Below are positions 1 through 64,000 of a stretch of DNA of 64,000 nt, piece after piece. A program made the position numbers and the translations under genes. This DNA comes from an uncultured Acidobacteriota bacterium. GTDB taxonomy: Bacteria > Acidobacteriota > Terriglobia > Acidiferrales > UBA7541. Location: assembly GCA_963698005.1 (NCBI GenBank), contig OY969113.1, forward strand, positions 1,209,669 through 1,273,668, read 5' to 3'. Position 1 is the stretch's first letter. Every line of letters begins with the position of its first letter. The notes beneath the pieces were generated by a model. The model was given only the letters and a program-made list of their open reading frames with translations. It did not search any database and was not told where the DNA came from.

Positions 1-59
1 TGACGCGCACGGAGTTTTCCTCGAGAAACCCGACCGCGGGTGCTTTAGAATAGGCAGCC

Positions 60-827
60 TTGGCTACTGCGGCGCAACTCGAGCGTGTGCGCATCGTTTT
101 GGTGTCAGTGCGCAATCCTCTGAACATTGGCGCCGCTGCTCGCGCGATGAGTAACTTTGGGTTTCGCCACCTACGCGTGGTGAACCCGTACGAACCGGCG
201 TTTCGCGAAGCGCGTTCGGCTGTCGGGGCTACGTCTCTCCTTGCGGAAGCTGAACAATACAAAAGCGTGGCCGAGGCTGTGGCGGACTGCACGCTCGTGG
301 TGGGAACGACGGCGGTGCGACATCGGCAATTGCACCATCCGCTGCGGAGGCTGGAAGACGGCGCTCGGCTGATTCGCAGACGGATTGGCGCGAGCCGCGT
401 GGCGCTGTTGTTCGGCTCGGAGAAATTTGGCTTGTCGAATGAGGATCTGAGCCATTGCCACTGGCTGATGCGGGTCCCTACGCGCGAAGAAAACATTTCG
501 ATGAACTTGGGGCAGGCTGTAGCGGTGTGCTTGTACGAAATTGTTCGCGACGGGAAAGCCGCGCGACTGCCGGAGAAACTTCCGGGCGCCACGGCTGCGG
601 AAGTCGAGCGAATTACGCTGAAGCTGCTCGAAGCGTTGCATGCCAGCGGCTTTCTGGAAATGCGGCGGGTGGCGGACGCGGAGGAAAGGATTCGCCGGCT
701 AGTGCGTCGGCTTAATTTGCCTGCGCGCGATGCGGTGATTTGGCTCGGGATTATGCGGCAGATTCTTTGGAAGATGAAGTCGGGTCAAGAGTCGAAAAAC
801 GAAAAAGACACAGAGCGTGGAAAGTGA
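60..827 (+). CDS. trmJ: SPOUT-class tRNA (cytidine/uridine-2'-O)-methyltransferase, TrmJ-like
   Basis: 255-aa ORF with TTG start. Motifs RIVLVSVRNPLNIGAAARAMSNFGF..LRVVNP and SMNLGQAVAVCLYE are typical of TrmJ/SpoU methyltransferases. Confidence 0.8.
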   Translation: MATAAQLERVRIVLVSVRNPLNIGAAARAMSNFGFRHLRVVNPYEPAFREARSAVGATSLLAEAEQYKSVAEAVADCTLVVGTTAVRHRQLHHPLRRLEDGARLIRRRIGASRVALLFGSEKFGLSNEDLSHCHWLMRVPTREENISMNLGQAVAVCLYEIVRDGKAARLPEKLPGATAAEVERITLKLLEALHASGFLEMRRVADAEERIRRLVRRLNLPARDAVIWLGIMRQILWKMKSGQESKNEKDTERGK

Positions 828-1261
828 TACCGGAGATCCTGGCGACGTTAGCTTGCGGCATCTTCGCGGGCGCCGCGATTTACATCAATTTGGTTGAACA
901 ACCGGCCAGGCTTTCTTGCGGGATCAATTTAGCGCTTACAGAGTGGAGGCCCAGTTACAAACGTGGCGCTGCGATGCAGGCGGGTTTAGCTCTTCTTGGC
1001 TCAGGTCTAGGGCTTGTGTCTTGGTGGAGGAGCGGTGACCCAACTTGGATCATAGGCGGCGCGCTGTTGTTTGCAGTGATTCCGTTGACATTGATCGTAA
1101 TCCTGCCAACAAACAAAAGGCTTCAAAGCGAAAAGTTGGATGTGGCCTCCGCCGAGGCAGAACGGCTCTTGCGTCTGTGGGGCAGACTACACGCAGTGCG
1201 TAGCGCACTCAGCTCAACCGCTTTCTTGATTTTTCTATTTGCACTGAGGCACACGCGTTAA
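824..1261 (+). CDS. DUF1772-like integral membrane protein
   Basis: In-frame GTG at 824 overlaps the trmJ stop (GTGA). Four hydrophobic segments. IFAGAAIYINLVEQPAR and ILPTNKRL resemble the DUF1772/anthrone-oxygenase-like family. The 740 start in the ORF track would overlap trmJ by 88 nt. Confidence 0.6.
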   Translation: MIPEILATLACGIFAGAAIYINLVEQPARLSCGINLALTEWRPSYKRGAAMQAGLALLGSGLGLVSWWRSGDPTWIIGGALLFAVIPLTLIVILPTNKRLQSEKLDVASAEAERLLRLWGRLHAVRSALSSTAFLIFLFALRHTR

Positions 1262-1360
1262 CGATCTTCAATCCTATTTGCACAACTTCGCAGCAAGCCC
1301 TAGCTCGAAAGGTTTTTCCGCAGCGATTACAACAGCATCCGGACTCAAAGTATCTATCCC

Positions 1361-1954
1361 TTGATTCGAGTGACACGAGAAACGCATGAAGCGCCGGCTG
1401 GCGTGCAGGAACGGGCTACGCGCGCGGGCGGGGTGAATCGTTATGGCGAGCCGAACTTTCGCGTGGTGTGGGGCGGGTCGCGGCTGGCGTGGATTGGCGG
1501 GAGATGGACGGACCGCGATGCGCACGGCAATCAGGTTCGCGAAACAGTGGAGTTGAGACGTGTGCCGAAATACCTTCCAGAGGATCGCTGGCACATCGAG
1601 CGATGGATGCCGGCGGAGTCGTACGGCTCGCCGGAGCAATGGGTTGAGCAAACGACTGAGATCGAAGATGGAGTGCGAATCGCGGCGCTGGGGCCGTACC
1701 CGTCGCGCGGAGATTACGAGCATTGCTTTACGCTGGAGAGCGCGGGCGGAGAATTTATTCCGCTTACGCCGGCGGCGTGCGATTGGATCGTGCGGGCGAT
1801 CGAATGGTCGCGGAGGCAGGGGCACACGGAAATGCGCGGGGCCATCGCGGCGAGAGAAGCGCGTCGCGAGCGCCATATGGATCGCGGCATGGACGATATT
1901 CTCGACGACGCGGTGCCGGCGTTTCACGGGGAGGCGTTTGTGGTGAGCGCGTAA
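1361..1954 (+). CDS. hypothetical protein (first gene of the island, possibly phage-derived)
   Basis: 197-aa ORF with balanced composition (GEPNFRVVWGGSRLAWIGGRW..). No recognisable motif. Start uncertain (TTG 1361 or GTG 1370). Its last 16 codons are duplicated downstream at 2023-2070. Confidence 0.5.
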   Translation: MIRVTRETHEAPAGVQERATRAGGVNRYGEPNFRVVWGGSRLAWIGGRWTDRDAHGNQVRETVELRRVPKYLPEDRWHIERWMPAESYGSPEQWVEQTTEIEDGVRIAALGPYPSRGDYEHCFTLESAGGEFIPLTPAACDWIVRAIEWSRRQGHTEMRGAIAAREARRERHMDRGMDDILDDAVPAFHGEAFVVSA

Positions 1955-2070
1955 CTGCTCTGCCTTTACAACGGGTGCGGACCGAACGCGGCGGCAAGCC
2001 GCCGCACTCCAAATAGTTCGGCGACGTGGCACCGACGTTTCACGCGGAGGCATTTGTGGTGAGCGCGTAG
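1907..2070 (+). repeat. 48-nt imperfect direct repeat (1907-1954 and 2023-2070) flanking a REP element
   Basis: 41 of 48 positions identical by eye. Both copies end in a stop codon and encode D(A/V)(V/A)P(A/T)FH(G/A)EAFVVSA*. The 68-nt spacer contains REP type D copy 1. Confidence 0.85.
1988..2015 (+). repeat. REP-like element type D (hairpin + CACTCCAAA)
   Basis: gcggcggcaagccgccgc hairpin followed by actccaaata. Related copies at 8696, 30358 and 58430. Confidence 0.7.
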
Positions 2071-2153
2071 GAGAAATAGCCGACGGTGAACGAGATTGGT
2101 GGCAAAAAAGACGGACCTGAGCAATTAGCGCAGCATTGCCAAGCACTTGTTCC

Positions 2154-2179
2154 GGGCGCAGCATGCTGTGCCCCTACGG
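2154..2179 (+). repeat. REP element type A (GGGCGCAGCATGCTGYGCCC palindrome + CTACGG)
   Basis: 20-nt palindrome with one G-T wobble, followed by CTACGG. Read on the minus strand it is GTAG followed by the palindrome, the classical REP layout. Strand + here means hairpin then CTAC on the top strand. Confidence 0.9.
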
Positions 2180-2246
2180 AGCAGCGGCACGGCAAGACAA
2201 GTCCGGGGCGTCTTGTCGCGCACGCGTTTTGCCGATGGGACGACTG

Positions 2247-2287
2247 AAGTCAAAAGAGCCGGCGAGGACGCCGGCGCTACGAAAACC
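2247..2287 (+). repeat. REP element type B (AAGTCAAAAGA GCCGGCGnGACGCCGGC GCTACGAAAACC)
   Basis: gccggcgaggacgccggc hairpin followed by gctacgaaaacc. Near-identical copies at 8525 and 21706. Confidence 0.9.
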
Positions 2288-2327
2288 GAATAGCGGCTGG
2301 CTCAATTTGTCCCGGCCACGCTTCAGC

Positions 2328-2353
2328 AGGCGCAGCATGCTGTGCCCCTACGG
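2328..2353 (+). repeat. REP element type A
   Basis: aggcgcagcatgctgtgcccctacgg. Confidence 0.9.
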
Positions 2354-2459
2354 ATTTGTTGGCGGCTTACTATGATGCGCGGTTAGCGATGAATTGCGCT
2401 GTCTGCTCGGTTTTAACCCGTGAATAAAATTCAGTTATCACCAAAAGAGGAAGGCACCA

Positions 2460-3146
2460 TTGAACGGACTACTAGGGCAGGGAATTCATCGGGACATATT
2501 AGTGGACACGCGAGCGAAGGACGACACGGCGGCGACGGTGGCGATTGGCTCGGTGTCGGAACAGGACTGGTACGTGTCGCGCACGCATGGGGTTTACCAC
2601 ATTCCGGCTTGCGCGAAGGGGGAGGCGTACGCGCTGCTGTTGCTGACGTCGCGTGGGGATGCGCTGGATCTGGGCGACAACCGGCGCTTTCCATTTACGA
2701 TTTCGGCGCGAGAGATTGCCGTAGATCTGCTGCAGGACCTTCAGGACCACGGCGTGTTCGTTTGCGCGGGAGCGCGGCCGGCGGCTGAAGAATTGACCGC
2801 GGCACGGGAGCGGCGGGATGCGTTTTATCACAAGCTGATCGGAGAAGGGGACACCATGTGGGCGCGCGGGCACTCGTTTCGCGAGATTTCCGATTTGCAC
2901 CGGCGGGCGGCAATCAGCTTGGGCGTCGAACGCGAGTGGGCTTACGTTCCCATGCGCATGAATGATTGCCCTGCGTGCGGCGAGAAAGTGAAGCAGGGAG
3001 TGGCTGTGTGCAAGCATTGCGCCGCAATTTTGGACGCGGAAAAAGCTGCGAAGCACGGGCTTGGTGTCGGTGTGAAGAATCGGGGGGAACGAGCGGCGTC
3101 TGCTGGTCGCGGGAAATCGAACGAAGAGGCGCACGAACAAAGATAG
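2460..3146 (+). CDS. hypothetical protein with C-terminal zinc-ribbon (CPACG..CKHC)
   Basis: 228-aa ORF. TTG start preceded by AGAGGAAGG. CxxC-x11-CxxC near the C-terminus followed by a basic tail. No family recognised. Confidence 0.55.
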   Translation: MNGLLGQGIHRDILVDTRAKDDTAATVAIGSVSEQDWYVSRTHGVYHIPACAKGEAYALLLLTSRGDALDLGDNRRFPFTISAREIAVDLLQDLQDHGVFVCAGARPAAEELTAARERRDAFYHKLIGEGDTMWARGHSFREISDLHRRAAISLGVEREWAYVPMRMNDCPACGEKVKQGVAVCKHCAAILDAEKAAKHGLGVGVKNRGERAASAGRGKSNEEAHEQR

Positions 3147-3286
3147 CGCGACTTCCACGCTTTCGTGGGGCGTAGCTTGCTGCGCCTGGCAAGGGGGCTT
3201 GGCCATAATTCGATCGTTGTCACCTGTGTCGCAGTGCGAGATGCAAAGACATTGCCTTACGCGGGCTTGATTGCTTATGTTACAGC

Positions 3287-3313
3287 GGGCGCAGCATGCT
3301 GCGCCCCTACGGG
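3287..3313 (+). repeat. REP element type A
   Basis: gggcgcagcatgctgcgcccctacggg, perfect 20-nt palindrome. Confidence 0.9.
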
Positions 3314-3379
3314 ATCCAATCCATTGCTGGGTCATTATGGCGGCGGCTACTGTGAGCGGAAAGATAAAAAGCAAAATCT

Positions 3380-3409
3380 GCCCGCCTGAAGGCGGCCGCT
3401 ACAAAGGCA
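3380..3409 (+). repeat. REP element type C (GCCCGCCTGAAGGCGGCCG CTACAAAGG)
   Basis: gcccgcc tgaa ggcggcc hairpin followed by gctacaaaggca. Related copies at 12100, 12238, 18310 and 24137. Confidence 0.85.
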
Positions 3410-3487
3410 GCGACGGCAGTTCTGTATAAATTGGCGGGATTGCGGTACAAAAGCGAGGGTACAAAGCAGCGACGAGGCAAAAACGAC

Positions 3488-6400
3488 ATGATACGAATCG
3501 GCAAAATTCGGCGGGCGGGCGATCGAGCGTTGCGCACGGCTTCACACTCTGCGCGAGCTGTTTGCCGGTGGCTAACGGGGCGGCCAATAGGACGGCCAAC
3601 GGTGAGCCTAGCGGGATGGCTGATGCTTGCTCTAATTGCGGCTCTCGTTGCGCCCTGCGCCAGCGCGCAGGGTTCGCGAAAGGACGATATCGTGTTCGGC
3701 CCGGAAGGGCATCCGATCGCAGGCGCAACGATCACCGTATGCCAGTCCACCGCCACTGGAACGCCGTGCTCGCCGCTGGCAACGCTCTTTACGGACGCGA
3801 CGCTCAGCGTGCCATCGCAAAATCCGTTTCAATCCGATGGTCTGGGCAATTATCACTTTTACGCTCCGGCGGGGCGCTATCTGGTTCAAATCACGGCGCC
3901 GCAAATCAATGGGACGCAAGTTTTTCCTGACGTAATTCTTCCCGCAGATCCATCTTCCACCGGAGTGGGGAACAATATTTCCGCGTTCGGGCTAACGCTG
4001 GGCGGAAATTTGAGCGTGGCTGGAAACGCGAATATCGCCGGAACGTTGACGACGACTAATTTTAATCCTGGGAGCTTCACGCCTTCATCGCTGAGCGTGC
4101 TGGGAAGTGAAACGGTGACCGGCCCGCGGCCGCGCATCGACGTGACTGCGTACGGCGCGAAAGGGGACGTGCTAACGGACGATACCGCGGCGATTCAGGC
4201 GGCCATCAATGCGGCTTGCACAAACGCAATCAACGGAATCAACGTGGTGCCCGAAATAGACTTCCCGTCGGGATATTATTCCATAAAACAAACGCAGCTC
4301 CCTTCCACAGCGCCAATATTTGAAATTCCATGTAGTTCCGTAACTTTCAAGGGAATGGGAAATAGCAGCACTTTGGCATTTTCGCGCGCTCCGATGACGA
4401 GGGTTGTTGTTGCGCCGGGTGCCAGCCCCAATAATGCGCCTGCGTTTGACTGCCGGTTTCCTGCTTGCAGTAACGCAGTTACTTTCCGCGATATCGAAAT
4501 TGACGGCTACAACAAGGCTCTTTGGTTTTATAAAGTGACGGACGCTAAATTAGAAAATGTGAACCTTCAAGTGCAGAACACGGGCCAGCCGGACAATAGC
4601 GCTCTGGAGCTTACCAACCTGTTTTGGTTTGAATGGCACGGCGGCGAATGCGCCAACTTGAGCTCGGGCATCGTGTCGTACTGCGTCTTGATGACAGGAG
4701 ATGTTCCGCTGGGGGGAGAAGCTCCGCTCGTGGGATTGGCGGAATTCGACAACCTGCAAGGAGCGAACGGCACATTTCATTACGACCAACGCGTGAATAC
4801 GAGCGGCCCCGGACCGGGGAACTGGGTATTCAGAGATATTCGAGGATTGGAAGGGAATTTTGGGCCGTTCCTTTTGATAACCAACAGCACCGGAAATCCA
4901 GGTTCCGCGGCGCTGCCGAGCATTACCAGCATAACTTTTGACAATGTGACTACGGCGGATTCAACCGGCCTTCCCGCCTTGATCGAGGTCAATTCCGCGG
5001 GGACGAGTATCGGCGGAGTGCTCATCGACAATTCGATCGGGGGGAATGGGGGTTCGCCTGCAATTCAAATTGACAATCCGAGCAGTTCGTCCGTTGTCGG
5101 CTGCAACATTCGAGCGGGCGGCAATTTTTCCTCTACCATTCTCGTTCAGGACAACAATGGTAATCCGATGTCGGGATGCTCGGCGGAAACCTGGAACGGG
5201 TTTGACTACTTTGTGCGCTCCGGAAACAGCGGCGGCGCTCCGGACCCGCGGCTGCGCAGCGATGTCGGCCAGTTCGGTGGATACGTCGGCGACGCGTTGC
5301 GAGCGACTTTTAATGGAAGCCGGTTCGCAGGGGTAAGCATCGATCCAGTGTTCGGCCTGCTGCTCAACGATGGAACCGATTTCGGTTACGGCGCGAGCAT
5401 CGCGGAGAATGCGGCAGGTTCGATAGATATTCAGTTTCCCAGGACATATCCACCGACAGGCGTCGCAGGTACAGCTACAACCGGGGGCTCGATCGCGGCG
5501 GGGACCTACTTCGCGACGATGTACTCGACCACGACGAATTGTAATACGACGGAGTCGGCGCCCTCGCAACAAAGCACCGGCGTGGCACTGAGCGGCACGA
5601 ACAACGCGATCACGTGGAACTGGACCGCACCACTTGCCGGGCTCGCGACGGTCGCCGGGTATTGCATAGCTACTTCCACGGTTCCGAATTTGAATAACGG
5701 GCAATGGGTGCCGCAGCAGAACAATTACATATTCATCTCCGGCGCGGGAACCACCAGCTTTACGATGACGACGCTGCCATCTTCCGGAGGGCAAGATTCG
5801 ATGATCAGCACGATGGTGGCCGCACACCGTTTCACGCCGAGCGCGCTGGGCATCAACACTACGAATCCGCAATTCAGTCTCGACGTGAATGGCACTGCCG
5901 CGGTGAACGCGTTGAACGGAGTGCAAAAGGCAGAGAGGTTTGCGGGTGCGGACGCGGCGGCGAAAATTACTGCGTGCCTTGCGGCCGCTTCGGCGTCCAC
6001 ATCCTCGTCGGTGTGCGACGCGCGCGGAATGACCGGAACGCTAACCGGCGCGCACCATGTAACTGTTCCAGCCGGCACGGTCTTGCTGTGGGGGCAGGGG
6101 CAACTGACCGTCACCGACACGACGACGAATGACGCAGTGGAATTGACGGGCGACGGCGCTTCTATCAAGGGCTATCAAGAGAGCGGTACCGGAACGATCG
6201 CCAATCCAGACACTTCGGGCTTCATTGCCTGCGGCAATGCAGGATGCACCACGGTCAAAAACCCAAATCAAGCGACGTCGAAGATAAATTTCGTGCACAT
6301 CGAAGGCATGGCACTTTTTGCCACCGGCGCGAATTCGAAAGTGATCGATATGACCAGCATCGGCCACTCGGATATAGAGAACAACAACATCACGCTCGGC

Positions 6401-8407
6401 ACGGGTGGAACTTCCTACGGAATTTACGGCAACACTTCGGTGGGAGACTTGGATGGCACGAATACTTTATTCAAGCACAACAATATGAATCCGCAGTCGG
6501 CCGGGGATACGTGCTTCTTTCTCGCAGGGATCTACAACGCAATCGTGCTGGAACAAAACGCCTGCATTCTGCCGCCCGCTAGCTCGACCGGCTACGTGCT
6601 TTCGAAAGACAGCAACGGAAATTATCCGAACAACGACGAGATTTACGGCAACGATTGCGAAAGCTCCTCGGCAGCGTTCGGGCAGATTTGCTACAACATC
6701 ATCGGGGCGACCAGCGTCACATTCGGTCCCAACAATCGCTGCGAAGATATTTACAACTGCATTCAATTTCCGTCGGACGGCTCGGCCATCGGCATTCATC
6801 TACTTGATCCGTATCTTTCCATCACGAATACTACGCAAATCAAGCCGAACGAACCTGCGACTGCGATGATTGCGATCGATAACAACGGGCACAACTGGAC
6901 GCCCTCGATGCACTTTGGGCAAAACGATCTTGCCAGCACGAACCTACTGGCGAACGCAGGCTTTGAGGGATGGAGCGGCGGGACCACTTTATTAGCGTGG
7001 GGCGGGGCTAGCGGCACAAACATCAATCAAGCCGCTTCCGGAATATATGCGCGGCAATTGAGTTCCGCTGCGCCGATCGATGGAAATACGCAAGGCAGCT
7101 ACAACGTGAAAGTGGGCGACGGCGCAACCGCGGGGCTAGGGGTGAACTCGCAATGCATTCAGGTGGATCCCGCCGCGGAATATACCTTTGGCGTGCGCGT
7201 GGCAGCTGGCTCGACGTCCGCCAATTTCCGGCCGGGCTTTCGTTTTTACTACGACCCAAACTGCACCGAAGCGGACAAGATCACGAACATCGCCACCAAT
7301 GCGCGCGTCCTCGCCCCTGCGAGTTACGTGGACAATGGCGGCAATGGCGGCAACTGGCAAAGCACGAACGCTTCGCTGACTTATAACAACGGCATTACTT
7401 GCAACTGCAACGTGACCGGCGCGGATTGGCAAGTGGCTACGGCCAATACGTGGACTGTGAATCGCAACTACGCCGTGATTTTCCGCGTGCCAAACGCTTT
7501 CAGCGTCTCGAGTACCGTGGCGCATTCGATGCGGATTTTTCTGCTTGAGAATTCGGCTTCGTCCAGCAATTTCGTTTATTTTGACGACGCATTTCTGGCT
7601 AAGGGACCCATGCCTTCCGAGCCGCGGTTTGCGCCGCTTGCCGACAGCGGCAACGGCGGCGCCGACACGGTGTACTCAAACCTGAGCGTGCTGGGAACCG
7701 TGAACGGTACAAGCCAGAACGCCGCCAGCGCGGGCGGCCAATTCCTGGGCGCTGCCAGCGGCACTGCGCCGAGCTTGATCGCACAGTTGAGCACGGGACA
7801 AACCGGGCATATGTTCGATCTGGACCCGAGTAGCTCGACGACTCCCATTTCGTTTTTCGATAACTCCGGCAATTTTCTTGCGCGCAACGATCTGAATGCG
7901 GTGAGCCCACTGGGCGCCGCCACGGTTTCAATGTCGAATGCGAGCGACGGATTAGCGATCGCTCCCGCTTCCGGCACTACCGGCGGAAATGCACTGAAAG
8001 TGATGGCGCCGGGATCGTCCGCCACGATCAACGCGTCCATTTCTTATGCGGGGAACGTGCAGGGAATTTTTCTGCTGGCAAATCGAGGGAGCTCGATCGG
8101 CACGTCGAACATCACGCTATCGAGCGGGTGGGGAAGCTCGGCGACGGTCACGGCCAGCGGGACGAGCCAGCGGTTTACCGCAACCGTAACCGCGAGCGGA
8201 ACGACCGCCGCGAATCCGACGATTGCGATTAATTTCACGAATACGTGGCCGCTCACGCCGATTTTCATTTGCAAAATGGTGGGAGGAACCGGGGCGGTGG
8301 CTAACGTCACCGGAGAGAACACCGCAACCACGGGAAGCATGACGCTGACGTTCAATGCCACGCCTGCCAGCGGGTCGACGTACATTTTTAATTGCCACGG
8401 GGAATAG
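3488..8407 (+). CDS. giant secreted tail-fibre/tailspike-like protein: signal peptide, CarboxypepD_reg-like domain, beta-helix (Pectate_lyase_3-like) regions, CBM_4_9-like jelly roll
   Basis: Uninterrupted ORF to 8407. Start uncertain (ATG 3431, ATG 3488 or GTG about 3601). Signal-like LMLALIAALVAPCASA-QG. IDVTAYGAKGDVLTDDTAAIQAAINAA matches the Pectate_lyase_3/tailspike N-cap motif. NLLANAGFEGW...VYFDDAFL is CBM_4_9-like (6941-7609). Confidence 0.75.
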   Translation: MIRIGKIRRAGDRALRTASHSARAVCRWLTGRPIGRPTVSLAGWLMLALIAALVAPCASAQGSRKDDIVFGPEGHPIAGATITVCQSTATGTPCSPLATLFTDATLSVPSQNPFQSDGLGNYHFYAPAGRYLVQITAPQINGTQVFPDVILPADPSSTGVGNNISAFGLTLGGNLSVAGNANIAGTLTTTNFNPGSFTPSSLSVLGSETVTGPRPRIDVTAYGAKGDVLTDDTAAIQAAINAACTNAINGINVVPEIDFPSGYYSIKQTQLPSTAPIFEIPCSSVTFKGMGNSSTLAFSRAPMTRVVVAPGASPNNAPAFDCRFPACSNAVTFRDIEIDGYNKALWFYKVTDAKLENVNLQVQNTGQPDNSALELTNLFWFEWHGGECANLSSGIVSYCVLMTGDVPLGGEAPLVGLAEFDNLQGANGTFHYDQRVNTSGPGPGNWVFRDIRGLEGNFGPFLLITNSTGNPGSAALPSITSITFDNVTTADSTGLPALIEVNSAGTSIGGVLIDNSIGGNGGSPAIQIDNPSSSSVVGCNIRAGGNFSSTILVQDNNGNPMSGCSAETWNGFDYFVRSGNSGGAPDPRLRSDVGQFGGYVGDALRATFNGSRFAGVSIDPVFGLLLNDGTDFGYGASIAENAAGSIDIQFPRTYPPTGVAGTATTGGSIAAGTYFATMYSTTTNCNTTESAPSQQSTGVALSGTNNAITWNWTAPLAGLATVAGYCIATSTVPNLNNGQWVPQQNNYIFISGAGTTSFTMTTLPSSGGQDSMISTMVAAHRFTPSALGINTTNPQFSLDVNGTAAVNALNGVQKAERFAGADAAAKITACLAAASASTSSSVCDARGMTGTLTGAHHVTVPAGTVLLWGQGQLTVTDTTTNDAVELTGDGASIKGYQESGTGTIANPDTSGFIACGNAGCTTVKNPNQATSKINFVHIEGMALFATGANSKVIDMTSIGHSDIENNNITLGTGGTSYGIYGNTSVGDLDGTNTLFKHNNMNPQSAGDTCFFLAGIYNAIVLEQNACILPPASSTGYVLSKDSNGNYPNNDEIYGNDCESSSAAFGQICYNIIGATSVTFGPNNRCEDIYNCIQFPSDGSAIGIHLLDPYLSITNTTQIKPNEPATAMIAIDNNGHNWTPSMHFGQNDLASTNLLANAGFEGWSGGTTLLAWGGASGTNINQAASGIYARQLSSAAPIDGNTQGSYNVKVGDGATAGLGVNSQCIQVDPAAEYTFGVRVAAGSTSANFRPGFRFYYDPNCTEADKITNIATNARVLAPASYVDNGGNGGNWQSTNASLTYNNGITCNCNVTGADWQVATANTWTVNRNYAVIFRVPNAFSVSSTVAHSMRIFLLENSASSSNFVYFDDAFLAKGPMPSEPRFAPLADSGNGGADTVYSNLSVLGTVNGTSQNAASAGGQFLGAASGTAPSLIAQLSTGQTGHMFDLDPSSSTTPISFFDNSGNFLARNDLNAVSPLGAATVSMSNASDGLAIAPASGTTGGNALKVMAPGSSATINASISYAGNVQGIFLLANRGSSIGTSNITLSSGWGSSATVTASGTSQRFTATVTASGTTAANPTIAINFTNTWPLTPIFICKMVGGTGAVANVTGENTATTGSMTLTFNATPASGSTYIFNCHGE

Positions 8408-8457
8408 GGAATCACGGCAGGCCTTCCGGAGCTTGTGTCACGACGAGCAAATTCGTT

Positions 8458-8529
8458 CCCTCAGCGGCTAAAGCCGCACTGATTTTGCACAATTTACGGC
8501 ACGACTAAAGTCGTGCCCTGACGAAAATC
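8458..8529 (+). repeat. REP-like composite element type E (two hairpins: cagcggctaaagccgcactg and ggcacgactaaagtcgtgcc + ctgacgaaaatc)
   Basis: Reverse complement matches 58491-58562 at 68 of 72 positions by eye. Confidence 0.9.
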
Positions 8530-8567
8530 AAAAGAGCCGGCGGGACGCCGGCGCTACGAAAACCGGG
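8525..8567 (+). repeat. REP element type B
   Basis: aaatcaaaagagccggcgggacgccggcgctacgaaaaccggg. Confidence 0.9.
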
Positions 8568-8634
8568 CGTGTGCCGTAGCGATTGCGGCAAGGGCGAGTT
8601 GGCAACATCTTAAGCATCGCCAAGAATTTGTGGC

Positions 8635-8661
8635 GGGCGCAGCATGCTGCGCCCCTACGGG
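8635..8661 (+). repeat. REP element type A
   Basis: gggcgcagcatgctgcgcccctacggg. Confidence 0.9.
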
Positions 8662-8695
8662 ATGTTGCTACGGCAAAGCGCGGCCGGGACTAGAA

Positions 8696-8724
8696 AGCGG
8701 GAGCAAGCTCCCGCACTCCAAAGA
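8696..8724 (+). repeat. REP-like element type D
   Basis: agcgggagcaagctcccgc hairpin followed by actccaaaga. Confidence 0.7.
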
Positions 8725-8870
8725 AACGTGGCGACGCTTAATATGGAGATCCGGTAAATCCTGCACAAATGATTTCGAAGTGAACTAGCTCTTCGTAAGC
8801 GTCAACACATCCTCGCATTCGCACTGGTCCACATAGAGTTTTCCACACGTAACACACTTCGGAGGCAACA

Positions 8871-9587
8871 ATGCCCGTCGTCCCGACAACCGCATATTCG
8901 CAGGCGGAAGATGCGCTGAATCTGGCGCGCGCGCTGGTGAACGATTCGGCGGGCGTGGTCTTTACCGACACGCTGCTGATGCCGCTGCTGAACTCTGCGT
9001 ATCGCGGCTTGCAGCGCGAGCTGGCCGAAAATGGTGTCAGCGTGTTGGTGGAGCAGCAGGACATCGAGCTCGACGTCAACTCGGACACGGGCGCGACGAA
9101 CCTGGAAATTAGCGACGTCTCCAGCCCGCAACTACCCGCTGATTGTTTGATGCCGCACATGTTGTGGGAGCGGGCTACGCCGAACACGACGGACACCTTC
9201 GTCCCCATGGAGAAATTCATGAGCGGCGGAGGGATGCTGAACCTGCAGCCCAGCAGCTATCTGCGTCTTTGGGAATGGCGCGAGGATAAAATAAATCTGA
9301 TCGGGGCAACGCAATCCATCACTGTGCGCGTGCGTTACGAAAAGATTCTGCCGCTGCTCGTTCTTGGAACTGATCCGGTGCAAATTCGCAGCGCTACGGA
9401 CGCGTTGGGATTTGCAACTGCGGCGCTGGCTGCTCGTTCCCGCGGGGCACGCGCGCTTGCCGCGGACTTGCTCGGTTCGGCGCAAACTGCAGCGGAAAAC
9501 CTGATCAATCGGTACGTGCGTCCGGAACAGACCAAGGGAAGGCGCCGCAAGCCGTACAGTTATCACCGGCGGATAATTTATTTGTGA
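8871..9587 (+). CDS. phage adaptor-like protein (candidate T7 gp11 / tail tubular protein A analogue)
   Basis: 238-aa ORF. ATG 5 nt after GGAGG. Size and N-terminal helical pattern (AEDALNLARALVND...LLNSAYRGLQRELAENG) resemble my recollection of T7 gp11 (AELSAVNDILASIG...ARRILNKINRQIQSRGW). The similarity is by eye only. Confidence 0.45.
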   Translation: MPVVPTTAYSQAEDALNLARALVNDSAGVVFTDTLLMPLLNSAYRGLQRELAENGVSVLVEQQDIELDVNSDTGATNLEISDVSSPQLPADCLMPHMLWERATPNTTDTFVPMEKFMSGGGMLNLQPSSYLRLWEWREDKINLIGATQSITVRVRYEKILPLLVLGTDPVQIRSATDALGFATAALAARSRGARALAADLLGSAQTAAENLINRYVRPEQTKGRRRKPYSYHRRIIYL

Positions 9588-9621
9588 GAGGTAACTGTCG
9601 CGACGGCCTACAGACCGGCGG

Positions 9622-11907
9622 CTACTTGTTGACCACTAGTGTGACGACGAAGCCGCGGGTGGCGCCTTGGGCTGTGCCCTGAACGGTGAGATTGGTCGTG
9701 CCTGCCGGCGTGGCGGGAAGCGTGGGGGTGCTGCTGCCGCTACCACCGCAACTGCTGAGAGCCGCCGAACAAATGATGAAGAGCGCGGAAACGTAGATCA
9801 GCCGCGCGAGGCGCGTGCCGCTAATGGAATTGCCGCAAAGATTCGCGAGGCTCACGCGAATCGCGTTGGGCTTTGCAAGATGCCGCCGGAAAATACCCGG
9901 TGCAAATGCGGCGCACAGAATCGTGGCCAGAATCCCGAACACGGCAAAAGCTGATACAGCAGGGAGTTTCGCGAAATTTGATGCAGAAGCTGACGGCCCG
10001 CTGGATCGGCCGCGTGGCGCTTGAATCGTTGGACGAAATCCAATCGCCGCAGGCACGGGAGTGCCTTTCGCTGTGGTTTGAAAAGTAACGTTAAACGGAA
10101 CAGGCGTCCCGGCGGCGACGTTCACAGTCAGGCTCGAGACCAGCGGAGTGGTTACGGCAGTGCCGGCAGAGATGCCGCAAGTGGTGGAAGTAGGCAAAGT
10201 GGCTGGGCAGATGAGCACGACCGGGCCGCTGAAGGTGTCGTCCGGAACCACCTGTAAAAGAAAGGTGGCGGCCACGCCAGGATTGACGGTGATTTGCTGG
10301 AGAGCGCCGCTGGCCAGCATAATCTGATAATCGTCTCCTGTGCCGGTTACCGCGGCAGTCACAGTGGCCGGAGGGTTCGCGCCAGGAGTGAACGTCACCG
10401 CCAGATTGTCCGAAAGCGCGCCGCTGGATTGCGGAGTGAATGCCACGTTGATCGTGCAGCTCGCAAGGTTTAGAAGAGTTGGCGTGCAGGAAGTGCTCGC
10501 CACTTTGAAGTTGGTCGCGCCGCTCTGAATGCTGGAGCTGATTTGCGTGATCGACGCTCCCGAATTATTTGTCAGCGTGAATGATTGCGACGGCGTTGTT
10601 CCGTCAACCGGCTCGAGGCCGAAATCGGTCGGTACGGGTCCGACGGGAGGCGTCAGCGATACTCCGTTAGCCGGGACGCCCGCGCCGCGTAGTTCGAGAA
10701 GCCTGCGCGTGCCCTGATCCGCGATGAAAAGATTTCCGTTCGAGTCGAAGGCGATTTCGCCGGGCGAGGTCAAACCACGCGCGGCGGGCGTCGTTTTTCC
10801 CGATGGAGCATCGAGGCGCCAAATTTGATCCAGGCCGCCGCCCGGACCGGAAAAAGACACAAAGACATTTCCCCCGCCGTCCACAGCCAAGCCTGTGGGA
10901 ATGATTCTGCCGCCGCTCGCGCCTTGCTGGTTCACGACAAACAATTGAGAAGGCGAAATGGCTGCGGTAGAAATCGAGCGGGTGGCCGCGTTGATTTCAA
11001 CGATCGAGCCGGTGTCGGGCGAGGCGGCGAAGACTTTGCTGCCGTCGAGTGTGACGCCTACGCTGGCGGGCGAGATTACATGCGCTAGAATTTCCAGCGC
11101 GCCCGGCGTAGCAGAAGTTGCCGCGTGCAGCATCAGGACCGCATTCGCGCCGCGATCAGCGATATAAAGATTTCCCGCGCGATCGAGCGCGAGTCCGAGA
11201 GGCTCGACGAGTTCGAAATTCTGCCGCGGACCGAATCGTCCCACTACGCTGCGGACGATTCCGGGCTCGCTGCTGGCGGCGCCCGCGATGCTGCGGATCG
11301 TGGCGTTCAAGGTGTCGGCTACAAAAACCGTGCCGTCGAGCGCAACTACAATCCCGCTGCGCATGGCGAGCGAGTCGAGTTTTAGGTCGAATTCCGCGCT
11401 GGACGCGGCTCCGCCATCGCCCAGCGATCCCGGAGCTACTTGCCCGGCGAACGATGCAATCCTGCTAGCGGCGGAAATAGCGGAAGAAACGTTGTTCGTC
11501 GCGCCGGACGCGTTCACCGCGCCGGCTAACGTGAAAATCCTGTTGCCTTTGTCGGCATTGGTGAGGAAAAGGAGCGCGGATTCGGACGCGGTGGAATTCT
11601 GAGAGCTGACTGCATTCGCGGCGCTCGGCGATTGCGGCTGAACGGCCAGCGAACGTGCGGCAACGTTCGTTGCAATCGTGATTGGCGCGCTCGCCTGTGC
11701 TTGCGCAGCGTTCAGGCCAGCCTGCGCTTGGGATACGTTGGCTTGCGCGGTGTTCGAGGCTGTCTTGGTGGAAGAAGACTGCGATGAAAAGGGCGGCGCA
11801 GAGGTTTTACTTTGCGCGCGAGCCGCTGCCGGTAATTTCAGCGCCGCTGCAAATCCAGCCAACCCCAACACCGTCACCGCACAAACGATTCGCAATCGTC
11901 GCACCAA
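9622..11907 (-). CDS. secreted NHL-repeat protein with choice-of-anchor-D-like Ig domain and C-terminal hydrophobic segments
   Basis: 761-aa ORF. Signal peptide (VLGLAGFAAALKLPAAARA-QS). NHL-like repeats (GLALDRAGNLYIADRG, GLAVDGGGNVFVS, EIAFDSNGNLFIADQG). TLTNNSGASITQISS...CTINVAFTP is choice-of-anchor-D-like. Confidence 0.75.
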   Translation of the reverse strand: MVRRLRIVCAVTVLGLAGFAAALKLPAAARAQSKTSAPPFSSQSSSTKTASNTAQANVSQAQAGLNAAQAQASAPITIATNVAARSLAVQPQSPSAANAVSSQNSTASESALLFLTNADKGNRIFTLAGAVNASGATNNVSSAISAASRIASFAGQVAPGSLGDGGAASSAEFDLKLDSLAMRSGIVVALDGTVFVADTLNATIRSIAGAASSEPGIVRSVVGRFGPRQNFELVEPLGLALDRAGNLYIADRGANAVLMLHAATSATPGALEILAHVISPASVGVTLDGSKVFAASPDTGSIVEINAATRSISTAAISPSQLFVVNQQGASGGRIIPTGLAVDGGGNVFVSFSGPGGGLDQIWRLDAPSGKTTPAARGLTSPGEIAFDSNGNLFIADQGTRRLLELRGAGVPANGVSLTPPVGPVPTDFGLEPVDGTTPSQSFTLTNNSGASITQISSSIQSGATNFKVASTSCTPTLLNLASCTINVAFTPQSSGALSDNLAVTFTPGANPPATVTAAVTGTGDDYQIMLASGALQQITVNPGVAATFLLQVVPDDTFSGPVVLICPATLPTSTTCGISAGTAVTTPLVSSLTVNVAAGTPVPFNVTFQTTAKGTPVPAAIGFRPTIQAPRGRSSGPSASASNFAKLPAVSAFAVFGILATILCAAFAPGIFRRHLAKPNAIRVSLANLCGNSISGTRLARLIYVSALFIICSAALSSCGGSGSSTPTLPATPAGTTNLTVQGTAQGATRGFVVTLVVNK

Positions 11908-12099
11908 GCTCTCCTTACATTCGACGCTTAGGATTCAGCTGAAGGCTTTCGGGTTGTGCGCCGACGCAGCGCACAGCGCTAAATGATAACAGTGATAGAC
12001 GGCCTGTAGCCAGCGGACACGGCTATTGGTGGCTAGGCGGTAATGTTAGGTTTACTTGGAAGCGGGGCGCGTCCCGTCCGGCATGGCGTTCGGGAGGGC

Positions 12100-12160
12100 G
12101 AGTCACATTTCGAGAAACACGCCCGCCTAGAGGCGGTCGCTACAAAGGCAAAATCACGAG
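12100..12160 (+). repeat. REP element type C, long form (unit 1 of a tandem pair)
   Basis: gagtcacatttcgagaaacac gcccgcctagaggcggtcgctacaaaggc aaaatcacgag. 55 of 61 positions identical to 12238-12298. Confidence 0.9.
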
Positions 12161-12237
12161 CCTACGTTGTTATCACTCGTAGTCCGCAGGAATCTGAATC
12201 CCGTAATTTCCGCCCGCAGAGATTCGCCAGGCATCGC

Positions 12238-12298
12238 GAGTCACGTTTCGAGAAATACGCCCGCCTGAAGGCGGCCGCTACAAAAGCAAAATCACGAG
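12238..12298 (+). repeat. REP element type C, long form (unit 2 of a tandem pair, 138-bp period)
   Basis: gagtcacgtttcgagaaatac gcccgcctgaaggcggccgctacaaaagc aaaatcacgag. Confidence 0.9.
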
Positions 12299-12315
12299 TC
12301 ACTCTTGGAGGAACA

Positions 12316-12669
12316 ATGGCACTTACATTTTCGATTGTAGACACATGGGAAGACGGCAAGCGGGTGCACGTGAGCGGGACAGTGGTGGCGTCGGGGAACT
12401 ATACGACGTCGGGAGACACGTTGGACCTTTCACAGGTTCCGCTGATCGCGTCGGACCAGCCGCCGGTGCAGGGAACTGCGTGGATGGACGGACTCGCCGG
12501 GTACGACTACGTTTTCGTTCCTGGCGTTGCGATGAATTCGAACAAAGTGAAAATATTTCAGCAGGGTGCTGCCGCGGGTCCGTTTCCGGAGCTGGCCGCG
12601 GGAGCGTATCCCGCAGCGATCACTGCCGATACGATTACGTTTTACGGCATCTTCAAGAAATTGCAGTAG
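12316..12669 (+). CDS. small hypothetical protein (beta-rich, 117 aa) upstream of the nozzle-like gene
   Basis: In-frame ATG at 12316 is 5 nt after GGAGG. The 12043 start in the ORF track reads through two REP units and is rejected. Confidence 0.6.
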   Translation: MALTFSIVDTWEDGKRVHVSGTVVASGNYTTSGDTLDLSQVPLIASDQPPVQGTAWMDGLAGYDYVFVPGVAMNSNKVKIFQQGAAAGPFPELAAGAYPAAITADTITFYGIFKKLQ

Positions 12670-12770
12670 GGCTTTCGTCCGACTGCTGGCGAAGCCGGCC
12701 GGAGTTTAGCCCCACATGTTGATTCACAGCGGTCTGCGTCGATTCGTGAAGTCGTTATGTGCGTATCAGC

Positions 12771-12799
12771 GGGCGCAGCATGCTGCGCCCCCCTTACGA
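12771..12799 (+). repeat. REP element type A (variant tail CCCTTACGA)
   Basis: gggcgcagcatgctgcgcccc ccttacgaa. Confidence 0.85.
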
Positions 12800-12879
12800 A
12801 AGCAAGTGTTCGCGCGCCGCATGAACCGCGCGGATATAAAACCCCAGACCCAACGTCTCACTTTCCCTCGCGAGTGCCC

Positions 12880-15267
12880 ATGTCTATTGAGACTTTTACG
12901 CCGTTGCCGCTGAATATTTTCAGCTCCTGGATCACGCTGCTTGATCCGTCTGATGTGCCGCCGGGGATGTCGCCTTCGCTTGCCGATGTGGAGTTTTTTC
13001 CCGGCGGGGTGCGCACGCGGCCAGGGCTTGTGTCGCAATTTCCGGTAGTCGCGGGGTCGCCGCAGATCAACGGCCTGAAGACTTACGCCACGACAAATCT
13101 CGTGCAGCGAATGATCGCGCTGGATTCCATCGGCAATTTGTACAAGGAGACTTCGCCGGGAGTGCTGTCGGTGGTCGCGTCGGGGGGCAAGCCGGGACTT
13201 TATCTCGCGTCGGACACGCACTTTGGGCGTGAATACATGGCGTTCGGGGATGGATTGATCGGCCAGGATATTCCGCGACAGTACGACGACACGAATTTCG
13301 ACCGCGTGAGCCAGATCGGGCCGGCGGAAGGGCCGATGGTTGCTGACGCCACGGATGCCGGCAGTATTTCTCCGGGCGCGCACCAGTGCTCCGTAATTTT
13401 TGTCACCCGGCAGGGATACATGACCGCGCCGTCGCCGCCAACAACGTGGACTGCGGCAGGAAGCAAAAAAGTCAACGTGACAAATATTCCCACGGGGCCT
13501 TCGAACGTGGTGCAGCGGCTGCTTGCGTTTACGGCCAGCGGCGGCGCAACTTTTTATCAGGTGCCGGCGACGATGACGATCAACGACAACGTCACGACGT
13601 CGCTGGAGGTGGATTTTACCGACACGATTCTGCTGAGCGGTTTGAGCGTGGAAAATCTGTTTGGGCAGATCGAGCTGCCGTGCCAGCTTGGCGTGGTGGA
13701 TTACGCCGAGCGGCTTTTTTGGTGGGGCGAGCGCGCCAAAATGGACAACTGGCGCAATCTTTCGTTCGACGGTGGCTGGGATATTTCCGGCGACGGCCGT
13801 CCGCTGGGCTGGCAACTCGATCCAACGTTTGGCGCGGGAGGGAGCCGCGAGCCGAGTTTCTCGGTTTGGGGCGACGCGTATCGCATTACGGCGGATGGCG
13901 TCACCATCCAGCGCGGAACGATCGCGCAGAATGCGATCACGGACGCATTCGGCGATCAGTTGCTGGTGAACAATACGGATTATTCGGTGCGTGTGCGCGT
14001 GGCGCGCAGCGCGAATCTCTCCGCCGGGACCTTGCGCATCAACACCTTCAGCCCCACTGCGGGACTGGTCGGAGCGGGTCTTGTGGTTTCCGCGGCGCAA
14101 GCAACTGCTTCGTACCAGGAATTCACGGCACAACTTTTTCCTCCGCAAACTTCGCTGCCAACGGATCTGACGCTGCGCGTTTATGCCGACAGCACGCCGG
14201 GGCCGAGCGGCGAGTCGTTTCTGGTTGACGACATCGAAATATTCCCGACTTTCGCGGCGCAGAATTCTTCGCTGGTGCGCGCGTCCGCCACTTCAGCGCC
14301 AGAAAGTTACGACGGGGTGTCCGGCATCCAAGAGATCGCGGTAAACAACGGGCAGGGAATCCGCGCCGCATTCAGCTTGCGCAGCAATTTGTATTTTGTG
14401 AAAGAACGCTCGATGTACGTGACTGCGACGGACGGAGTGAACGAGCCAGCGCTTTGGGGCGTGGAGGAAGTGTCGAACAAGGTGGGCACGCCTTCGGCGC
14501 ACGGCGTGGGTTACGGCGAAGAATGGGTGGTGATCGCTGGCCGCTCGGGACTTTATTATTTTGACGGCAGCGAGCCGATCAAATTGTCGCAGGAGATCCA
14601 ACCGACTTGGGACGCGATCAATTGGCAATACGGCCAGCTGCTCTGGGTGCAGGTGGACACGCAGCACAAACGCATCTACGTCGGCGTGCCGATGGGCGCG
14701 GCCACGCAACCGAATCAGATTCTAATGCTCGATTATACGGAGGGAATGCAGGACCCGCTGGTCTCGATATATACGGCCGCGGCGGAGCGTTCGCGAAAAT
14801 GGGCACCGTGGATGATTTCCGCGAATTCCTGCGGGTTGATCGAGCGGAGCAACGGCGTGGCGCAGGTGTTTCTTGGCGCGAACAATTCCAGCGGAAAGAT
14901 TTACGCATTGACCGAAGGGCAGTTTTCGGACGACGGCGTCGCGATCAATTCGTTTTACTCCACGGCGTTTCTCGCGGCGACCGGATTGAGCGGCAGAAAT
15001 TTGTTTGGCTACCTAACGGCTTACGTGCAGGGGGCAGGCTCGCTCTCGCTGACTTCGTTTTCGCCAGGCGACGTGAGTGTTCTGTCGCTCGGAGCGTGGA
15101 CGCTCGCCGCGCCCGCCTCGCGGGACATGGAGCAGTTCACAAACGTGCTGGCGGAGCGGGTGTCGTATCAGATTGGCACGAGCGTGGCGGGGTCGTGGTT
15201 CTCGATCACGAAACTCGTACCTTGGGCGAAGCCGGATCCCTTCGCAATTGTGCGCGGGACAAATTGA
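12880..15267 (+). CDS. phage nozzle-like protein (candidate T7 gp12 / tail tubular protein B analogue) with inserted CBM-like jelly roll
   Basis: 795-aa ORF from ATG 12880; the upstream part of the track ORF runs through REP A. Size, the N-terminal P.G.SP.L.DVEF..GGV.TRPGL pattern and repeated beta-propeller-like blades (LYYFDGSEPIKLS, KRIYVGVP, KIYALTEG) resemble podovirus gp12-type proteins. NLSFDGGW...FLVDDIEIFP (13747-14247) is CBM_4_9-like. Confidence 0.45.
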   Translation: MSIETFTPLPLNIFSSWITLLDPSDVPPGMSPSLADVEFFPGGVRTRPGLVSQFPVVAGSPQINGLKTYATTNLVQRMIALDSIGNLYKETSPGVLSVVASGGKPGLYLASDTHFGREYMAFGDGLIGQDIPRQYDDTNFDRVSQIGPAEGPMVADATDAGSISPGAHQCSVIFVTRQGYMTAPSPPTTWTAAGSKKVNVTNIPTGPSNVVQRLLAFTASGGATFYQVPATMTINDNVTTSLEVDFTDTILLSGLSVENLFGQIELPCQLGVVDYAERLFWWGERAKMDNWRNLSFDGGWDISGDGRPLGWQLDPTFGAGGSREPSFSVWGDAYRITADGVTIQRGTIAQNAITDAFGDQLLVNNTDYSVRVRVARSANLSAGTLRINTFSPTAGLVGAGLVVSAAQATASYQEFTAQLFPPQTSLPTDLTLRVYADSTPGPSGESFLVDDIEIFPTFAAQNSSLVRASATSAPESYDGVSGIQEIAVNNGQGIRAAFSLRSNLYFVKERSMYVTATDGVNEPALWGVEEVSNKVGTPSAHGVGYGEEWVVIAGRSGLYYFDGSEPIKLSQEIQPTWDAINWQYGQLLWVQVDTQHKRIYVGVPMGAATQPNQILMLDYTEGMQDPLVSIYTAAAERSRKWAPWMISANSCGLIERSNGVAQVFLGANNSSGKIYALTEGQFSDDGVAINSFYSTAFLAATGLSGRNLFGYLTAYVQGAGSLSLTSFSPGDVSVLSLGAWTLAAPASRDMEQFTNVLAERVSYQIGTSVAGSWFSITKLVPWAKPDPFAIVRGTN

Positions 15268-15432
15268 CCTTTCCGAGTAAATCTGCCACGGCGTGTTGGG
15301 AGGAATCTGGTTTCGCCATTTGCCGTTTGCCAGATAGCTTAGGTGCAATTGCGCGGCAGGCGAAGATAGGCTAAATTATCGCCATTCTCGGCGACGGCCG
15401 AATGCAAGCTGCGTTTTCCCAGCGAGAAATGC

Positions 15433-16173
15433 ATGACGTCTAGAGGCACCCAACGCGGCATTGCCGGCGAGCGATGGCGCAATTTGTCGCTGCGATTTGC
15501 GGCGTTGTGTTGCTGGGCGGGTTTCCCCCTGATAACTGGCGCGCAGCAAAGCATGTTCCAGCAGGACCCGGTGGATCACTACGGCTCGCGGTTTCTCGCG
15601 ATCGTGATCGTGCTCGGCATTACGCTGGTGCTCTTCAGTCTCTTCCGCTACCGCGGCGTCGATGCGGGACCCACCTCGTGGGTTTTGCTGATCGCAGGCG
15701 TGGCCTTGTTTCCGATGATTTTGTCCGGCGTCGGGAATTTCCTGGTCTTCGAGCGAGCCAAAACCGTGCAACTCTGCGGCTCGTGCCACTTGGCCATGAA
15801 ATCTTACGTGGACGATATGAAAAATCCGCAGAGCAACAGCCTGGCGGCGGTGCACTACACCAACCGGTACATTGCGGAGGACCAGTGTTATGACTGCCAT
15901 ACGTCGTACGGCATGTCCGGCACGCTGGAGGCCAAAGAGCAAGGCGTGATCGACGTTTACCGCTACTACACGCATACGTTTCATCTTCCGCTGAAGCTGC
16001 GTCATCCTTATCGTGACGGCGACTGTCTGAAATGCCACGCGGAAGCGACCAAATGGATCGCCGCCCACCAGGATTGCCAAGAGGCCATATTTGCGGGCAA
16101 GATGAGCTGCATGCAATGCCATGCGGAAGTAAATCCCGCGCACAATACGGTGGCGCAGGAGACGCATCCATGA
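15433..16173 (+). CDS. membrane-anchored tetrahaem cytochrome c, NapC/NirT family-like
   Basis: Four CxxCH motifs (CGSCH, CYDCH, CLKCH, CMQCH) after N-terminal hydrophobic segments. Confidence 0.8.
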   Translation: MTSRGTQRGIAGERWRNLSLRFAALCCWAGFPLITGAQQSMFQQDPVDHYGSRFLAIVIVLGITLVLFSLFRYRGVDAGPTSWVLLIAGVALFPMILSGVGNFLVFERAKTVQLCGSCHLAMKSYVDDMKNPQSNSLAAVHYTNRYIAEDQCYDCHTSYGMSGTLEAKEQGVIDVYRYYTHTFHLPLKLRHPYRDGDCLKCHAEATKWIAAHQDCQEAIFAGKMSCMQCHAEVNPAHNTVAQETHP

Positions 16174-16781
16174 GCCGCCATTTCATCCGCACCATCGAGC
16201 TTGACCCACGGATTATCCGCAGCGCGTTGATCGGAGCTCAAGTGCTCGCGCTGATGGTGTATGCGATGGGAGCGGGATTCTTGTTCCACACGAACGGAGG
16301 GACTCTCTTTTTGTTCGCGCTCGCGGCGCCCGTGCTAATTGTCGCCGCCGTGCTGGCGCTGGCTGGAGTGGCCATCTATCGTTACTTCCGGCGCCACAGT
16401 CTTTTTGCCTTCGCACTTTTCGAGCCGGGGGACTTCCTCGTCCAGCAGGGGGACCAAGCCGACTTCGCCTATTTCATTCAGCAGGGCGAAGTGGAAGTGG
16501 TCCGGCGGGAAAGGGAAATCGAGACGGTGATCGCACGCCTCGGTGAAGGACAGCACTTTGGCGAGACCGCGCTGATCGGCAATGCGCCGCAGCACGCCAC
16601 CGTGCGAGCCGTTTCGCGAGTGCGCGTGGCCATGCTGGGGAAAAAGAAATTCCAGCACATGCTTCGGTTCGTGCATCCGGCGCAGGGGGATCTGATGCAT
16701 GCGGTGAATCAGCGCGCCAGGAAACAGTCCGTCAAGCGCGCCAAAGCGGCGGCGCAAATCCGGGAGGATCAAATTCCGTGA
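16170..16781 (+). CDS. membrane protein with C-terminal cyclic-nucleotide-binding domain
   Basis: ATG 16170 overlaps the upstream stop (ATGA). Two or three TM segments, then FEPGDFLVQQGDQADFAYFIQQGEVEV...GEGQHFGETALI, a typical cNMP-binding fold. Confidence 0.75.
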   Translation: MSRHFIRTIELDPRIIRSALIGAQVLALMVYAMGAGFLFHTNGGTLFLFALAAPVLIVAAVLALAGVAIYRYFRRHSLFAFALFEPGDFLVQQGDQADFAYFIQQGEVEVVRREREIETVIARLGEGQHFGETALIGNAPQHATVRAVSRVRVAMLGKKKFQHMLRFVHPAQGDLMHAVNQRARKQSVKRAKAAAQIREDQIP

Positions 16782-17137
16782 AGAACACGAAATACCTTGG
16801 AGCGATCGTTTATGGAATGGCGGCGCTGGCCGCCGTGGCAGTGGCGCTCGGAATTGCACCGGCGGGGGACGCGGGCGACGCCGCCGTAGGCAAGACTGTT
16901 TACGCCAACAAATGTCAGCTTTGCCATGGAGCTAACGGGGAAGGCGCTACCGGCTACGCGAAGGCCATGGGACTGCAGCCCGCGCGGCTGAGTTCGGATC
17001 AGGTGCAGAAGAAAACCGACGCGGAACTGAAGAAAATTATCGAAGAGGGTTCCGGCAAGATGAAACCGGTGAAGGGCCTCAGCGAGATCGACATCGCCAA
17101 CGTCATCGCCTACGTCCGCACCCTCGCCAAGAAATAG
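16778..17137 (+). CDS. monohaem class I cytochrome c
   Basis: GTG start overlapping the upstream stop (GTGA). Signal peptide. CQLCHG haem site and distal M in GKMKPV. Confidence 0.8.
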   Translation: MKNTKYLGAIVYGMAALAAVAVALGIAPAGDAGDAAVGKTVYANKCQLCHGANGEGATGYAKAMGLQPARLSSDQVQKKTDAELKKIIEEGSGKMKPVKGLSEIDIANVIAYVRTLAKK

Positions 17138-17202
17138 CGCTCATTGAATCATTTAAGCCGTCCGCAATACCCATTCCGAATCCGTCGATCACAACTGGAA
17201 TC

Positions 17203-17365
17203 ATGCTGAATATTTCGCAAATTGAGGCGTTGCGGCGCACGAATCCGCAGCTTTGCGAAGCCATGCAGCGGCTGGCGGCGGCTTCGCTCGGGCCGAACCA
17301 GGGCTGGAGCATTGACAGCCAGATCACCGACGGCACGAATTTTGCGAGGGTGACTTCTGCGTGCG
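17203..17365 (+). other. 5' ORF fragment, possibly the frameshifted N-terminus of the Hint-domain protein
   Basis: Frame-1 ORF starts with a protein-like MLNISQIEALRRTNPQLCEAMQRLAAASLGPNQGWSIDSQITDGTNFARV, then becomes Arg-rich nonsense. Frame 2 opens at 17354 and carries the real-looking continuation. Confidence 0.35.
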
Positions 17366-18220
17366 TTGACTGGGAATCAGGTCGACCCGACGAAACCCGG
17401 CGTACTGATGAAAGGCTCCGTGCCGCCGACATGGTCCGGTGGGTTCACTTACGTTTCGACGACTTCGAGCATCACGTGGTCCTGGAGCGGGCTCACAATT
17501 TCGCGCGCGGACGGCAAGTCAACGGCAGTTCCAAACGGGTCGCTCGCCGTCTCAGGGCTCGCGGCCGCTACTTCGTATTACTTTTATCCTTACTGGGACG
17601 ATGTAGCGCTGGCGATCACGTGGGTGGGAGGGGTTGCCGGCAGCGTGGGTTCGCCTGCGAACGCGCAGAGCGCGAAAACAAATGTTGCTGCGCAGCAGCA
17701 GGCGCTGCAGGGGCGCGTTCCACTTTCGCAAGGCGCGATGATTGCAGCCACAACCAGCAGCGGAACCGGCGGCGGTTCCGGGGGAGGCAGCGGAAGCTGC
17801 CTGCGCGCGGGAACAGTGGTGCAAACGAAAGAGCGCGGCATCGTCAGAATCGAAAGCTGCCAGGCGGGTGAGCATCTTTGTTGTCCTTGCCATACGCGCG
17901 GAGAACCGTGGACCCGCATTGAGCGGCTGGAAGTGCGCGATGCCGACACGTTCATCCGGCTGCATTTTTCGAACGACGAATCGCTAGACGTGACTCCGCA
18001 CCACATTTTTACGCTCGCCGATGGATCGCCTATGCGCGCGGAGCGTTTGTGTTTGAGCGATGTTCTGGTGGGCCGCTTCGGACGAATCACGCTGAAGAAA
18101 ATCGAAACGATCGTCGAGGAAGGGAAGAAGGTGACGGTGAGCTGCGGACCTTATCACCAATTCTTTGCAGGGCAGCGCAATGCAAGCGTTCTGACGCACA
18201 ACTACACCTTCTCGTCGTAG
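17366..18220 (+). CDS. protein with C-terminal Hint (Hedgehog/intein-like, BIL-type) autoprocessing domain
   Basis: Gly/Ser linker GTGGGSGGGSGS is followed by CLRAGTVVQT (block A), TPHHIF (block B) and HQFFAGQ..SVLTHN (blocks F/G). Only 5 residues (YTFSS) follow the terminal Asn. Hint domain is at about 17798-18202. Start uncertain (TTG 17366, ATG 17408, or frameshift fusion with 17203). Confidence 0.7.
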   Translation: MTGNQVDPTKPGVLMKGSVPPTWSGGFTYVSTTSSITWSWSGLTISRADGKSTAVPNGSLAVSGLAAATSYYFYPYWDDVALAITWVGGVAGSVGSPANAQSAKTNVAAQQQALQGRVPLSQGAMIAATTSSGTGGGSGGGSGSCLRAGTVVQTKERGIVRIESCQAGEHLCCPCHTRGEPWTRIERLEVRDADTFIRLHFSNDESLDVTPHHIFTLADGSPMRAERLCLSDVLVGRFGRITLKKIETIVEEGKKVTVSCGPYHQFFAGQRNASVLTHNYTFSS

Positions 18221-18309
18221 CTTTTCTAACGCCCCTATAAAAAGATGTTCCGTGCCTTCGTAACGACGGCCTTCGGGGCAACAAGTCTAGACTTAAAACG
18301 ACTCAAATT

Positions 18310-18358
18310 CCGCCCGCCTGCCCTTCGTTCCTCAGGGTAAAAAGGGCGGCCGCTACAT
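18310..18358 (+). repeat. REP element type C variant (long hairpin + GCTACATA)
   Basis: ccgcccgcctgccc...gggtaaaaagggcggccgctacata. Confidence 0.6.
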
Positions 18359-18543
18359 AAGCGCAGCCCGTCCGTTTTTTCCTCGACGATCGATATGACT
18401 GGAAAATGCTACTACTTGACGACGCTCGGCGCGTGGCATCGGCACGCTGGCCGGTTTGCGAATTCGCATTGGCTCGCGCTCGGCGCGGCTGCAACGGCAC
18501 CGCTGAGCAGCGATTCTACGAGTGCGCACGACATTACACCGGC

Positions 18544-18569
18544 GGGCACAGCATGCTGTGCCCCTACGG
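18544..18569 (+). repeat. REP element type A
   Basis: gggcacagcatgctgtgcccctacgg, perfect palindrome with compensatory changes relative to other copies. Confidence 0.9.
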
Positions 18570-18834
18570 AACCGTCGATTGCGGCTTCGGAGACAGACGC
18601 GACGCCGATCCTCGTCCTCATCGAAGCGGACGAAGGAGCGCATCTGGCGCTCGAGGACGACGGTGCATTTGAAGCGCTACCGCATCCTCTTGCGCAGAAG
18701 CCAATCTCGGAGGCGGCGCAAACGGCACTCGCTGCGCACGGAGTCGCGACGGGCGCGACCATGTTTGATGCGACCGAGGCCGTCGCGCGGGTGCATCCGC
18801 TCTTGCGCCATCGAGTGTTCTAACCCTAAGGCAC

Positions 18835-19236
18835 GTGCTCATTCGCGAATACACTGACGCTGATCTTGACGCGCTGCGGCACATGCACGCGCAGCAAGGA
18901 TTCGATTACGCGTTCCCCGATCTTGCGGATCCGTTGTTTGTCTCGAAGATGGTGGTGGAAGAAGGCGCGGGGCGGGCGGTGATGGCTTCGCTTGCGCGGT
19001 TAACTTGCGAAATGTATCTGCTGGTTTCGCCGGGGGAAGGGAACCCGCGCGAACGTTACGCGCGGCTGCTCGCGTTGCACCGCGCCGGCGAACGCGATCT
19101 GCTCGCGCGCGGGTTGCACGATGCGCACGCCTGGCTGCCGCCGCCTGTCGCCAAGAAATTCGGTCGCCGCCTTGCGGCCATTGGCTGGGTTCGCGACGAC
19201 GCGTGGACGCCGTACTGTCGGCGGCTTGTTTTGTAA
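18835..19236 (+). CDS. GNAT-family N-acetyltransferase-like protein
   Basis: 133-aa ORF with GTG start. Size and pattern (IREYTDADLDALRHMH...) are consistent with a small acetyltransferase. Motifs are weak. Confidence 0.5.
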   Translation: MLIREYTDADLDALRHMHAQQGFDYAFPDLADPLFVSKMVVEEGAGRAVMASLARLTCEMYLLVSPGEGNPRERYARLLALHRAGERDLLARGLHDAHAWLPPPVAKKFGRRLAAIGWVRDDAWTPYCRRLVL

Positions 19237-19255
19237 TGTGGAGGTGGTCTTACAG

Positions 19256-19747
19256 CTAGCTGCTCGGGTGAGATTCGATCCAGGTGCCGAGCAGTTTTGC
19301 GGCGTGCTCGCATAGCTTTTTGTCTTCGGAGGCGAAGGCGGCGCGAAAATGGCTGTCGATGTCCAGCTCGCCGACGACGTTCCCTGCGACGAAAATGGGC
19401 ACGACGATCTCGGACTTGGTTTCCGCGGAGCAGGCTAAATATCGCGAGTCGGTGCCGACATCATCGACGATGACCGTCTCGCCGCTAGATGCTGCGGCGC
19501 CGCAAATGCCTTGATTCAACCTGATGCGAGTGTGAGGGGTCATCGAACCTTTGAACGGGCCGAGGACCAGCATATCTTCGGCGGGTTCTTTTTCGATCAT
19601 GTAGAAGCCGACCCAGTTGTACTTCAACAGATTTTTGTGGAGCAGCGTGATGATGCCCGTCATCAGTTCGTAAGCGGAAGTTGCGGCCGCGGCAAGAGCA
19701 TCCAGCTCGGGGACTAGGTCTTTGGGTTCCGGGTTCGCTCGAAACAT
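19256..19747 (-). CDS. msrC: GAF-domain protein, free methionine-(R)-sulfoxide reductase (fRMsr/YebR) family
   Basis: WVGFYM...GPFKG...RIRLNQGICGAAASSGETVIVDDV...YLACSAETKSEIVVPI..GELDIDS matches the YebR-type GAF signature, including the conserved Cys residues. Confidence 0.75.
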   Translation of the reverse strand: MFRANPEPKDLVPELDALAAAATSAYELMTGIITLLHKNLLKYNWVGFYMIEKEPAEDMLVLGPFKGSMTPHTRIRLNQGICGAAASSGETVIVDDVGTDSRYLACSAETKSEIVVPIFVAGNVVGELDIDSHFRAAFASEDKKLCEHAAKLLGTWIESHPSS

Positions 19748-19904
19748 ATTGGCATTAAATCATGTCGTGGTGAATTCGCAATGCCGCGCAGTGGGGTTTC
19801 GTTTCCATCAGCGCAACTCTAGGCTGCGCGATAGAGAGCAGCGGCGAGCCACCGCACGAAAAGTGCGGCGACCCGTCGCGACGCGACCTAAGGCGTCTTT
19901 TGCT

Positions 19905-20780
19905 TTATGGTTTTGGTTCGGCCTTTTCTTTCTTGACAGCGGGGGCGGGTGCAGCCTTGGGCCGCCAGAAGTCGGGGTCGGCCTTGATTAGATCTTCGTC
20001 CATATAGCTTTGCCGCGGATTGATGGCGAAGATGTTGGTTTCAGATGACGCGATAGCTGCGGCGGAAAGCTCGCTCAACTTTTTCATTCCGTCGGCGCCC
20101 ATCGCGGCCATGAACTTCGAAGCCTGCTGAAAACCGGCGTCAACCTCGGACATGGACTTCCGCGGGATGATGACCAGGTAAGCGGGTTGCTCACGGCCGA
20201 AAACGCTCTGATACATGGCCCAGTGGGCATCCGGCACCTTGGTGTACGCTTCCTTTACCAATTTGACGGCATCGTCCCAATCGGCTTCGTGGCCGGGCTT
20301 GATTTGGAAGACTTCAATTTCGAAGTAGCGGATGCCAGCGAGGCTGGCGGTTTGGTTGAGGCTTTGGTCCGGGCGGTAAACCCAGCTGGTCTGATCAGAG
20401 GAATCGAGAAGTTCGCCGTCAGTGACTGTCGCTCGATCGAGCGCCGCGGAGAACGAGGGATCTTTCCGCTCGTTCGCAACATTTTTCTCCCATTCGGCGA
20501 ACGAATCGTATCCGATGAAGTAGAGCGCGCGATGTTTGCCGCTCATCGAATCCATGCCGATGTAGTACTCGGGCGATTTCGCGTTGCTCATGGCCTTTAC
20601 GAAAAGGCTTTCTGTGCGGTCGTGCGCTGAACCGGACTTGCCGGGTTTCAGAAATTCGCGCTCGATGCGAAGTATCGTCGGTGGCGTATGCATGCCGTCA
20701 GATTTTTCTTGCGCTGCGGCGATGCTCGCGGTGCCAAGTAAGAAACAGATTCCCAGCAAAACACCACATGCTTTTTTCAT
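19905..20780 (-). CDS. secreted hypothetical protein (two tandem alpha/beta-barrel-like halves)
   Basis: 291-aa ORF. Signal peptide MKKACGVLLGICFLLGTASIAAA-QE. Lys/Pro-rich C-terminal tail. No family recognised. Confidence 0.6.
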   Translation of the reverse strand: MKKACGVLLGICFLLGTASIAAAQEKSDGMHTPPTILRIEREFLKPGKSGSAHDRTESLFVKAMSNAKSPEYYIGMDSMSGKHRALYFIGYDSFAEWEKNVANERKDPSFSAALDRATVTDGELLDSSDQTSWVYRPDQSLNQTASLAGIRYFEIEVFQIKPGHEADWDDAVKLVKEAYTKVPDAHWAMYQSVFGREQPAYLVIIPRKSMSEVDAGFQQASKFMAAMGADGMKKLSELSAAAIASSETNIFAINPRQSYMDEDLIKADPDFWRPKAAPAPAVKKEKAEPKP

Positions 20781-21007
20781 GGATTGGCCGACCTCCTCGG
20801 CGACAACTTGAATTGAATGCCAGATGGAAAATGGGTTGACGTGCTGTCACACAGGGCAAGGCAAAGCTAATTGCGCGTGTGCCGCGGAGAGTAGCGAAGA
20901 GGGAAACCGAAGTCAAGCGGCTCGCGCCACGCCAGTAAAGCGATGGAGCGCGGCCGCGGATTATCCGATCCGTAATTCATCAATAGACTTTTCTATAGGG
21001 AGGAAAT

Positions 21008-21562
21008 ATGTCACGCGGAGCAGAACGCACGACGCGTCAACTGACCGACCAGCAACTGGCGCAGCAGAACCAGCTGATCTCGCAGTCCAACCAAGAGGGA
21101 GGGCAGGACCGTTCGCTGCTGCTTCCTACGATTCAAAGCTTGCTGACCAGCACGGGCTACACGCCGCAGCAGCAATCTGACATTACGCAGCAAAGTTTGG
21201 GAGCGGCGAACACGGCGTATGACGCGTTGCGTGAAAGCGCGGCCAACCATGCAGCGGCGACGAACGATACCGCGGGGTACGGCGACTTGACCGCGCAGCT
21301 CGGCCGCGAGCAGGCGCAGACGGACGCGAGCACGGCGCAGCAGAATCAAATCGCGTTCGCCAATCAGGCGTACAAGGAACAGCAGGCGGGGCTCAACGCG
21401 CTGACGCAGACTTACGGCATCGATACGAATCTTCTCGGCAAAGCGATGGGCGTGCCGGCGGAACTGCTCAACGTGCGGCAGCGAGCGTCGAGCGGATCGT
21501 CGATCGGCGGGCTCGGTGGGCTGGTGGGACTGGGCTCCAGCGTCGGGTCGCTGTTTGGGTAG
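21008..21562 (+). CDS. Gln-rich coiled-coil protein with Gly-zipper C-terminus (possible virion-internal/scaffold-like protein)
   Basis: 184-aa ORF. ATG after GGGAGGAAAT. Q-rich heptad-like sequence ending in SSIGGLGGLVGLGSSVGSLFG. Confidence 0.55.
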   Translation: MSRGAERTTRQLTDQQLAQQNQLISQSNQEGGQDRSLLLPTIQSLLTSTGYTPQQQSDITQQSLGAANTAYDALRESAANHAAATNDTAGYGDLTAQLGREQAQTDASTAQQNQIAFANQAYKEQQAGLNALTQTYGIDTNLLGKAMGVPAELLNVRQRASSGSSIGGLGGLVGLGSSVGSLFG

Positions 21563-21626
21563 ATAGCCACCGACGTCCTAACGCGCTCTAAGCAGCCTGA
21601 TGAACGCTGATTGCCGGCGCTTTAGC

Positions 21627-21653
21627 GAGCGCAGCATGCTGCGCCCCTACGGG
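21627..21653 (+). repeat. REP element type A
   Basis: gagcgcagcatgctgcgcccctacggg. Confidence 0.9.
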
Positions 21654-21705
21654 AGCCTTTTACTCCAACTCACGGTCGGGCGTGGCGGTTTGCCGACCGA
21701 CCGGA

Positions 21706-21749
21706 AAAGTCAAAAGAGCCGGCGGGACGCCGGCGCTACGAAAACCGGG
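21706..21749 (+). repeat. REP element type B
   Basis: aaagtcaaaagagccggcgggacgccggcgctacgaaaaccggg. Confidence 0.9.
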
Positions 21750-21773
21750 CGGGGTGTGGCACACTATGCGGCC

Positions 21774-22499
21774 ATGCGCGCCACAAAATTTGAATTTGAA
21801 CAGCGCTTTTGGATCATCGGCGCGATCATATGGATCGGCTTTGGGCTGTACAACGTCGATCACGTCAATTTCGCGGTGTGGCTGTTGCATCTGGTCGCGC
21901 CAACGATCAATCCGGAAAGCGCGCGCGCAAATGACTTGGGGCGGCTGATTTTCGGGGCCGGCGCGGTGCTGGTTTTTCTGTCCGCTTTGATTCGTACGTG
22001 GGGCACCGCATATCTCAAGACGGAAGTCGTTCATGACATGGCCCAGCATACTGAAGGCTTGGTGGCCGACGGGCCGTACCGCTACGTGCGCAATCCGTTG
22101 TATCTCGCGAATGTGCCGCTGGCGGCGGGCATTGGGACCATGGCTAGCCCCGCGGGCTGGCTTTTTATGGTCCTGGGGATGTGGTTCTTTATGTATCGGC
22201 TAATTTTCCGCGAGGAAGACGGGCTGCTGCGTACGCAGGGAGAATCCTATCGCGCTTACTTGAAAGCGGTGCCGCGGTTTTGGCCTGCGTTTACGCCGCG
22301 CGTTCCGTCCGGCGGCGGAGAAGCGCGCTGGGGACAGGCGCTTGCGGGAGAAATGTTTATCTGGCTGATCGGCGTCGCGGTGCTGTGCTTTGCTGTTACT
22401 TTGAGTTTGAAACTGGCGGGCATCGTACTGGCGGCGAGCTTTGCGGTGTACTTCATTGCTGTCTATCTGGTAAAGAAGCGCGCAGCCGCAACAAAATAA
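21774..22499 (+). CDS. isoprenylcysteine carboxyl methyltransferase (ICMT)/phospholipid methyltransferase family membrane protein
   Basis: In-frame ATG at 21774 lies downstream of REPs A and B. Multiple TM segments. GLVADGPYRYVRNPLYLA...REEDGLLRTQGESYRAYLKAVPRFWP is the ICMT/PEMT signature. Confidence 0.75.
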   Translation: MRATKFEFEQRFWIIGAIIWIGFGLYNVDHVNFAVWLLHLVAPTINPESARANDLGRLIFGAGAVLVFLSALIRTWGTAYLKTEVVHDMAQHTEGLVADGPYRYVRNPLYLANVPLAAGIGTMASPAGWLFMVLGMWFFMYRLIFREEDGLLRTQGESYRAYLKAVPRFWPAFTPRVPSGGGEARWGQALAGEMFIWLIGVAVLCFAVTLSLKLAGIVLAASFAVYFIAVYLVKKRAAATK

Positions 22500-22568
22500 G
22501 CGGCAGACTCCCATCGCAGGTTCCCAACTCGGTCACGCGCGAAATGCCTTCCTTCTCGGTGCCGCCCC

Positions 22569-22832
22569 TTGGCCAAAATAATTCGCATTGTCGATGATCC
22601 TTATTGGTGGACTGTGGCCCTCTCGTCCCTGGTGCAACTGGTGATGTTCCTCCGCTGGATCTACCGGCGAATTCGTAACGACGAAATGATGCGCGCGTTC
22701 GTGGAGGACATGGCCAAGATTCACTTGCCGCACACGTACGCGCTGCTGGAAAAAATTTGCGCCCGGCAGGGAATCGACGCGTCGGAGCGGCCGTCAATCA
22801 ATTGGATCGATTTGCACGGCCCGCGGCATTGA
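22569..22832 (+). CDS. small hypothetical membrane protein
   Basis: 87-aa ORF with TTG start and no clear RBS. One TM segment (WWTVALSSLVQLVMFLRWIY). Confidence 0.35.
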   Translation: MAKIIRIVDDPYWWTVALSSLVQLVMFLRWIYRRIRNDEMMRAFVEDMAKIHLPHTYALLEKICARQGIDASERPSINWIDLHGPRH

Positions 22833-22864
22833 GAGCTCAGGCGTTAAGAGGGAAACAAGTCAAA

Positions 22865-24076
22865 ATGATGAAAACTACTCGCATACTCGCGACGATCCTA
22901 CTGGCGACTTCTTGGCTCGCGCTGACTGCGCCTGGCGCATTCGCGCAAGGGTCGCAGCGCGTGAATGTGGTGCAGGGGGACACGGGGCAAGCTATCGCTG
23001 GCGCAAACATTTGGGTTTGCACCGGCATGGTGCTGCCCGCTTACACGAGCTCTCCCGCTTGCACGCCTGCCGCGGCGATTTATTCGAATCCCACGCTGAC
23101 CACGCCTATCACGCAGCCGCTCGTTTCCGACGGGCTCGGCAACTACAGCTATTTCGGCGTCGCTGGAACGTACACGGAAGTGATCACCGGGCCGATGATC
23201 GCGGGATACACTTCGACCATCGTTCTGCCGTGCGCGCCGAGTTCGCCTACGGCGGGATGCGGAGGCAGCGCTGGAAATCCCGCGTCGCCGAGCGGCTCAA
23301 TTCAGTTCAACAATATCGGAGCATTCAGCGCATCGATTTTGAGCGAGGATTCCGGCGCAACCACGATCACCGACACCGGCAACATGAGCGTGGCAGGCTC
23401 GCGGCTCACGGTAAATACGTCGAGCAACGGCGGATTCAATCTCAACGTGAACGGCACGGGAAATTTTCTCGGCTTGCTGACGACTCCGGGCGGTTTCTCC
23501 GCGAACGCCGAATCGCCGAACAGCGCGTTCAGCGCGCCGACAAAACTTTTTTTCATGGCGGCGGGGTGCAACAACGTGACGGCAGGGAACGGCTGGCAGA
23601 TTGGGACCGCCAACGCTCCCGCGCCAGCTTGCCAGGGAACGCACACGCGAAAAGGCGTGCTGCAGTTTGCGCGCGGCAACGTGGCGTACATCGAGCTTGA
23701 ATTGCCCGTGGATTGGAATTTTGGCGTGAACGTGGATTTGAAGATCGCGTTCACCACGACGGATACGACGAACGGTCACTTCACCGCGTGGAGCGTGCAA
23801 ACCGGATGCAATTCGCTGACCGGGACGGCGACCGACGATCCCGTTCTGAACGCGGCGCAAACGGTTTCGTCCACCGTTGGCAGCACGGCGGTGTCCGGCG
23901 CGGAATATCTTACGCTGCTTACCGCGTTGAACACGGCCGGCTGCTCGGCAGGGAACAACTTCGTGCTCGCGATCACGCGAAATAATTCGGGGTCAGACAC
24001 GAATACTGACACCGCCGTCGCGGCGAAGTGGGCTGAGTTGACGTTCGGCCGAACCATTAACTCCACGAACCGGTGA
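22865..24076 (+). CDS. secreted tail-fibre-like protein sharing its N-terminal domain with the 3488-8407 protein
   Basis: ATG 22865. Signal peptide MMKTTRILATILLATSWLALTAPGAFA-QG. CarboxypepD_reg-like domain is homologous by eye to 3683-3943 (..SDGLGNY.(F/Y)....G.Y...IT.P...). SIQFNNIGAFS and GNMSVAGSRLTVN are fibre-like segments. Confidence 0.7.
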   Translation: MMKTTRILATILLATSWLALTAPGAFAQGSQRVNVVQGDTGQAIAGANIWVCTGMVLPAYTSSPACTPAAAIYSNPTLTTPITQPLVSDGLGNYSYFGVAGTYTEVITGPMIAGYTSTIVLPCAPSSPTAGCGGSAGNPASPSGSIQFNNIGAFSASILSEDSGATTITDTGNMSVAGSRLTVNTSSNGGFNLNVNGTGNFLGLLTTPGGFSANAESPNSAFSAPTKLFFMAAGCNNVTAGNGWQIGTANAPAPACQGTHTRKGVLQFARGNVAYIELELPVDWNFGVNVDLKIAFTTTDTTNGHFTAWSVQTGCNSLTGTATDDPVLNAAQTVSSTVGSTAVSGAEYLTLLTALNTAGCSAGNNFVLAITRNNSGSDTNTDTAVAAKWAELTFGRTINSTNR

Positions 24077-24136
24077 TTGAGCGGAGCTTTTGTACCGCTG
24101 GCGTCCCGCCGGCTGTTTGGCGCGCGCGGTAAGAAA

Positions 24137-24178
24137 AAGTCAAAGACTGCCGGCCTGAAGGCCGCCGCTACAAAAACC
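24137..24178 (+). repeat. REP element, B/C hybrid (AAAGTCAAAGA + gccggcctgaaggccgcc + GCTACAAAAACC)
   Basis: Hairpin followed by GCTACAAAAACC, with the AAGTCAAAG leader as in type B. Confidence 0.8.
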
Positions 24179-24246
24179 AACCGCCCACCACAGTTCCAGA
24201 ACGACACCGCGAGAGTGTCGCACTTTGAATGTTCCGGGGAGGCGCA

Positions 24247-24573
24247 ATGCAATCCTGGCAGGAATTCCTCGATTCGCTGGCTACCAAGGGCGGGAATCTA
24301 CTTGTCCTGTTCGCGTGCTTCGCGGGACTTCTCAGCCTGCTGATTCACGTTTTGCATCACGGCGACACGGGGAACGTGAGCATGGTCGTGGTCTCGACAT
24401 TCTCCGGATTTTCCGGGGCATTGATGGCGACCCTGACCGGAAAGGACAGTAAGGAGCAGAGCGAAAACATTCCCGGTGTGAAGATTCCAAGCAACACCGG
24501 AGCATCTGCAATTCCAGAATCGACCGCCACGCCTGCCAGCGGCACGCCGAAGATCGATGGGCCTGTTTCGTAA
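24247..24573 (+). CDS. holin-like small membrane protein
   Basis: ATG 24247 after GGGGAGG. Two TM segments (NLLVLFACFAGLLSLLIHVL, VSMVVVSTFSGFSGALMATL) and a hydrophilic tail. Its stop overlaps the start of the hydrolase gene (TAATG). Confidence 0.55.
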   Translation: MQSWQEFLDSLATKGGNLLVLFACFAGLLSLLIHVLHHGDTGNVSMVVVSTFSGFSGALMATLTGKDSKEQSENIPGVKIPSNTGASAIPESTATPASGTPKIDGPVS

Positions 24574-25025
24574 TGCAAGCTAAGGCGTACAGCGAGCTAA
24601 GCCCGCTCGACCTGATGAAGCTGTGCGTGTGGCGCGAAGCGCGCGGCGAAGGAATTCTGGGCAAGCGCGGCGTCGCGCAGGTGATTCAGAATCGCGCGGA
24701 CGACCCTTCGTGGTGGGGACACGACATTCGCTCTGTGATTCTGAAGCCCTGGCAATTTTCGAGCTTCAACGCGGCAGACCCCAATTCCGGAAAATGGCCG
24801 GCGGAAGGGGATCCCTCGTTCCAGGATTGCGCGGATGTTTGCGAAGCGGTGGCAACAGGAAAGCATGAGGACATCACCAGCGGCGCGACTTCCTATTTCG
24901 ACATTTCCATTCCGCCGCCGTCGTGGGCTGCGAACGGAAGCAACGTCCTCACGCTAGCTGTGGGGCGTCTGCGCTTCTACAAACTCGCGCCCGTGATGGT
25001 GAGCGACATCGATCTCGGCATGTAG
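24573..25025 (+). CDS. SleB/Hydrolase_2-type cell wall hydrolase (endolysin-like), no signal peptide
   Basis: CVWREARGEGILGKRGVAQVIQNRADD...ILKPWQFSSFN matches the cell-wall hydrolase SleB-family core. Confidence 0.75.
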   Translation: MQAKAYSELSPLDLMKLCVWREARGEGILGKRGVAQVIQNRADDPSWWGHDIRSVILKPWQFSSFNAADPNSGKWPAEGDPSFQDCADVCEAVATGKHEDITSGATSYFDISIPPPSWAANGSNVLTLAVGRLRFYKLAPVMVSDIDLGM

Positions 25026-25167
25026 ATTGTCCCAAAGGAGTGACACATCGTTCCGATGTAGCGAAAGAACTAAAAGCGCAGCGGGTGTACAATTTTGTCT
25101 CCTGGATTTGCACCGGGCAGGTTCCCAGCCAGGCCCGCGGCAGGAAGTTTCGTTCCGGAGGGCTCAA

Positions 25168-26052
25168 TTGGAAACCGCGGTTGGAGTATTTAGTTCGCGA
25201 GAACGTGCGGAAAACGCGCTGGGATATTTGCTCGAGAACGGCGTGCCGGAAGACGCGATCGTGTATTTGACGCGATCTGAAAGCGAGGCCGTCTCTTTGG
25301 GGAAGAAGATTGGGGGCTTTGCAGGAGGTATCGCGGGCGGGGCTGTTGGTTTCGGAGCCGGATTGGCGGCGGCTTCATGGGCGTTGATCCCCGGAGCAGG
25401 AGAAGTTTTCGCACTGGGCGCGGGCGCTGCGGCATTGCTCGGGCTGTTCGGGCAGAAGGCCGGAGCTGCGGCCGGTGCGAAACTGAGTCGGAACGTTGAC
25501 GCCGATGTTTTGAGAGATGAGCAGTCGGCTGAAGATGCGGAAGTGTTTCTGAATATTCTGAAAGAAGGCCGGTCGCTGATCGTGGTTAGAACGGAATCGC
25601 ACGAAACCGCGAGAGTGGCCTGCGTGATACTCGACCGCATGGGAATCACCGGCACCACCCCTGCAGAGGTTGATGCGGATAAAATGCGGGCTACGACTCG
25701 GCCGACGGGCAAAGGCATCACTGTGCTGGAAATACACGGAAGGAACATGCAGGGCGAAGGCAACATCGTACTGCGCGACGCAGTCCAGGATTTGCTGGCG
25801 CGGGGAAATACAAAAGTAATTTTGAACTTGAGCCAAGTGGAACACATCGATAGCGCAGGCATTGGCGAGCTGGTGCGAAGTCATACGTCGCTGCGCAAGG
25901 CGGGCGGGCAGTTGAAGCTGTTGAATCCCAGCGCCAAAATTAGAGAGATGCTTCAAATGAGCATGCTGCACAAAGTGTTCGACTTGCAGAACGATGAAGC
26001 CGGCGCGATCAAATCTTTTGGCAGATCGTCTAAATCAGGAGCGTCTGCGTAA
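25168..26052 (+). CDS. YflT-like / glycine-zipper / STAS-domain protein (anti-sigma-factor-antagonist-like C-terminus)
   Basis: TTG 25168 is 5 nt after GGAGGG. VGVFSSRERAENALGYLLENGVPEDAIVYL is general-stress 17M-like. Then a Gly/Ala-rich membrane-like stretch. C-terminal VLEIHGRNMQGEG...VILNLSQVEHIDSAGIGELV...GGQLKLLNP is a STAS/SpoIIAA fold. Confidence 0.65.
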   Translation: METAVGVFSSRERAENALGYLLENGVPEDAIVYLTRSESEAVSLGKKIGGFAGGIAGGAVGFGAGLAAASWALIPGAGEVFALGAGAAALLGLFGQKAGAAAGAKLSRNVDADVLRDEQSAEDAEVFLNILKEGRSLIVVRTESHETARVACVILDRMGITGTTPAEVDADKMRATTRPTGKGITVLEIHGRNMQGEGNIVLRDAVQDLLARGNTKVILNLSQVEHIDSAGIGELVRSHTSLRKAGGQLKLLNPSAKIREMLQMSMLHKVFDLQNDEAGAIKSFGRSSKSGASA

Positions 26053-26241
26053 ACTGCCAACGCTGTGTCGTGGCAAACTCCCGCTGTTGATCCTTCGGAT
26101 TCGAATTGTGATATTCCTTCGCGTTCTCCACTGTCGGCAGCTGCTTTCCATTATGAGCCCGATGTAAGCGATTTTCCGAGAGCGAGTCGTTTTATAATTC
26201 CGGGACTGCGTTAGTTATGACGGAGTGATAAGCACAATCAA

Positions 26242-28849
26242 ATGATAAAAAGACTACTACTAGCCACCGCACTGACGTTGACCGTCTCATTTGCGGCATT
26301 TGCACAGGGCGGGGCGTGCCCGACGGCGGCGCAGTACATCAATCCGGCGCTAAATGGCGTGGCGGGGCCGCTGGTTACACTGGCGTCGCTCGGAGTGACG
26401 AGATGCTATTACATCGCAGCGAACGGCTCGGATTCTAATTCCGGCATTTGCGAGGTAGTCACCGGCACTAGCCCCTGCACCACTGGAAACGGCCCCTGGC
26501 AGCATGATCCTTATATGCCGAACTGCACGGCGACGTGCGCGACAGTGCAGGCGGCATTGACTACGACTTCCGCATTCGGGTTTATTCATCGCGGCGGCGA
26601 CACTTGGCACTGGTTTACCGGAAGCCCGCAGATTGGTTTGCCGGTGAACTGGCCGAACGGGACGGGGAGCCAAGTCAACGGGTGGGACTGGATAAAGAGC
26701 GGGACGGCTTCAACGCCGTTTTACATCGGCATCGACTACGGCTGGTCGGTGAGCAGCCCATGGACGCGGCCGATCATCAATAACGACAATCCGGTGAACC
26801 CGACGCCGACCTATGGGCCGGTCGCGGGGCTTCCGCAGTTTTATTACAACACCACGACGGATCCAATCACGCTGAACGGGATCGTCGCGAGCTGCACCTA
26901 CCCGCAAGGCGCTTTGAACGATCTGACTTTGGACAGCGTGCAGTACGTGATCGTGGATGGCTTCGAATTCACCGGCATGTGTTTTGACGACACCGGAAAG
27001 ACGCACCAGTATTTGCAGCACGCCGGGCCGCCGCCGCAGTCGTCCGAACTTTCCGATTTTTACAATTTGTACATGCACGGCTATACCCACAAGCCGCTGG
27101 TAGAGCACGGACTGATCAACGCCAACGCTTCGATTGCTTCGGGGGGAACGGGGTACACCACGAGCAGCCAGGTAGCCGTGAATGGTGGGACGCTCTTGCC
27201 GATCGTTCAAATTACTTCGGTCAGTGGCGGAGTGGTGACCGGGTTCAACGTGCTTTACGGCGGCACTGGCGTGCCCATCGGCACCGACAGCACGACAACG
27301 GTGAGCGGCTCCGGTTCGGGATTTACTTTGAGCGTGTCGGCTCAGGCGAACATCGTCAGTGATGCCGGGGTAATGATGCAGGGCTGCTCGAACGCTTGCA
27401 CCGGAAACCAGATTATGTATTTCATAGTTCGACGGCTCGGATTCAGACGACACGGTCGCGAGTTCGCTCGGCATAGACACAAGTTCCGCGATCCTGGCCT
27501 ATAGCTTTTTCAATCACCTAGGCGGAACCGTCATTCTGGACAACTGCCACATAGCCCACGACAATGTGTGGCAGTACATCAACAATTCGACGGACTCAGT
27601 TTCCCACGGGGACGTGTACTTCTGCGAGGGGGAATTCAACGGCGACAACTTTTTTTATAACAACCTCTTTCGGTACATCGGCACCGAGTACGGCATCGGG
27701 CTTTCGACGGTCTTTTGGTTCAACCAGACCAACCCCGGCCACACGGACTACGTTTTCAATAACGTCCAGCACGACCTAAATCAGTGCAGCAATTTCAATA
27801 ATTTCTCGGCTGAGGCATCCGGGGTTCAGCACGCCATTTACAACAATACGATGCAGTCGATGGATGCCGTGCCCGGAAACAACTGCCCGGTTTGGACGAA
27901 CGGAAGTGGGGGTTTCCTCGGAACCATCACCGACGCAAACAACCATTACATTACGGGGACGAACACCGGGACCACGTGCGCTACAGCCTACCACGATGCG
28001 ACACACGTGAACGGCGGCGGGGCGTGCCCGGATACTTTTATGACCCAGGCGGTGGCGAACGCCGCGGGGTACACGAGCGCGAACGATTACGCGCCGACTT
28101 CCTCGAGCAGCCCGACGGTGGGAGCTGGCGCGAACTTTACGAGCATCAGCGGACCGTTTGGCCCGGCGTTTTTGCAGACCACTACGAACGGATGCGTCGA
28201 GAGTTTCGTCAACACGGGATTCGGCAGCCCGACGATGATCTGCCCGAACCTGACGCCGACAAACAGGCCGACGAGCGGCGCATGCCCGGGCGTTGGATGC
28301 TGGAACTCGGGAGCGTTTGGACTCGTCTCGCCCACCGTGGCGCTGGCACCCAATCCTTACAGTTTTGCAGCCACGGCCTTGGGCAATAACAGCAGCGATA
28401 GTCCGGTGACTTTCACACTAACAAACAACACTGCCGTAACGATTACCGGCGTCACAATCTCTTTTACCGGCGCGAACCCCGGCGACTTCAGCAAAACCAC
28501 TTCGTGTGTCACAACGCTTGCCAGCAGCGCAAGCTGCCAGATTTTCGTGACTTTCACGCCGACAGCTATAGGGTCGCGCACAGCTACACTGAGCGTCTCT
28601 GATTCTGACGCAAGCAGCCCACAAACTTCCAGCCTTTCCGGCACGGCAATTCCTTTGGTGATTAAACCGTCTCCCGCGAATCCCGTCACGTTCGGAGTTG
28701 TGGTGACGGACCTTTCCATTCCATCCACGGTGAAAAATGAAAAACACAGCGAGAATTTTTCTGCTTACAATTTTGGCCACGTCGCTTTGGTTGGCTTCCT
28801 GCACCAAGACCGTGCCCGTAATACCGCCAGCGCCTCCGCCGGTCAATAA
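26242..28849 (+). pseudogene. secreted right-handed beta-helix protein with choice-of-anchor-D-like C-terminal domain, interrupted by a +1 frameshift near 27424-27430
   Basis: ORF 26242-27504 (signal peptide MIKRLLLATALTLTVSFAAFA-QG) turns into Arg-rich nonsense after ..CTGNQIMYF. Frame +1 opens at 27428 with protein-like FDGSDSDDTVASSLGIDTSS..NCHIAHDNVWQYINN and continues into ORF 27566-28849. C-terminal FTLTNNTAVTITGVTISFTGANPGDF..CQIFVTFTP. Confidence 0.7.
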
Positions 28850-29201
28850 AGACTGGCTCATCACCGCCAGCTTCAGTTACAACTTCACGAATTACATGCA
28901 GTGCAGTGCGAGCGTCACCTCCGGCTGCATCACGGGGTTTACCTGGGGCTATCTGAATGCGCAGGGTGCGCAAGTGCCGCTGAAAACCAGCCCGGTCGCG
29001 GTGTGCTCCGGCGCGTCACAGCCACAAGCTTGCACCGACACCGCCAACAGCCAGTTGCCGATCGGCTCGGACGCTTTCACCATCGTAGTGAATTACATCG
29101 ACTCAGCAGGGAAGTCACAAGTCACTTCACCCGTGACATCCGCGTCCCCTACAGTAATCGCCGCCGGTCTGCCGCAGGGTTTCACTATCGCCACTCAGTA
29201 G
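28737..29201 (+). CDS. lipoprotein, hypothetical
   Basis: MKNTARIFLLTILATSLWLASC has a lipobox (LASC). Overlaps the 3' end of the preceding ORF by 113 nt. Confidence 0.6.
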   Translation: MKNTARIFLLTILATSLWLASCTKTVPVIPPAPPPVNKDWLITASFSYNFTNYMQCSASVTSGCITGFTWGYLNAQGAQVPLKTSPVAVCSGASQPQACTDTANSQLPIGSDAFTIVVNYIDSAGKSQVTSPVTSASPTVIAAGLPQGFTIATQ

Positions 29202-29376
29202 CAACGACACGTCTCGTCGTCTTTCAATTGGACGCATGCAGAGCACCTCCATGCGGCGGACTACACCTTTGTACCCCCCCGCCTTCGCGCCAGATCCTGC
29301 ACCGTTCCCAAACGTAGCTAAAGCTGTTCGCTCGATACAACAAATTAATCCTCACTTCACTCAAGGAGAAATCGAA

Positions 29377-30078
29377 ATGCACAATTTAAGCAAGGCGGCA
29401 CACGCAGTATTGATCGGAATTCTTTGCGGCACACTGACGATAGGCACCGTAACGCTCGGCGGCTGCAATTCAACTCAAGTGGAAGCGGACATTCAGAAAG
29501 TAATTGCGTTGCTCCCGACAGCCGTTCAGATCGCCGGCAGCATCCTCAACATCGTCGCAGCAGCGGAAGGGAAGTCGGCTCCCAGCGCAGCCGTCCTCGA
29601 TACGGTAAAAAATGCGTCCGGGCAAGTTCAGGCGGACCTCACACTCGCTAGTAGCCTGGTAGCGCAGTATCAAACCGATCTCGCCTCGGCTCCGGCCGGC
29701 GTCCTGGGGCAAATCGATGCAGCTGTCGCAGACGCGCAGCAAAATATCGGCGCGATTCTTACCGCCGTTCACGTCGCAAACGCGACAGTCATTGCAGCGG
29801 TAAATTCCGCAATAGCCAGCGTGCAGACCGTTATCCTTGCGCTCATTGCTGTGTTGCCCACGCCCGCGTCTGCCGCACTTTTTCCCAAGCTTACTGCTTC
29901 GCTACACACCGCCGGAATCCAGCCGGGAAGTGTGAAGGCTGGCGTTCCCAGTCCCCATGCTTTCGCCAAATCGTTCAACAACGACGCTCGCATCGTGGCG
30001 GCCCAGCAAGCCTATCCGAACGCGCAGATTAAAGTTCCCGTCCCGCACGCCCGCATTTTTGGCGTGCCCCTGCCGTAA
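29377..30078 (+). CDS. lipoprotein, Ala-rich helical, hypothetical
   Basis: ATG 29377 after AAGGAG. MHNLSKAAHAVLIGILCGTLTIGTVTLGGC has a lipobox (LGGC). Confidence 0.6.
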   Translation: MHNLSKAAHAVLIGILCGTLTIGTVTLGGCNSTQVEADIQKVIALLPTAVQIAGSILNIVAAAEGKSAPSAAVLDTVKNASGQVQADLTLASSLVAQYQTDLASAPAGVLGQIDAAVADAQQNIGAILTAVHVANATVIAAVNSAIASVQTVILALIAVLPTPASAALFPKLTASLHTAGIQPGSVKAGVPSPHAFAKSFNNDARIVAAQQAYPNAQIKVPVPHARIFGVPLP

Positions 30079-30357
30079 CATGAATTTCACGTCCCGTCGT
30101 TCATAAACCCAAGCACGGCAAATAATTACCAATTGCCACGTTCATGCCCTCAGTGTTCTTCACCTTTGCCTCTCCTCCCACATTTGCGTTGGCCTCGCCT
30201 AACTTCGCCGTCGTAGCCCCTGGCTTCCCTGACGACGGAAGGGATTGCCATGTCAACCTCGAGGGGGCCTTAGCCGGGCGTCTTTGTTGCAATTAACGGC
30301 CCCCGTGCTGTCGAAAGGCGGCGAGCCGACGCAGTTCAACCGAGCCCGGGTGCTGTG

Positions 30358-30415
30358 GAAAGCGGGAGGAAGCTCCCGCTTTCGTCACTGGCACGGATAC
30401 CTCGCACTCCGAAAA
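30358..30415 (+). repeat. REP-like element type D variant
   Basis: gaaagcgggaggaagctcccgctttc hairpin ... cgcactccgaaaa. Confidence 0.5.
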
Positions 30416-31157
30416 TTTGCGTGTCAGAAACTGACGGGCAACCACGCTCTGAACAACCCCGCTTCGGTCCATCGCACCTTTCCCAGAGCTCATTGCACTC
30501 GTTGGACCCAAGAACCTCCCCGAATTGTTCCCCGCACAAAATCGAGAACAGACAATGACTGTGCCGCTTTCGCTCAACGGTCGCCGTTACGAAGAGCTTG
30601 AAAGCGAGCCCGGCCCAAGGAGTAGGCGTGGCTTCGCTTTCGCTGCCGAAAGTGATTCCATCCGCGATCAATCTAACCGAATCGTCTGGGCCGTTTCGCG
30701 ACCAAGCCGACCTGGGCGCCTACACCCCGTTCGCCGGTACCGCGATAATGTAATTCCTATGGCGCAGTTACAATGACCAGGAGTTAGCTTTCAGCCCGCG
30801 CTCTATTTGTATTATCAGGAGCGCGCTCTGGACACCGACCGCATCACAGGAGACATCGGTTCCACCGGACGCTCCTGCGTTAAAGCGCTCACGACCAATT
30901 CGGCGTCTGCCTGGAAGCGGCCGATCCTTACAACCGCTGCGCCTTTGCGTATGAACCCCTGCGAACAGGGAATCGCCGGCGGCGCTCCCGGTGTCCACCT
31001 CCACTCTAAACCCAAATTTCACAAAACAACCATTGACACCGCATAGCGGCACAGAGTAAAACGATAATCTGATACATAGTTCGAGAATGGATATTATGTT
31101 GCTACAAACGTCGACGAGGTACATAGGGAGGACGCGTGAGGCTGTTGCGGGGCGTGA

Positions 31158-32069
31158 TTATTTGGGTGGTGGATTTGGCTGGGGGCGGGCGAGTTCGTAC
31201 TTTAAGTATTGCTCTAGGGCGGATTTGTCGCTGGAGGCTAGCATGCGGCCGTTTACGAAGGCGGTGGGTGTGCTGTTGACGTTTAGGGCTTCACCGTCGG
31301 CGCGATTTGCGTCTACGGCTTTTTTTGCCTCGGGTGATGACATGCATGCTTTGAAAGCGTCGGTATCGAGGCCTGCGGCCGTGGCGAATCCCAGGAGTTT
31401 GTCCCAGATGTTTTCCGGCGATATCAAGTCCTGGCTTTCGAAGATTGCGTCATGGACCTTCCAAAAAGCGGCGGGCGATTGGATGTACGCGCAACGCCCT
31501 CCGATTGAGGCTGTTTCGGCCCATGGATGGATCTGGGTGAGCGGGAAATCCTTATAGACTACGCGGACTTGCGGATACTGTGTCTCTAACGTCTTCAAGT
31601 TCCTGAAGAGGTCGCGGCAATGGGGACACTCGAAGTCGCTGAATTCGACGATCGTAACGCGCGCGTTCGCCGGCCCCAATGTCGGGTTCCCTTCGATGTT
31701 TAGGTGGGCGAGGTTTTCTGCGAAGGGATTCGAAGACATGTCGTAGATCTCGCCACGCAAGAATGTTTTCCCGTCTTTGCTTACATAAACTGTTCCGCTG
31801 TCGGTCTGGTCATTAATTGTTACGTGGATTGGGACGAGGTAGAAATCCGGCGAAGGGGATGGGGTCATGGGCCCGAGCCTTACTTTGAACTCAGGACCCC
31901 ATGCGTATAAGTTGCGTACGAATGCTTCCGTCGACTGCAGGATTTTAGTCTGATCGGGTGCCGATGTGGTCGCGGGCGTTATTTGCGCGAAAACTGGAAG
32001 TGCCAACATCAATAACGCAAGCGGAAACGACAAGCAACAAAGTCGAATTAAACGACGTGACATGTTCAT
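31158..32069 (-). CDS. DsbA-family thiol:disulfide oxidoreductase, secreted
   Basis: FSDFECPHCRDLF thioredoxin-fold CPHC motif. Signal peptide. Start chosen at the ATG preceded by GGGGAA (MNMSRRLIRL...). The track start at 32126 is also possible. Confidence 0.75.
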   Translation of the reverse strand: MNMSRRLIRLCCLSFPLALLMLALPVFAQITPATTSAPDQTKILQSTEAFVRNLYAWGPEFKVRLGPMTPSPSPDFYLVPIHVTINDQTDSGTVYVSKDGKTFLRGEIYDMSSNPFAENLAHLNIEGNPTLGPANARVTIVEFSDFECPHCRDLFRNLKTLETQYPQVRVVYKDFPLTQIHPWAETASIGGRCAYIQSPAAFWKVHDAIFESQDLISPENIWDKLLGFATAAGLDTDAFKACMSSPEAKKAVDANRADGEALNVNSTPTAFVNGRMLASSDKSALEQYLKYELARPQPNPPPK

Positions 32070-32219
32070 TTGTTTCCCCATAGTAAAAATGCGAAAGCTG
32101 TCTGTATAGCTTTCAGACTTGGCCATGAATCAGGACAGAGGATTGTAGTTCTTCGCGGCCGCAGCCCCAAAAGAAAATTCCGTACGGAGTCACATGCCAG
32201 TCCACGTCGCAGGCGACCG

Positions 32220-33857
32220 TCAAACGGAGAATTTTTGTGCGAGAGGGAAACGGCGACCTACGCTGAAGGCTTTTAGGGTGATCTTTAATCCTGGCGGGGC
32301 TTGCTTGCGCTTGTATTCGTTCTGATCCACGCGGAGGGCGACGCCTCGGACTAGGTCAAGCGGGAATCCGTAATGGTCCGCGATTTCCTCGGGGCTGCGC
32401 AGGTCCTCCACGTAGGCTTTGAGTATCCGGTCGAGGACGTCATAGTCGGGGAGCGTGTCGGAGTCCTTTTGATTAGGCCGAAGCTCGGCGGAAGGCGGCT
32501 TGGTTAGAGTTTCTTTAGGGATCACTTCCCTTTTGCGGTTCACAAAGTTTGAAAGCGCATAGACCATGGACTTAGGCACGTCGGAAATCACTGCCAGGCC
32601 GCCAGCCATGTCACCGTACAGGGTGCAATATCCAACGGCCATCTCGGATTTATTGCCCGTGCTCAGAACCATGGACCCGAACTTATTTGAAAGCGCCATG
32701 AGCAGATTTCCACGAATGCGCGCTTGGATGTTTTCTTCGGTCACGTCCTCGCGCGTGCCGGCGAACGCCTGCGCCAAGGTCTTGCGGTAACTGTCGAAGG
32801 TTTCGTTAATCGGCAGGACGAGGAACTTGATGGCGAGATTCTCGGCGAGCTGGCGCGCGTCTCGCATGCTATTTTCGGAGGAATACGGGCTTGGCATGGC
32901 GACGCCAAGTACGTTTTCATGGCCTAGCGCGTCCGTGGCGATGGCAGCGACGAGGGCTGAGTCCACACCGCCGCTCAAACCGACAACGACTTGCTTGAAA
33001 CCACATTTGCGGACGTAATCGCGGGTACCAATTACCAGCGCACGGAAAGCAGCTTCGAGTTCGTCTTCCACCAGCGGGCGGATGTCGCCTTCGCCAGTGA
33101 CACTGTTGAAGAGGACGAGGTCTTCTTCAAATGATTTCGCGCGCGCTGCGACGCGGCCGTCAGGCATGAACGCGACGCTTGAGCCGTCGAAAATCAGGCT
33201 ATCGTTGCCGCCAACCTGGTTTACATATACGACGGGTACGCGATATTCCTTCGCGATGGCTTGCAGCATGTCGTGGCGCAGAGAACGCTTGTCAATGGTG
33301 TAAGGCGAAGAGGAGAGATTCAGAAGCAGGGTACTTCCCTTCCCCACGATTTCGGCCACCGGGTCGCGATCGTAGAGCCGCTGATTCCAGAAGCTTTTGT
33401 CGTTCCAAGCATCCTCGCAAATGGTGACTCCAAGTTTTTCTGTGTCGAAGGGAAAGATGTGCTGCGTATGAGCGGGTTGAAAATAGCGCGATTCGTCAAA
33501 CACGTCGTATGTGGGCAACAGCATTTTGCGCTGTTCGAAGAGGATTTTTCCGTTGGCAATGAGAGCGGCACAATTGGCCACTGGTTTACCAGTATTGTCC
33601 TGTGCCCCGCCGACGTAACCGACGAGCGATGGCAGAGGGATTTTTTTCGCCAGGCGAAGGAGTTCCTTCTGGTTGAGTTCGTCGAATGCGGGACGCTCGC
33701 TCAAGTCCTGAGGCGGATAGCCGCAGAGGCAGAGCTCAGAGAAGACGGCCAATTCGGCTCCGCGAGATCGCGCTTCATGCGCCTGCTCTAGAATGCGGGT
33801 TGAATTGCCTTCGAAATCGCCTACGGTAGGATTGAACTGGGCCAGAGCGATATTCAT
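32220..33857 (-). CDS. nadE: glutamine-dependent NAD+ synthetase
   Basis: 545 aa. N-terminal carbon-nitrogen hydrolase domain (FSELCLCGYPPQD) followed by the NAD synthetase domain with SGGVDS P-loop. Confidence 0.9.
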   Translation of the reverse strand: MNIALAQFNPTVGDFEGNSTRILEQAHEARSRGAELAVFSELCLCGYPPQDLSERPAFDELNQKELLRLAKKIPLPSLVGYVGGAQDNTGKPVANCAALIANGKILFEQRKMLLPTYDVFDESRYFQPAHTQHIFPFDTEKLGVTICEDAWNDKSFWNQRLYDRDPVAEIVGKGSTLLLNLSSSPYTIDKRSLRHDMLQAIAKEYRVPVVYVNQVGGNDSLIFDGSSVAFMPDGRVAARAKSFEEDLVLFNSVTGEGDIRPLVEDELEAAFRALVIGTRDYVRKCGFKQVVVGLSGGVDSALVAAIATDALGHENVLGVAMPSPYSSENSMRDARQLAENLAIKFLVLPINETFDSYRKTLAQAFAGTREDVTEENIQARIRGNLLMALSNKFGSMVLSTGNKSEMAVGYCTLYGDMAGGLAVISDVPKSMVYALSNFVNRKREVIPKETLTKPPSAELRPNQKDSDTLPDYDVLDRILKAYVEDLRSPEEIADHYGFPLDLVRGVALRVDQNEYKRKQAPPGLKITLKAFSVGRRFPLAQKFSV

Positions 33858-33957
33858 ATTCCAGTACTAAGCATACGAGGCGACAGCGAGCTTTTCAATG
33901 GCATGCAGTGAAGACAGTAGTTTCGATGGTGTGAGGTCATTACAAGCGCGAGGAGAA

Positions 33958-33987
33958 GCGGACGTCCCAGCAACGAGAGACGTCCGC
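33958..33987 (-). terminator. hairpin downstream of erpA (possible terminator)
   Basis: Perfect 9-bp stem gcggacgtc / gacgtccgc with a 12-nt loop, 8 nt after the erpA stop. The trailing tract on the minus strand (ttctcctc) is only weakly U-rich. Confidence 0.4.
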
Positions 33988-33994
33988 GATGCCG

Positions 33995-34321
33995 TTAGAC
34001 GCTGAAGGAACTGCCGCAGCCGCAAGTGCTCTTCACGTTCGGGTTGTTAAACTTAAAGCCCGAACCTTCGATCGTCTCGATGTAGTCGATCTGCACGCCT
34101 TCGAGATACATTTCGCTCATTTGATCGACGAGAACCTTTAGTCCTTCGAACTCATACACGTTGTCGCTGTTCTCGTTCACTTGATTCTCGAAAGCCATGT
34201 GGTAACTGAAGCCAGAGCAGCCTCCGCCAACCACGGCTACGCGCAAACCGGCCGGTGCAGGAGTCTGCTGCTGAAGAATCTCTTTAACTTTTGTAACTGC
34301 CACTGGTGTGAGTTGAACCAT
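33995..34321 (-). CDS. erpA: iron-sulfur cluster insertion protein, HesB/IscA/ErpA family
   Basis: C-terminal STCGCGSSF motif. ATG 34321 preceded by GGAGG; the track start at 34336 is a GTG inside the RBS. Confidence 0.85.
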   Translation of the reverse strand: MVQLTPVAVTKVKEILQQQTPAPAGLRVAVVGGGCSGFSYHMAFENQVNENSDNVYEFEGLKVLVDQMSEMYLEGVQIDYIETIEGSGFKFNNPNVKSTCGCGSSFSV

Positions 34322-34547
34322 TCGCCAAGCCTCCACAGATTTCGCATGAATAAATCATGCGTTACAATTCCAAGGACAGTATATCAGATTTAGGCGCCGG
34401 GCGATTGGATTCCGGCAGATGGTTGTTTAAGAGGCTAAAAGAGTTAACAGGCCCTGCCTTACTTTGGCGGCTGGCGCAGCCCTAGGAACCGGCCCAACCG
34501 ACGCTGTGGACTGTGAGCGCCTAGCCGCCTAAAATGAGTACCCTACC

Positions 34548-35552
34548 ATGAAACACACCATCACGTTGATCCCCGGAGACGGGATCGGGCCTGAAGTTTC
34601 TAAAGCTGTAAAATCCATACTAGCGGCGACCGGACTGGCAATAGAGTGGGAAGAAATTGCCTCGCGCGCGGAAATCGAGCGGCGCGGCATCGACTTTATG
34701 CACGCAGGTGTCCTTGAATCCATTCGCAAGAACCGGGTGGCGCTGAAAGGGCCGATGGAGACTGCGGTCGGAACCGGCGCTCCGAGTATCAACGTTGGAT
34801 TGCGAAAGGCGCTCGATCTTTACGCGAATCTTCGTCCGGTGAAGAATCTCGAAGGTGTGCAGTCACGCTTTCAGAATGTGGACATCGTTTTGATTCGCGA
34901 GAACACAGAGGACCTATACGCCGGTCTGGAGCACACGGTGGTGCCGGGGGTGGTCGAGAGCCTGAAGATTATCACCGAGCGAGCGTCCACGCGGGTGGCG
35001 CGTTTTGCGTTCGAGTACGCAACAAAGTTCGGCCGGAAGAAAATTCACGCAGTTCATAAAGCAAATATCATGAAGCTTTCCGACGGGCTGTTCCTCACTT
35101 CGGTTCGCAAAGTGGCTGCGCAATATCCCGGAATCGAATACAAAGAAATCATTGTGGATAACGCTTGCATGCAAATGGTTCTAAATCCCAACCAGTTCGA
35201 CATGCTTTTGCTGACGAATCTCTACGGCGACATTATGAGCGATCTGGCCGCAGGGCTTGTCGGCGGACTGGGCGTGGTGCCAAGCGGAAACATGGGCGAG
35301 ACCGTAGCAGTTTTCGAGGCTGTCCACGGAACGGCACCCGACATTGCGGGAAAGAACATTGCAAATCCAACCGCGCTGCTGATGAGCTCGATTATGATGC
35401 TGCGACATCTCGACGAAATGCAGGCGGCGAGACGAGTGGAAGATGCGCTGCACAAAGTTTACCGCGAACATAAGTCGCTTACGCGCGATGTTGGCGGTAC
35501 GGCGAGCACCAGCGAATTCACCGAAAACTTGATCCAAACGCTGGAGAAGTAG
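34548..35552 (+). CDS. icd: NAD-dependent isocitrate dehydrogenase (isocitrate/isopropylmalate dehydrogenase family)
   Basis: 334 aa. [24 protein letters not shown] and [19 protein letters not shown] motifs of the beta-decarboxylating dehydrogenases. Size and motifs fit the NAD-IDH subtype. Confidence 0.8.
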
Positions 35553-35553
35553 C

Positions 35554-36510
35554 ATGAATGCCGCCGTGTTGCATACGCTCGGGCAGCCTCCTCGATTCGA
35601 GCGGTTCCCGGAGCCAAATCCCGGTGAAGGCGAAGTGATCGTTCATGTCCGCGCTGCCGCGCTGAAGCCGGTCGACAAGCAGATGGCCAGCGGCTCGCAC
35701 TATGCCAGCCCTCGCGAACTGCCCGTCGTGTGTGGTATCGACGGGGTTGGCTCGCTCGACGATGGCGCCCGCGTGTTCTTCGGCGGACCACGGCGGCCGT
35801 ACGGCGCGATGGCGGAGCGCACGGTCCTGCGTCGCGCACAGTGCTTTCCTGTGCCCGATGGCCTCTCTGACGACATCGCCGCGGCGCTACCCAACCCGGG
35901 CGTGTCGGCGTGGCTTACTCTGAAGTCGCGCGCAAAGTTGTCGCCCGGCGAAACTGTCCTGATTCTCGGCGCGACTGGTGTCACCGGAAAACTCGCTGTA
36001 CAGATAGCTAAGCTCCTTGGTGCAGGCCGTGTGGTCGCCGCGGGACGCAATGAACAGGTACTGAGTACCCTGCACAACCTCGGCGCGGATGCGACCATCC
36101 AGATCGATAAGCGCGGTCAGGACCTCACCGAAGCGTTCGCTCGCGAGGCTGGCGACACTGGCTTCCAGGTTGTCATCGACTATCTGTGGGGCCGCCCTAC
36201 CGAAGCGCTACTCGCTGCCCTCACGCGCAACGAATTTGCCGCGGCGGCGTCTGAGACTCGGCTTGTTCAGGTGGGCGAATCCGCTGGAGCGACCATCTCG
36301 CTTCCCGCAGCGGTGCTGCGCAGCACGCCCCTGACGATCGTCGGGACCGCCGGAATACCCTCCCTAGAGATCCTCACCGATGCCCTTCAACAAGTGATGG
36401 CGCACGGTGAGAACGGCAAACTTCGGATCGACACGGAACGGGTTCCCCTCGCCGACATCGAAAACGCATGGCAACGAGAGCAACGCTCCCGACTGGTTAT
36501 CATCCCGTAG
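35554..36510 (+). CDS. zinc-independent medium-chain dehydrogenase/reductase, quinone oxidoreductase-like
   Basis: 318 aa. GEVIVHVRAAALKPVD and ILGATGVTGKLAVQIAKLLGA Rossmann motif. Confidence 0.7.
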   Translation: MNAAVLHTLGQPPRFERFPEPNPGEGEVIVHVRAAALKPVDKQMASGSHYASPRELPVVCGIDGVGSLDDGARVFFGGPRRPYGAMAERTVLRRAQCFPVPDGLSDDIAAALPNPGVSAWLTLKSRAKLSPGETVLILGATGVTGKLAVQIAKLLGAGRVVAAGRNEQVLSTLHNLGADATIQIDKRGQDLTEAFAREAGDTGFQVVIDYLWGRPTEALLAALTRNEFAAAASETRLVQVGESAGATISLPAAVLRSTPLTIVGTAGIPSLEILTDALQQVMAHGENGKLRIDTERVPLADIENAWQREQRSRLVIIP

Positions 36511-36658
36511 CTGCCGCAGTTCCTCTAGGCACGCTGCCCCTCACCTATGCCCTACTGGAAATTTTCAAACGATGCATTAACACAAAGCTTCTTAGGTGAT
36601 TGACTTCCCTGCCCTCTCCGACGAAAATGAGGGCAGCAACCAGTTACTGGGAGGCTGA

Positions 36659-37036
36659 GTGCCTGACATTACTCCGGAAGTTGCGCCATTTCTGAACGGC
36701 GAAGTCGCGAAGTATGAGCCGATTTCTGAAGGAACGAACACTCGCCGGAAACGCAAGCCGCACATTGTAGCGGTCATCAATGACATGTGCACCGGATGCT
36801 CAGGTTCACCCGCGTGTGTGGAGTATTGTCCGGTAGCAGAATGCATGTTCTGGGTTCCGGACCCGGAACACGAACCCTTCGGCAAGATCCTCGTTGATCC
36901 CCTGCTTTGTATCGGCTGCAAACTTTGCACCAGCAAAGGACCTGATGGCGCGTTCCTGGAAGGATGTCCGTGGGACGCTATCGATATGGTGCCACTGGCG
37001 GAGTTTGAAGCGCAATACGGCTCGATGCCGTTTTGA
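36659..37036 (+). CDS. 4Fe-4S dicluster ferredoxin-domain protein
   Basis: GTG start after GGGAGG. CTGCSGSPACVEYCP and CIGCKLC...CP cluster motifs. Confidence 0.7.
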   Translation: MPDITPEVAPFLNGEVAKYEPISEGTNTRRKRKPHIVAVINDMCTGCSGSPACVEYCPVAECMFWVPDPEHEPFGKILVDPLLCIGCKLCTSKGPDGAFLEGCPWDAIDMVPLAEFEAQYGSMPF

Positions 37037-37090
37037 TTTTCCCGCGACTTGCCAACTGAATATCTTAGTTCGAGGCTTTTGACCTGCTAG

Positions 37091-37597
37091 TTACGGATTG
37101 CGTTTCTTGCGGCAGTCCGCGCAGAGGCCGCCTACTTCGGTACGCGACACCGTGATTTCGATGCCGCAATCGTGCGAAATTTGACGTTTCAATTCTTCGT
37201 AGAGCTCGCTTTCGAACTCTCGAACTTTCCCGCATCCCATACAAGCGACGTGAATATGATCGCGCGGGCCGTGGCTCTCGTAAAAATGGCGATCGCCCCG
37301 CAAGTGAAGAAGATCGAGTTCGTCTATCAATCCCTGGCGCTTCAGAAGGTCGAGAGTTCGATAGACGGTGACGCGAGTGACTCCCGGATCAATTTTTTGA
37401 GCGCGTTCGAGGATTTCGTCGGCGTCGAGATGCCGCCGGGCGGTTTCCATAACCTGCAGAAGTACTTTTCGCTGCCGCGTGAGGCGTATTCCGCGCGAAG
37501 CCAGCTCGTGCTCAAGCCTTCCGGGCGCTTCGTGATTGATGCGTTCCCCGCTCGATACGCGATGTGCAGGCGTGGCTGACATGGTATGAGCAGACAT
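37091..37597 (-). CDS. fur: Fur-family transcriptional regulator
   Basis: Winged-helix N-domain (RLTRQRKVLLQVM..VTVYRTLDLL). HFYESHGPRDHIHVACMGCGKV and CADC metal sites. Confidence 0.85.
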   Translation of the reverse strand: MSAHTMSATPAHRVSSGERINHEAPGRLEHELASRGIRLTRQRKVLLQVMETARRHLDADEILERAQKIDPGVTRVTVYRTLDLLKRQGLIDELDLLHLRGDRHFYESHGPRDHIHVACMGCGKVREFESELYEELKRQISHDCGIEITVSRTEVGGLCADCRKKRNP

Positions 37598-37638
37598 TAT
37601 ACCAAAATCGCATTTGTGGGAATGGCACTAAGCGGAAA

Positions 37639-37935
37639 CTAAATCACAACCTGCCATTTCGTGATTTCAATCGGACCCGCGAGAAGTTCGCCGGCCATTT
37701 TTCGGAGGGACTGAATGTGCGGAGACCTTGAATGTGCTTCGAGGTGCGCTTCGCTGGTCCAGTTCTCGTAAAACACGAATAGCGCGGGATCCGTCTGCGA
37801 TTGATGCAAATCGTAGTTGATGCAGCCTGCTTCCGCCCGAGTGGGAGAGAGCAAACCTTGAAGAATTTCGCGAACGCGCGATTCCTGGCCCGGTTTCGCG
37901 CGGATATGGGCGATCACTGTAAGAGATTGGTACAC
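37639..37935 (-). CDS. antibiotic-biosynthesis-monooxygenase (ABM) domain protein
   Basis: 98 aa. LTVIAHIRAKPG...CINYDLHQS...FVFYENWTSEAHLEAH is the typical ABM/YgiN pattern. Confidence 0.75.
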   Translation of the reverse strand: MYQSLTVIAHIRAKPGQESRVREILQGLLSPTRAEAGCINYDLHQSQTDPALFVFYENWTSEAHLEAHSRSPHIQSLRKMAGELLAGPIEITKWQVVI

Positions 37936-37947
37936 GCGGAAGCGTTT

Positions 37948-39282
37948 CTAGTGAAATTGAATCAGCTTGAAGATGTCGCTGTACATTAAGAATGCGAAAA
38001 CACCCAGCAGAAAGACCAGACCAACTTGAACGAATCGTTCTTTTACGGCAAGACTCAGATCCCGGCGAAGGGACCCTTCAATCCCCAACATTAAAAGGTG
38101 GCCACCGTCGAGGATCGGAATGGGTAGCAGGTTCACAATGCCGAGATTGAGGCTAATAAACGCGAGCAACGATATGAAATCCACCGGGCCTCGCTTGGCT
38201 GCCCGACCGGATTCTCGCGCAATGCCGACGACTGTCGATAGCTGACCCAGCTTCACGCGCCCTGTAAAGAGACCTCCGAGAACCGCTAGAATCTGGCGCA
38301 TGCCATACGCCGTCTGCAAGATAGCCTCTTTTCCCGCCGGAATAAATTGCTGCCTTTCGAAATCCGCCTGAATCTTCTGGGAAATGCCCACCTGCCACAC
38401 CGCGCTTCCATCGGCAGCCATTCCCTGAATGGGAGTTATATCGAAGGTCAAGTCTTTGCCGTCGCGCTGGACCAGGAACTGAACCGCGTGGCCGCCAGAC
38501 CCGTGCACATATTCGACCAACTGTTCCCAGGTGACGATAGGCTTGCCATTGATCGCGACAATCTTGTCGCCGGTTTTCATTCCAGCTTTTTCCGCCGGAG
38601 TGCCAATTCCAATTTCATCCGTGACCGCAGGCATCGGTGGGTAGCCGATCACTGACTCAAGAGTGCCGGAAGCCGGTGGCATCTTTGCGCTGAGGGTTTG
38701 CTCCGCGCCTGCCCGTTCGACACTAAGGCTGATTGGTTGGCCGGGAAGCACGTCCTTCAATTGAGTAATTACCTTCTCCCATGTACCGGTCTTAACGCCG
38801 TTTACTGCAACAATCCGGTCGCCGGGTTGAACGCCCGAAGCACCAACATCCTTTTGCGGTATCGCCGCGACTTCCGCCGGCTGCCGGAGATACGGATCTG
38901 AAGGAAGGCCTACGAGCCAAAAAATGCCCCAGAAAACGACGAAGGCCAGCACGATGTTCATCGTGGGACCGGCCAGAGCTATGATCATGCGGACCCAGCG
39001 CGGCTTCGAAAGGAACTCATAGTCAGCGCCGCTACGTTCTTCCACCGGATTGTCGCCGGCCATGCGCACGTAACCGCCGAACGGCAGCGCGCTCAAGCGG
39101 TAGTCGGTGTCGCCGCGCTTCACTCCGAATATACGGGGGCCGAAACCGAAAGAAAAAACATCCACACGGATACCCGAGAGTTTTGCAGCCACGAAATGTC
39201 CCCATTCGTGGACGAATATCACGATGCCCAAAACGATGGTCACCGAGACGATCGCGATCACCGCGTTATGAAAGTTAGCCAT
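37948..39282 (-). CDS. rseP: RIP metalloprotease RseP (site-2 protease) with PDZ domains
   Basis: HEWGHF zinc motif in TM1, two PDZ-like segments, C-terminal NLLPIPILDGG motif. Confidence 0.9.
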   Translation of the reverse strand: MANFHNAVIAIVSVTIVLGIVIFVHEWGHFVAAKLSGIRVDVFSFGFGPRIFGVKRGDTDYRLSALPFGGYVRMAGDNPVEERSGADYEFLSKPRWVRMIIALAGPTMNIVLAFVVFWGIFWLVGLPSDPYLRQPAEVAAIPQKDVGASGVQPGDRIVAVNGVKTGTWEKVITQLKDVLPGQPISLSVERAGAEQTLSAKMPPASGTLESVIGYPPMPAVTDEIGIGTPAEKAGMKTGDKIVAINGKPIVTWEQLVEYVHGSGGHAVQFLVQRDGKDLTFDITPIQGMAADGSAVWQVGISQKIQADFERQQFIPAGKEAILQTAYGMRQILAVLGGLFTGRVKLGQLSTVVGIARESGRAAKRGPVDFISLLAFISLNLGIVNLLPIPILDGGHLLMLGIEGSLRRDLSLAVKERFVQVGLVFLLGVFAFLMYSDIFKLIQFH

Positions 39283-39294
39283 GCTTCCCCTATT

Positions 39295-40482
39295 TTAATT
39301 CTTTCTGCGCTCGACTTCCAGTTGAGCGAGCCGTCGCGCTTCGGCGTCGGCTGCGAGCACGTCTTCTATTTTGTTAAATGCAGCTCGCGGCATGCGTTCC
39401 AGCACCCGCTCGATCACTGCGGCAATTCCCGGAAAAGGCAGCTTCCCGGCGAGAAATGCGGCCACTGCGATTTCGTCCGCAGCGTTCAACGCACACGGCA
39501 GCGGGCCTCCCTGCCTGAGCGCTTCCTTCGCCAGCGCGAGACACGGAAATTTTCGGACCGGAACTTCTTCGAACTCCAGCTTTCGCAAAGTGGACCAGTC
39601 CAGAGCACAATCTTTGGACGGCACCCGCTCCGGGTAGGTTAGCGCATAAAGGATGGGCATGCGCATATCGGTTGCGCCAAGTTGTGCCAGGATTGAACCA
39701 TCCACAAACTCCACCATGGAATGAATCGTGGATTGCGGATGGATGACGACCTGAATTCGGTCGAGACCAACATCGAAAAGCCAGCGCGCCTCGATAACCT
39801 CAAACCCCTTGTTCATCAGCGTGGCGGAATCAATCGTGATGCGCTGACCCATCTTCCAGTTTGGATGCGCCAGGGCTTGCTTCGGGGTTGCCTTCGCAAT
39901 TTTTGCCAGAGGAGTGGTGCGAAATGGACCGCCTGAAGCCGTGAGGATCAGTCGCTTGACTTCATTTGGTTGGCCTGCTCGCAAGCATTGGTGGATTGCG
40001 TTGTGTTCGCTGTCAACCGGAAGCAGAACCGTGCCGTGGCGTTTCACGGCGGCCATCACCACTTCCCCGGCGGCGACCAGGACTTCTTTATTCGCCAACG
40101 CGATTTGCTTCCCTTGTTCTATGGCTTTGTATGTAGCCGGGAGGCCGACCACGCCAACAGCGGCTGACACAACCATCTCCGCGTCGGGATGTGTGGCGAC
40201 GCGTTCGATTCCTTCGGCGCCGAATAGTATTTCAAGACCCGGCTGCGCAGGATCCTTGTGCCCACGATTTTTCTTCAAAGCCGCGCAAAGTTCGCGCGCG
40301 CCGGATTCCGTGGCTACTGAAACTACTTGTGGCCGATACTTAGCTACTTGCTCGGCGGCCAGCGCAATATTGGATCCCGCAGCCAGCGCTACGACTTCAA
40401 ATCTTCCAGGATGTGCGTCAAGCACCTTGAAGCATTGACGGCCAATGGAACCTGTGGAACCGAGTATCGCAATCTTTTTCAT
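39295..40482 (-). CDS. dxr: 1-deoxy-D-xylulose 5-phosphate reductoisomerase
   Basis: ILGSTGSIG NADPH motif. LANKE, DSEH and NKGxE motifs. Confidence 0.9.
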   Translation of the reverse strand: MKKIAILGSTGSIGRQCFKVLDAHPGRFEVVALAAGSNIALAAEQVAKYRPQVVSVATESGARELCAALKKNRGHKDPAQPGLEILFGAEGIERVATHPDAEMVVSAAVGVVGLPATYKAIEQGKQIALANKEVLVAAGEVVMAAVKRHGTVLLPVDSEHNAIHQCLRAGQPNEVKRLILTASGGPFRTTPLAKIAKATPKQALAHPNWKMGQRITIDSATLMNKGFEVIEARWLFDVGLDRIQVVIHPQSTIHSMVEFVDGSILAQLGATDMRMPILYALTYPERVPSKDCALDWSTLRKLEFEEVPVRKFPCLALAKEALRQGGPLPCALNAADEIAVAAFLAGKLPFPGIAAVIERVLERMPRAAFNKIEDVLAADAEARRLAQLEVERRKN

Positions 40483-40611
40483 CGGGCTCTAGTTTATCGG
40501 CGTTTGCGAGAATATGCGAATGTGGAGTGAGGCTGCTTTCCCGATGCTGCCTTCATTGATAACCAGCGTTAGCGCGTCAATGCGCTGACTTGTCCAGAAG
40601 TTGTAGCGTGC

Positions 40612-42423
40612 TCAGAAACCGGGTGGCCGCTCGCCGACGACGCCAAAAGCGCGCTCCAATGCGAGGCCGGCGCTTCCCACTGTGCCCTCATCAAAAAGCC
40701 TGCCAATCAAGGTGACTCCGTGCGGAACGCGGCGCGGCGGAGAAAACTTCGGCAGTGGCCTGCTTGGGTCCGGCGCCCAGTCGCTGCGGGCCTCGGAGAC
40801 TTCGACAAAACCGGCGCGCAATGTGAGCGAGGGATGTCCGGTAAAATTGGTGATTGTCAACATTTCGTCGCGCAACGACGGCACCAGGAGCAGGTCCACC
40901 TCTGAGAAAACGCGGGCCATCTCTTCGGCTACTTTGCGCCGCAAACGATCAGCCTGGACAAAATCGACCGCTGAAAGAAACCGGGACTGCCGGAAAAGAT
41001 TAGGCCAGGCGTCATACGTTTGAATCTTGAGCTGATCCAAACCGTGGCTCAACGTGACTTCCTCAAACGCCGCTGCGCCTTCTGCAAAAAGAATCAGGTC
41101 GAGCGAGTCGTACGGCCAGTTGGGAATGGACACTTCCACTGGAACCATGCCGACTTTCTTTACCGTTTCCAAAGCCGCGCGGTCCACATCGGTCGCGGGA
41201 TTCTCTTTCATCCATGCAGGAAAATAGCCAACGCGCAGTCCCTGCACGGCGGCACCCGCGTCGAAGTCAAGTTTGCTGGGTACGCTTGAAACATCGCCTG
41301 CATCAAGTCCGGAAATGGCGTGGAGAACAAGCATGGTGTCTTCCACGCTGCGAGTCATCGGACCGAGCTTGTCGAGCGACCAGCACAGCGTCATCGCGCC
41401 GGTTCGTGCCACACGGCCGAAGGTAGGCCGCAATCCGGTAACACCGCAACGCATCGAAGGGGACACGATGCTGCCGCCGGTCTCGCTGCCAATCGCAAAG
41501 CCCACCAGCCCCGCGGCAGTGGCGGCGCCAGGGCCCGCGCTCGAGCCGGACGACCCTTCCTCCAACAACCAGGGATTCATCGTTTGGCCGCCGAACCAGA
41601 TGTCGTTGAGCGCCAGTGAGCCCAGACTCAGCTTAGCGACAAGCACCGCACCAGCTTCGTGCAGGCGCTGCACTACCGCAGCGTCCTTGGTGGGCACGCG
41701 ATTCCTGAAAGGCTCAGCGCCATACGTGGTGGGAATGCCGGCGGTGTCGAGAAGGTCTTTGCCGCCCCACGGAACGCCGTGCAAAGGTCCGCGATATTTT
41801 CCGGCAGCGATTTCCTGGTCGGCCTTTTTCGCCTGCGCCAGCGCTAATTCTCGCGTGAGCGTAATCACGCAGCGAAGCTCGGGATTGAATTTCTCCAATC
41901 GATCGAGATAGAGATGGGTGAGCCGCTCTGAACTCAGCTTCCGGTGCTCGATCCAGCGCGAGAGCTGCGTGACCGACGCGAAAGCAATATCTTCGTCGTT
42001 CGTAGGCAGTGGTCCCGGATCGGTGTCACTGCGGATAAATCGATCGCGCGCCGGAAGTAACTTCTGGCCCGATAACACCGGATCCCAGCGCGAATACGGC
42101 GCGAGACCAGGTTCAAGCGCCACTTTGTTCGGCCCCGTGCGACGTTCCACGAGCGGTGCCATGTTGACGCGCCAACTGGCAGCAGCTAGGGCACGCTCGG
42201 CCTCGTTCAGTTCCACCTGTACAAGTTTTTCTGCTTCGGTGAAGGTGGTGGGCGACACGATGGGTCCCATGGGATGCGCGGTGCCGAATGCGGGAGGCGC
42301 TCCGGGAGGCAGGCCAGGTTGCTGTTCTTGGCTCAGGCCCGGAGCGGCTGCTGCCAGCGGAGTAGTTACTGCCAGGAGTCCGAGAGATGTCTCGGCCAAG
42401 AATTCCCTTCGCGATTTTGACAT
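40612..42423 (-). CDS. amidase-signature family protein with Tat-type signal
   Basis: SRREFLAETSLGLLA twin-arginine signal. GGSSGSSAGPGAA...GSETGGSIVSPS amidase signature. Confidence 0.8.
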   Translation of the reverse strand: MSKSRREFLAETSLGLLAVTTPLAAAAPGLSQEQQPGLPPGAPPAFGTAHPMGPIVSPTTFTEAEKLVQVELNEAERALAAASWRVNMAPLVERRTGPNKVALEPGLAPYSRWDPVLSGQKLLPARDRFIRSDTDPGPLPTNDEDIAFASVTQLSRWIEHRKLSSERLTHLYLDRLEKFNPELRCVITLTRELALAQAKKADQEIAAGKYRGPLHGVPWGGKDLLDTAGIPTTYGAEPFRNRVPTKDAAVVQRLHEAGAVLVAKLSLGSLALNDIWFGGQTMNPWLLEEGSSGSSAGPGAATAAGLVGFAIGSETGGSIVSPSMRCGVTGLRPTFGRVARTGAMTLCWSLDKLGPMTRSVEDTMLVLHAISGLDAGDVSSVPSKLDFDAGAAVQGLRVGYFPAWMKENPATDVDRAALETVKKVGMVPVEVSIPNWPYDSLDLILFAEGAAAFEEVTLSHGLDQLKIQTYDAWPNLFRQSRFLSAVDFVQADRLRRKVAEEMARVFSEVDLLLVPSLRDEMLTITNFTGHPSLTLRAGFVEVSEARSDWAPDPSRPLPKFSPPRRVPHGVTLIGRLFDEGTVGSAGLALERAFGVVGERPPGF

Positions 42424-42544
42424 GTATCCTCCGCGCGGTTTCGCAGTTGGTTCTACGAACTCGAAACTTAGTTAATTTTGGATGCTACGGCGAGAGGCAG
42501 TGCACCGGCGTCCCCACGTCAATTCCTTCGAGCCGTCGGCCCAG

Positions 42545-43405
42545 TTATCGCGCCAGCGAAATCCACTGGTACAACACCCAAACAACCGGCGCCGCCAGAA
42601 TAAGACTATCGACGCGGTCGAGCACGCCGCCGTGCCCTGGCAGCAACTTGCCGGAATCTTTCACTGAGGCGCCACGCTTGTACGCGGATTCAATCAAATC
42701 GCCCATTTGCCCAGCGACGTTGGCCAGACCCGCGATCACCATCAGCGTGACCACGTCAATCTGCATCCAGCGGCCAAAAAGCACCGCGACGAGCAGCGAA
42801 CCGAGAATATTTCCTAATGCACCTTCCCAAGTTTTCTTGGGGCTCAGCGACGGAGCCATCGGAACGCGTCCAAACCCGCGGCCCACAAAATACGCGAGCA
42901 TATCGCCGGCCCAAACCAGGCACAGCGTGAAAAGCACCAGTTGCCGCCCCGCTCGTTCGATACTGTTTAATCGAACCAGGTAGCTGAATGGGAGGGCGAT
43001 GAATAAAAGTCCCGCGGCGCTGATTGCGATGGAGGGAAACACTTCGTGCAGCGGACGGCGCGTGAGAAGTCCGATGCAAACACAGCCGAAAACGAAAATC
43101 AGGAGTATAGCTTCAATTGAGAACTCGCCCGCCGCTGCGTTTCGAACCAGCGAGACACCCGCGCCAATCGTACGGGTTTCCACATACCCCTGCGAATATT
43201 GCGCGTAGAACAGGCCGGCGACGCATGCGCTCGTCCACTTCTGATAAGCGCGCAGGCCCACGCGGTTCCCAAGGTCGAAAAATTCGACGAGAGCGAGTAT
43301 GGCAACGATGCCGGCAAGCCCAGCGAGAAGCGCGGGCGGACCCCACCAAACCGCAACAACGACAACCGGAATTAGGACGACCGCGGTCAAAATGCGCAGG
43401 AGCAT
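42545..43405 (-). CDS. cdsA: phosphatidate cytidylyltransferase
   Basis: C-terminal SAYKRGASVKDSGKLLPGHGGVLDRVDS signature in a polytopic membrane protein. Confidence 0.9.
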   Translation of the reverse strand: MLLRILTAVVLIPVVVVAVWWGPPALLAGLAGIVAILALVEFFDLGNRVGLRAYQKWTSACVAGLFYAQYSQGYVETRTIGAGVSLVRNAAAGEFSIEAILLIFVFGCVCIGLLTRRPLHEVFPSIAISAAGLLFIALPFSYLVRLNSIERAGRQLVLFTLCLVWAGDMLAYFVGRGFGRVPMAPSLSPKKTWEGALGNILGSLLVAVLFGRWMQIDVVTLMVIAGLANVAGQMGDLIESAYKRGASVKDSGKLLPGHGGVLDRVDSLILAAPVVWVLYQWISLAR

Positions 43406-43411
43406 TCGGCG

Positions 43412-44242
43412 TCAGCCTCGTCCCTGCCCTGCGGAACGTTTCGCGACCTTAGCTGAATCGCCGGACTCGGAGGCGTTCAGTCCGCCGTAGCGGCGTTCGC
43501 GCTTTTGAAAATCAACGAGTGCGTCGAGCAGGCGAGCGCGCGAAAAATCGGGCCAAAGCGTCTCCGTAACATAAATTTCGGCGTAGGCAATCTGCCAAAG
43601 CAGAAAATTGCTCACGCGCATTTCTCCGCTGGTACGAATCAGCAAATCGGGGTCGGGCAGGCCGGCGGTATAAAGATGTTCGGAGATAGTCTGTTCATCC
43701 GCCTGGAACGCCGAGAGGCCGTTTGAGCGAATCTGCTCCAGCATAGCGTTGAACGCGTCCACCAGCTCGGCGCGCCCGCCGTAATTCAGCGCCACCACCA
43801 GCTTCATTCCGGTATTACGGGCCGTCATGCGCATTCCGTACTCGATATCTTTGCGCACACCTTCGGGGAGCTGTTCGGCGCGTCCGATGATCAGCAGGCG
43901 AATATTATTTTTGTGAATCGCGGGCAGTTCGCGTTTCAAATATTCGCGCAGCAGGCGCATCAAAAAATCCACTTCCGCTTGCGGGCGCCGCCAATTTTCC
44001 AGCGAGAAAGCGTAGAGAGTTAAATAGGGCAGTTTCAGGCGCGCGCACGACTCGATGATTTCACGCGCAGCCTTCACGCCCGCTCGATGTCCGGCCACGC
44101 GCGGCAAGTGCCTGCGCTCCGCCCAGCGACCGTTGCCATCCATGATCACGGCGAGGTGCTGCGGAAGACGCTTCAGATCGAGCTTGCCGAGGAGCTCCGC
44201 TTCCTCGGCGTTCGCAGGCTTCAACAGTTCGCTTGCTTTCAC
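43412..44242 (-). CDS. uppS: isoprenyl transferase (undecaprenyl diphosphate synthase)
   Basis: HLAVIMDGNGRWA and FSLENWRRP motifs. Confidence 0.9.
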   Translation of the reverse strand: MKASELLKPANAEEAELLGKLDLKRLPQHLAVIMDGNGRWAERRHLPRVAGHRAGVKAAREIIESCARLKLPYLTLYAFSLENWRRPQAEVDFLMRLLREYLKRELPAIHKNNIRLLIIGRAEQLPEGVRKDIEYGMRMTARNTGMKLVVALNYGGRAELVDAFNAMLEQIRSNGLSAFQADEQTISEHLYTAGLPDPDLLIRTSGEMRVSNFLLWQIAYAEIYVTETLWPDFSRARLLDALVDFQKRERRYGGLNASESGDSAKVAKRSAGQGRG

Positions 44243-44327
44243 TAGGATTCACTCGAAGGAGACAGCCAGAAAAACTAGCACACGCAGGGGACACACGCAA
44301 GGCAACGTAAGACAGCAAGACAGAAAA

Positions 44328-45680
44328 CTAGAAGAAGTGGTGATGGAACAAAGCGCTGGACACCCCGGTAGGCGCCGGCTCGAAGATAGAGGTGTAGATC
44401 AGGACCAGCGTCAGGATGATCATGATGATGCTGGCGGTCCAGGCGACCACGTTGAAGCCCCACGAGTTCGTATGCTCACCCATTAAATCGCGGCGATTGA
44501 TCAGTATCAAAATAAAAATCAAGACAATGGGCAGCCAGATGCCGTTCCCCACTTGCGAATAAATCAGGATTTTCCACAGCGGCGCCTTGGGAATCAGAAC
44601 AATACCCGCCCCAACGACAATCAGCGCGGTGTACAACGAATAAAATGCCGGGGCTTCTTTGAATTTGCGATCCAGCCCGGCTTCGAAGCCGAGGCCTTCG
44701 CAGATAACGTGAGCCGTCGAAAGCGGAAGAATCGACGCGGCGAATAAGGAAGCGTTCAAAAGTCCGAAGGCGAAAAGTCCGCCCGCCCACTTCCCTGCCA
44801 GCGGAACCAGGGCTTGCGCCGCGTCTTTCGCACTGGAAATGGTGGTGAGCCCATGCACGTTCAGAGTGGCTGCGCAGCAAACGATAATAAAAAAGACGAT
44901 CACCATGCAGGAGATGCTGCCCACCAGAACGTCCATGCGGGCGTGCTTGTACTGTCTGGGGCCGACGCGTTTTTCCACGAAGCCTGCCTGAAGGTAAAAA
45001 AACTGCCAGGGCGCAATGGTCGTCCCCACTAACCCGGTCAGCATCAGGAGGTAAGGAGCATTCATGTGAAGAGAAGGAACGACGAGTTCGTGAGCGGCAT
45101 ATAGCCAATCCGGTTTCGCCAGAAATGCCGACAGCACGTAAGAAAGATAAAAGCCGCAAGCCACGAGAAAGATTTTTTCCACGATGCGATAGCTTCCGTA
45201 AACCACAAGCAACCACACAGCAATAGCCGCCAGCGGAACCGAAACATACCGGCTGACGTGCATCACTTCCGAAGCTTCCGCAACGCCCGAAAATTCCGCA
45301 ACTGTATTGAAGAGGTCCACGAACAGGGCCGCGACCATCACGAAAAACGTGGAGCGAAACCCGAACTCCTCGCGAATCAGGTCGGAGAGGCCTTTGCCGG
45401 TGACTACACCCATGCGCGCGCACATTTCCTCGCTGACGTACAGCGCGATAGTCATCGGAATCAGCGACCAGAGAAGCGTATAGCCGAATTGCGCGCCGGC
45501 TTGTGAGTAGGTGCTGATCCCGCCGGCGTCGTTGTCCACATTCGAAGTAATCAGGCCCGGGCCTACCACCGCTAGAAAAAGGGCCATGCGCTTGCGCCAG
45601 AAGTTCGAGCGGCGATTAAAATCTTTGCCGCGCTTCTTCCACGCTCCCCACACGTTCGTAAAGGTGGCCCCAGCTTTCAT
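44328..45680 (-). CDS. Nramp/SLC11-related transporter with NRMT-type (Mg2+-transporter-like) binding-site substitutions
   Basis: GPGLITSNVDNDAGGISTYSQAGAQFGY aligns with the canonical ..DPGN.. TM1 motif as DAGG (Asn to Gly). GTTIAPWQFFYLQ aligns with the canonical A..MPH TM6 motif as T..APW (Ala to Thr, Met to Ala). Confidence 0.7.
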   Translation of the reverse strand: MKAGATFTNVWGAWKKRGKDFNRRSNFWRKRMALFLAVVGPGLITSNVDNDAGGISTYSQAGAQFGYTLLWSLIPMTIALYVSEEMCARMGVVTGKGLSDLIREEFGFRSTFFVMVAALFVDLFNTVAEFSGVAEASEVMHVSRYVSVPLAAIAVWLLVVYGSYRIVEKIFLVACGFYLSYVLSAFLAKPDWLYAAHELVVPSLHMNAPYLLMLTGLVGTTIAPWQFFYLQAGFVEKRVGPRQYKHARMDVLVGSISCMVIVFFIIVCCAATLNVHGLTTISSAKDAAQALVPLAGKWAGGLFAFGLLNASLFAASILPLSTAHVICEGLGFEAGLDRKFKEAPAFYSLYTALIVVGAGIVLIPKAPLWKILIYSQVGNGIWLPIVLIFILILINRRDLMGEHTNSWGFNVVAWTASIIMIILTLVLIYTSIFEPAPTGVSSALFHHHFF

Positions 45681-45717
45681 CGCTTCGTCTCTAGCGCTCC
45701 GCTTCGCCGCTATGTCC

Positions 45718-46959
45718 TTAGACCTTCGCCCGCAGCCTGCTCACCACATCGTCCACGGTGATCGCGCCGATGGGATGTCTTAGATCGTTAACCACAGTAA
45801 GACTCCGCAAATTATATTTGTCGAAAAGCTCGAACACTTCCTTGTCCTTGGTGTCCGGGGCGACAGAAAGTAGAGGCTCAAAAATCAGCTCGACCATGCG
45901 CTGTTCGGTTTCAGCCAGGAGTAGCCTGCCGATTGGAACCGTGCCGGCAAGCGCGGAATCGCGATTAATCAGCACCACATTGTCCACCTGATCGATGCCG
46001 ATTTCGTGGAAGCGAATATAATCCACCACCTCGCCACGAGTGGCATCTTCGCCCACTACGATCATTTCCGTCGTCATCATTCCGCCCGCCGAATCTTCGC
46101 CGAACTTCATCAATTGTTCGACTGCGCTCGCTTCGCGATCTTCCATTTCGTGCAAGAGCTCTTTCGATTTGTCCGGCTCAAGGCTTGCAATCAGGTCGGC
46201 GGCCGCGTCCGGATTCATTTCCTCCATGATGTCCGCGGCGCGCTCCGGATCGAGTTTCTCCACCACTTGCGTTTGCAGCCGCTTGTCGAGCTCGGCGATG
46301 GTTTCGGCCGCGCTTTCTTCATCCAGAGAAGCGATAATCGTCTGCCGCTCGTCGGGAGACAACTGCTCCATGATGTCCGCCAGGTCCGCCGGATGCAGCG
46401 CGGCCAGCTTTTCGCTCGAAAGGCGCAACTTCACCCGGCGCAACGGGTCCGGCTCAACAATGTTGACGAACTCCCACTGTATTTTTCGCGGCGGCAGTTT
46501 GGCCTGGATCCTTCGAATCGCCATCGGCGGAACAATTCCCTGCAACAGCCGGCGCACGGCGCCAGCTAGCCCCACATCAACCTGCGTGATCCGCAGCTCG
46601 GTGTTTCCATTGGTTTGGCTATCGGCTAGATCGATGTCATTCACCCGAACCACTTTGCGGCCGTTCGTATCGATGATTTGTTGGTCCAGCAAATCTTTTC
46701 CCATAGCCAGATAGCTTTCGTTTGGCTGATACAGGTCAAGATCCGATTCATCGGTAGTAAGCGCGATTCGCCCGGGACTGACTACGCCGATCTGGTCGTA
46801 GCGCGCGATCAGCGGCCGGTATTGTCCGCGGCTAAGAAGAAGCTTAGATACTCGATTGGGCTGATCACTCGGATCGACGAACATTTCCTTGACTCGACCC
46901 ACAAAATTGCCGTGCGAGTCGTAGGCTTCGGCCCCCAGCAGTTCAGTTGCATGAAGCAT
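45718..46959 (-). CDS. soluble PRC-barrel / MgtE-N / CBS-pair protein (MgtE cytosolic sensor module without the membrane domain)
   Basis: ATG 46959 is 5 nt after GAAGGAG. LHPADLADIMEQLSPDERQTIIASLDEESAAETIAELD is an MgtE N-domain. Two CBS motifs follow. The ORF stops before any TM segment. Confidence 0.7.
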   Translation of the reverse strand: MLHATELLGAEAYDSHGNFVGRVKEMFVDPSDQPNRVSKLLLSRGQYRPLIARYDQIGVVSPGRIALTTDESDLDLYQPNESYLAMGKDLLDQQIIDTNGRKVVRVNDIDLADSQTNGNTELRITQVDVGLAGAVRRLLQGIVPPMAIRRIQAKLPPRKIQWEFVNIVEPDPLRRVKLRLSSEKLAALHPADLADIMEQLSPDERQTIIASLDEESAAETIAELDKRLQTQVVEKLDPERAADIMEEMNPDAAADLIASLEPDKSKELLHEMEDREASAVEQLMKFGEDSAGGMMTTEMIVVGEDATRGEVVDYIRFHEIGIDQVDNVVLINRDSALAGTVPIGRLLLAETEQRMVELIFEPLLSVAPDTKDKEVFELFDKYNLRSLTVVNDLRHPIGAITVDDVVSRLRAKV

Positions 46960-47023
46960 AATCGCTCCTTCAGCGGCTTCCATCTTCCCTGATTACAAGT
47001 GCAAGACTGCGGCTCAATACCAA

Positions 47024-47064
47024 TAAAAAATGCCCGAAGCCAGCTTTCCAACCGGCTTCGGGCA
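47024..47064 (-). terminator. rho-independent terminator in the leader upstream of the MgtE-N/CBS gene
   Basis: 11-bp perfect stem (tgcccgaagcc / ggcttcgggca) with a 12-nt loop. On the minus strand it is followed by TTTTTTATT. Confidence 0.75.
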
Positions 47065-47295
47065 CAGAGAAAAACCCCTAAGCTAGTTTAGGCCTGGCTT
47101 CGCCTTCCTGTTCGTACGAGCGGCGGATCGCGCAAATAAGTCCGCATGAGAAACGCAGCGGGTCCTGTGCGCGATCAAAAGATGGAGTAACCTGCGACTC
47201 GACCGTTCCCAGTTTGGGACCCCGGCAAGGTCGCTACTCCATAGCTCCGAATTGGACTTCAGCTCTTCCATTTCGATGCGAATGTGCTCGTTTCG
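47065..47295 (-). promoter_or_regulatory. structured 5' leader, candidate riboswitch/attenuator (class not identified)
   Basis: Long hairpin 47184-47240 (GGAGTAGCGAC ... GTCGCaggtTACTCC on the minus strand). Segment 47093-47104 (minus: ggcgaagccagg) can pair over 9 bp with the 3' arm of the terminator, giving an antiterminator alternative. Confidence 0.5.
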
Positions 47296-47325
47296 ACTAG
47301 TAAATGCAGACGATAACTTTGTCAA
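47296..47325 (-). promoter_or_regulatory. possible sigma70-type promoter for the leader
   Basis: Minus strand reads TTGACA, 17 nt, TACTAG. The -35 is perfect and the -10 is weak. Confidence 0.35.
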
Positions 47326-47340
47326 GCGAAGAGTGAAGTT

Positions 47341-47973
47341 TTATCGAGATTTTTGCGAGTTGAATACCATATTCCGAGGAGTGCGCTTCAACTGGCGGCA
47401 ATCGGCGGCATAGAGATCCCAATATGTCGCGCGGATGTGCTGCTTCGGAGCAAACCCGAGCGCTCGGGCGGTTCGTCGAATGGCTGACGGGGCCCCTTCC
47501 AGCTCAAGAAAGACGCCTACCGGCGTCTCGTCTAGGTCCAGGTGGAGAGCGCCAAGCCGAAAGCTGGTGCGGTACTTTTCATACCGAAATCCGGCGCGAA
47601 AACCGAGCGCTCCAAGGACCCGAGTCCACTGCTTTCGAGTTCCGACTGCGAGCTCGCTCTCGAGCCGCTCTTTGTAGGGAATCGTCTTCGGGGAGCTTAA
47701 TCGGCCGCTGAAAGGAGGTGCCTTGGCCGTCAAAATGGTCGTTCGCGGGCCGCCGCGTGAGCCGTTGCCGGGGGCCGGAATCTGTGTACGCAGCCGCAGC
47801 AAACGCCCTTGGCGCCAAAAGCTGGAGTCGCGCGTATCGAACAGCGTGTTCTGTTCGAGGACTCGACCGCGCGGCACCGCGCCAAGCTTGCTTAGCCGAC
47901 CAAGAATTTCGCGAAGGTCCGTAATGCGCAGCTTGATTTCGATCTCGCGCTTGGGATTTATTTTTGCAGCCAC
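47341..47973 (-). CDS. CYTH-domain protein (triphosphate tunnel metalloenzyme / class IV adenylyl cyclase-like)
   Basis: N-terminal EIEIKLRI (ExExK) motif and ~200-aa size. Confidence 0.7.
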   Translation of the reverse strand: MAAKINPKREIEIKLRITDLREILGRLSKLGAVPRGRVLEQNTLFDTRDSSFWRQGRLLRLRTQIPAPGNGSRGGPRTTILTAKAPPFSGRLSSPKTIPYKERLESELAVGTRKQWTRVLGALGFRAGFRYEKYRTSFRLGALHLDLDETPVGVFLELEGAPSAIRRTARALGFAPKQHIRATYWDLYAADCRQLKRTPRNMVFNSQKSR

Positions 47974-47992
47974 ACTTGAGTATAAGCGCCCT

Positions 47993-50140
47993 TTAGTTGT
48001 TTATTCCCATTTGCGTCAGGAAGTATGCGTAATCAAAAGCCGTTTCGTGCAGCCGATCGTAACGCCCCGATGCGCCGCCGTGGCCTGCGGGACTCATATT
48101 CGTTTTTAGAATCAAAGTATTGTGGTCGGTTCGGAGAGCACGCATTTTGGCTACATATTTGGCCGGCTCCCAGTACATCACTTGGCTGTCGTTGAAGGAA
48201 GTCCTCACTAGCATGTCGGGATAGGCCTTTGCCTCGATATTGTCGTACGGCGAATAGGTGAGCATGTAATCGAATGCCGGCTTTTCCTTGGGGTTGCCCC
48301 ACTCCTCGAATTCGCCGACAGTGAGAGGCAGCGATTCATCCAACATGGTATTCATCACGTCCACAAAGGGAACTCCGACCAAAGCCGCGTGGAACAAATC
48401 CGGCCGCATATTCAGCACCGCGCCCATCAACAGGCCACCGGCGCTTCGTCCTTCGATCACCAAACGGTCCTTCGAGCCATATCCCTGAGCCAGAAGGTAT
48501 TCGGCGGAAGCAATGAAATCGGTAAAAGTGTTTTTCTTGTGCATCATGCGGCCGTCGTCGTGCCACGCCTTTCCCATTTCTCCGCCGCCTCGAATATGCG
48601 CCACTGCCACAACCACTCCGCGATCGACCATGCTGAAGATGTTGGAGTTGAATCTGATATCCAATGACACACCGTAAGAACCGTAGCCGTAAAGATAAAT
48701 TGGCCCCTTGCCGTCCATACTGGCGCCTTTCAGATGCACAACCGAAATCGGTATCTTTGCCCCGTCGGATGCCGTCGCGTAAATCTGCTCTACCTGATAT
48801 CGCGTGCGGTCATATCCGCCCGGTACTTCCTGCCGCTTCAGCAAAGTGGAAGTTCCGTCCGACATGTCGTACTCAAAAATCGATTGCGGTGTAATAAACG
48901 ATTGGTAGGTATACCGGAACTCGTTCGTGTCATATTCCATATTGGAGTATGGAGAGCACACATAAGCCGGCTCCGGAAATTCGATGCGCCGCGACTTCCC
49001 GCTTTGAAGATCGGTGACGCGAATCTGCGGCAACCCTTTCTCACGTTCGTAAGAAATGTAGTAGTTTTTGAAGAAGTCCGTATCATCGAGCATCACATCG
49101 GCGCGCTGCGGCACCACTTCCTGCCAATTCTTGCTGGCGGGGTTCGCGACCGGCGCCTTGACCAGGCGAAAATTGCGTCCCGTGTCGTTCACTCGAATAT
49201 AAAAGAAATTGCCATTGTGATCGGGATAGTACTCAACGCCCTGTTTACGAGGTTCCATCAGCTTCCATTCCGCCATGGGCTGGTCGGCAGGAATGTAACG
49301 CGCCTCGCTGGTAGTGTGGCTGGCCGACAACAGAAGTATAAAGGCTTTGCTGCGCGTCTTGCCCGTGTAGATATCAAATCTTTCGTCCTTTTCTTCATAG
49401 ACGAGGGTGTCCGGGCCGCTCGTGCCTACCGTGTGACGAAACATCTGATTGGATCGCTTCGAGACCTCATCCTCAACGGTATAGAAGATGGTCTTGTTGT
49501 CGTTCGCCCAATCGACGGAGTCCACGCGCTCCACATGATCCACCAGCATTTTCCCTGTGCGCAAATCCTTTACAGCTAATGTGTATTGCCTGAACCCGGT
49601 GTTGTCCGTGGTGTAAGCCAGCAGATTTCCGTCGTCGCTGACTTTGAAATCTCCCAGGGACATGAATGCCTGACCCTTGGCGAGTTCGTTCACATCGAGC
49701 AGCACTTCTTCCGGCGCATCAAGACTTCCCTTTTTGCGGCAACGAATCGGGTACTGCTTTCCTGCTTCCGTTCGCGAATAGTAGAAATAATCGCCTTCCT
49801 TATAGGGAACATCCACGTCGGTTTCCTTGATCCGGCTCAACATTTCTCCATACAGCTTCTTCTGCAGCGGTTCGGTCGGCTTCATGACCGCGTCGGTGTA
49901 GGCGTTTTCGGCTTCCAGATACGCCTTCACGTCAGGATTTTTCTTATCACGCAGCCAGTAGTAGTTGTCCACCAGCTTTCGGCCATTGATCTCGGTGATT
50001 TTTGGCTCTTTCTTCGCGACGGGAGGCGGGGGGAGCGGAGAAGAAGTGTCGGCTGCGGGGAGGACCAACACCGAGCTAAGGAGCAAAAAACCGAGGATCA
50101 GGAATGCAGAATAGACATGCCGGAAATGAACTCTTTTCAT
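47993..50140 (-). CDS. S9A family serine peptidase (oligopeptidase B / prolyl oligopeptidase-like), secreted
   Basis: YYWLRD N-terminal motif, beta-propeller region, catalytic GRSAGGLLMG. Start chosen at MKRVHFRH.. (signal peptide), so the gene is divergent from mutS. Confidence 0.85.
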   Translation of the reverse strand: MKRVHFRHVYSAFLILGFLLLSSVLVLPAADTSSPLPPPPVAKKEPKITEINGRKLVDNYYWLRDKKNPDVKAYLEAENAYTDAVMKPTEPLQKKLYGEMLSRIKETDVDVPYKEGDYFYYSRTEAGKQYPIRCRKKGSLDAPEEVLLDVNELAKGQAFMSLGDFKVSDDGNLLAYTTDNTGFRQYTLAVKDLRTGKMLVDHVERVDSVDWANDNKTIFYTVEDEVSKRSNQMFRHTVGTSGPDTLVYEEKDERFDIYTGKTRSKAFILLLSASHTTSEARYIPADQPMAEWKLMEPRKQGVEYYPDHNGNFFYIRVNDTGRNFRLVKAPVANPASKNWQEVVPQRADVMLDDTDFFKNYYISYEREKGLPQIRVTDLQSGKSRRIEFPEPAYVCSPYSNMEYDTNEFRYTYQSFITPQSIFEYDMSDGTSTLLKRQEVPGGYDRTRYQVEQIYATASDGAKIPISVVHLKGASMDGKGPIYLYGYGSYGVSLDIRFNSNIFSMVDRGVVVAVAHIRGGGEMGKAWHDDGRMMHKKNTFTDFIASAEYLLAQGYGSKDRLVIEGRSAGGLLMGAVLNMRPDLFHAALVGVPFVDVMNTMLDESLPLTVGEFEEWGNPKEKPAFDYMLTYSPYDNIEAKAYPDMLVRTSFNDSQVMYWEPAKYVAKMRALRTDHNTLILKTNMSPAGHGGASGRYDRLHETAFDYAYFLTQMGINN

Positions 50141-50348
50141 CGGAATTCCCTTCGTGAGATTTGAACCGGAAATTTCCTTTCCGGGCTTGAAAACGGCAGC
50201 CATTGTACATCCTTTCCCCCGCGCGAGGTCATCGCGTGAAACATTTCCGGTGAATCCAACAGGAACGTGTTGCCAAACACGTGCGTCAGCCAGATAATCG
50301 CTTACCTGCTCGGCCCTGCCACGCCCGTCTGGAGCAGAGCCTGCTTTC

Positions 50349-53219
50349 ATGACCGAACCGACAACTCCATTGATGCGGCAGTACCACGCGCTTAAAAAGC
50401 AGCATCCGGCTGCCCTGCTGCTCTTCCGCCTGGGAGATTTCTACGAACTTTTCTTCGAAGATGCAGTCGTGGCATCGCGCATCCTGCAAATCACTCTCAC
50501 CGCGCGCAACAAAGAAAAGGGTGACGCGATTCCCATGTGCGGCGTGCCTTACCACGCTGCGGACAATTACATCGCGCGTCTAATTCGAGCCGGCCACAAA
50601 GTGGCCATCTGCGAGCAGATGGAACAACCCGGCCCGGGCAAAAACCTTGTGCGCCGCGAAGTTGTGCGCGTGCTGACGCCTGGAACAGCAAGTGGCTCCG
50701 GATTGGTCGAGCCCAAAGAAAACAATTATCTAGCGGCGGTGGCGCGGAACGGATTTGTCGGCGCGGCACATTTGGCGCTGGGAGCTGCGGCTTCGGGCTC
50801 GCCGCAACGCGCTTCACAAAGTAAAGCGGCTGTCGAGCCGTTGATCGGGCTTGCGTACGTCGACCTTTCGACCGGCGAGTTTCGTACCACTGAGTTTTCG
50901 GGCGAGAGAGCGGAAGCACGGTTACGCGATGAACTTGGCATTCTGCGCCCGCGCGAAATTCTCTTGCCACGTCCGGTCAGCCTATTCCCCGCGGCAGTTC
51001 CCATCGAAATGGATGGCCTTGGCGCTGTAGAGACGCGGCTTGATGAATGGATTTTCAAAACTGATTACGCGGAGCGTGTGCTCGAAGAGCATTTTCGCGT
51101 CGTCGCGCTGGAAGGATTTGGTTTGGTGGATCACCCACAAGCCACCGCCGCGGCTGGCGCCATCGTCCACTACTTGAAGGAAACGTCCGCGATCGGTGGG
51201 CGCAAGCCCGAGGACCAGGCGGCGATTCCTTCGCAGCGCCCATCGGGCACCGGGCTTGAGCATCTGGATCGCCTTTCCTATTACGAGCAGCAAGACGCCT
51301 TGATTCTGGATTCGGTTACTGTGCGAAACCTCGAATTGGTCGAGCCGGCTGCTGGTGACGATGCTTCCGCCACGCTCCTCAAAGCCATCGATCAGACCTG
51401 CACCGGGATGGGCGCGCGGCTTCTTCGTAAGTGGATTTTGCGGCCGGAAATTTCGCTTCCCGAGATCAATGATCGCCTCGATGCCGTCGGCGAATTGAAA
51501 TCGCAGACCGTAGTCAGAGAAGAATTGCACAAGGAGCTCGAAGGGATCCTCGACCTCGAACGGCTCACTAGCCGCGTCACGCTTGGTGTCGCGACTCCTC
51601 GCGACTTGCTGGCTCTGCGGCAATCGCTCGATAAACTTCCAGCGCTCCGAGCGCTGCTCGACCTGCCGTATGGGCCGAAAGAGAGCGGCGGGCAACAATC
51701 TGGCATCACCAGCGCCCGCTTGTCCGCGCTTCGCGAGGAATTGGACGAATTGGCCGACGTGCGCGACAAAATCGCGCGAGGCATTGCCGGCGATCCTCCG
51801 GCGATGGCCTCTGATCCCGGCGTCATTCGTCGAGGATTCAACTCCGAACTTGACGAATTGCGCGAAATCACTACGCGAGGCCGCCAAATCATCGCGTCCA
51901 TGGAAGAGCGCGAGCGCAAACGCACAGGGATCGCTTCGCTGAAGATTCGCTATAACCAGGTTTTCGGCTTCTACATCGAAATCTCGAAGGCGAATTTGCA
52001 TTTGGCACCCGCGGACTATGATAGGAAGCAAACGCTCGTGAACGCCGAACGCTTCACGTCAACAGAATTGAAGGAACATGAGCAAAAGGTGCTTTCGGCG
52101 GAAGAACGTATTCAGGAAATCGAGCGGCGGCTTTATAGCGAGATTCTGGAAGCGATTGCGCGAGAAGCGGCGCGTCTTCGCGGTACTGCCGCGGCCATCG
52201 CACAGCTTGACGTGCTCGTAGACTTCTCACGCATCGCCGCCATGCGAAATTACACCCGCCCCGGATTCACGGAAACCATCGTGCCGCGAAACACCGCGCG
52301 CAAAAGCGCCGCCGCAGCAGAGAAAACCGGGAAGGAAACTCCGCGCGGAATTCTGATGATCGCCGGCGGCCGCCATCCCGTGATCGAGAATCTACTCCAA
52401 GAGCGTGGCGAGCGTTTTGTACCGAACGATTTATATTTGGACGATCAAACCCAATTTCTCCTGGTGATTACCGGCCCCAATATGGGCGGCAAGTCCACCT
52501 ATCTTCGTCAAGCTGCGCTAATTTCAATTCTTGCGCAGATGGGATCGTTCGTTCCTGCCGCGCAGGCCAAACTGCCGCTTCTTGATCGCATTTTTACGCG
52601 TATCGGAGCTTCCGACAACTTGGCGCGCGGCCGTTCGACTTTCCTCGTCGAAATGAGCGAAGTGGCTGCGATCCTTAACACCGCGACATCGGCCAGCCTC
52701 GTCCTTCTCGACGAAGTTGGTCGTGGCACCTCGACCTTCGACGGCCTCTCGATCGCCTGGGCCGTGGTTGAAGCGCTCCACTCCGGCGCGCGCCCTCGCA
52801 CTCTTTTCGCCACGCACTATCACGAATTGACGGAACTCGAACAGCTGCTGGGCGGCGTGCAGAATGTTCACGTCTCCGTACAGGAAGCCGGAAGCGAAAT
52901 TGTTTTTCTAAGGCGCGTCGAACCTGGCAGCGCGAATAAAAGCTACGGAATCGAAGTGGCTCGCCTGGCCGGATTGCCGGCCGACGTGATCTCTCGTGCG
53001 CGGGAGATTCTTCGCCGCCATGAACAAAAAGAAGACAAGTTGACGGAAGAGCTTTCGCCGGGCGCAGCCGGTGATAAAGCGGCTTCGATGGCGCAACAGA
53101 TTAGTTTTACTGCCATCGACGAATCCGTACTCGAATCTCTGCGCGGTGCCGATTTGAACAAGCTTACGCCGCTGGAAGCGATGATCTTGCTTGCCGCGCT
53201 GCAAAAACAGCTTTTATGA
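50349..53219 (+). CDS. mutS: DNA mismatch repair protein MutS
   Basis: TPLMRQYHALKKQHP..LLFRLGDFYELFFEDA mismatch-binding motif. GPNMGGKST Walker A. TFLVEMSE and DEVGRGTSTFDG. Confidence 0.95.
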   Translation: MTEPTTPLMRQYHALKKQHPAALLLFRLGDFYELFFEDAVVASRILQITLTARNKEKGDAIPMCGVPYHAADNYIARLIRAGHKVAICEQMEQPGPGKNLVRREVVRVLTPGTASGSGLVEPKENNYLAAVARNGFVGAAHLALGAAASGSPQRASQSKAAVEPLIGLAYVDLSTGEFRTTEFSGERAEARLRDELGILRPREILLPRPVSLFPAAVPIEMDGLGAVETRLDEWIFKTDYAERVLEEHFRVVALEGFGLVDHPQATAAAGAIVHYLKETSAIGGRKPEDQAAIPSQRPSGTGLEHLDRLSYYEQQDALILDSVTVRNLELVEPAAGDDASATLLKAIDQTCTGMGARLLRKWILRPEISLPEINDRLDAVGELKSQTVVREELHKELEGILDLERLTSRVTLGVATPRDLLALRQSLDKLPALRALLDLPYGPKESGGQQSGITSARLSALREELDELADVRDKIARGIAGDPPAMASDPGVIRRGFNSELDELREITTRGRQIIASMEERERKRTGIASLKIRYNQVFGFYIEISKANLHLAPADYDRKQTLVNAERFTSTELKEHEQKVLSAEERIQEIERRLYSEILEAIAREAARLRGTAAAIAQLDVLVDFSRIAAMRNYTRPGFTETIVPRNTARKSAAAAEKTGKETPRGILMIAGGRHPVIENLLQERGERFVPNDLYLDDQTQFLLVITGPNMGGKSTYLRQAALISILAQMGSFVPAAQAKLPLLDRIFTRIGASDNLARGRSTFLVEMSEVAAILNTATSASLVLLDEVGRGTSTFDGLSIAWAVVEALHSGARPRTLFATHYHELTELEQLLGGVQNVHVSVQEAGSEIVFLRRVEPGSANKSYGIEVARLAGLPADVISRAREILRRHEQKEDKLTEELSPGAAGDKAASMAQQISFTAIDESVLESLRGADLNKLTPLEAMILLAALQKQLL

Positions 53220-54403
53220 CCGCGCGCAAAAAATCGATGTTGGTGCTGGGCATGATGTCCGGCACGTCCGCGGACGGCATCGATGTGGCTCTGGCTCGAA
53301 TTTCCGGACGCCCGCCGAAACTCTCGGTGAAGCTCGAAGGCCATCACCACACCGCCTTCCCTGCTACGGTCCGCAAAGCGATCCTGCGTTTGGCCAACGG
53401 AGGTCCCACAACGGCGGCGGAAATCAGCCAATTGAATTTTTTGCTGGGCGAAGAATTCGCGCGTGCCGCAGTCTCGGCCTGTAAGTCCTGGCGCGTCCCG
53501 CTGCGAAAAGTGTCACTAATCGGTTCGCACGGCCAGACAATTTATCATCAAGGTGGGCCTTCTCCATTCTTGAACCATCCACGCCTATCCTCGACGCTGC
53601 AAATCGGCGAACCCAGCTTAGTTGCCGAACGTACCGGCGTCACAACCATCGCCGATTTTCGTCCAGCGGATATGGCCGCCGGAGGTCAGGGCGCTCCGCT
53701 GGTTCCTTTCGTTGATTACTTGCTGTACCGCCATCCGACGCTCACTCGCGTGGCCTTGAACATTGGAGGAATCGCCAACGTCACCGTAATTCCCGCGCAT
53801 GCAAAACCGAAAGACGTATTTGCATTCGACACCGGCCCGGGCAATATGATCGTGGACGCGCTAGTAGAACAATTCACGCACGCCCGTTCGCATTACGACA
53901 AAGATTCACAAATGGCCTTGCGCGGGCGTTTGCTTCCGAAACTTTTGAACACGCTAATGGACGATCCATATTTGCAAAAACAGCCGCCCAAGACAGCGGG
54001 CCGCGAGCAGTTCGGCCAATCGTGCGCGCAGAAAATAATCTCGTGGGCCAAACAACGTCGCGCGAAGCCCGAAGACGTCGTGCGAACCGCGACAATCTTC
54101 ACTTCCCTTTCCATCGCAAACGCATTTCAGCTATTTATTTTGCCGCGAACGCAGGTGGACGAAGTGATCGTCTCCGGCGGAGGCGCGCACAATTCGCTTA
54201 TGATGGTCTATCTCGCTGCAATCCTCGGGCTTCCCGTTATTTTCTCAGGCGAGCTTGGAGTAAAGCCCGAGGCCAAGGAAGCTTTGGCCTTCGCCGTCCT
54301 CGCGTACGAGTCCTATCACGGTCGCGCGAACAATTTGCCTTCCGCCACGGGGGCAAATCATCCCGCCATCCTCGGGAAGCTGGTGCATGGCCGCGCGCGC
54401 TAA
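53216..54403 (+). CDS. anmK: anhydro-N-acetylmuramic acid kinase
   Basis: GMMSGTSADGIDVAL N-terminal motif. Start overlaps the mutS stop (ATGA). Confidence 0.85.
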   Translation: MTARKKSMLVLGMMSGTSADGIDVALARISGRPPKLSVKLEGHHHTAFPATVRKAILRLANGGPTTAAEISQLNFLLGEEFARAAVSACKSWRVPLRKVSLIGSHGQTIYHQGGPSPFLNHPRLSSTLQIGEPSLVAERTGVTTIADFRPADMAAGGQGAPLVPFVDYLLYRHPTLTRVALNIGGIANVTVIPAHAKPKDVFAFDTGPGNMIVDALVEQFTHARSHYDKDSQMALRGRLLPKLLNTLMDDPYLQKQPPKTAGREQFGQSCAQKIISWAKQRRAKPEDVVRTATIFTSLSIANAFQLFILPRTQVDEVIVSGGGAHNSLMMVYLAAILGLPVIFSGELGVKPEAKEALAFAVLAYESYHGRANNLPSATGANHPAILGKLVHGRAR

Positions 54404-55931
54404 TTTTCGTCTCCGCATTCTTGCGCTCGCGCTAATCGCCTCCCTGATTCCAGCTGGGTGCTCTTATTTTCGTCCCAAGGCTGACCCGAACACCATCGTA
54501 TTCCTCATTGAGTCTGCTCCCACCAACCTCGATCCTCGCATCGGGGCGGACGCTTACTCCGCCCACCTCGACGGCCTGATTTTTTCGAGCCTGGTGGCTC
54601 ACGACGCGCAGATGAACGTCATCCCCGACCTCGCCGAGCGCTGGGAAACGCCCGACCCGCTCACTTACGTCTTCCATCTTCGCCAAGGTGTAAAGTTTCA
54701 CGATGGCCGTGAGCTCACTTCCGCCGATGTGAAGTTCACCTTCGATTCAATTATCAGCGGCGCGGTGAAGACTCCCAAGCGCGGCGCGTTCCGGCTCGTC
54801 ACTTCCACCGAAGCCCCCGACACGCATACGTTTGTCTTCCATTTGCGCGAACCCTACGCATCATTTCTTTTCGGCCTTACACGGCCGAGCGTTGGTATCG
54901 TCCCGCGAGATTCGGATGCAGGGCTTTCGCAGCGCCCCATCGGCAGCGGACCCTTTCGCTTCGTCAGCGCCATTCGCGACGAGGAGATCGTGCTCGAACG
55001 CAATCCCGATTATTTTGGAGGCGCGCCGAAAATCGAGCGTGTGCGTTTCCGAATCGTTCCGGATGCCATCGTTCGCGCGCTGGAATTGCGCAAAGGCTCG
55101 GCCGACGTCGAAATCAATTCGCTTCCACCTGACATGTCGGCCACGCTCGCAAACGTGCCTGGGCTCGCGGTGGAAGAACAGCCCGGCACTCCGCTCGCCT
55201 ATATCTCGTTCAATTTCGAAGATCCTATTCTCGCGCGTCGCGAAGTGCGGCAAGCTCTCGCTTACGCGACCGATCGCGAATCCCTCATCAAATACCTGCT
55301 TCACGGACAAGCCCGCTTGGCCACCAGCCTGCTACCTCCGAACCATTGGGCCTTCGATCCGGACGTCGCTCAATACGGCTACGATCCTGCGCGCGCCAAT
55401 CAACTCCTCGATTCTGCCGGATTTCCTCGCGGCGCGGACGGCATTCGTTTCCATCTCGCATTGAAAACTTCCACAGATGAATCTGTACGTCTCACCAGCG
55501 CGGCAATCGCCGAGCAGTGGAAGCGTGTGGGAATCGCTCTGGACTTGCGCCCGCTTGAGTTCGCCACCTTTTTTTCGGATATCTCGCGCGGAAGTTTTCA
55601 GCTCTACACGCTGCGTTGGGTTGGAGCCAACAACGATCCCGACATCTTCGAATACGTTTTCGGCTCAAAGAAGATTCCGCCCGACGGCGCCAACCGAGGC
55701 CGCTATCGCAATCCGGCTCTGGATGCCCTGCTCGACAGCGCACGCGTGGAATCGAATCAAGAAAAGAGGAAAGCGATTCTGTGGCAGATTCAGAAAATCG
55801 TTGCGGAAGACGAGCCTTACATCAACCTGTGGTATCCGGACAATGTCTGCGTGCACCGCACCAGGCTCACCGACATCGTGATTCCCCCCGACGGCAACTA
55901 CGAATTCCTCGTTACCGCTCGGTTGCAGTAA
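54387..55931 (+). CDS. ABC transporter substrate-binding protein, family 5 (peptide/nickel type)
   Basis: 514 aa. Lipoprotein-like signal (LIPAGCS). LAERWE..D..TYVFHLRQGVKFHDG is the typical SBP_bac_5 motif. Confidence 0.8.
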   Translation: MAARANFRLRILALALIASLIPAGCSYFRPKADPNTIVFLIESAPTNLDPRIGADAYSAHLDGLIFSSLVAHDAQMNVIPDLAERWETPDPLTYVFHLRQGVKFHDGRELTSADVKFTFDSIISGAVKTPKRGAFRLVTSTEAPDTHTFVFHLREPYASFLFGLTRPSVGIVPRDSDAGLSQRPIGSGPFRFVSAIRDEEIVLERNPDYFGGAPKIERVRFRIVPDAIVRALELRKGSADVEINSLPPDMSATLANVPGLAVEEQPGTPLAYISFNFEDPILARREVRQALAYATDRESLIKYLLHGQARLATSLLPPNHWAFDPDVAQYGYDPARANQLLDSAGFPRGADGIRFHLALKTSTDESVRLTSAAIAEQWKRVGIALDLRPLEFATFFSDISRGSFQLYTLRWVGANNDPDIFEYVFGSKKIPPDGANRGRYRNPALDALLDSARVESNQEKRKAILWQIQKIVAEDEPYINLWYPDNVCVHRTRLTDIVIPPDGNYEFLVTARLQ

Positions 55932-55960
55932 GCTGTTCGCGCGGCTATATCTACGAAGGC

Positions 55961-56119
55961 GATCCACTCTTCAGCGCTTTCAGAATTTCTTCTTCAGGCA
56001 GCGCTCCCTTTTACCCTGAGCCTGCGAAGGGCGCTCGCCAAAAGGTCTCACTTGCGAGTTCTAGGTGTCCGATCCACTCTTCAGCGCTTTCAGAATTTCT
56101 TCTTCCGGCAGCGCTCCCT
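55961..56119. repeat. 49-nt direct repeat (55961-56009 and 56071-56119) duplicating the 3' end of tsaC
   Basis: 48 of 49 positions identical, 110-bp period. The inner copy encodes the tsaC C-terminus GALPEEEILKALKSGS. The outer copy lies in the tsaC/SBP intergenic spacer and would encode the same peptide ending SPS*. Confidence 0.9.
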
Positions 56120-56711
56120 CGCGTGCCAGAGTCCAATGATCGCCGTCAATGCGTACGATCGTCGAAGCCAGCACCGCTCCGGTGTCGCCCGCATCGAGAA
56201 TCAGCGGCAGACAATTTCCAAGTTGTTTCACGATTTGCGCCGCATTTGTGCAGGATGGAAAGCCGGAAAGATTCGCGCTCGTCCCGGTTATCGGGCCGCC
56301 GACCGCTTCGATGATCGCGGTCGGAATCGGCGAATTCGCCCAACGCAAAGCCACGCGCCCGCTGTTCCCCGTGACTTTTAGCGGAAGTCGATGCGTCGCC
56401 TCCACAACCAGCGTCAGCGCACCCGGCCAGAATTTGTGCGCCAGCAGTAGAAAAATATCCGGCACTTCGCGCATCAGCGTTACCGCTTGCTCGATCGAAC
56501 TCACCAGGATGGGAAGCGCCTTGGTTTCCGGCCGTCCCTTGGCCTGAAATACACCTTCAATCGCCGCTAGATTAAACGGATCGGCCGAAAGTCCGTAGAA
56601 GGTGTCCGTAGGAATGCCTACCACCTCGCCGCGCTTGATGAATCCGGCGGCATAGTCCACCACGTCACGTTCCGGCGTTTTGGAAGATATTTTAAGAACT
56701 TCGACGGGCAA
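56061..56711 (-). CDS. tsaC: L-threonylcarbamoyladenylate synthase (YrdC/Sua5/TsaC family)
   Basis: IPTDTFYGLSADP, KGRP and TSANLSG motifs. Confidence 0.85.
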   Translation of the reverse strand: MPVEVLKISSKTPERDVVDYAAGFIKRGEVVGIPTDTFYGLSADPFNLAAIEGVFQAKGRPETKALPILVSSIEQAVTLMREVPDIFLLLAHKFWPGALTLVVEATHRLPLKVTGNSGRVALRWANSPIPTAIIEAVGGPITGTSANLSGFPSCTNAAQIVKQLGNCLPLILDAGDTGAVLASTIVRIDGDHWTLAREGALPEEEILKALKSGSDT

Positions 56712-56948
56712 TTTTCACTCGCGGGTTACGCCTTCATCTTTGGCAAACTACCACAGCCATGCCAGCGCAATCAAGCCGCCTCGGTTTTTTGCAGTGTCCT
56801 ACAGCACGCAACGAACGGCTCCGACAAACCCCGCCGTTCTTCAGGGGGTCGGAGCTTCAGCTCCGACAAAAAATCGGCTGCGCGCAGCGCCTTCCTTTCG
56901 CGGTGCAGTTCCCGCGAGTTTTTCCGCAGCACTCAACCCGTCGCGCCA

Positions 56949-57245
56949 TCAGCCCCCTGCGATGGCGCCGATTATCAACAGAGGTTCCGTTCCCGAGGCA
57001 ACTTCGTCCGGCAGCGGGGCGTCCAGTTCCTGATGCGAAAGGTCTTCCCCGCAGGCGAAGAATCGCAAGAACGGCCGGCGCTTTTGCGTGATGTGATCGC
57101 GGATCGCTCCCCGCAGCATCGGGTAGCGCGCTTCGAGCGCGTCGAGTACCGAACGCTGCGTGGCCTGACCTTCGATATCGAGCTTTACTTCCCCGCTGAT
57201 GTGCGCGAGCCCGCGAAGGTGCGACGGAAGCTCGACTCGTATCAT
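56949..57245 (-). CDS. MoaD/ThiS-family ubiquitin-like protein ending in Gly-Gly
   Basis: 98 aa with C-terminal ..IGAIAGG. Start overlaps the stop of the upstream BNR gene (ATGA). Confidence 0.65.
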
Positions 57246-58357
57246 GGCAGTGTCTGCACCTCGACGGAATACACCGCCGGAAGATCACGGACGATAGGCG
57301 CCCATGTGTCGCCTGCATCGGCCGACGCATACACCTGACCTCCCGTCGTGCCGAAATACACGCCGCATTTATCAAGCGAGTCCACGGCCATCGCATCGCG
57401 CAGCACGTTAACGTAACAGTCCGCCTGGGGCAGCCCCTTAGTCAGCGCCTCCCACTCGTTTCCGCCCGAGCGGCTTCGATAAACGCGCAGTTTTCCATCC
57501 GGCGTAAAATGTTCCGAATCGCTCTTGATCGGCACGACGTAAATGGTTTCCGGTTCGTGTGCGTGAACGTCGATTACGAACCCGAAGTCGCTCGGCAAGT
57601 TCCCGCTGATCTCCCGCCATAGCTCGCCGGCATCGTCGGTACGAAGGACGTCCCAATGCTTCTGCATGAACAGCACATTCGGTCGCGAGGGATGCATCGC
57701 AATATGGTGAACGCAGTGCCCGACCTCGGCCGTAGGGTCGGGAATGTACTCGGAGCGCAGGCCGCGGTTGATCGGTTTCCATGTTTTGCCGGCGTCGTCG
57801 GTGCGGAACGCGCCCGCAGCGGAGATGGCTATGAACATCCGCTCCGCATCTTCCGGATCCTGAATGATTGAGTGCAAGCACATTCCACCGGCGCCCGGCT
57901 GCCACTGTGGCCCCGAGCCATGGCCGCGCAGTCCGGAGAGTTCCTGCCAATTCTGCCCTCCGTCGTTTGAAACGAACAGTGCCGCATCTTCAACTCCGGC
58001 ATAAACCGTATCCGGATCGGTCAGCGAGGGTTCCAAATGCCACACCCGTTTGAATTCCCAGGGGTGCGGCGTCCCGTCGTACCACTGGTGCGTACCAGGG
58101 ACGCCGTCGTACACAAACTTGTTGCCCGCCGTCTCCCACGTTTTGCCGCCGTCGTCGGAGCGCTGAATTATCTGTCCGGACCAGCCGCTCGACTGCGACG
58201 CATATATCCGATTTGGGTCAACAGGCGATCCCTTAAGATGGTAGAGCTCCCACCCCGCAAAGTGGGGGCCGCTTACATCCCAGCGTTCGCGCTTGCCGTC
58301 CGCTGTCAGGATGAACGCGCCTTTCCGTGTGCCCACCAAAACTCTTACCTTGCTCAT
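57242..58357 (-). CDS. cytosolic BNR/Asp-box repeat beta-propeller protein (sialidase-fold)
   Basis: Five Asp-box motifs: [40 protein letters not shown]. No signal peptide. Confidence 0.75.
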
Positions 58358-58429
58358 CTCGACCTCCTGCTTGGTCCCGCTGAGATGCTCGCGTCACCCA
58401 CCGAGTTGCAGCGCAATTGTTTCCATCCT

Positions 58430-58462
58430 CTTGGGACGCACCCCAAGCCGTCACTCCAAAAC
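58430..58462 (+). repeat. REP-like element type D variant
   Basis: cttgggacgcaccccaag hairpin followed by ccgtcactccaaaac. Confidence 0.5.
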
Positions 58463-58490
58463 TATATCAGCGAGTCTGTGTCGCAGCTCC

Positions 58491-58562
58491 GATTTTCGTC
58501 AGGGCACGACTTTAGTCGTGCCGTAAATGGTGCGAAATCACTGCGGCTTCAGCCGCTGAGGG
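58491..58562 (-). repeat. REP-like composite element type E (inverted relative to 8458-8529)
   Basis: gattttcgtcagggcacgactttagtcgtgcc...ctgcggcttcagccgctgaggg. 68 of 72 positions match the reverse complement of 8458-8529. Confidence 0.9.
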
Positions 58563-59481
58563 ACCGAATTTGCGCGCGTGACACAAACTCGTAAGCCCTG
58601 GCGAATACTCTGAAACTGATCCTTCAGCACGCCAGCGCCTGAACCTGCAGACGCCGCAATCCTTTTGAATTGTGGGAGTTCGCCACCGAATAGCCCTCCC
58701 GCGGGGCCCAAAAATCGCAGTTTGCCCGTCTGGAATTTCCTCTGCAACCACCACTCCCGAAAAGATTTACAAAATGCTCACACAAATTCGGATTTGCATC
58801 GTGTGTTAGGCTGGAAATGGTGCTATGTCGAGCATAGAAAATGTCGGCGCAGTAGGCAGTGCAAGGCGGGCAGACGCTCTTCGTCCGCTCACTCGCCAGA
58901 ATGTCGCTCCTCAGATTGTTTCGGACAAACGGTCCACTCTGAGCAATTTCGGCGAAGGGTCTTCATCGTTTCGCACCCCGCTCTCCACAAATTCCGCCAA
59001 ATTAAATCGCCAAATTCCGGAATTAGAACGCTTCGCAACTCACGGAAAACAAACAACGGTGCTCTGCTCAAATCGCCAAAAAATCAAGTTTTGCAAAACT
59101 GAAAGTCTGAGTCGAACTGCACCACGCGTCGTGGTTCACGGACCGCGCCTCCCGCTAGCCACTAGCCACTCATCACTAGCAACTGCATTTCTAACCGGTT
59201 CTGGCTCGCAAACAGAAATCGCCGTAATCTACTCAAAACAAAGAACCGCGCAGATTCTAACCGGTTCTAGAATTGCACGTAAGCGTTTATCAAAGCAGTC
59301 GAAGTTCTCGCCGAAGTCCGTTCACGGAACACCGTGCGAGGGACACGTGTCGCGCCTCAGGGTCCACGGATCGCGTCTCTCGCTAGCCACTAGCTTCTCG
59401 CTTGCCCTGACGAAGGAAGTGCCACTAGCCGCCGCATCTCAGCGTGTTTACGCAAGCTCAGCCGTTTGTTACGCTTGTTGC

Positions 59482-60450
59482 ATGGCGCCACAGTTCCCTT
59501 CCGACAAACGAGCACAACCTGCGCCAGAAAGCGTTCCAGTGCGCGCCCAATCGAATCAATCCACCGCCGGCGCCCACGTTGGCAACTCCGAGAGCATCAC
59601 CAGCCGCGACAACAAATGGCTAAAACAATTTCGAGCGGCCCTGCGTGGCACCGGTCCCGCCGAGGACGAGCCGATCGCGGCCGAAGGGCCGAAGCTTGTG
59701 GAAGAGGGCGTGCGCTCGGGGCTTGAAACGGAAGCTTTGTTGGTAAGTGAAACCGGCGAGCGTTACCTGGAACGCATACTCCTGGCGGCCAGCGAGAGCG
59801 ACTCCGGCGTACCGCGCTCGCGAATTTTCCGCACGTCCGACAAGCTGTTCGAAAGCGTCGCAGGGACTGAGGCGCCGCAGGGAGTTGCAGCTCTGTTTCG
59901 CCAGCGCGAATGGAGTTTTGATGATGTTATGCGCGGCCGCGCCAGTTTCTCCGGCGCATATCGCGGCGATTTACCGCTCGTCATGGTAATTGCCGCAGTT
60001 CAAGACCCCGGCAATGTGGGCACGATCATCCGCTCAGCCGAAGCTTTCGGAGCTTCGGGAGTCGTGGGTACACGAGGCGCGGCCGATTCGTGGTCACCGA
60101 AAGCACTGCGTGCATCGGCAGGATCCGCGCTACGCGTGCCGCTTCTGCGAGGCATGGCGATTCCGATTCTGCTGGCACAATTGCGCGTAGCAGGAGTGAG
60201 GATTCTGGCCGCCGGGTCGAGACCGCATGCAACGGCTGCGGCGAGAAATGCCGGAATGCCCATCCCTGACTTGCGGGGCGGGTGCGCAATTTTTATTGGC
60301 AACGAAGGTGCGGGCTTGCCAAAAGAAGTAGAGCACGCCGCCGATGATTGGATCTCCATCGCGATGAACGACGACGTGGAGTCGCTGAACGCCGGCGTAG
60401 CCGCGTCGGTGATTTTGTTCGAAGCAGCGCGGCAGCGGAGAGGCGCATAA
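59482..60450 (+). CDS. TrmH/SpoU-family RNA 2'-O-methyltransferase
   Basis: In-frame ATG at 59482 lies downstream of the repeat-rich spacer. LVMVIAAVQDPGNVGTIIRSAEAFG, IFIGNEGAGL and ESLNAGVAASVILFE SPOUT motifs. Confidence 0.8.
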   Translation: MAPQFPSDKRAQPAPESVPVRAQSNQSTAGAHVGNSESITSRDNKWLKQFRAALRGTGPAEDEPIAAEGPKLVEEGVRSGLETEALLVSETGERYLERILLAASESDSGVPRSRIFRTSDKLFESVAGTEAPQGVAALFRQREWSFDDVMRGRASFSGAYRGDLPLVMVIAAVQDPGNVGTIIRSAEAFGASGVVGTRGAADSWSPKALRASAGSALRVPLLRGMAIPILLAQLRVAGVRILAAGSRPHATAAARNAGMPIPDLRGGCAIFIGNEGAGLPKEVEHAADDWISIAMNDDVESLNAGVAASVILFEAARQRRGA

Positions 60451-60455
60451 ATCCC

Positions 60456-61808
60456 ATGGGCCTCTTTCAAACTGTCGAGCCCGAAGCAGAATCGCAGGCC
60501 GGGCGTCCGCTCGCAGATCGCATGCGTCCGCGAACGTTGGACGAATTCATCGGACAAGAAGAGCTTTTAGGCCCGGGCAAGCCGCTTCGCATCCAAATCG
60601 AGCGCGATGATCTGAGTTCGATGCTGCTCTGGGGGCCTCCCGGCTGCGGAAAAACCACCCTGGCGCGAATTATTGCCAAGAGCACGCGGTCGGACTTCAT
60701 TCCCTTCAGCGCGGTGCTTGCCGGCATCAAGGAAATCAAGGAGGTGATGGCGAAGGCGGAAGGCGCACGCCGCTACGGAATGCGCACGATTGTTTTCGTG
60801 GACGAAGTGCATCGCTTCAACCGCGCGCAACAGGACGCCTTCCTGCCGCACGTCGAAGCCGGCAATATCTTGCTCATAGGCGCGACCACCGAGAACCCGT
60901 CGTTTGAAGTAATCGCCCCGCTGCTTTCTAGGATGCGGGTCTACGTGATGCACGCTCTCACGAAGGACCAAATCGTGGGACTTCTGCGGCGCGCGCTTGC
61001 CGATCGCGTGCGCGGATTGGGCAAACAACAAGTGGAAGCGGCGGACGATATTCTCGATCGGATTGCCGTCCTTGCCAACGGCGATGCACGCTCCGCGTAC
61101 AACACGCTCGAAGCGCTCGTGATGGGCACAACTCCGGACGCGGATTCGCGCCGCGTTTTATCGCAAGCTCGTCTCGAAGATGTCTTGCAGAAAAAGCTCC
61201 TGCCCTACGACAAATCCGGCGAAGAGCATTTCAACCTGATTTCGGCTCTTCATAAGTCGGTGCGAAATTCAGACGCCGATGCTTCTCTCTACTGGCTGGC
61301 GCGCATGTTGGAATCAGGAGAGGACCCGCTCTACGTCGCGCGCCGCCTGGTTCGCATGGCCAATGAAGATATTGGACTGGCAGAGCCTCACGCCGTTCAA
61401 GTGGCACTTGCCGCGATGCAGGCGTTCGAATTTCTTGGTCCGCCGGAAGGCAACCTCGCACTGGCGCAAGCGGCGGTGTATCTGGCGCTCGCTCCAAAAT
61501 CGAATGCGGTGTACACCGCTTATGGAGACGTTCACGAGGATCTGCAAAAAACCATGGCGGAGCCTGTGCCGTTGCACCTGCGCAACGCCGTCACCGGGTT
61601 GATGAAGCACATTGGCTACGGCAAAGGCTATCAGTACGCCCACAACGCGGAAGAAAAAGTTACGGATATGACTTGCTTGCCGGAAAGTCTCGCGGATCGC
61701 GTGTACTACCACCCAACCGATCAAGGGTTTGAAGCGCGCATCCGGCAGAGGCTCGAAGAAATCCAGCGCATAAAGAGCAAGCCTCGGGATACCAAGGAAC
61801 AGTCATGA
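60456..61808 (+). CDS. rarA: replication-associated recombination protein A (AAA+ ATPase RarA/MgsA)
   Basis: LADRMRPRTLDEFIGQE, GPPGCGKTTLA Walker A, VFVDEVHRFN Walker B, C-terminal MgsA domain (YQYAHN). Confidence 0.9.
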   Translation: MGLFQTVEPEAESQAGRPLADRMRPRTLDEFIGQEELLGPGKPLRIQIERDDLSSMLLWGPPGCGKTTLARIIAKSTRSDFIPFSAVLAGIKEIKEVMAKAEGARRYGMRTIVFVDEVHRFNRAQQDAFLPHVEAGNILLIGATTENPSFEVIAPLLSRMRVYVMHALTKDQIVGLLRRALADRVRGLGKQQVEAADDILDRIAVLANGDARSAYNTLEALVMGTTPDADSRRVLSQARLEDVLQKKLLPYDKSGEEHFNLISALHKSVRNSDADASLYWLARMLESGEDPLYVARRLVRMANEDIGLAEPHAVQVALAAMQAFEFLGPPEGNLALAQAAVYLALAPKSNAVYTAYGDVHEDLQKTMAEPVPLHLRNAVTGLMKHIGYGKGYQYAHNAEEKVTDMTCLPESLADRVYYHPTDQGFEARIRQRLEEIQRIKSKPRDTKEQS

Positions 61809-62935
61809 GCGAGCGAACAAACCGCGGTGCGCTTCAGGGCGACCGAATTCTGCCGCCGATAGTAGTGGCGCTGGCGCTCACATTGTGTTTCCCGTTGCTT
61901 TCCCAAGCGCAGGGAAAATCGCTTGTGAAGATTGACGAAGACGTTCAGTCTTTTGCCATCGCGCCAGACAATCGCATCGTCTATTCCGTTCAGCATATCC
62001 GCAAGGTGAAGAAAGTCCGGCTGGAGCGCGACGATTTGTGGATCTCTTCCGCCGATGGTAAGCAGAAAAAGATCGCCGACGGAGAAAAGCTTTTCGCCGA
62101 TCCACTGCTGAGTTATCAAGTGCAATCGTTCGCCTGGTCGCCGGACGGCCGCCGCATCGCGGTAATGATGCAAACCGGGGAAATGACTCAGCCGAAAGGG
62201 ACTGTAGATCAGCAACTGGACGAACAGCAGACAGTGCGCGGGGCAGTTGCCATTTATCTGATGGACGCTGAAGGACATCAGATCCCCATTCAAGGCGCGA
62301 AGGACGGATTGCTTAACGACGGGTACAACGCTGCATGGCTCGCGGACGGTTCTACGCTCGTGTACGTCACAAGGACTGGCGGAGATTTCTACGAGTTGAA
62401 TTCGCTGCGTCCCGCCGACGGAAAGAGCAAGCCTCTTTTCCAAGGGCATACGTTTGCAGCTCTGGCGTGGGACACTAAGAACAACCGTGCATTTGCGATT
62501 GAGGAAAGCATGAAGGTCCTGAGCTCCCCCATGCTAGTGCGGCTGGACCTCGTGAAAGAAACTAGGACGGCCATCATGCCGGTCGATGAATATGCGGGCG
62601 ACTTTGCGCTTTCGCCGTCGGCACGAAAAGTCGGATATTTTCGCGACGGTGACACACTCGAAGTCCGCGATATGACCCAGCCCGGAGGCAAGCCGGTCCA
62701 GGTGAAGGTCGCCATCGGCGAGTTTCAATGGGCTCACGACGAGAAGCGAGTTTTGCTTAAGCGCGGCGATCCCCTAAAATCCGCGAGGTTGACCTGGGTG
62801 GGTTTGTATGACGGGCAGTTCGAACCGCTCTTGCACGATCTTGAATTTCACGACTACGAAATTTCACCGGATGGGCGCTTTGTGGCCGTCACGGAGCCTG
62901 GGAAACGAGCTCTCTTGGTTTACGGTTTGAACTAG
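61805..62935 (+). CDS. secreted PD40/TolB-like beta-propeller repeat protein
   Basis: Signal peptide (ALALTLCFPLLSQA-QG). Repeated SPDGRRIAV, ADGSTLVYV and SPDGRFVAV motifs. Start overlaps the rarA stop. Confidence 0.6.
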   Translation: MSERTNRGALQGDRILPPIVVALALTLCFPLLSQAQGKSLVKIDEDVQSFAIAPDNRIVYSVQHIRKVKKVRLERDDLWISSADGKQKKIADGEKLFADPLLSYQVQSFAWSPDGRRIAVMMQTGEMTQPKGTVDQQLDEQQTVRGAVAIYLMDAEGHQIPIQGAKDGLLNDGYNAAWLADGSTLVYVTRTGGDFYELNSLRPADGKSKPLFQGHTFAALAWDTKNNRAFAIEESMKVLSSPMLVRLDLVKETRTAIMPVDEYAGDFALSPSARKVGYFRDGDTLEVRDMTQPGGKPVQVKVAIGEFQWAHDEKRVLLKRGDPLKSARLTWVGLYDGQFEPLLHDLEFHDYEISPDGRFVAVTEPGKRALLVYGLN

Positions 62936-63423
62936 GAAGATTTCGTGGGTCGCGGTAGTTCGCGCACCCGTTTGGCGTGTTCCTTCAACGTGCACTTGTC
63001 CATGACTACGAAGATTCCGGCGCGCTTGGCGCGTCGGGCAGCCTCCACGTGTACCACGCCTTCCTGCATCCAGACGCAGCGAGCGCCGATCTGAATCGCC
63101 GCATCCACGATTTCCGGTACGAATATCGAGCGCCGAAATATATCTACGATATCGACAGGCACAGGGACGTCCTGCAGCCGTGCATAGCTTTTTTCTCCGA
63201 GCACTTCGGTTTCGTTCGGGTTTACCGGAATGATGCGGTAGCCGGCAGACTGCAGATACTCAGCTACGCCGTAACTCGGTCTCATGCATTGGCTCGAAAG
63301 GCCCACGACAGCGATCGTTTTGCCGGACTTGAGGATTTGCGTGATAGCGTCGGACTCGGCGAGACTGGCGAGCTCGAGGTCTGGATTACGAGCGGAGGTA
63401 GGCTTATCCGCGGAGTCGGGCAT
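62932..63423 (-). CDS. CoA-binding domain protein (YccU/YneT-like)
   Basis: KTIAVVGLSSQCMRPSYGVAEYLQSAGYRIIPVNP matches the CoA_binding_2 family pattern. Confidence 0.75.
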   Translation of the reverse strand: MPDSADKPTSARNPDLELASLAESDAITQILKSGKTIAVVGLSSQCMRPSYGVAEYLQSAGYRIIPVNPNETEVLGEKSYARLQDVPVPVDIVDIFRRSIFVPEIVDAAIQIGARCVWMQEGVVHVEAARRAKRAGIFVVMDKCTLKEHAKRVRELPRPTKSS

Positions 63424-64000
63424 TAAATTCCCTGAGTGTCTCCCTCAATGATTGTTCTTGCATGGGCGGCCGACTTGAGCGGCAGGGACGCGTGCGCCTG
63501 TGCAAGTGCGAGCAGAAATTTCTCGTTCTCCTCGTGAGTGCCCACGGTCACACGGATCGCGGTGGGAAAGCCCATCCAACGCATAGGCCTGACAATCACT
63601 CCGAGCTTCAGCAATTCCTCCACGAGAGGCTCAGTGTCCATTCCAAATATCACGAGAATGAAATTGGCCACCGAAGGCACGAACGTAATCTTCAAGCTGT
63701 GGAGACCCGATGCCAACTGCGCGACTCCTGCGCGATTGGATTCGACGGACCGGCGCACGTGTTCAGCATCGTGCAAAGCCGCCAAAGCCGCTGCTTGAGC
63801 CACGACCGAGGTGTTGAATGGACCGCGAATCTTGTTCATTTCCGCGAGGAGTGCCGCGGGGCCGATGCCGTAACCAATGCGGAGCCCCGCCAGGCCGTAC
63901 ACCTTGGAGAACGTGCGCAACACGAGAAGATTGCGGCCGCCGCGAACGACGTCTATCGAGCGCGAATAGTTCGGATCGTCGACGTAATCGCAGTAGGCCT
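63423..64000 (-). CDS. hisC: histidinol-phosphate aminotransferase, C-terminal part (gene continues beyond the window)
   Basis: ..NLLVLRTFSKVYGLAGLRIGY PLP-lysine motif. The frame stays open upstream of the track start to position 64000 (..AYCDYVDDP..). Confidence 0.8.
   Translation of the reverse strand, partial: AYCDYVDDPNYSRSIDVVRGGRNLLVLRTFSKVYGLAGLRIGYGIGPAALLAEMNKIRGPFNTSVVAQAAALAALHDAEHVRRSVESNRAGVAQLASGLHSLKITFVPSVANFILVIFGMDTEPLVEELLKLGVIVRPMRWMGFPTAIRVTVGTHEENEKFLLALAQAHASLPLKSAAHARTIIEGDTQGI

Follow-up and report, generated by a model that had tools for sequence, protein, structure and literature searches.

The window, which is the whole stretch of DNA analysed here, comprises 64,000 nt from an uncultured Acidobacteriota bacterium (Acidiferrales; UBA7541) and spans positions 1,209,669 to 1,273,668, forward strand, of contig OY969113.1 in assembly GCA_963698005.1. 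The phage-like genes at this locus are real and encode a podovirus-type tail, fibres and lysis proteins. The locus matches its host in GC content and codon usage, and the window is without a compositional island. The module genes are:

1361-1954, +, A185, conserved orphan protein; first gene past the capsid gene in compact relatives
2460-3146, +, B_Zn, conserved protein with a C-terminal zinc ribbon (weak zinc-ribbon Pfam matches)
3431-8407 (start probably 3488), +, long fibre/tailspike-like protein (Pfam PF12708, E 1.8e-6)
8871-9587, +, D238, probable head-to-tail adaptor of the SU10/T7 gp11 class (relatives' Pfam and weak fold matches)
12316-12669, +, F117, conserved 117-aa module protein
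12880-15267, +, G795, tail nozzle of the T7 gp12/P22 gp10/SU10 class (AF2 model and Foldseek)
17203-18220, +, H338, N-terminal domain joined by a Gly/Ser linker to a bacterial-intein-like (Hint) domain; frameshifted here
18395-18823, +, I142, poorly conserved candidate internal/ejection protein, with a REP copy inside at 18545-18569
18835-19236, +, J133, conserved candidate internal/ejection protein
21008-21562, +, K184, conserved, Gln-rich, with a Gly-rich C-terminus
22569-22829, +, L88, small and conserved, with a single hydrophobic helix; holin-like candidate
22865-24076, +, M439, second, shorter fibre-like protein; N-terminal domain paralogous to that of 3431-8407
24229-25025, +, lysis pair: holin-like protein (24229-24573) and SleB-type cell-wall hydrolase (24573-25025)

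When the AlphaFold model of the 795-aa G795 (pLDDT 89.1, pTM 0.86) was compared with the PDB by Foldseek, every one of the top 31 matches was a nozzle or tail-hub protein of a podovirus (E 9e-20 to 2e-8), with a target TM reaching 0.76 and just 7-11% identity to solved nozzles in the alignments. Sequence searches of the PDB with this protein gave no match, and its PHROG match is to 'virion structural protein' (E 7e-7). These comparisons establish the predicted fold as that of a podovirus nozzle and bear out the gp12/nozzle-like call of a first-pass annotation of this DNA. G795 has over 1300 homologs 790-800 aa long (69-97% identity), near-full-length nozzle proteins that occur on contigs of up to 3.1 Mb, and a dN/dS of 0.03-0.11. 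The adaptor call made for 8871-9587 is plausible: relatives ~39-45% identical to D238 carry a precomputed PF24175 (SU10_adaptor) domain, one of them at about 41%, and the top eight Foldseek matches of a low-confidence model are ~200-230 aa chains from podophage portal-tail complexes, with weak scores. D238 itself, as encoded in the window, had no hmmscan match; its dN/dS is 0.008-0.075. An SU10-type adaptor is the probable identity of this 238-aa protein.

The long fibre protein has a signal-peptide-like N-terminus, a conserved N-terminal domain that recurs in M439 and in the second fibre of the relative L001, a pectate-lyase-like beta-helix and a variable C-terminus, and its gene has a dN/dS of about 0.1. 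All fibre homologs carry signal-peptide-like N-termini; such secretion-type ends are odd for cytoplasmic virion assembly and count against the explanation we favour below. In the lysis pair, whose ORFs share one base as TAATG, the first protein has two hydrophobic helices and a weak PHROG holin match, and the second is a Hydrolase_2 (SleB-type) protein (Pfam E 1e-13; PHROG endolysin E 3e-16). The pair stands in place of an SLT gene found in more distant relatives, and L88 is considered holin-like because it lies directly 5′ of the SLT lytic transglycosylase gene in L001.

Among the remaining module proteins, A185 has homologs at 200 loci in species-representative genomes and is found together with the module at identities as low as about 30% (dN/dS 0.08-0.11), and B_Zn is syntenic across all relatives. 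K184 has a dN/dS of 0.04-0.12 and F117 one of 0.03-0.13; a longer F117 ORF from 12043 was rejected as an artefact of translated REP copies. The Hint region of H338 bears the motifs G|C...TPHH...THN, and its profile matched 2lwy_A, a BIL domain, best in the PDB (E 0.011, full domain length). One extra base near 17360 breaks the gene in the window, a frameshift unique to this sequence; the 338-aa gene (start 17203) is intact in L132, L003, L004 and L001.

Host genes and REP hairpins are wedged between the module genes:

60-827, +, trmJ (SpoU methylase), inserted host gene (Pfam)
ending at 1261, +, DUF1772/anthrone-oxygenase-like inserted host gene after trmJ (Pfam)
9622-11907, −, secreted NHL/beta-propeller and Ig-like protein, host-type insert between D238 and F117 (Pfam)
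15433-17137, +, inserted cytochrome set: NapC/NirT-type multihaem cytochrome, cNMP-binding membrane protein, cytochrome c (Pfam)
19256-20780, −, inserted GAF-domain gene (19256-19747) and secreted NIPSNAP-like gene (Pfam)
21600-22499, +, inserted ICMT/PEMT-family membrane methyltransferase (Pfam)
2145-2353, +, REP-type hairpin spacer, for example GGCGCAGCATGCTGYGCCCCTACGG
3288, 8636, 12762, 18545 and 21628, further copies of the GGCGCAGCATGCTGYGCCCCTACGG-type REP
3380, 12121, 12259 and 24149, second hairpin family
2247, 8524 and 21706, third hairpin family
1984, 8693 and 19834, fourth hairpin family

Relatives carry different subsets of these inserts. The NHL gene is clade-shared at the D238/F117 junction (71 loci) and missing from divergent phage-like contigs; a GAF gene, at the junction it occupies in the window, and the ICMT/PEMT gene are present in L004 and absent in L001. 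The cytochrome set was in none of the fetched relatives, and in L132, L003, L004 and L001 the nozzle gene is directly followed by the 338-aa gene. A PilZ-domain response regulator lies between the portal-size and scaffold-size genes at 63 loci, host-type inserts across loci further include RidA, NHL, Hcp, rhodanese, Usp, trmJ and cytochromes, and an Hcp gene often adjoins the element in relatives. The four GC-rich hairpin families, each followed by CTAC (GTAG-type), amount to ~17 copies between 2 and 25 kb; for the two families traced over the whole window, every copy is on the + strand, with none from 30 to 64 kb. The motif occupies the same spacers in L053 and L132, and other positions, on the minus strand, in L086, L099 and L117. 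Downstream, 25027-30078 encodes STAS, ASH/Ig-like and unknown proteins found only in close relatives, and housekeeping functions (DsbA-like, NadE, Dxr, RseP, CdsA, UppS) are encoded at 31-44 kb.

The observations of the first-pass annotation are confirmed in part. The ORFs it claimed at 8871-9587, 12880-15267, 3431/3488-8407, 22865-24076 and 21008-21562 are all present, the TAATG-joined holin-like/SleB-type pair is supported by Pfam, PHROG and hydrophobic helices, and spacers are indeed filled with host-type REP hairpins. Of the cellular genes it placed amid the phage-like ones, the cytochrome, GAF and ICMT genes stand by Pfam, whereas a GNAT domain turned up in none of the scanned ORFs. Its Hint-domain protein at 17366-18220 does contain a Hint domain but is the 3′ part of the 338-aa gene rather than a free-standing one, and the island that it extended to 30078 has a conserved core that stops at 25025, the remainder being common to close relatives only.

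In relatives, head and packaging genes lie directly upstream of the tail genes, in the same orientation. A major capsid gene precedes A185 in 66 of the 74 related species with at least 3 kb of DNA upstream of A185 (60 of these capsid genes are intact), and the gap between the two ranges from 54 nt to 9 kb in a continuous series of sizes. Scaffold-size and portal-size genes lie 5′ of the capsid gene, as does a large terminase gene where the DNA extends far enough. The terminase is recognised by PHROG (E 1e-37 to 6e-40) and Pfam (Terminase_6N/Terminase_3), and the major head protein by PHROG (E 6e-10), with no homolog of the capsid protein among cultured phages; portal and scaffold are candidate assignments made by size and position only. 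Most other species have A185 directly after the capsid gene, and the nearest relatives (L052, L054, L055, L132) have the order capsid, Usp, trmJ, A185, the capsid gene lying ~0.8 kb before trmJ in the closest ones. From this order, the head genes of the present genome are very probably located ~0.8 kb before position 1, and trmJ and the DUF1772 gene would be host inserts between the off-window capsid gene and the first tail-module gene. A search of the window for homologs of the relatives' terminase, portal-size, scaffold-size and capsid genes found none, in keeping with the earlier report; its term 'capsid-less', however, describes a window-edge artefact, since the window begins at trmJ and the relatives' head genes are immediately upstream. 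Those same genes rule out the option of a tail-only, tailocin-like structure. Of the three options in the earlier report, the second, a GTA-like element with head genes elsewhere, comes closest, except that 'elsewhere' is immediately upstream.

We found 200 relatives among one-genome-per-species contigs and 350 metagenome contigs bearing the terminase. Core genes have a dN/dS of 0.008-0.15, against 0.05-0.09 for trmJ, at similar dS (the genes used for the dS comparison, trmJ and NHL, are both embedded in the element); judged from these ratios, purifying selection on the core is very strong. In 20 independent contigs from a metagenome scan lgt adjoins the cluster, in the order histidine kinase (−), lgt (−), ..., terminase, and two IMG/VR contigs share this lgt-side order. 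Lgt and terminase identity matrices correlate moderately in a contig set that includes near-duplicates (Mantel r 0.52, reached by 0 of 5000 permutations). The terminase diverges much faster than Lgt in some contig pairs, and between L137 and L140 the identity is 88% for the capsid, 80% for the portal-size protein and 64% for Lgt. These comparisons suggest some co-divergence of the element with lgt.

No integrase domain was found in window ORFs scanned up to 44 kb, no tRNA was found in the window, and domain searches found no integrase or replication domains in the flanks of the element. Several proteins of 357-415 aa without domain matches lie between lgt and the terminase, and a novel recombinase or regulator could be hidden there. 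A second clade of relatives is more compact, with few inserts, and in divergent contigs the terminase is preceded by many small ORFs; both look more like ordinary (pro)phages, and IMG/VR lists related contigs as viral. The earlier interpretation of a podovirus tail in an old, REP-colonised locus, with cellular genes between, no recognisable integrase, no tRNA and dN/dS far below 1, survives, and with it the view that this is not a recent prophage. When relatives were examined for ordinary-prophage signs, they had head and packaging genes but not integrase, att sites or a patchy distribution.

The window content is best explained as the tail, ejection and lysis part of a podovirus-derived head-tail-lysis gene set. 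On the sequence evidence, it probably belongs to a particle-forming element that has been domesticated and is under selection, its head genes lying immediately 5′ of the window, and it is neither a tail-only device nor a decaying prophage. A domesticated particle with a non-transfer role, be it PBSX-like killing, defence decoy, protein delivery or polysaccharide degradation, would draw on the same conservation evidence, and on the pectate-lyase-like depolymerase domain of the long fibres, their secretion-type N-termini and the often adjacent Hcp gene. We regard it as unlikely, because conservation is among the highest for the terminase, portal-size and capsid proteins, which argues that selection still acts on DNA packaging, and a search of the core for a toxin/effector domain found none.

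An active temperate podophage family, site-specific beside lgt, rich in morons and spread through Acidiferrales by infection, would account for the full structural and lysis gene set, the IMG/VR entries, the small ORFs of divergent relatives, the compact clade with few inserts, the unannotated 357-415 aa genes and the modular fibre/lysis end, swapped between SLT and Hydrolase_2. It is nevertheless quite improbable: integrase, repressor and replication domains were found on neither side, nor was a tRNA; inserts are host-type, often on the opposite strand and lineage-specific, with gaps of 54 nt to 9 kb or more; Lgt and terminase show some co-divergence; capsid and portal-size proteins are better conserved than Lgt; dS resembles that of the embedded trmJ and NHL genes; and REPs of host-genome type occupy the spacers. 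A decaying remnant, in which tail and lysis genes outlasted the head genes, fits the headless window, the frameshifted H338 and the invasion by cellular genes and REPs, but is very improbable and already contradicted by dN/dS of 0.01-0.15, the constant length of over 1300 intact nozzle genes, head genes upstream in 66/74 related species and in all nearest relatives extending far enough upstream, and an H338 frameshift found in the window sequence alone.

The favoured domesticated element resembles RcGTA of Rhodobacter capsulatus and CcGTA of Caulobacter, in which phage-derived genes for head, tail and lysis likewise stand without integrase or replication functions, are fixed in the chromosome, pass vertically through a large clade, evolve under purifying selection and have host-like GC and codon usage. 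RcGTA-type elements are siphovirus-like, compact (~15 kb head-tail cluster) and uninterrupted, whereas the present element is podovirus-like (adaptor and nozzle; no tape measure, tube or sheath), exceeds 35 kb and has host inserts at many junctions, often on the opposite strand. Podovirus-shaped GTAs can exist, since Dd1 of Desulfovibrio desulfuricans is a short-tailed GTA particle that transfers host DNA; to our knowledge its genes are undefined, and the likeness is one of particle shape in a host of a different phylum. With the tails of SU10 (a kuravirus), T7 (gp11/gp12) and P22 (gp4/gp10) the element shares the nozzle fold, an adaptor that in relatives is SU10_adaptor, and the order capsid, adaptor, nozzle, internal proteins, lysis; unlike these phages, it has no T7-type RNA polymerase or replication module, and has the extra conserved orphans A185, the zinc-ribbon protein, F117 and H338 with its Hint domain. 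PBSX-type defective prophages and phage-like bacteriocins of Bacillus are also chromosomally fixed, non-infectious particle gene sets whose heads package host DNA, but the PBSX tail is contractile, PBSX occurs in few species only, and a killing function is not indicated for the present element. Tailocins (R-/F-type pyocins) are likewise domesticated tail genes with lysis cassettes; they are headless and long-tail-derived, and a tailocin-like identity is rejected because relatives encode a head and packaging machinery, and the tail here is of the short nozzle kind.

We propose that a podovirus-derived set became fixed in the chromosome of the ancestor of a large Candidatus Acidiferrales (Acidobacteriota) clade. 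Its full order, the 5′ part being taken from relatives, would be two small genes, large terminase, portal-size, scaffold-size, major capsid, A185, zinc-ribbon protein, fibre, adaptor, F117, nozzle, H338 (with a putatively self-cleaving Hint domain), J133, K184, L88 and wall hydrolase, without recognisable integrase, replication or lysogeny genes. The set would have gathered host genes at many junctions while keeping its structural genes intact under purifying selection (H338 being frameshifted here). Expressed by the host from their scattered positions, these genes would yield short-tailed particles filled with DNA; the holin-like protein and the hydrolase would release them, and the host would benefit, most likely through GTA-style gene transfer; taken alone, that transfer function is a plausible but tentative suggestion. 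The main reading is that this gene set has held one chromosomal site across hundreds of species of soil Acidobacteria, and the element is a candidate for a new kind of GTA-like particle, podovirus-derived and inherited vertically.

The run of phage-like open reading frames on the plus strand at 1.3-25 kb that the first-pass annotation had described is present, and what the window holds is the tail, ejection and lysis genes of a larger set, derived from a podovirus, that also comprises head genes. The cellular genes of the window are as follows.

Cellular genes of the window (those from 60 to 26052 assigned by Pfam)
60-1261: SpoU/trmJ and a DUF1772-type gene
9622-11907, minus strand: secreted NHL/Ig-like protein
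15433-17137: NapC/NirT cytochrome, cNMP-binding protein and cytochrome c
19256-20780, minus strand: GAF and NIPSNAP-like genes
21600-22499: ICMT/PEMT methyltransferase
25027-26052: STAS protein
31-44 kb: core housekeeping DNA (DsbA-like, NadE, isocitrate/isopropylmalate dehydrogenase, RseP, Dxr, CdsA, UppS)

An interspersed GNAT gene that had also been proposed could not be confirmed, as no GNAT domain was found among the ORFs scanned. A conserved uppS-cdsA-dxr-rseP block lies at 37948-44242, about 13 kb 3′ of the last conserved core gene (ending at 25025), and the 3′ side of the island is therefore ordinary chromosome. GC content is flat at 0.56-0.60 over all 64 kb; thus, there is no compositional island in the window. 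Among the phage-like candidates, matches to Pfam and PHROGs families are rare: A185 (the 185-aa product of 1361-1954), F117 (12316-12669), J133 (18835-19236), K184 (21008-21562), L88 (22569-22829), the Hint protein H338 (17203-18220) and the protein families c52, c45, c18 and c14 match neither. The window contains no tRNA, no detectable integrase domain and no known RNA in Rfam. At its 5′ side, the final 52 nt of the A185 gene (1902-1953) recur 116 nt downstream (2018-2069) with 87% identity, the two copies being separated by a REP-like hairpin (1984-2013); this looks like the footprint of an insertion or duplication event.

The 795-aa protein (12880-15267) had been proposed to be a gp12/nozzle-like protein. 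Its ORF (12757-15267) matches a PHROG ‘virion structural protein’ (E 7e-7), and the protein has no sequence match in the PDB or among cultured phages. A model built from a diverse alignment reached a pLDDT of 89.1 and a pTM of 0.86, and the proposal is borne out because the top 31 Foldseek matches in the PDB are all podovirus nozzle or tail-hub proteins. Among them are those of cyanophage A4 (E 9e-20), SU10, Sf6, Pa223 (TM 0.76 on target), P22 gp10 (TM 0.74) and the phicrAss001 muzzle. T7 gp12 chains 9jyz_P, 7ey7_s and 7boy_s also match (E 1e-14 to 2e-11, probability 1.00); the model is closer to cyanophage A4, SU10, Pa223 and P22 gp10 than to T7 gp12. Neither the single-subunit RNA polymerase nor the T7-type replication domains of the Autographivirales (T7 group) were found in the window or the scanned relatives.

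The 238-aa protein (8871-9587) is probably the adaptor. Its model, made from a shallow alignment, is poor (pLDDT 60.6), and its top eight Foldseek matches are podophage portal-tail chains of about 200-230 aa (from GP4, VP1, Shigella B2, KHP30, Carin-1, Pa223 and SU10) with weak scores (E 2e-3 to 0.09, TM 0.25-0.39). Relatives that are 39-45% identical to it carry a precomputed PF24175 SU10_adaptor assignment; our own hmmscan did not reproduce a PF24175 match.

The ORF at 3431-8407 encodes a pectate-lyase-like beta-helix (E 1.8e-6). When fibre N-termini were compared (window 3431-3680 and, for the second fibre, 22865-22960; loci L001, L019, L023, L026, L091 and L173 of relatives), all homologs, divergent phage-like contigs included, were seen to start with a signal-peptide-like hydrophobic segment. 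In most of them this segment ends A/S/G-Q-G, and what reads by eye as a carboxypeptidase-regulatory-like domain follows. Virion proteins that assemble in the cytoplasm do not usually start like this. At the distal end of the island, 24573-25025 encodes a Hydrolase_2/SleB-type enzyme (E 1e-13) that also matches a PHROG endolysin, and it overlaps by one base with a gene for a protein with two hydrophobic helices (24229-24573). In distant relatives the 88-aa protein is followed by an SLT lytic transglycosylase (L001:15211-15642); in place of this enzyme, the window’s lineage has the second fibre, the two-helix protein and the SleB-type hydrolase (24229-25025).

More than 1300 nozzle homologs of 790-800 aa were found, nearly all in Candidatus Acidiferrales MAGs (Acidobacteriota, Terriglobia), with 69-97% identity among the matches listed and 75-97% for the best 120 of the first search. 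They lie on contigs of up to 3.1 Mb, and contigs with A185 relatives reach 5.4 Mb. The family comprises 1860 clusters at 50% clustering; searching again with a diverse nozzle profile recovered that close clade once more and brought no further diversity. Gene order is kept among relatives. The compact cluster of L001 (78% identity) consists of genes for 185 aa, a zinc-ribbon protein, the fibre, 238 aa, an NHL protein (minus strand), 117, 794, 335, 130, 133, 184 and 88 aa and the SLT enzyme, and is free of the cytochrome, GAF and ICMT inserts; L004 (92%) has the window’s order with partly different inserts. Two contigs of one MAG (JBOGMW01; L075 and L103) have one cluster copy each, with A185 69-70% identical to that of the window, which means that one genome has two copies or that the bin is mixed.

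We surveyed the upstream DNA of 80 loci centred on A185, out of 200 matching loci from species-representative genomes, with ORF calling weighted on GC3 for this GC-rich DNA. Directly upstream of A185 and in the same orientation are capsid, scaffold-size and portal-size genes, the latter two named by size and position.

Head and packaging genes upstream of A185 in relatives
Major capsid, about 420 aa: PHROG ‘major head protein’, E 6e-10
Scaffold-size gene, about 417 aa: identity by position
Portal-size gene, about 806 aa: identity by position
Large terminase, 558-577 aa, in loci reaching far enough: PHROG E 1e-37 to 6e-40; Pfam Terminase_6N/Terminase_3

The terminase is about 30% identical to 849 cultured-phage terminases; the capsid protein has no sequence match among cultured phages, and searches of PDB sequences with the adaptor, portal-size and capsid proteins gave nothing useful. 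A capsid gene is present in 66 of the 74 loci having at least 3 kb upstream (60 intact), and the gap between it and A185 ranges continuously from 54 nt to 9 kb. In the closest relatives (L052, L053, L054, L055 and L132; L052 has 88-98% nucleotide identity to the window and L132 an identical adaptor protein) the order is capsid, Usp, trmJ, a variable gene, A185. Because the window starts at trmJ, head genes are expected about 0.8 kb before position 1. The first-pass annotation had read the island as a capsid-less podovirus-type tail and lysis set in an old locus that did not look like a recent prophage. The podovirus-type tail and the age of the locus stand, but the missing capsid is an artefact of the window’s edge, as the head and packaging genes lie upstream in relatives. 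A tailocin or other tail-only structure was rejected on the terminase and capsid genes in the same cluster of relatives; no sheath, tube or tape-measure matches were found in the window with Pfam or PHROGs.

Five lines of evidence point to long vertical residence under selection. Compared with six relatives by NG86, the structural genes overall have dN/dS of 0.008-0.15, indicating purifying selection (adaptor 0.008-0.075, nozzle 0.026-0.11, F117 0.03-0.13, K184 0.04-0.12, fibre about 0.1); trmJ has 0.05-0.09, with dS similar to that of the element genes. It had been suggested that the long ORFs be checked for dN/dS near 1, and the values are far below 1.

The locus is fixed across a clade: the element occurs in about 200 species, and genomes have nested insertions in common. 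Upstream of the terminase, a PAS histidine kinase gene and lgt, both on the minus strand, are present in two IMG/VR contigs whose elements are diverged, and in 20 metagenome contigs with enough upstream DNA the order is kinase, lgt, terminase, portal-size gene, response regulator with PilZ (minus strand), scaffold-size gene, capsid. In one subclade, lgt is absent within 7-8 kb. Pairwise identities of Lgt and terminase are correlated (Mantel r 0.52, reached by 0 of 5000 permutations, with some near-duplicates included); between L137 and L140, the capsid is 88% and the portal-size protein 80% identical, and the adjacent housekeeping Lgt only 64%. Pfam detected no domains for integration, replication or repression in the upstream flank, in the interior, or downstream in relatives and in the window; among the flank proteins several of 357-415 aa are orphans, as are many proteins of the core.

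Genes of host type sit at the junctions of the cluster, many on the opposite strand, and several of the insertions are common to dozens of species.

Host-type genes inserted in relatives
Portal-size/scaffold-size junction, minus strand: response regulator with PilZ, 63 loci (e.g. L091:6318-7166, L030:5120-5998)
Scaffold-size/capsid junction: secreted 241-aa protein
Capsid/A185 junction: Usp, trmJ, Hcp, rhodanese and others
Adaptor/F117 junction: NHL protein, 71 loci
Inserted host-type gene: RidA, 33 loci
Inserted host-type gene: PEP-CTERM protein

The PilZ response regulator may be a regulator linked to c-di-GMP that the element has captured or that controls the element. In 27 loci a gene of the T6SS Hcp family lies shortly before A185, on the opposite strand (e.g. 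L114:9366-9935(-)). Codon usage of the element is host-like (RSCU r 0.84) and its GC is uniform, a sign of amelioration. The cluster spans more than 35 kb, and in some lineages more than 45 kb; this spread and the interleaving are suggestive, and only suggestive, of particles that would carry random host DNA and be unable to transmit their full own gene set.

The spacers carry REP hairpins. Four GC-rich hairpin families are each followed by CTAC, the REP signature GTAG when read on the opposite strand, and about 17 copies lie within 2-25 kb, where chance predicts 0. Two of the families were searched over the whole window; every copy is on the plus strand and none lies in 30-64 kb. The motif occurs in the corresponding spacers of the close relatives L053 and L132, and in L086, L099 and L117, genomes of the order that are less closely related, it occurs elsewhere and on the minus strand; these are therefore host-genome REPs and not parts of the element. 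False N-terminal extensions of ORFs at 12043 (F117) and 12757 (nozzle) are translated REP copies. The copies at 12098-12298 and 12762-12796 are fused in frame to ORFs, and one (18545-18569) is internal to the ORF of the poorly conserved I142 (18395-18823).

The Hint protein recognized at first pass is real, but its bounds were wrong: it belongs to a 338-aa gene, H338, that begins at 17203 and is split by one extra base near 17360. L132, L003, L004 and L001 lack the extra base and have the gene intact, and the part downstream of the frameshift still has dN/dS of 0.07-0.15; the frameshift reflects either an error of assembly or a mutation that arose very recently. The last ~140 residues contain the motifs G|C...TPHH...THN, invariant in eight homologs, and thus have the N-terminal Cys after a cleavage site, the TxxH block and the C-terminal HN of a Hint domain. 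Pfam gave no match for this region; against the PDB, the best match of its profile is the BIL domain 2lwy_A, over the full length and at an E-value of only 0.011. The three-gene cytochrome/cNMP-binding insertion at the nozzle-H338 junction (15268-17202) adjoins the frameshift, and it is missing in all four relatives examined there, the near-identical L132 included.

Taken together, we think it probable that this is a domesticated, selected, particle-forming element whose head genes lie just upstream of the window. The break in H338 was counted against domestication. That the domesticated particle has a role other than DNA transfer is rather unlikely. We give a slimmer chance to a family of active, site-specific temperate phages. 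IMG/VR catalogues related contigs as viral; in the divergent loci L154, L171 and L173, numerous small ORFs precede the terminase or the gene order is rearranged, as could be the case in genuine phages; and Ca. Acidiferrum has a second large chromosomal clade in which the cluster is compact and inserts are few. In that clade (L268 and L269) the adaptor is about 42% identical, the nozzle is about 980 aa and the module is slightly reordered; in L269 a PAS histidine kinase lies directly 3′ of the nozzle gene. An ordinary decaying prophage is highly improbable and was rejected because dN/dS is far below 1 and the genes are intact; the locus also has no integrase or tRNA and is widely and consistently present. 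The elements of a Sphagnum ‘core virome’ paper are different, being P2/Mu-like and of other families.

Phage-derived head, tail and lysis genes on a chromosome, as in a GTA or viriform, are what we find, with the head genes seen only in relatives. The podovirus-derived gene set has passed vertically, next to lgt, through a large clade of Acidiferrales, and strong selection has kept it intact as host genes and REPs were gradually interleaved. For this domesticated element, a GTA-like viriform is the most likely mechanism by inference: the host would control the production and lytic release of short-tailed, DNA-filled particles.

To our knowledge, genetically defined GTAs have so far been long-tailed (siphovirus-like), compact and confined to few lineages, and we found no GTA or element like this described in the literature on Acidobacteriota. 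We tentatively propose, at somewhat less than even chances, that an abundant order of Acidobacteria from soil and peat keeps a GTA of podovirus origin, or another DNA-packaging particle that serves the host. No short-tailed viriform would have been defined genetically before it, and its structural genes would remain functional despite host genes lodged between almost all of them, among these a conserved response regulator with PilZ within the head module. Such interleaving would have a parallel in the dispersed viral genes of wasps that carry polydnaviruses. If true, a short-tailed particle set strongly conserved across an order would widen the known routes of phage domestication, and would account for the repeated listing of such loci as ‘viruses’ in IMG/VR and in soil viromes. 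The stepwise insertion of host genes among intact structural genes is an unusual natural experiment on how host regulation takes over a viral operon. Because the hosts are some of the most abundant uncultured bacteria of soil and peat, the particles would, if this is right, constitute a mechanism of gene exchange in those communities.
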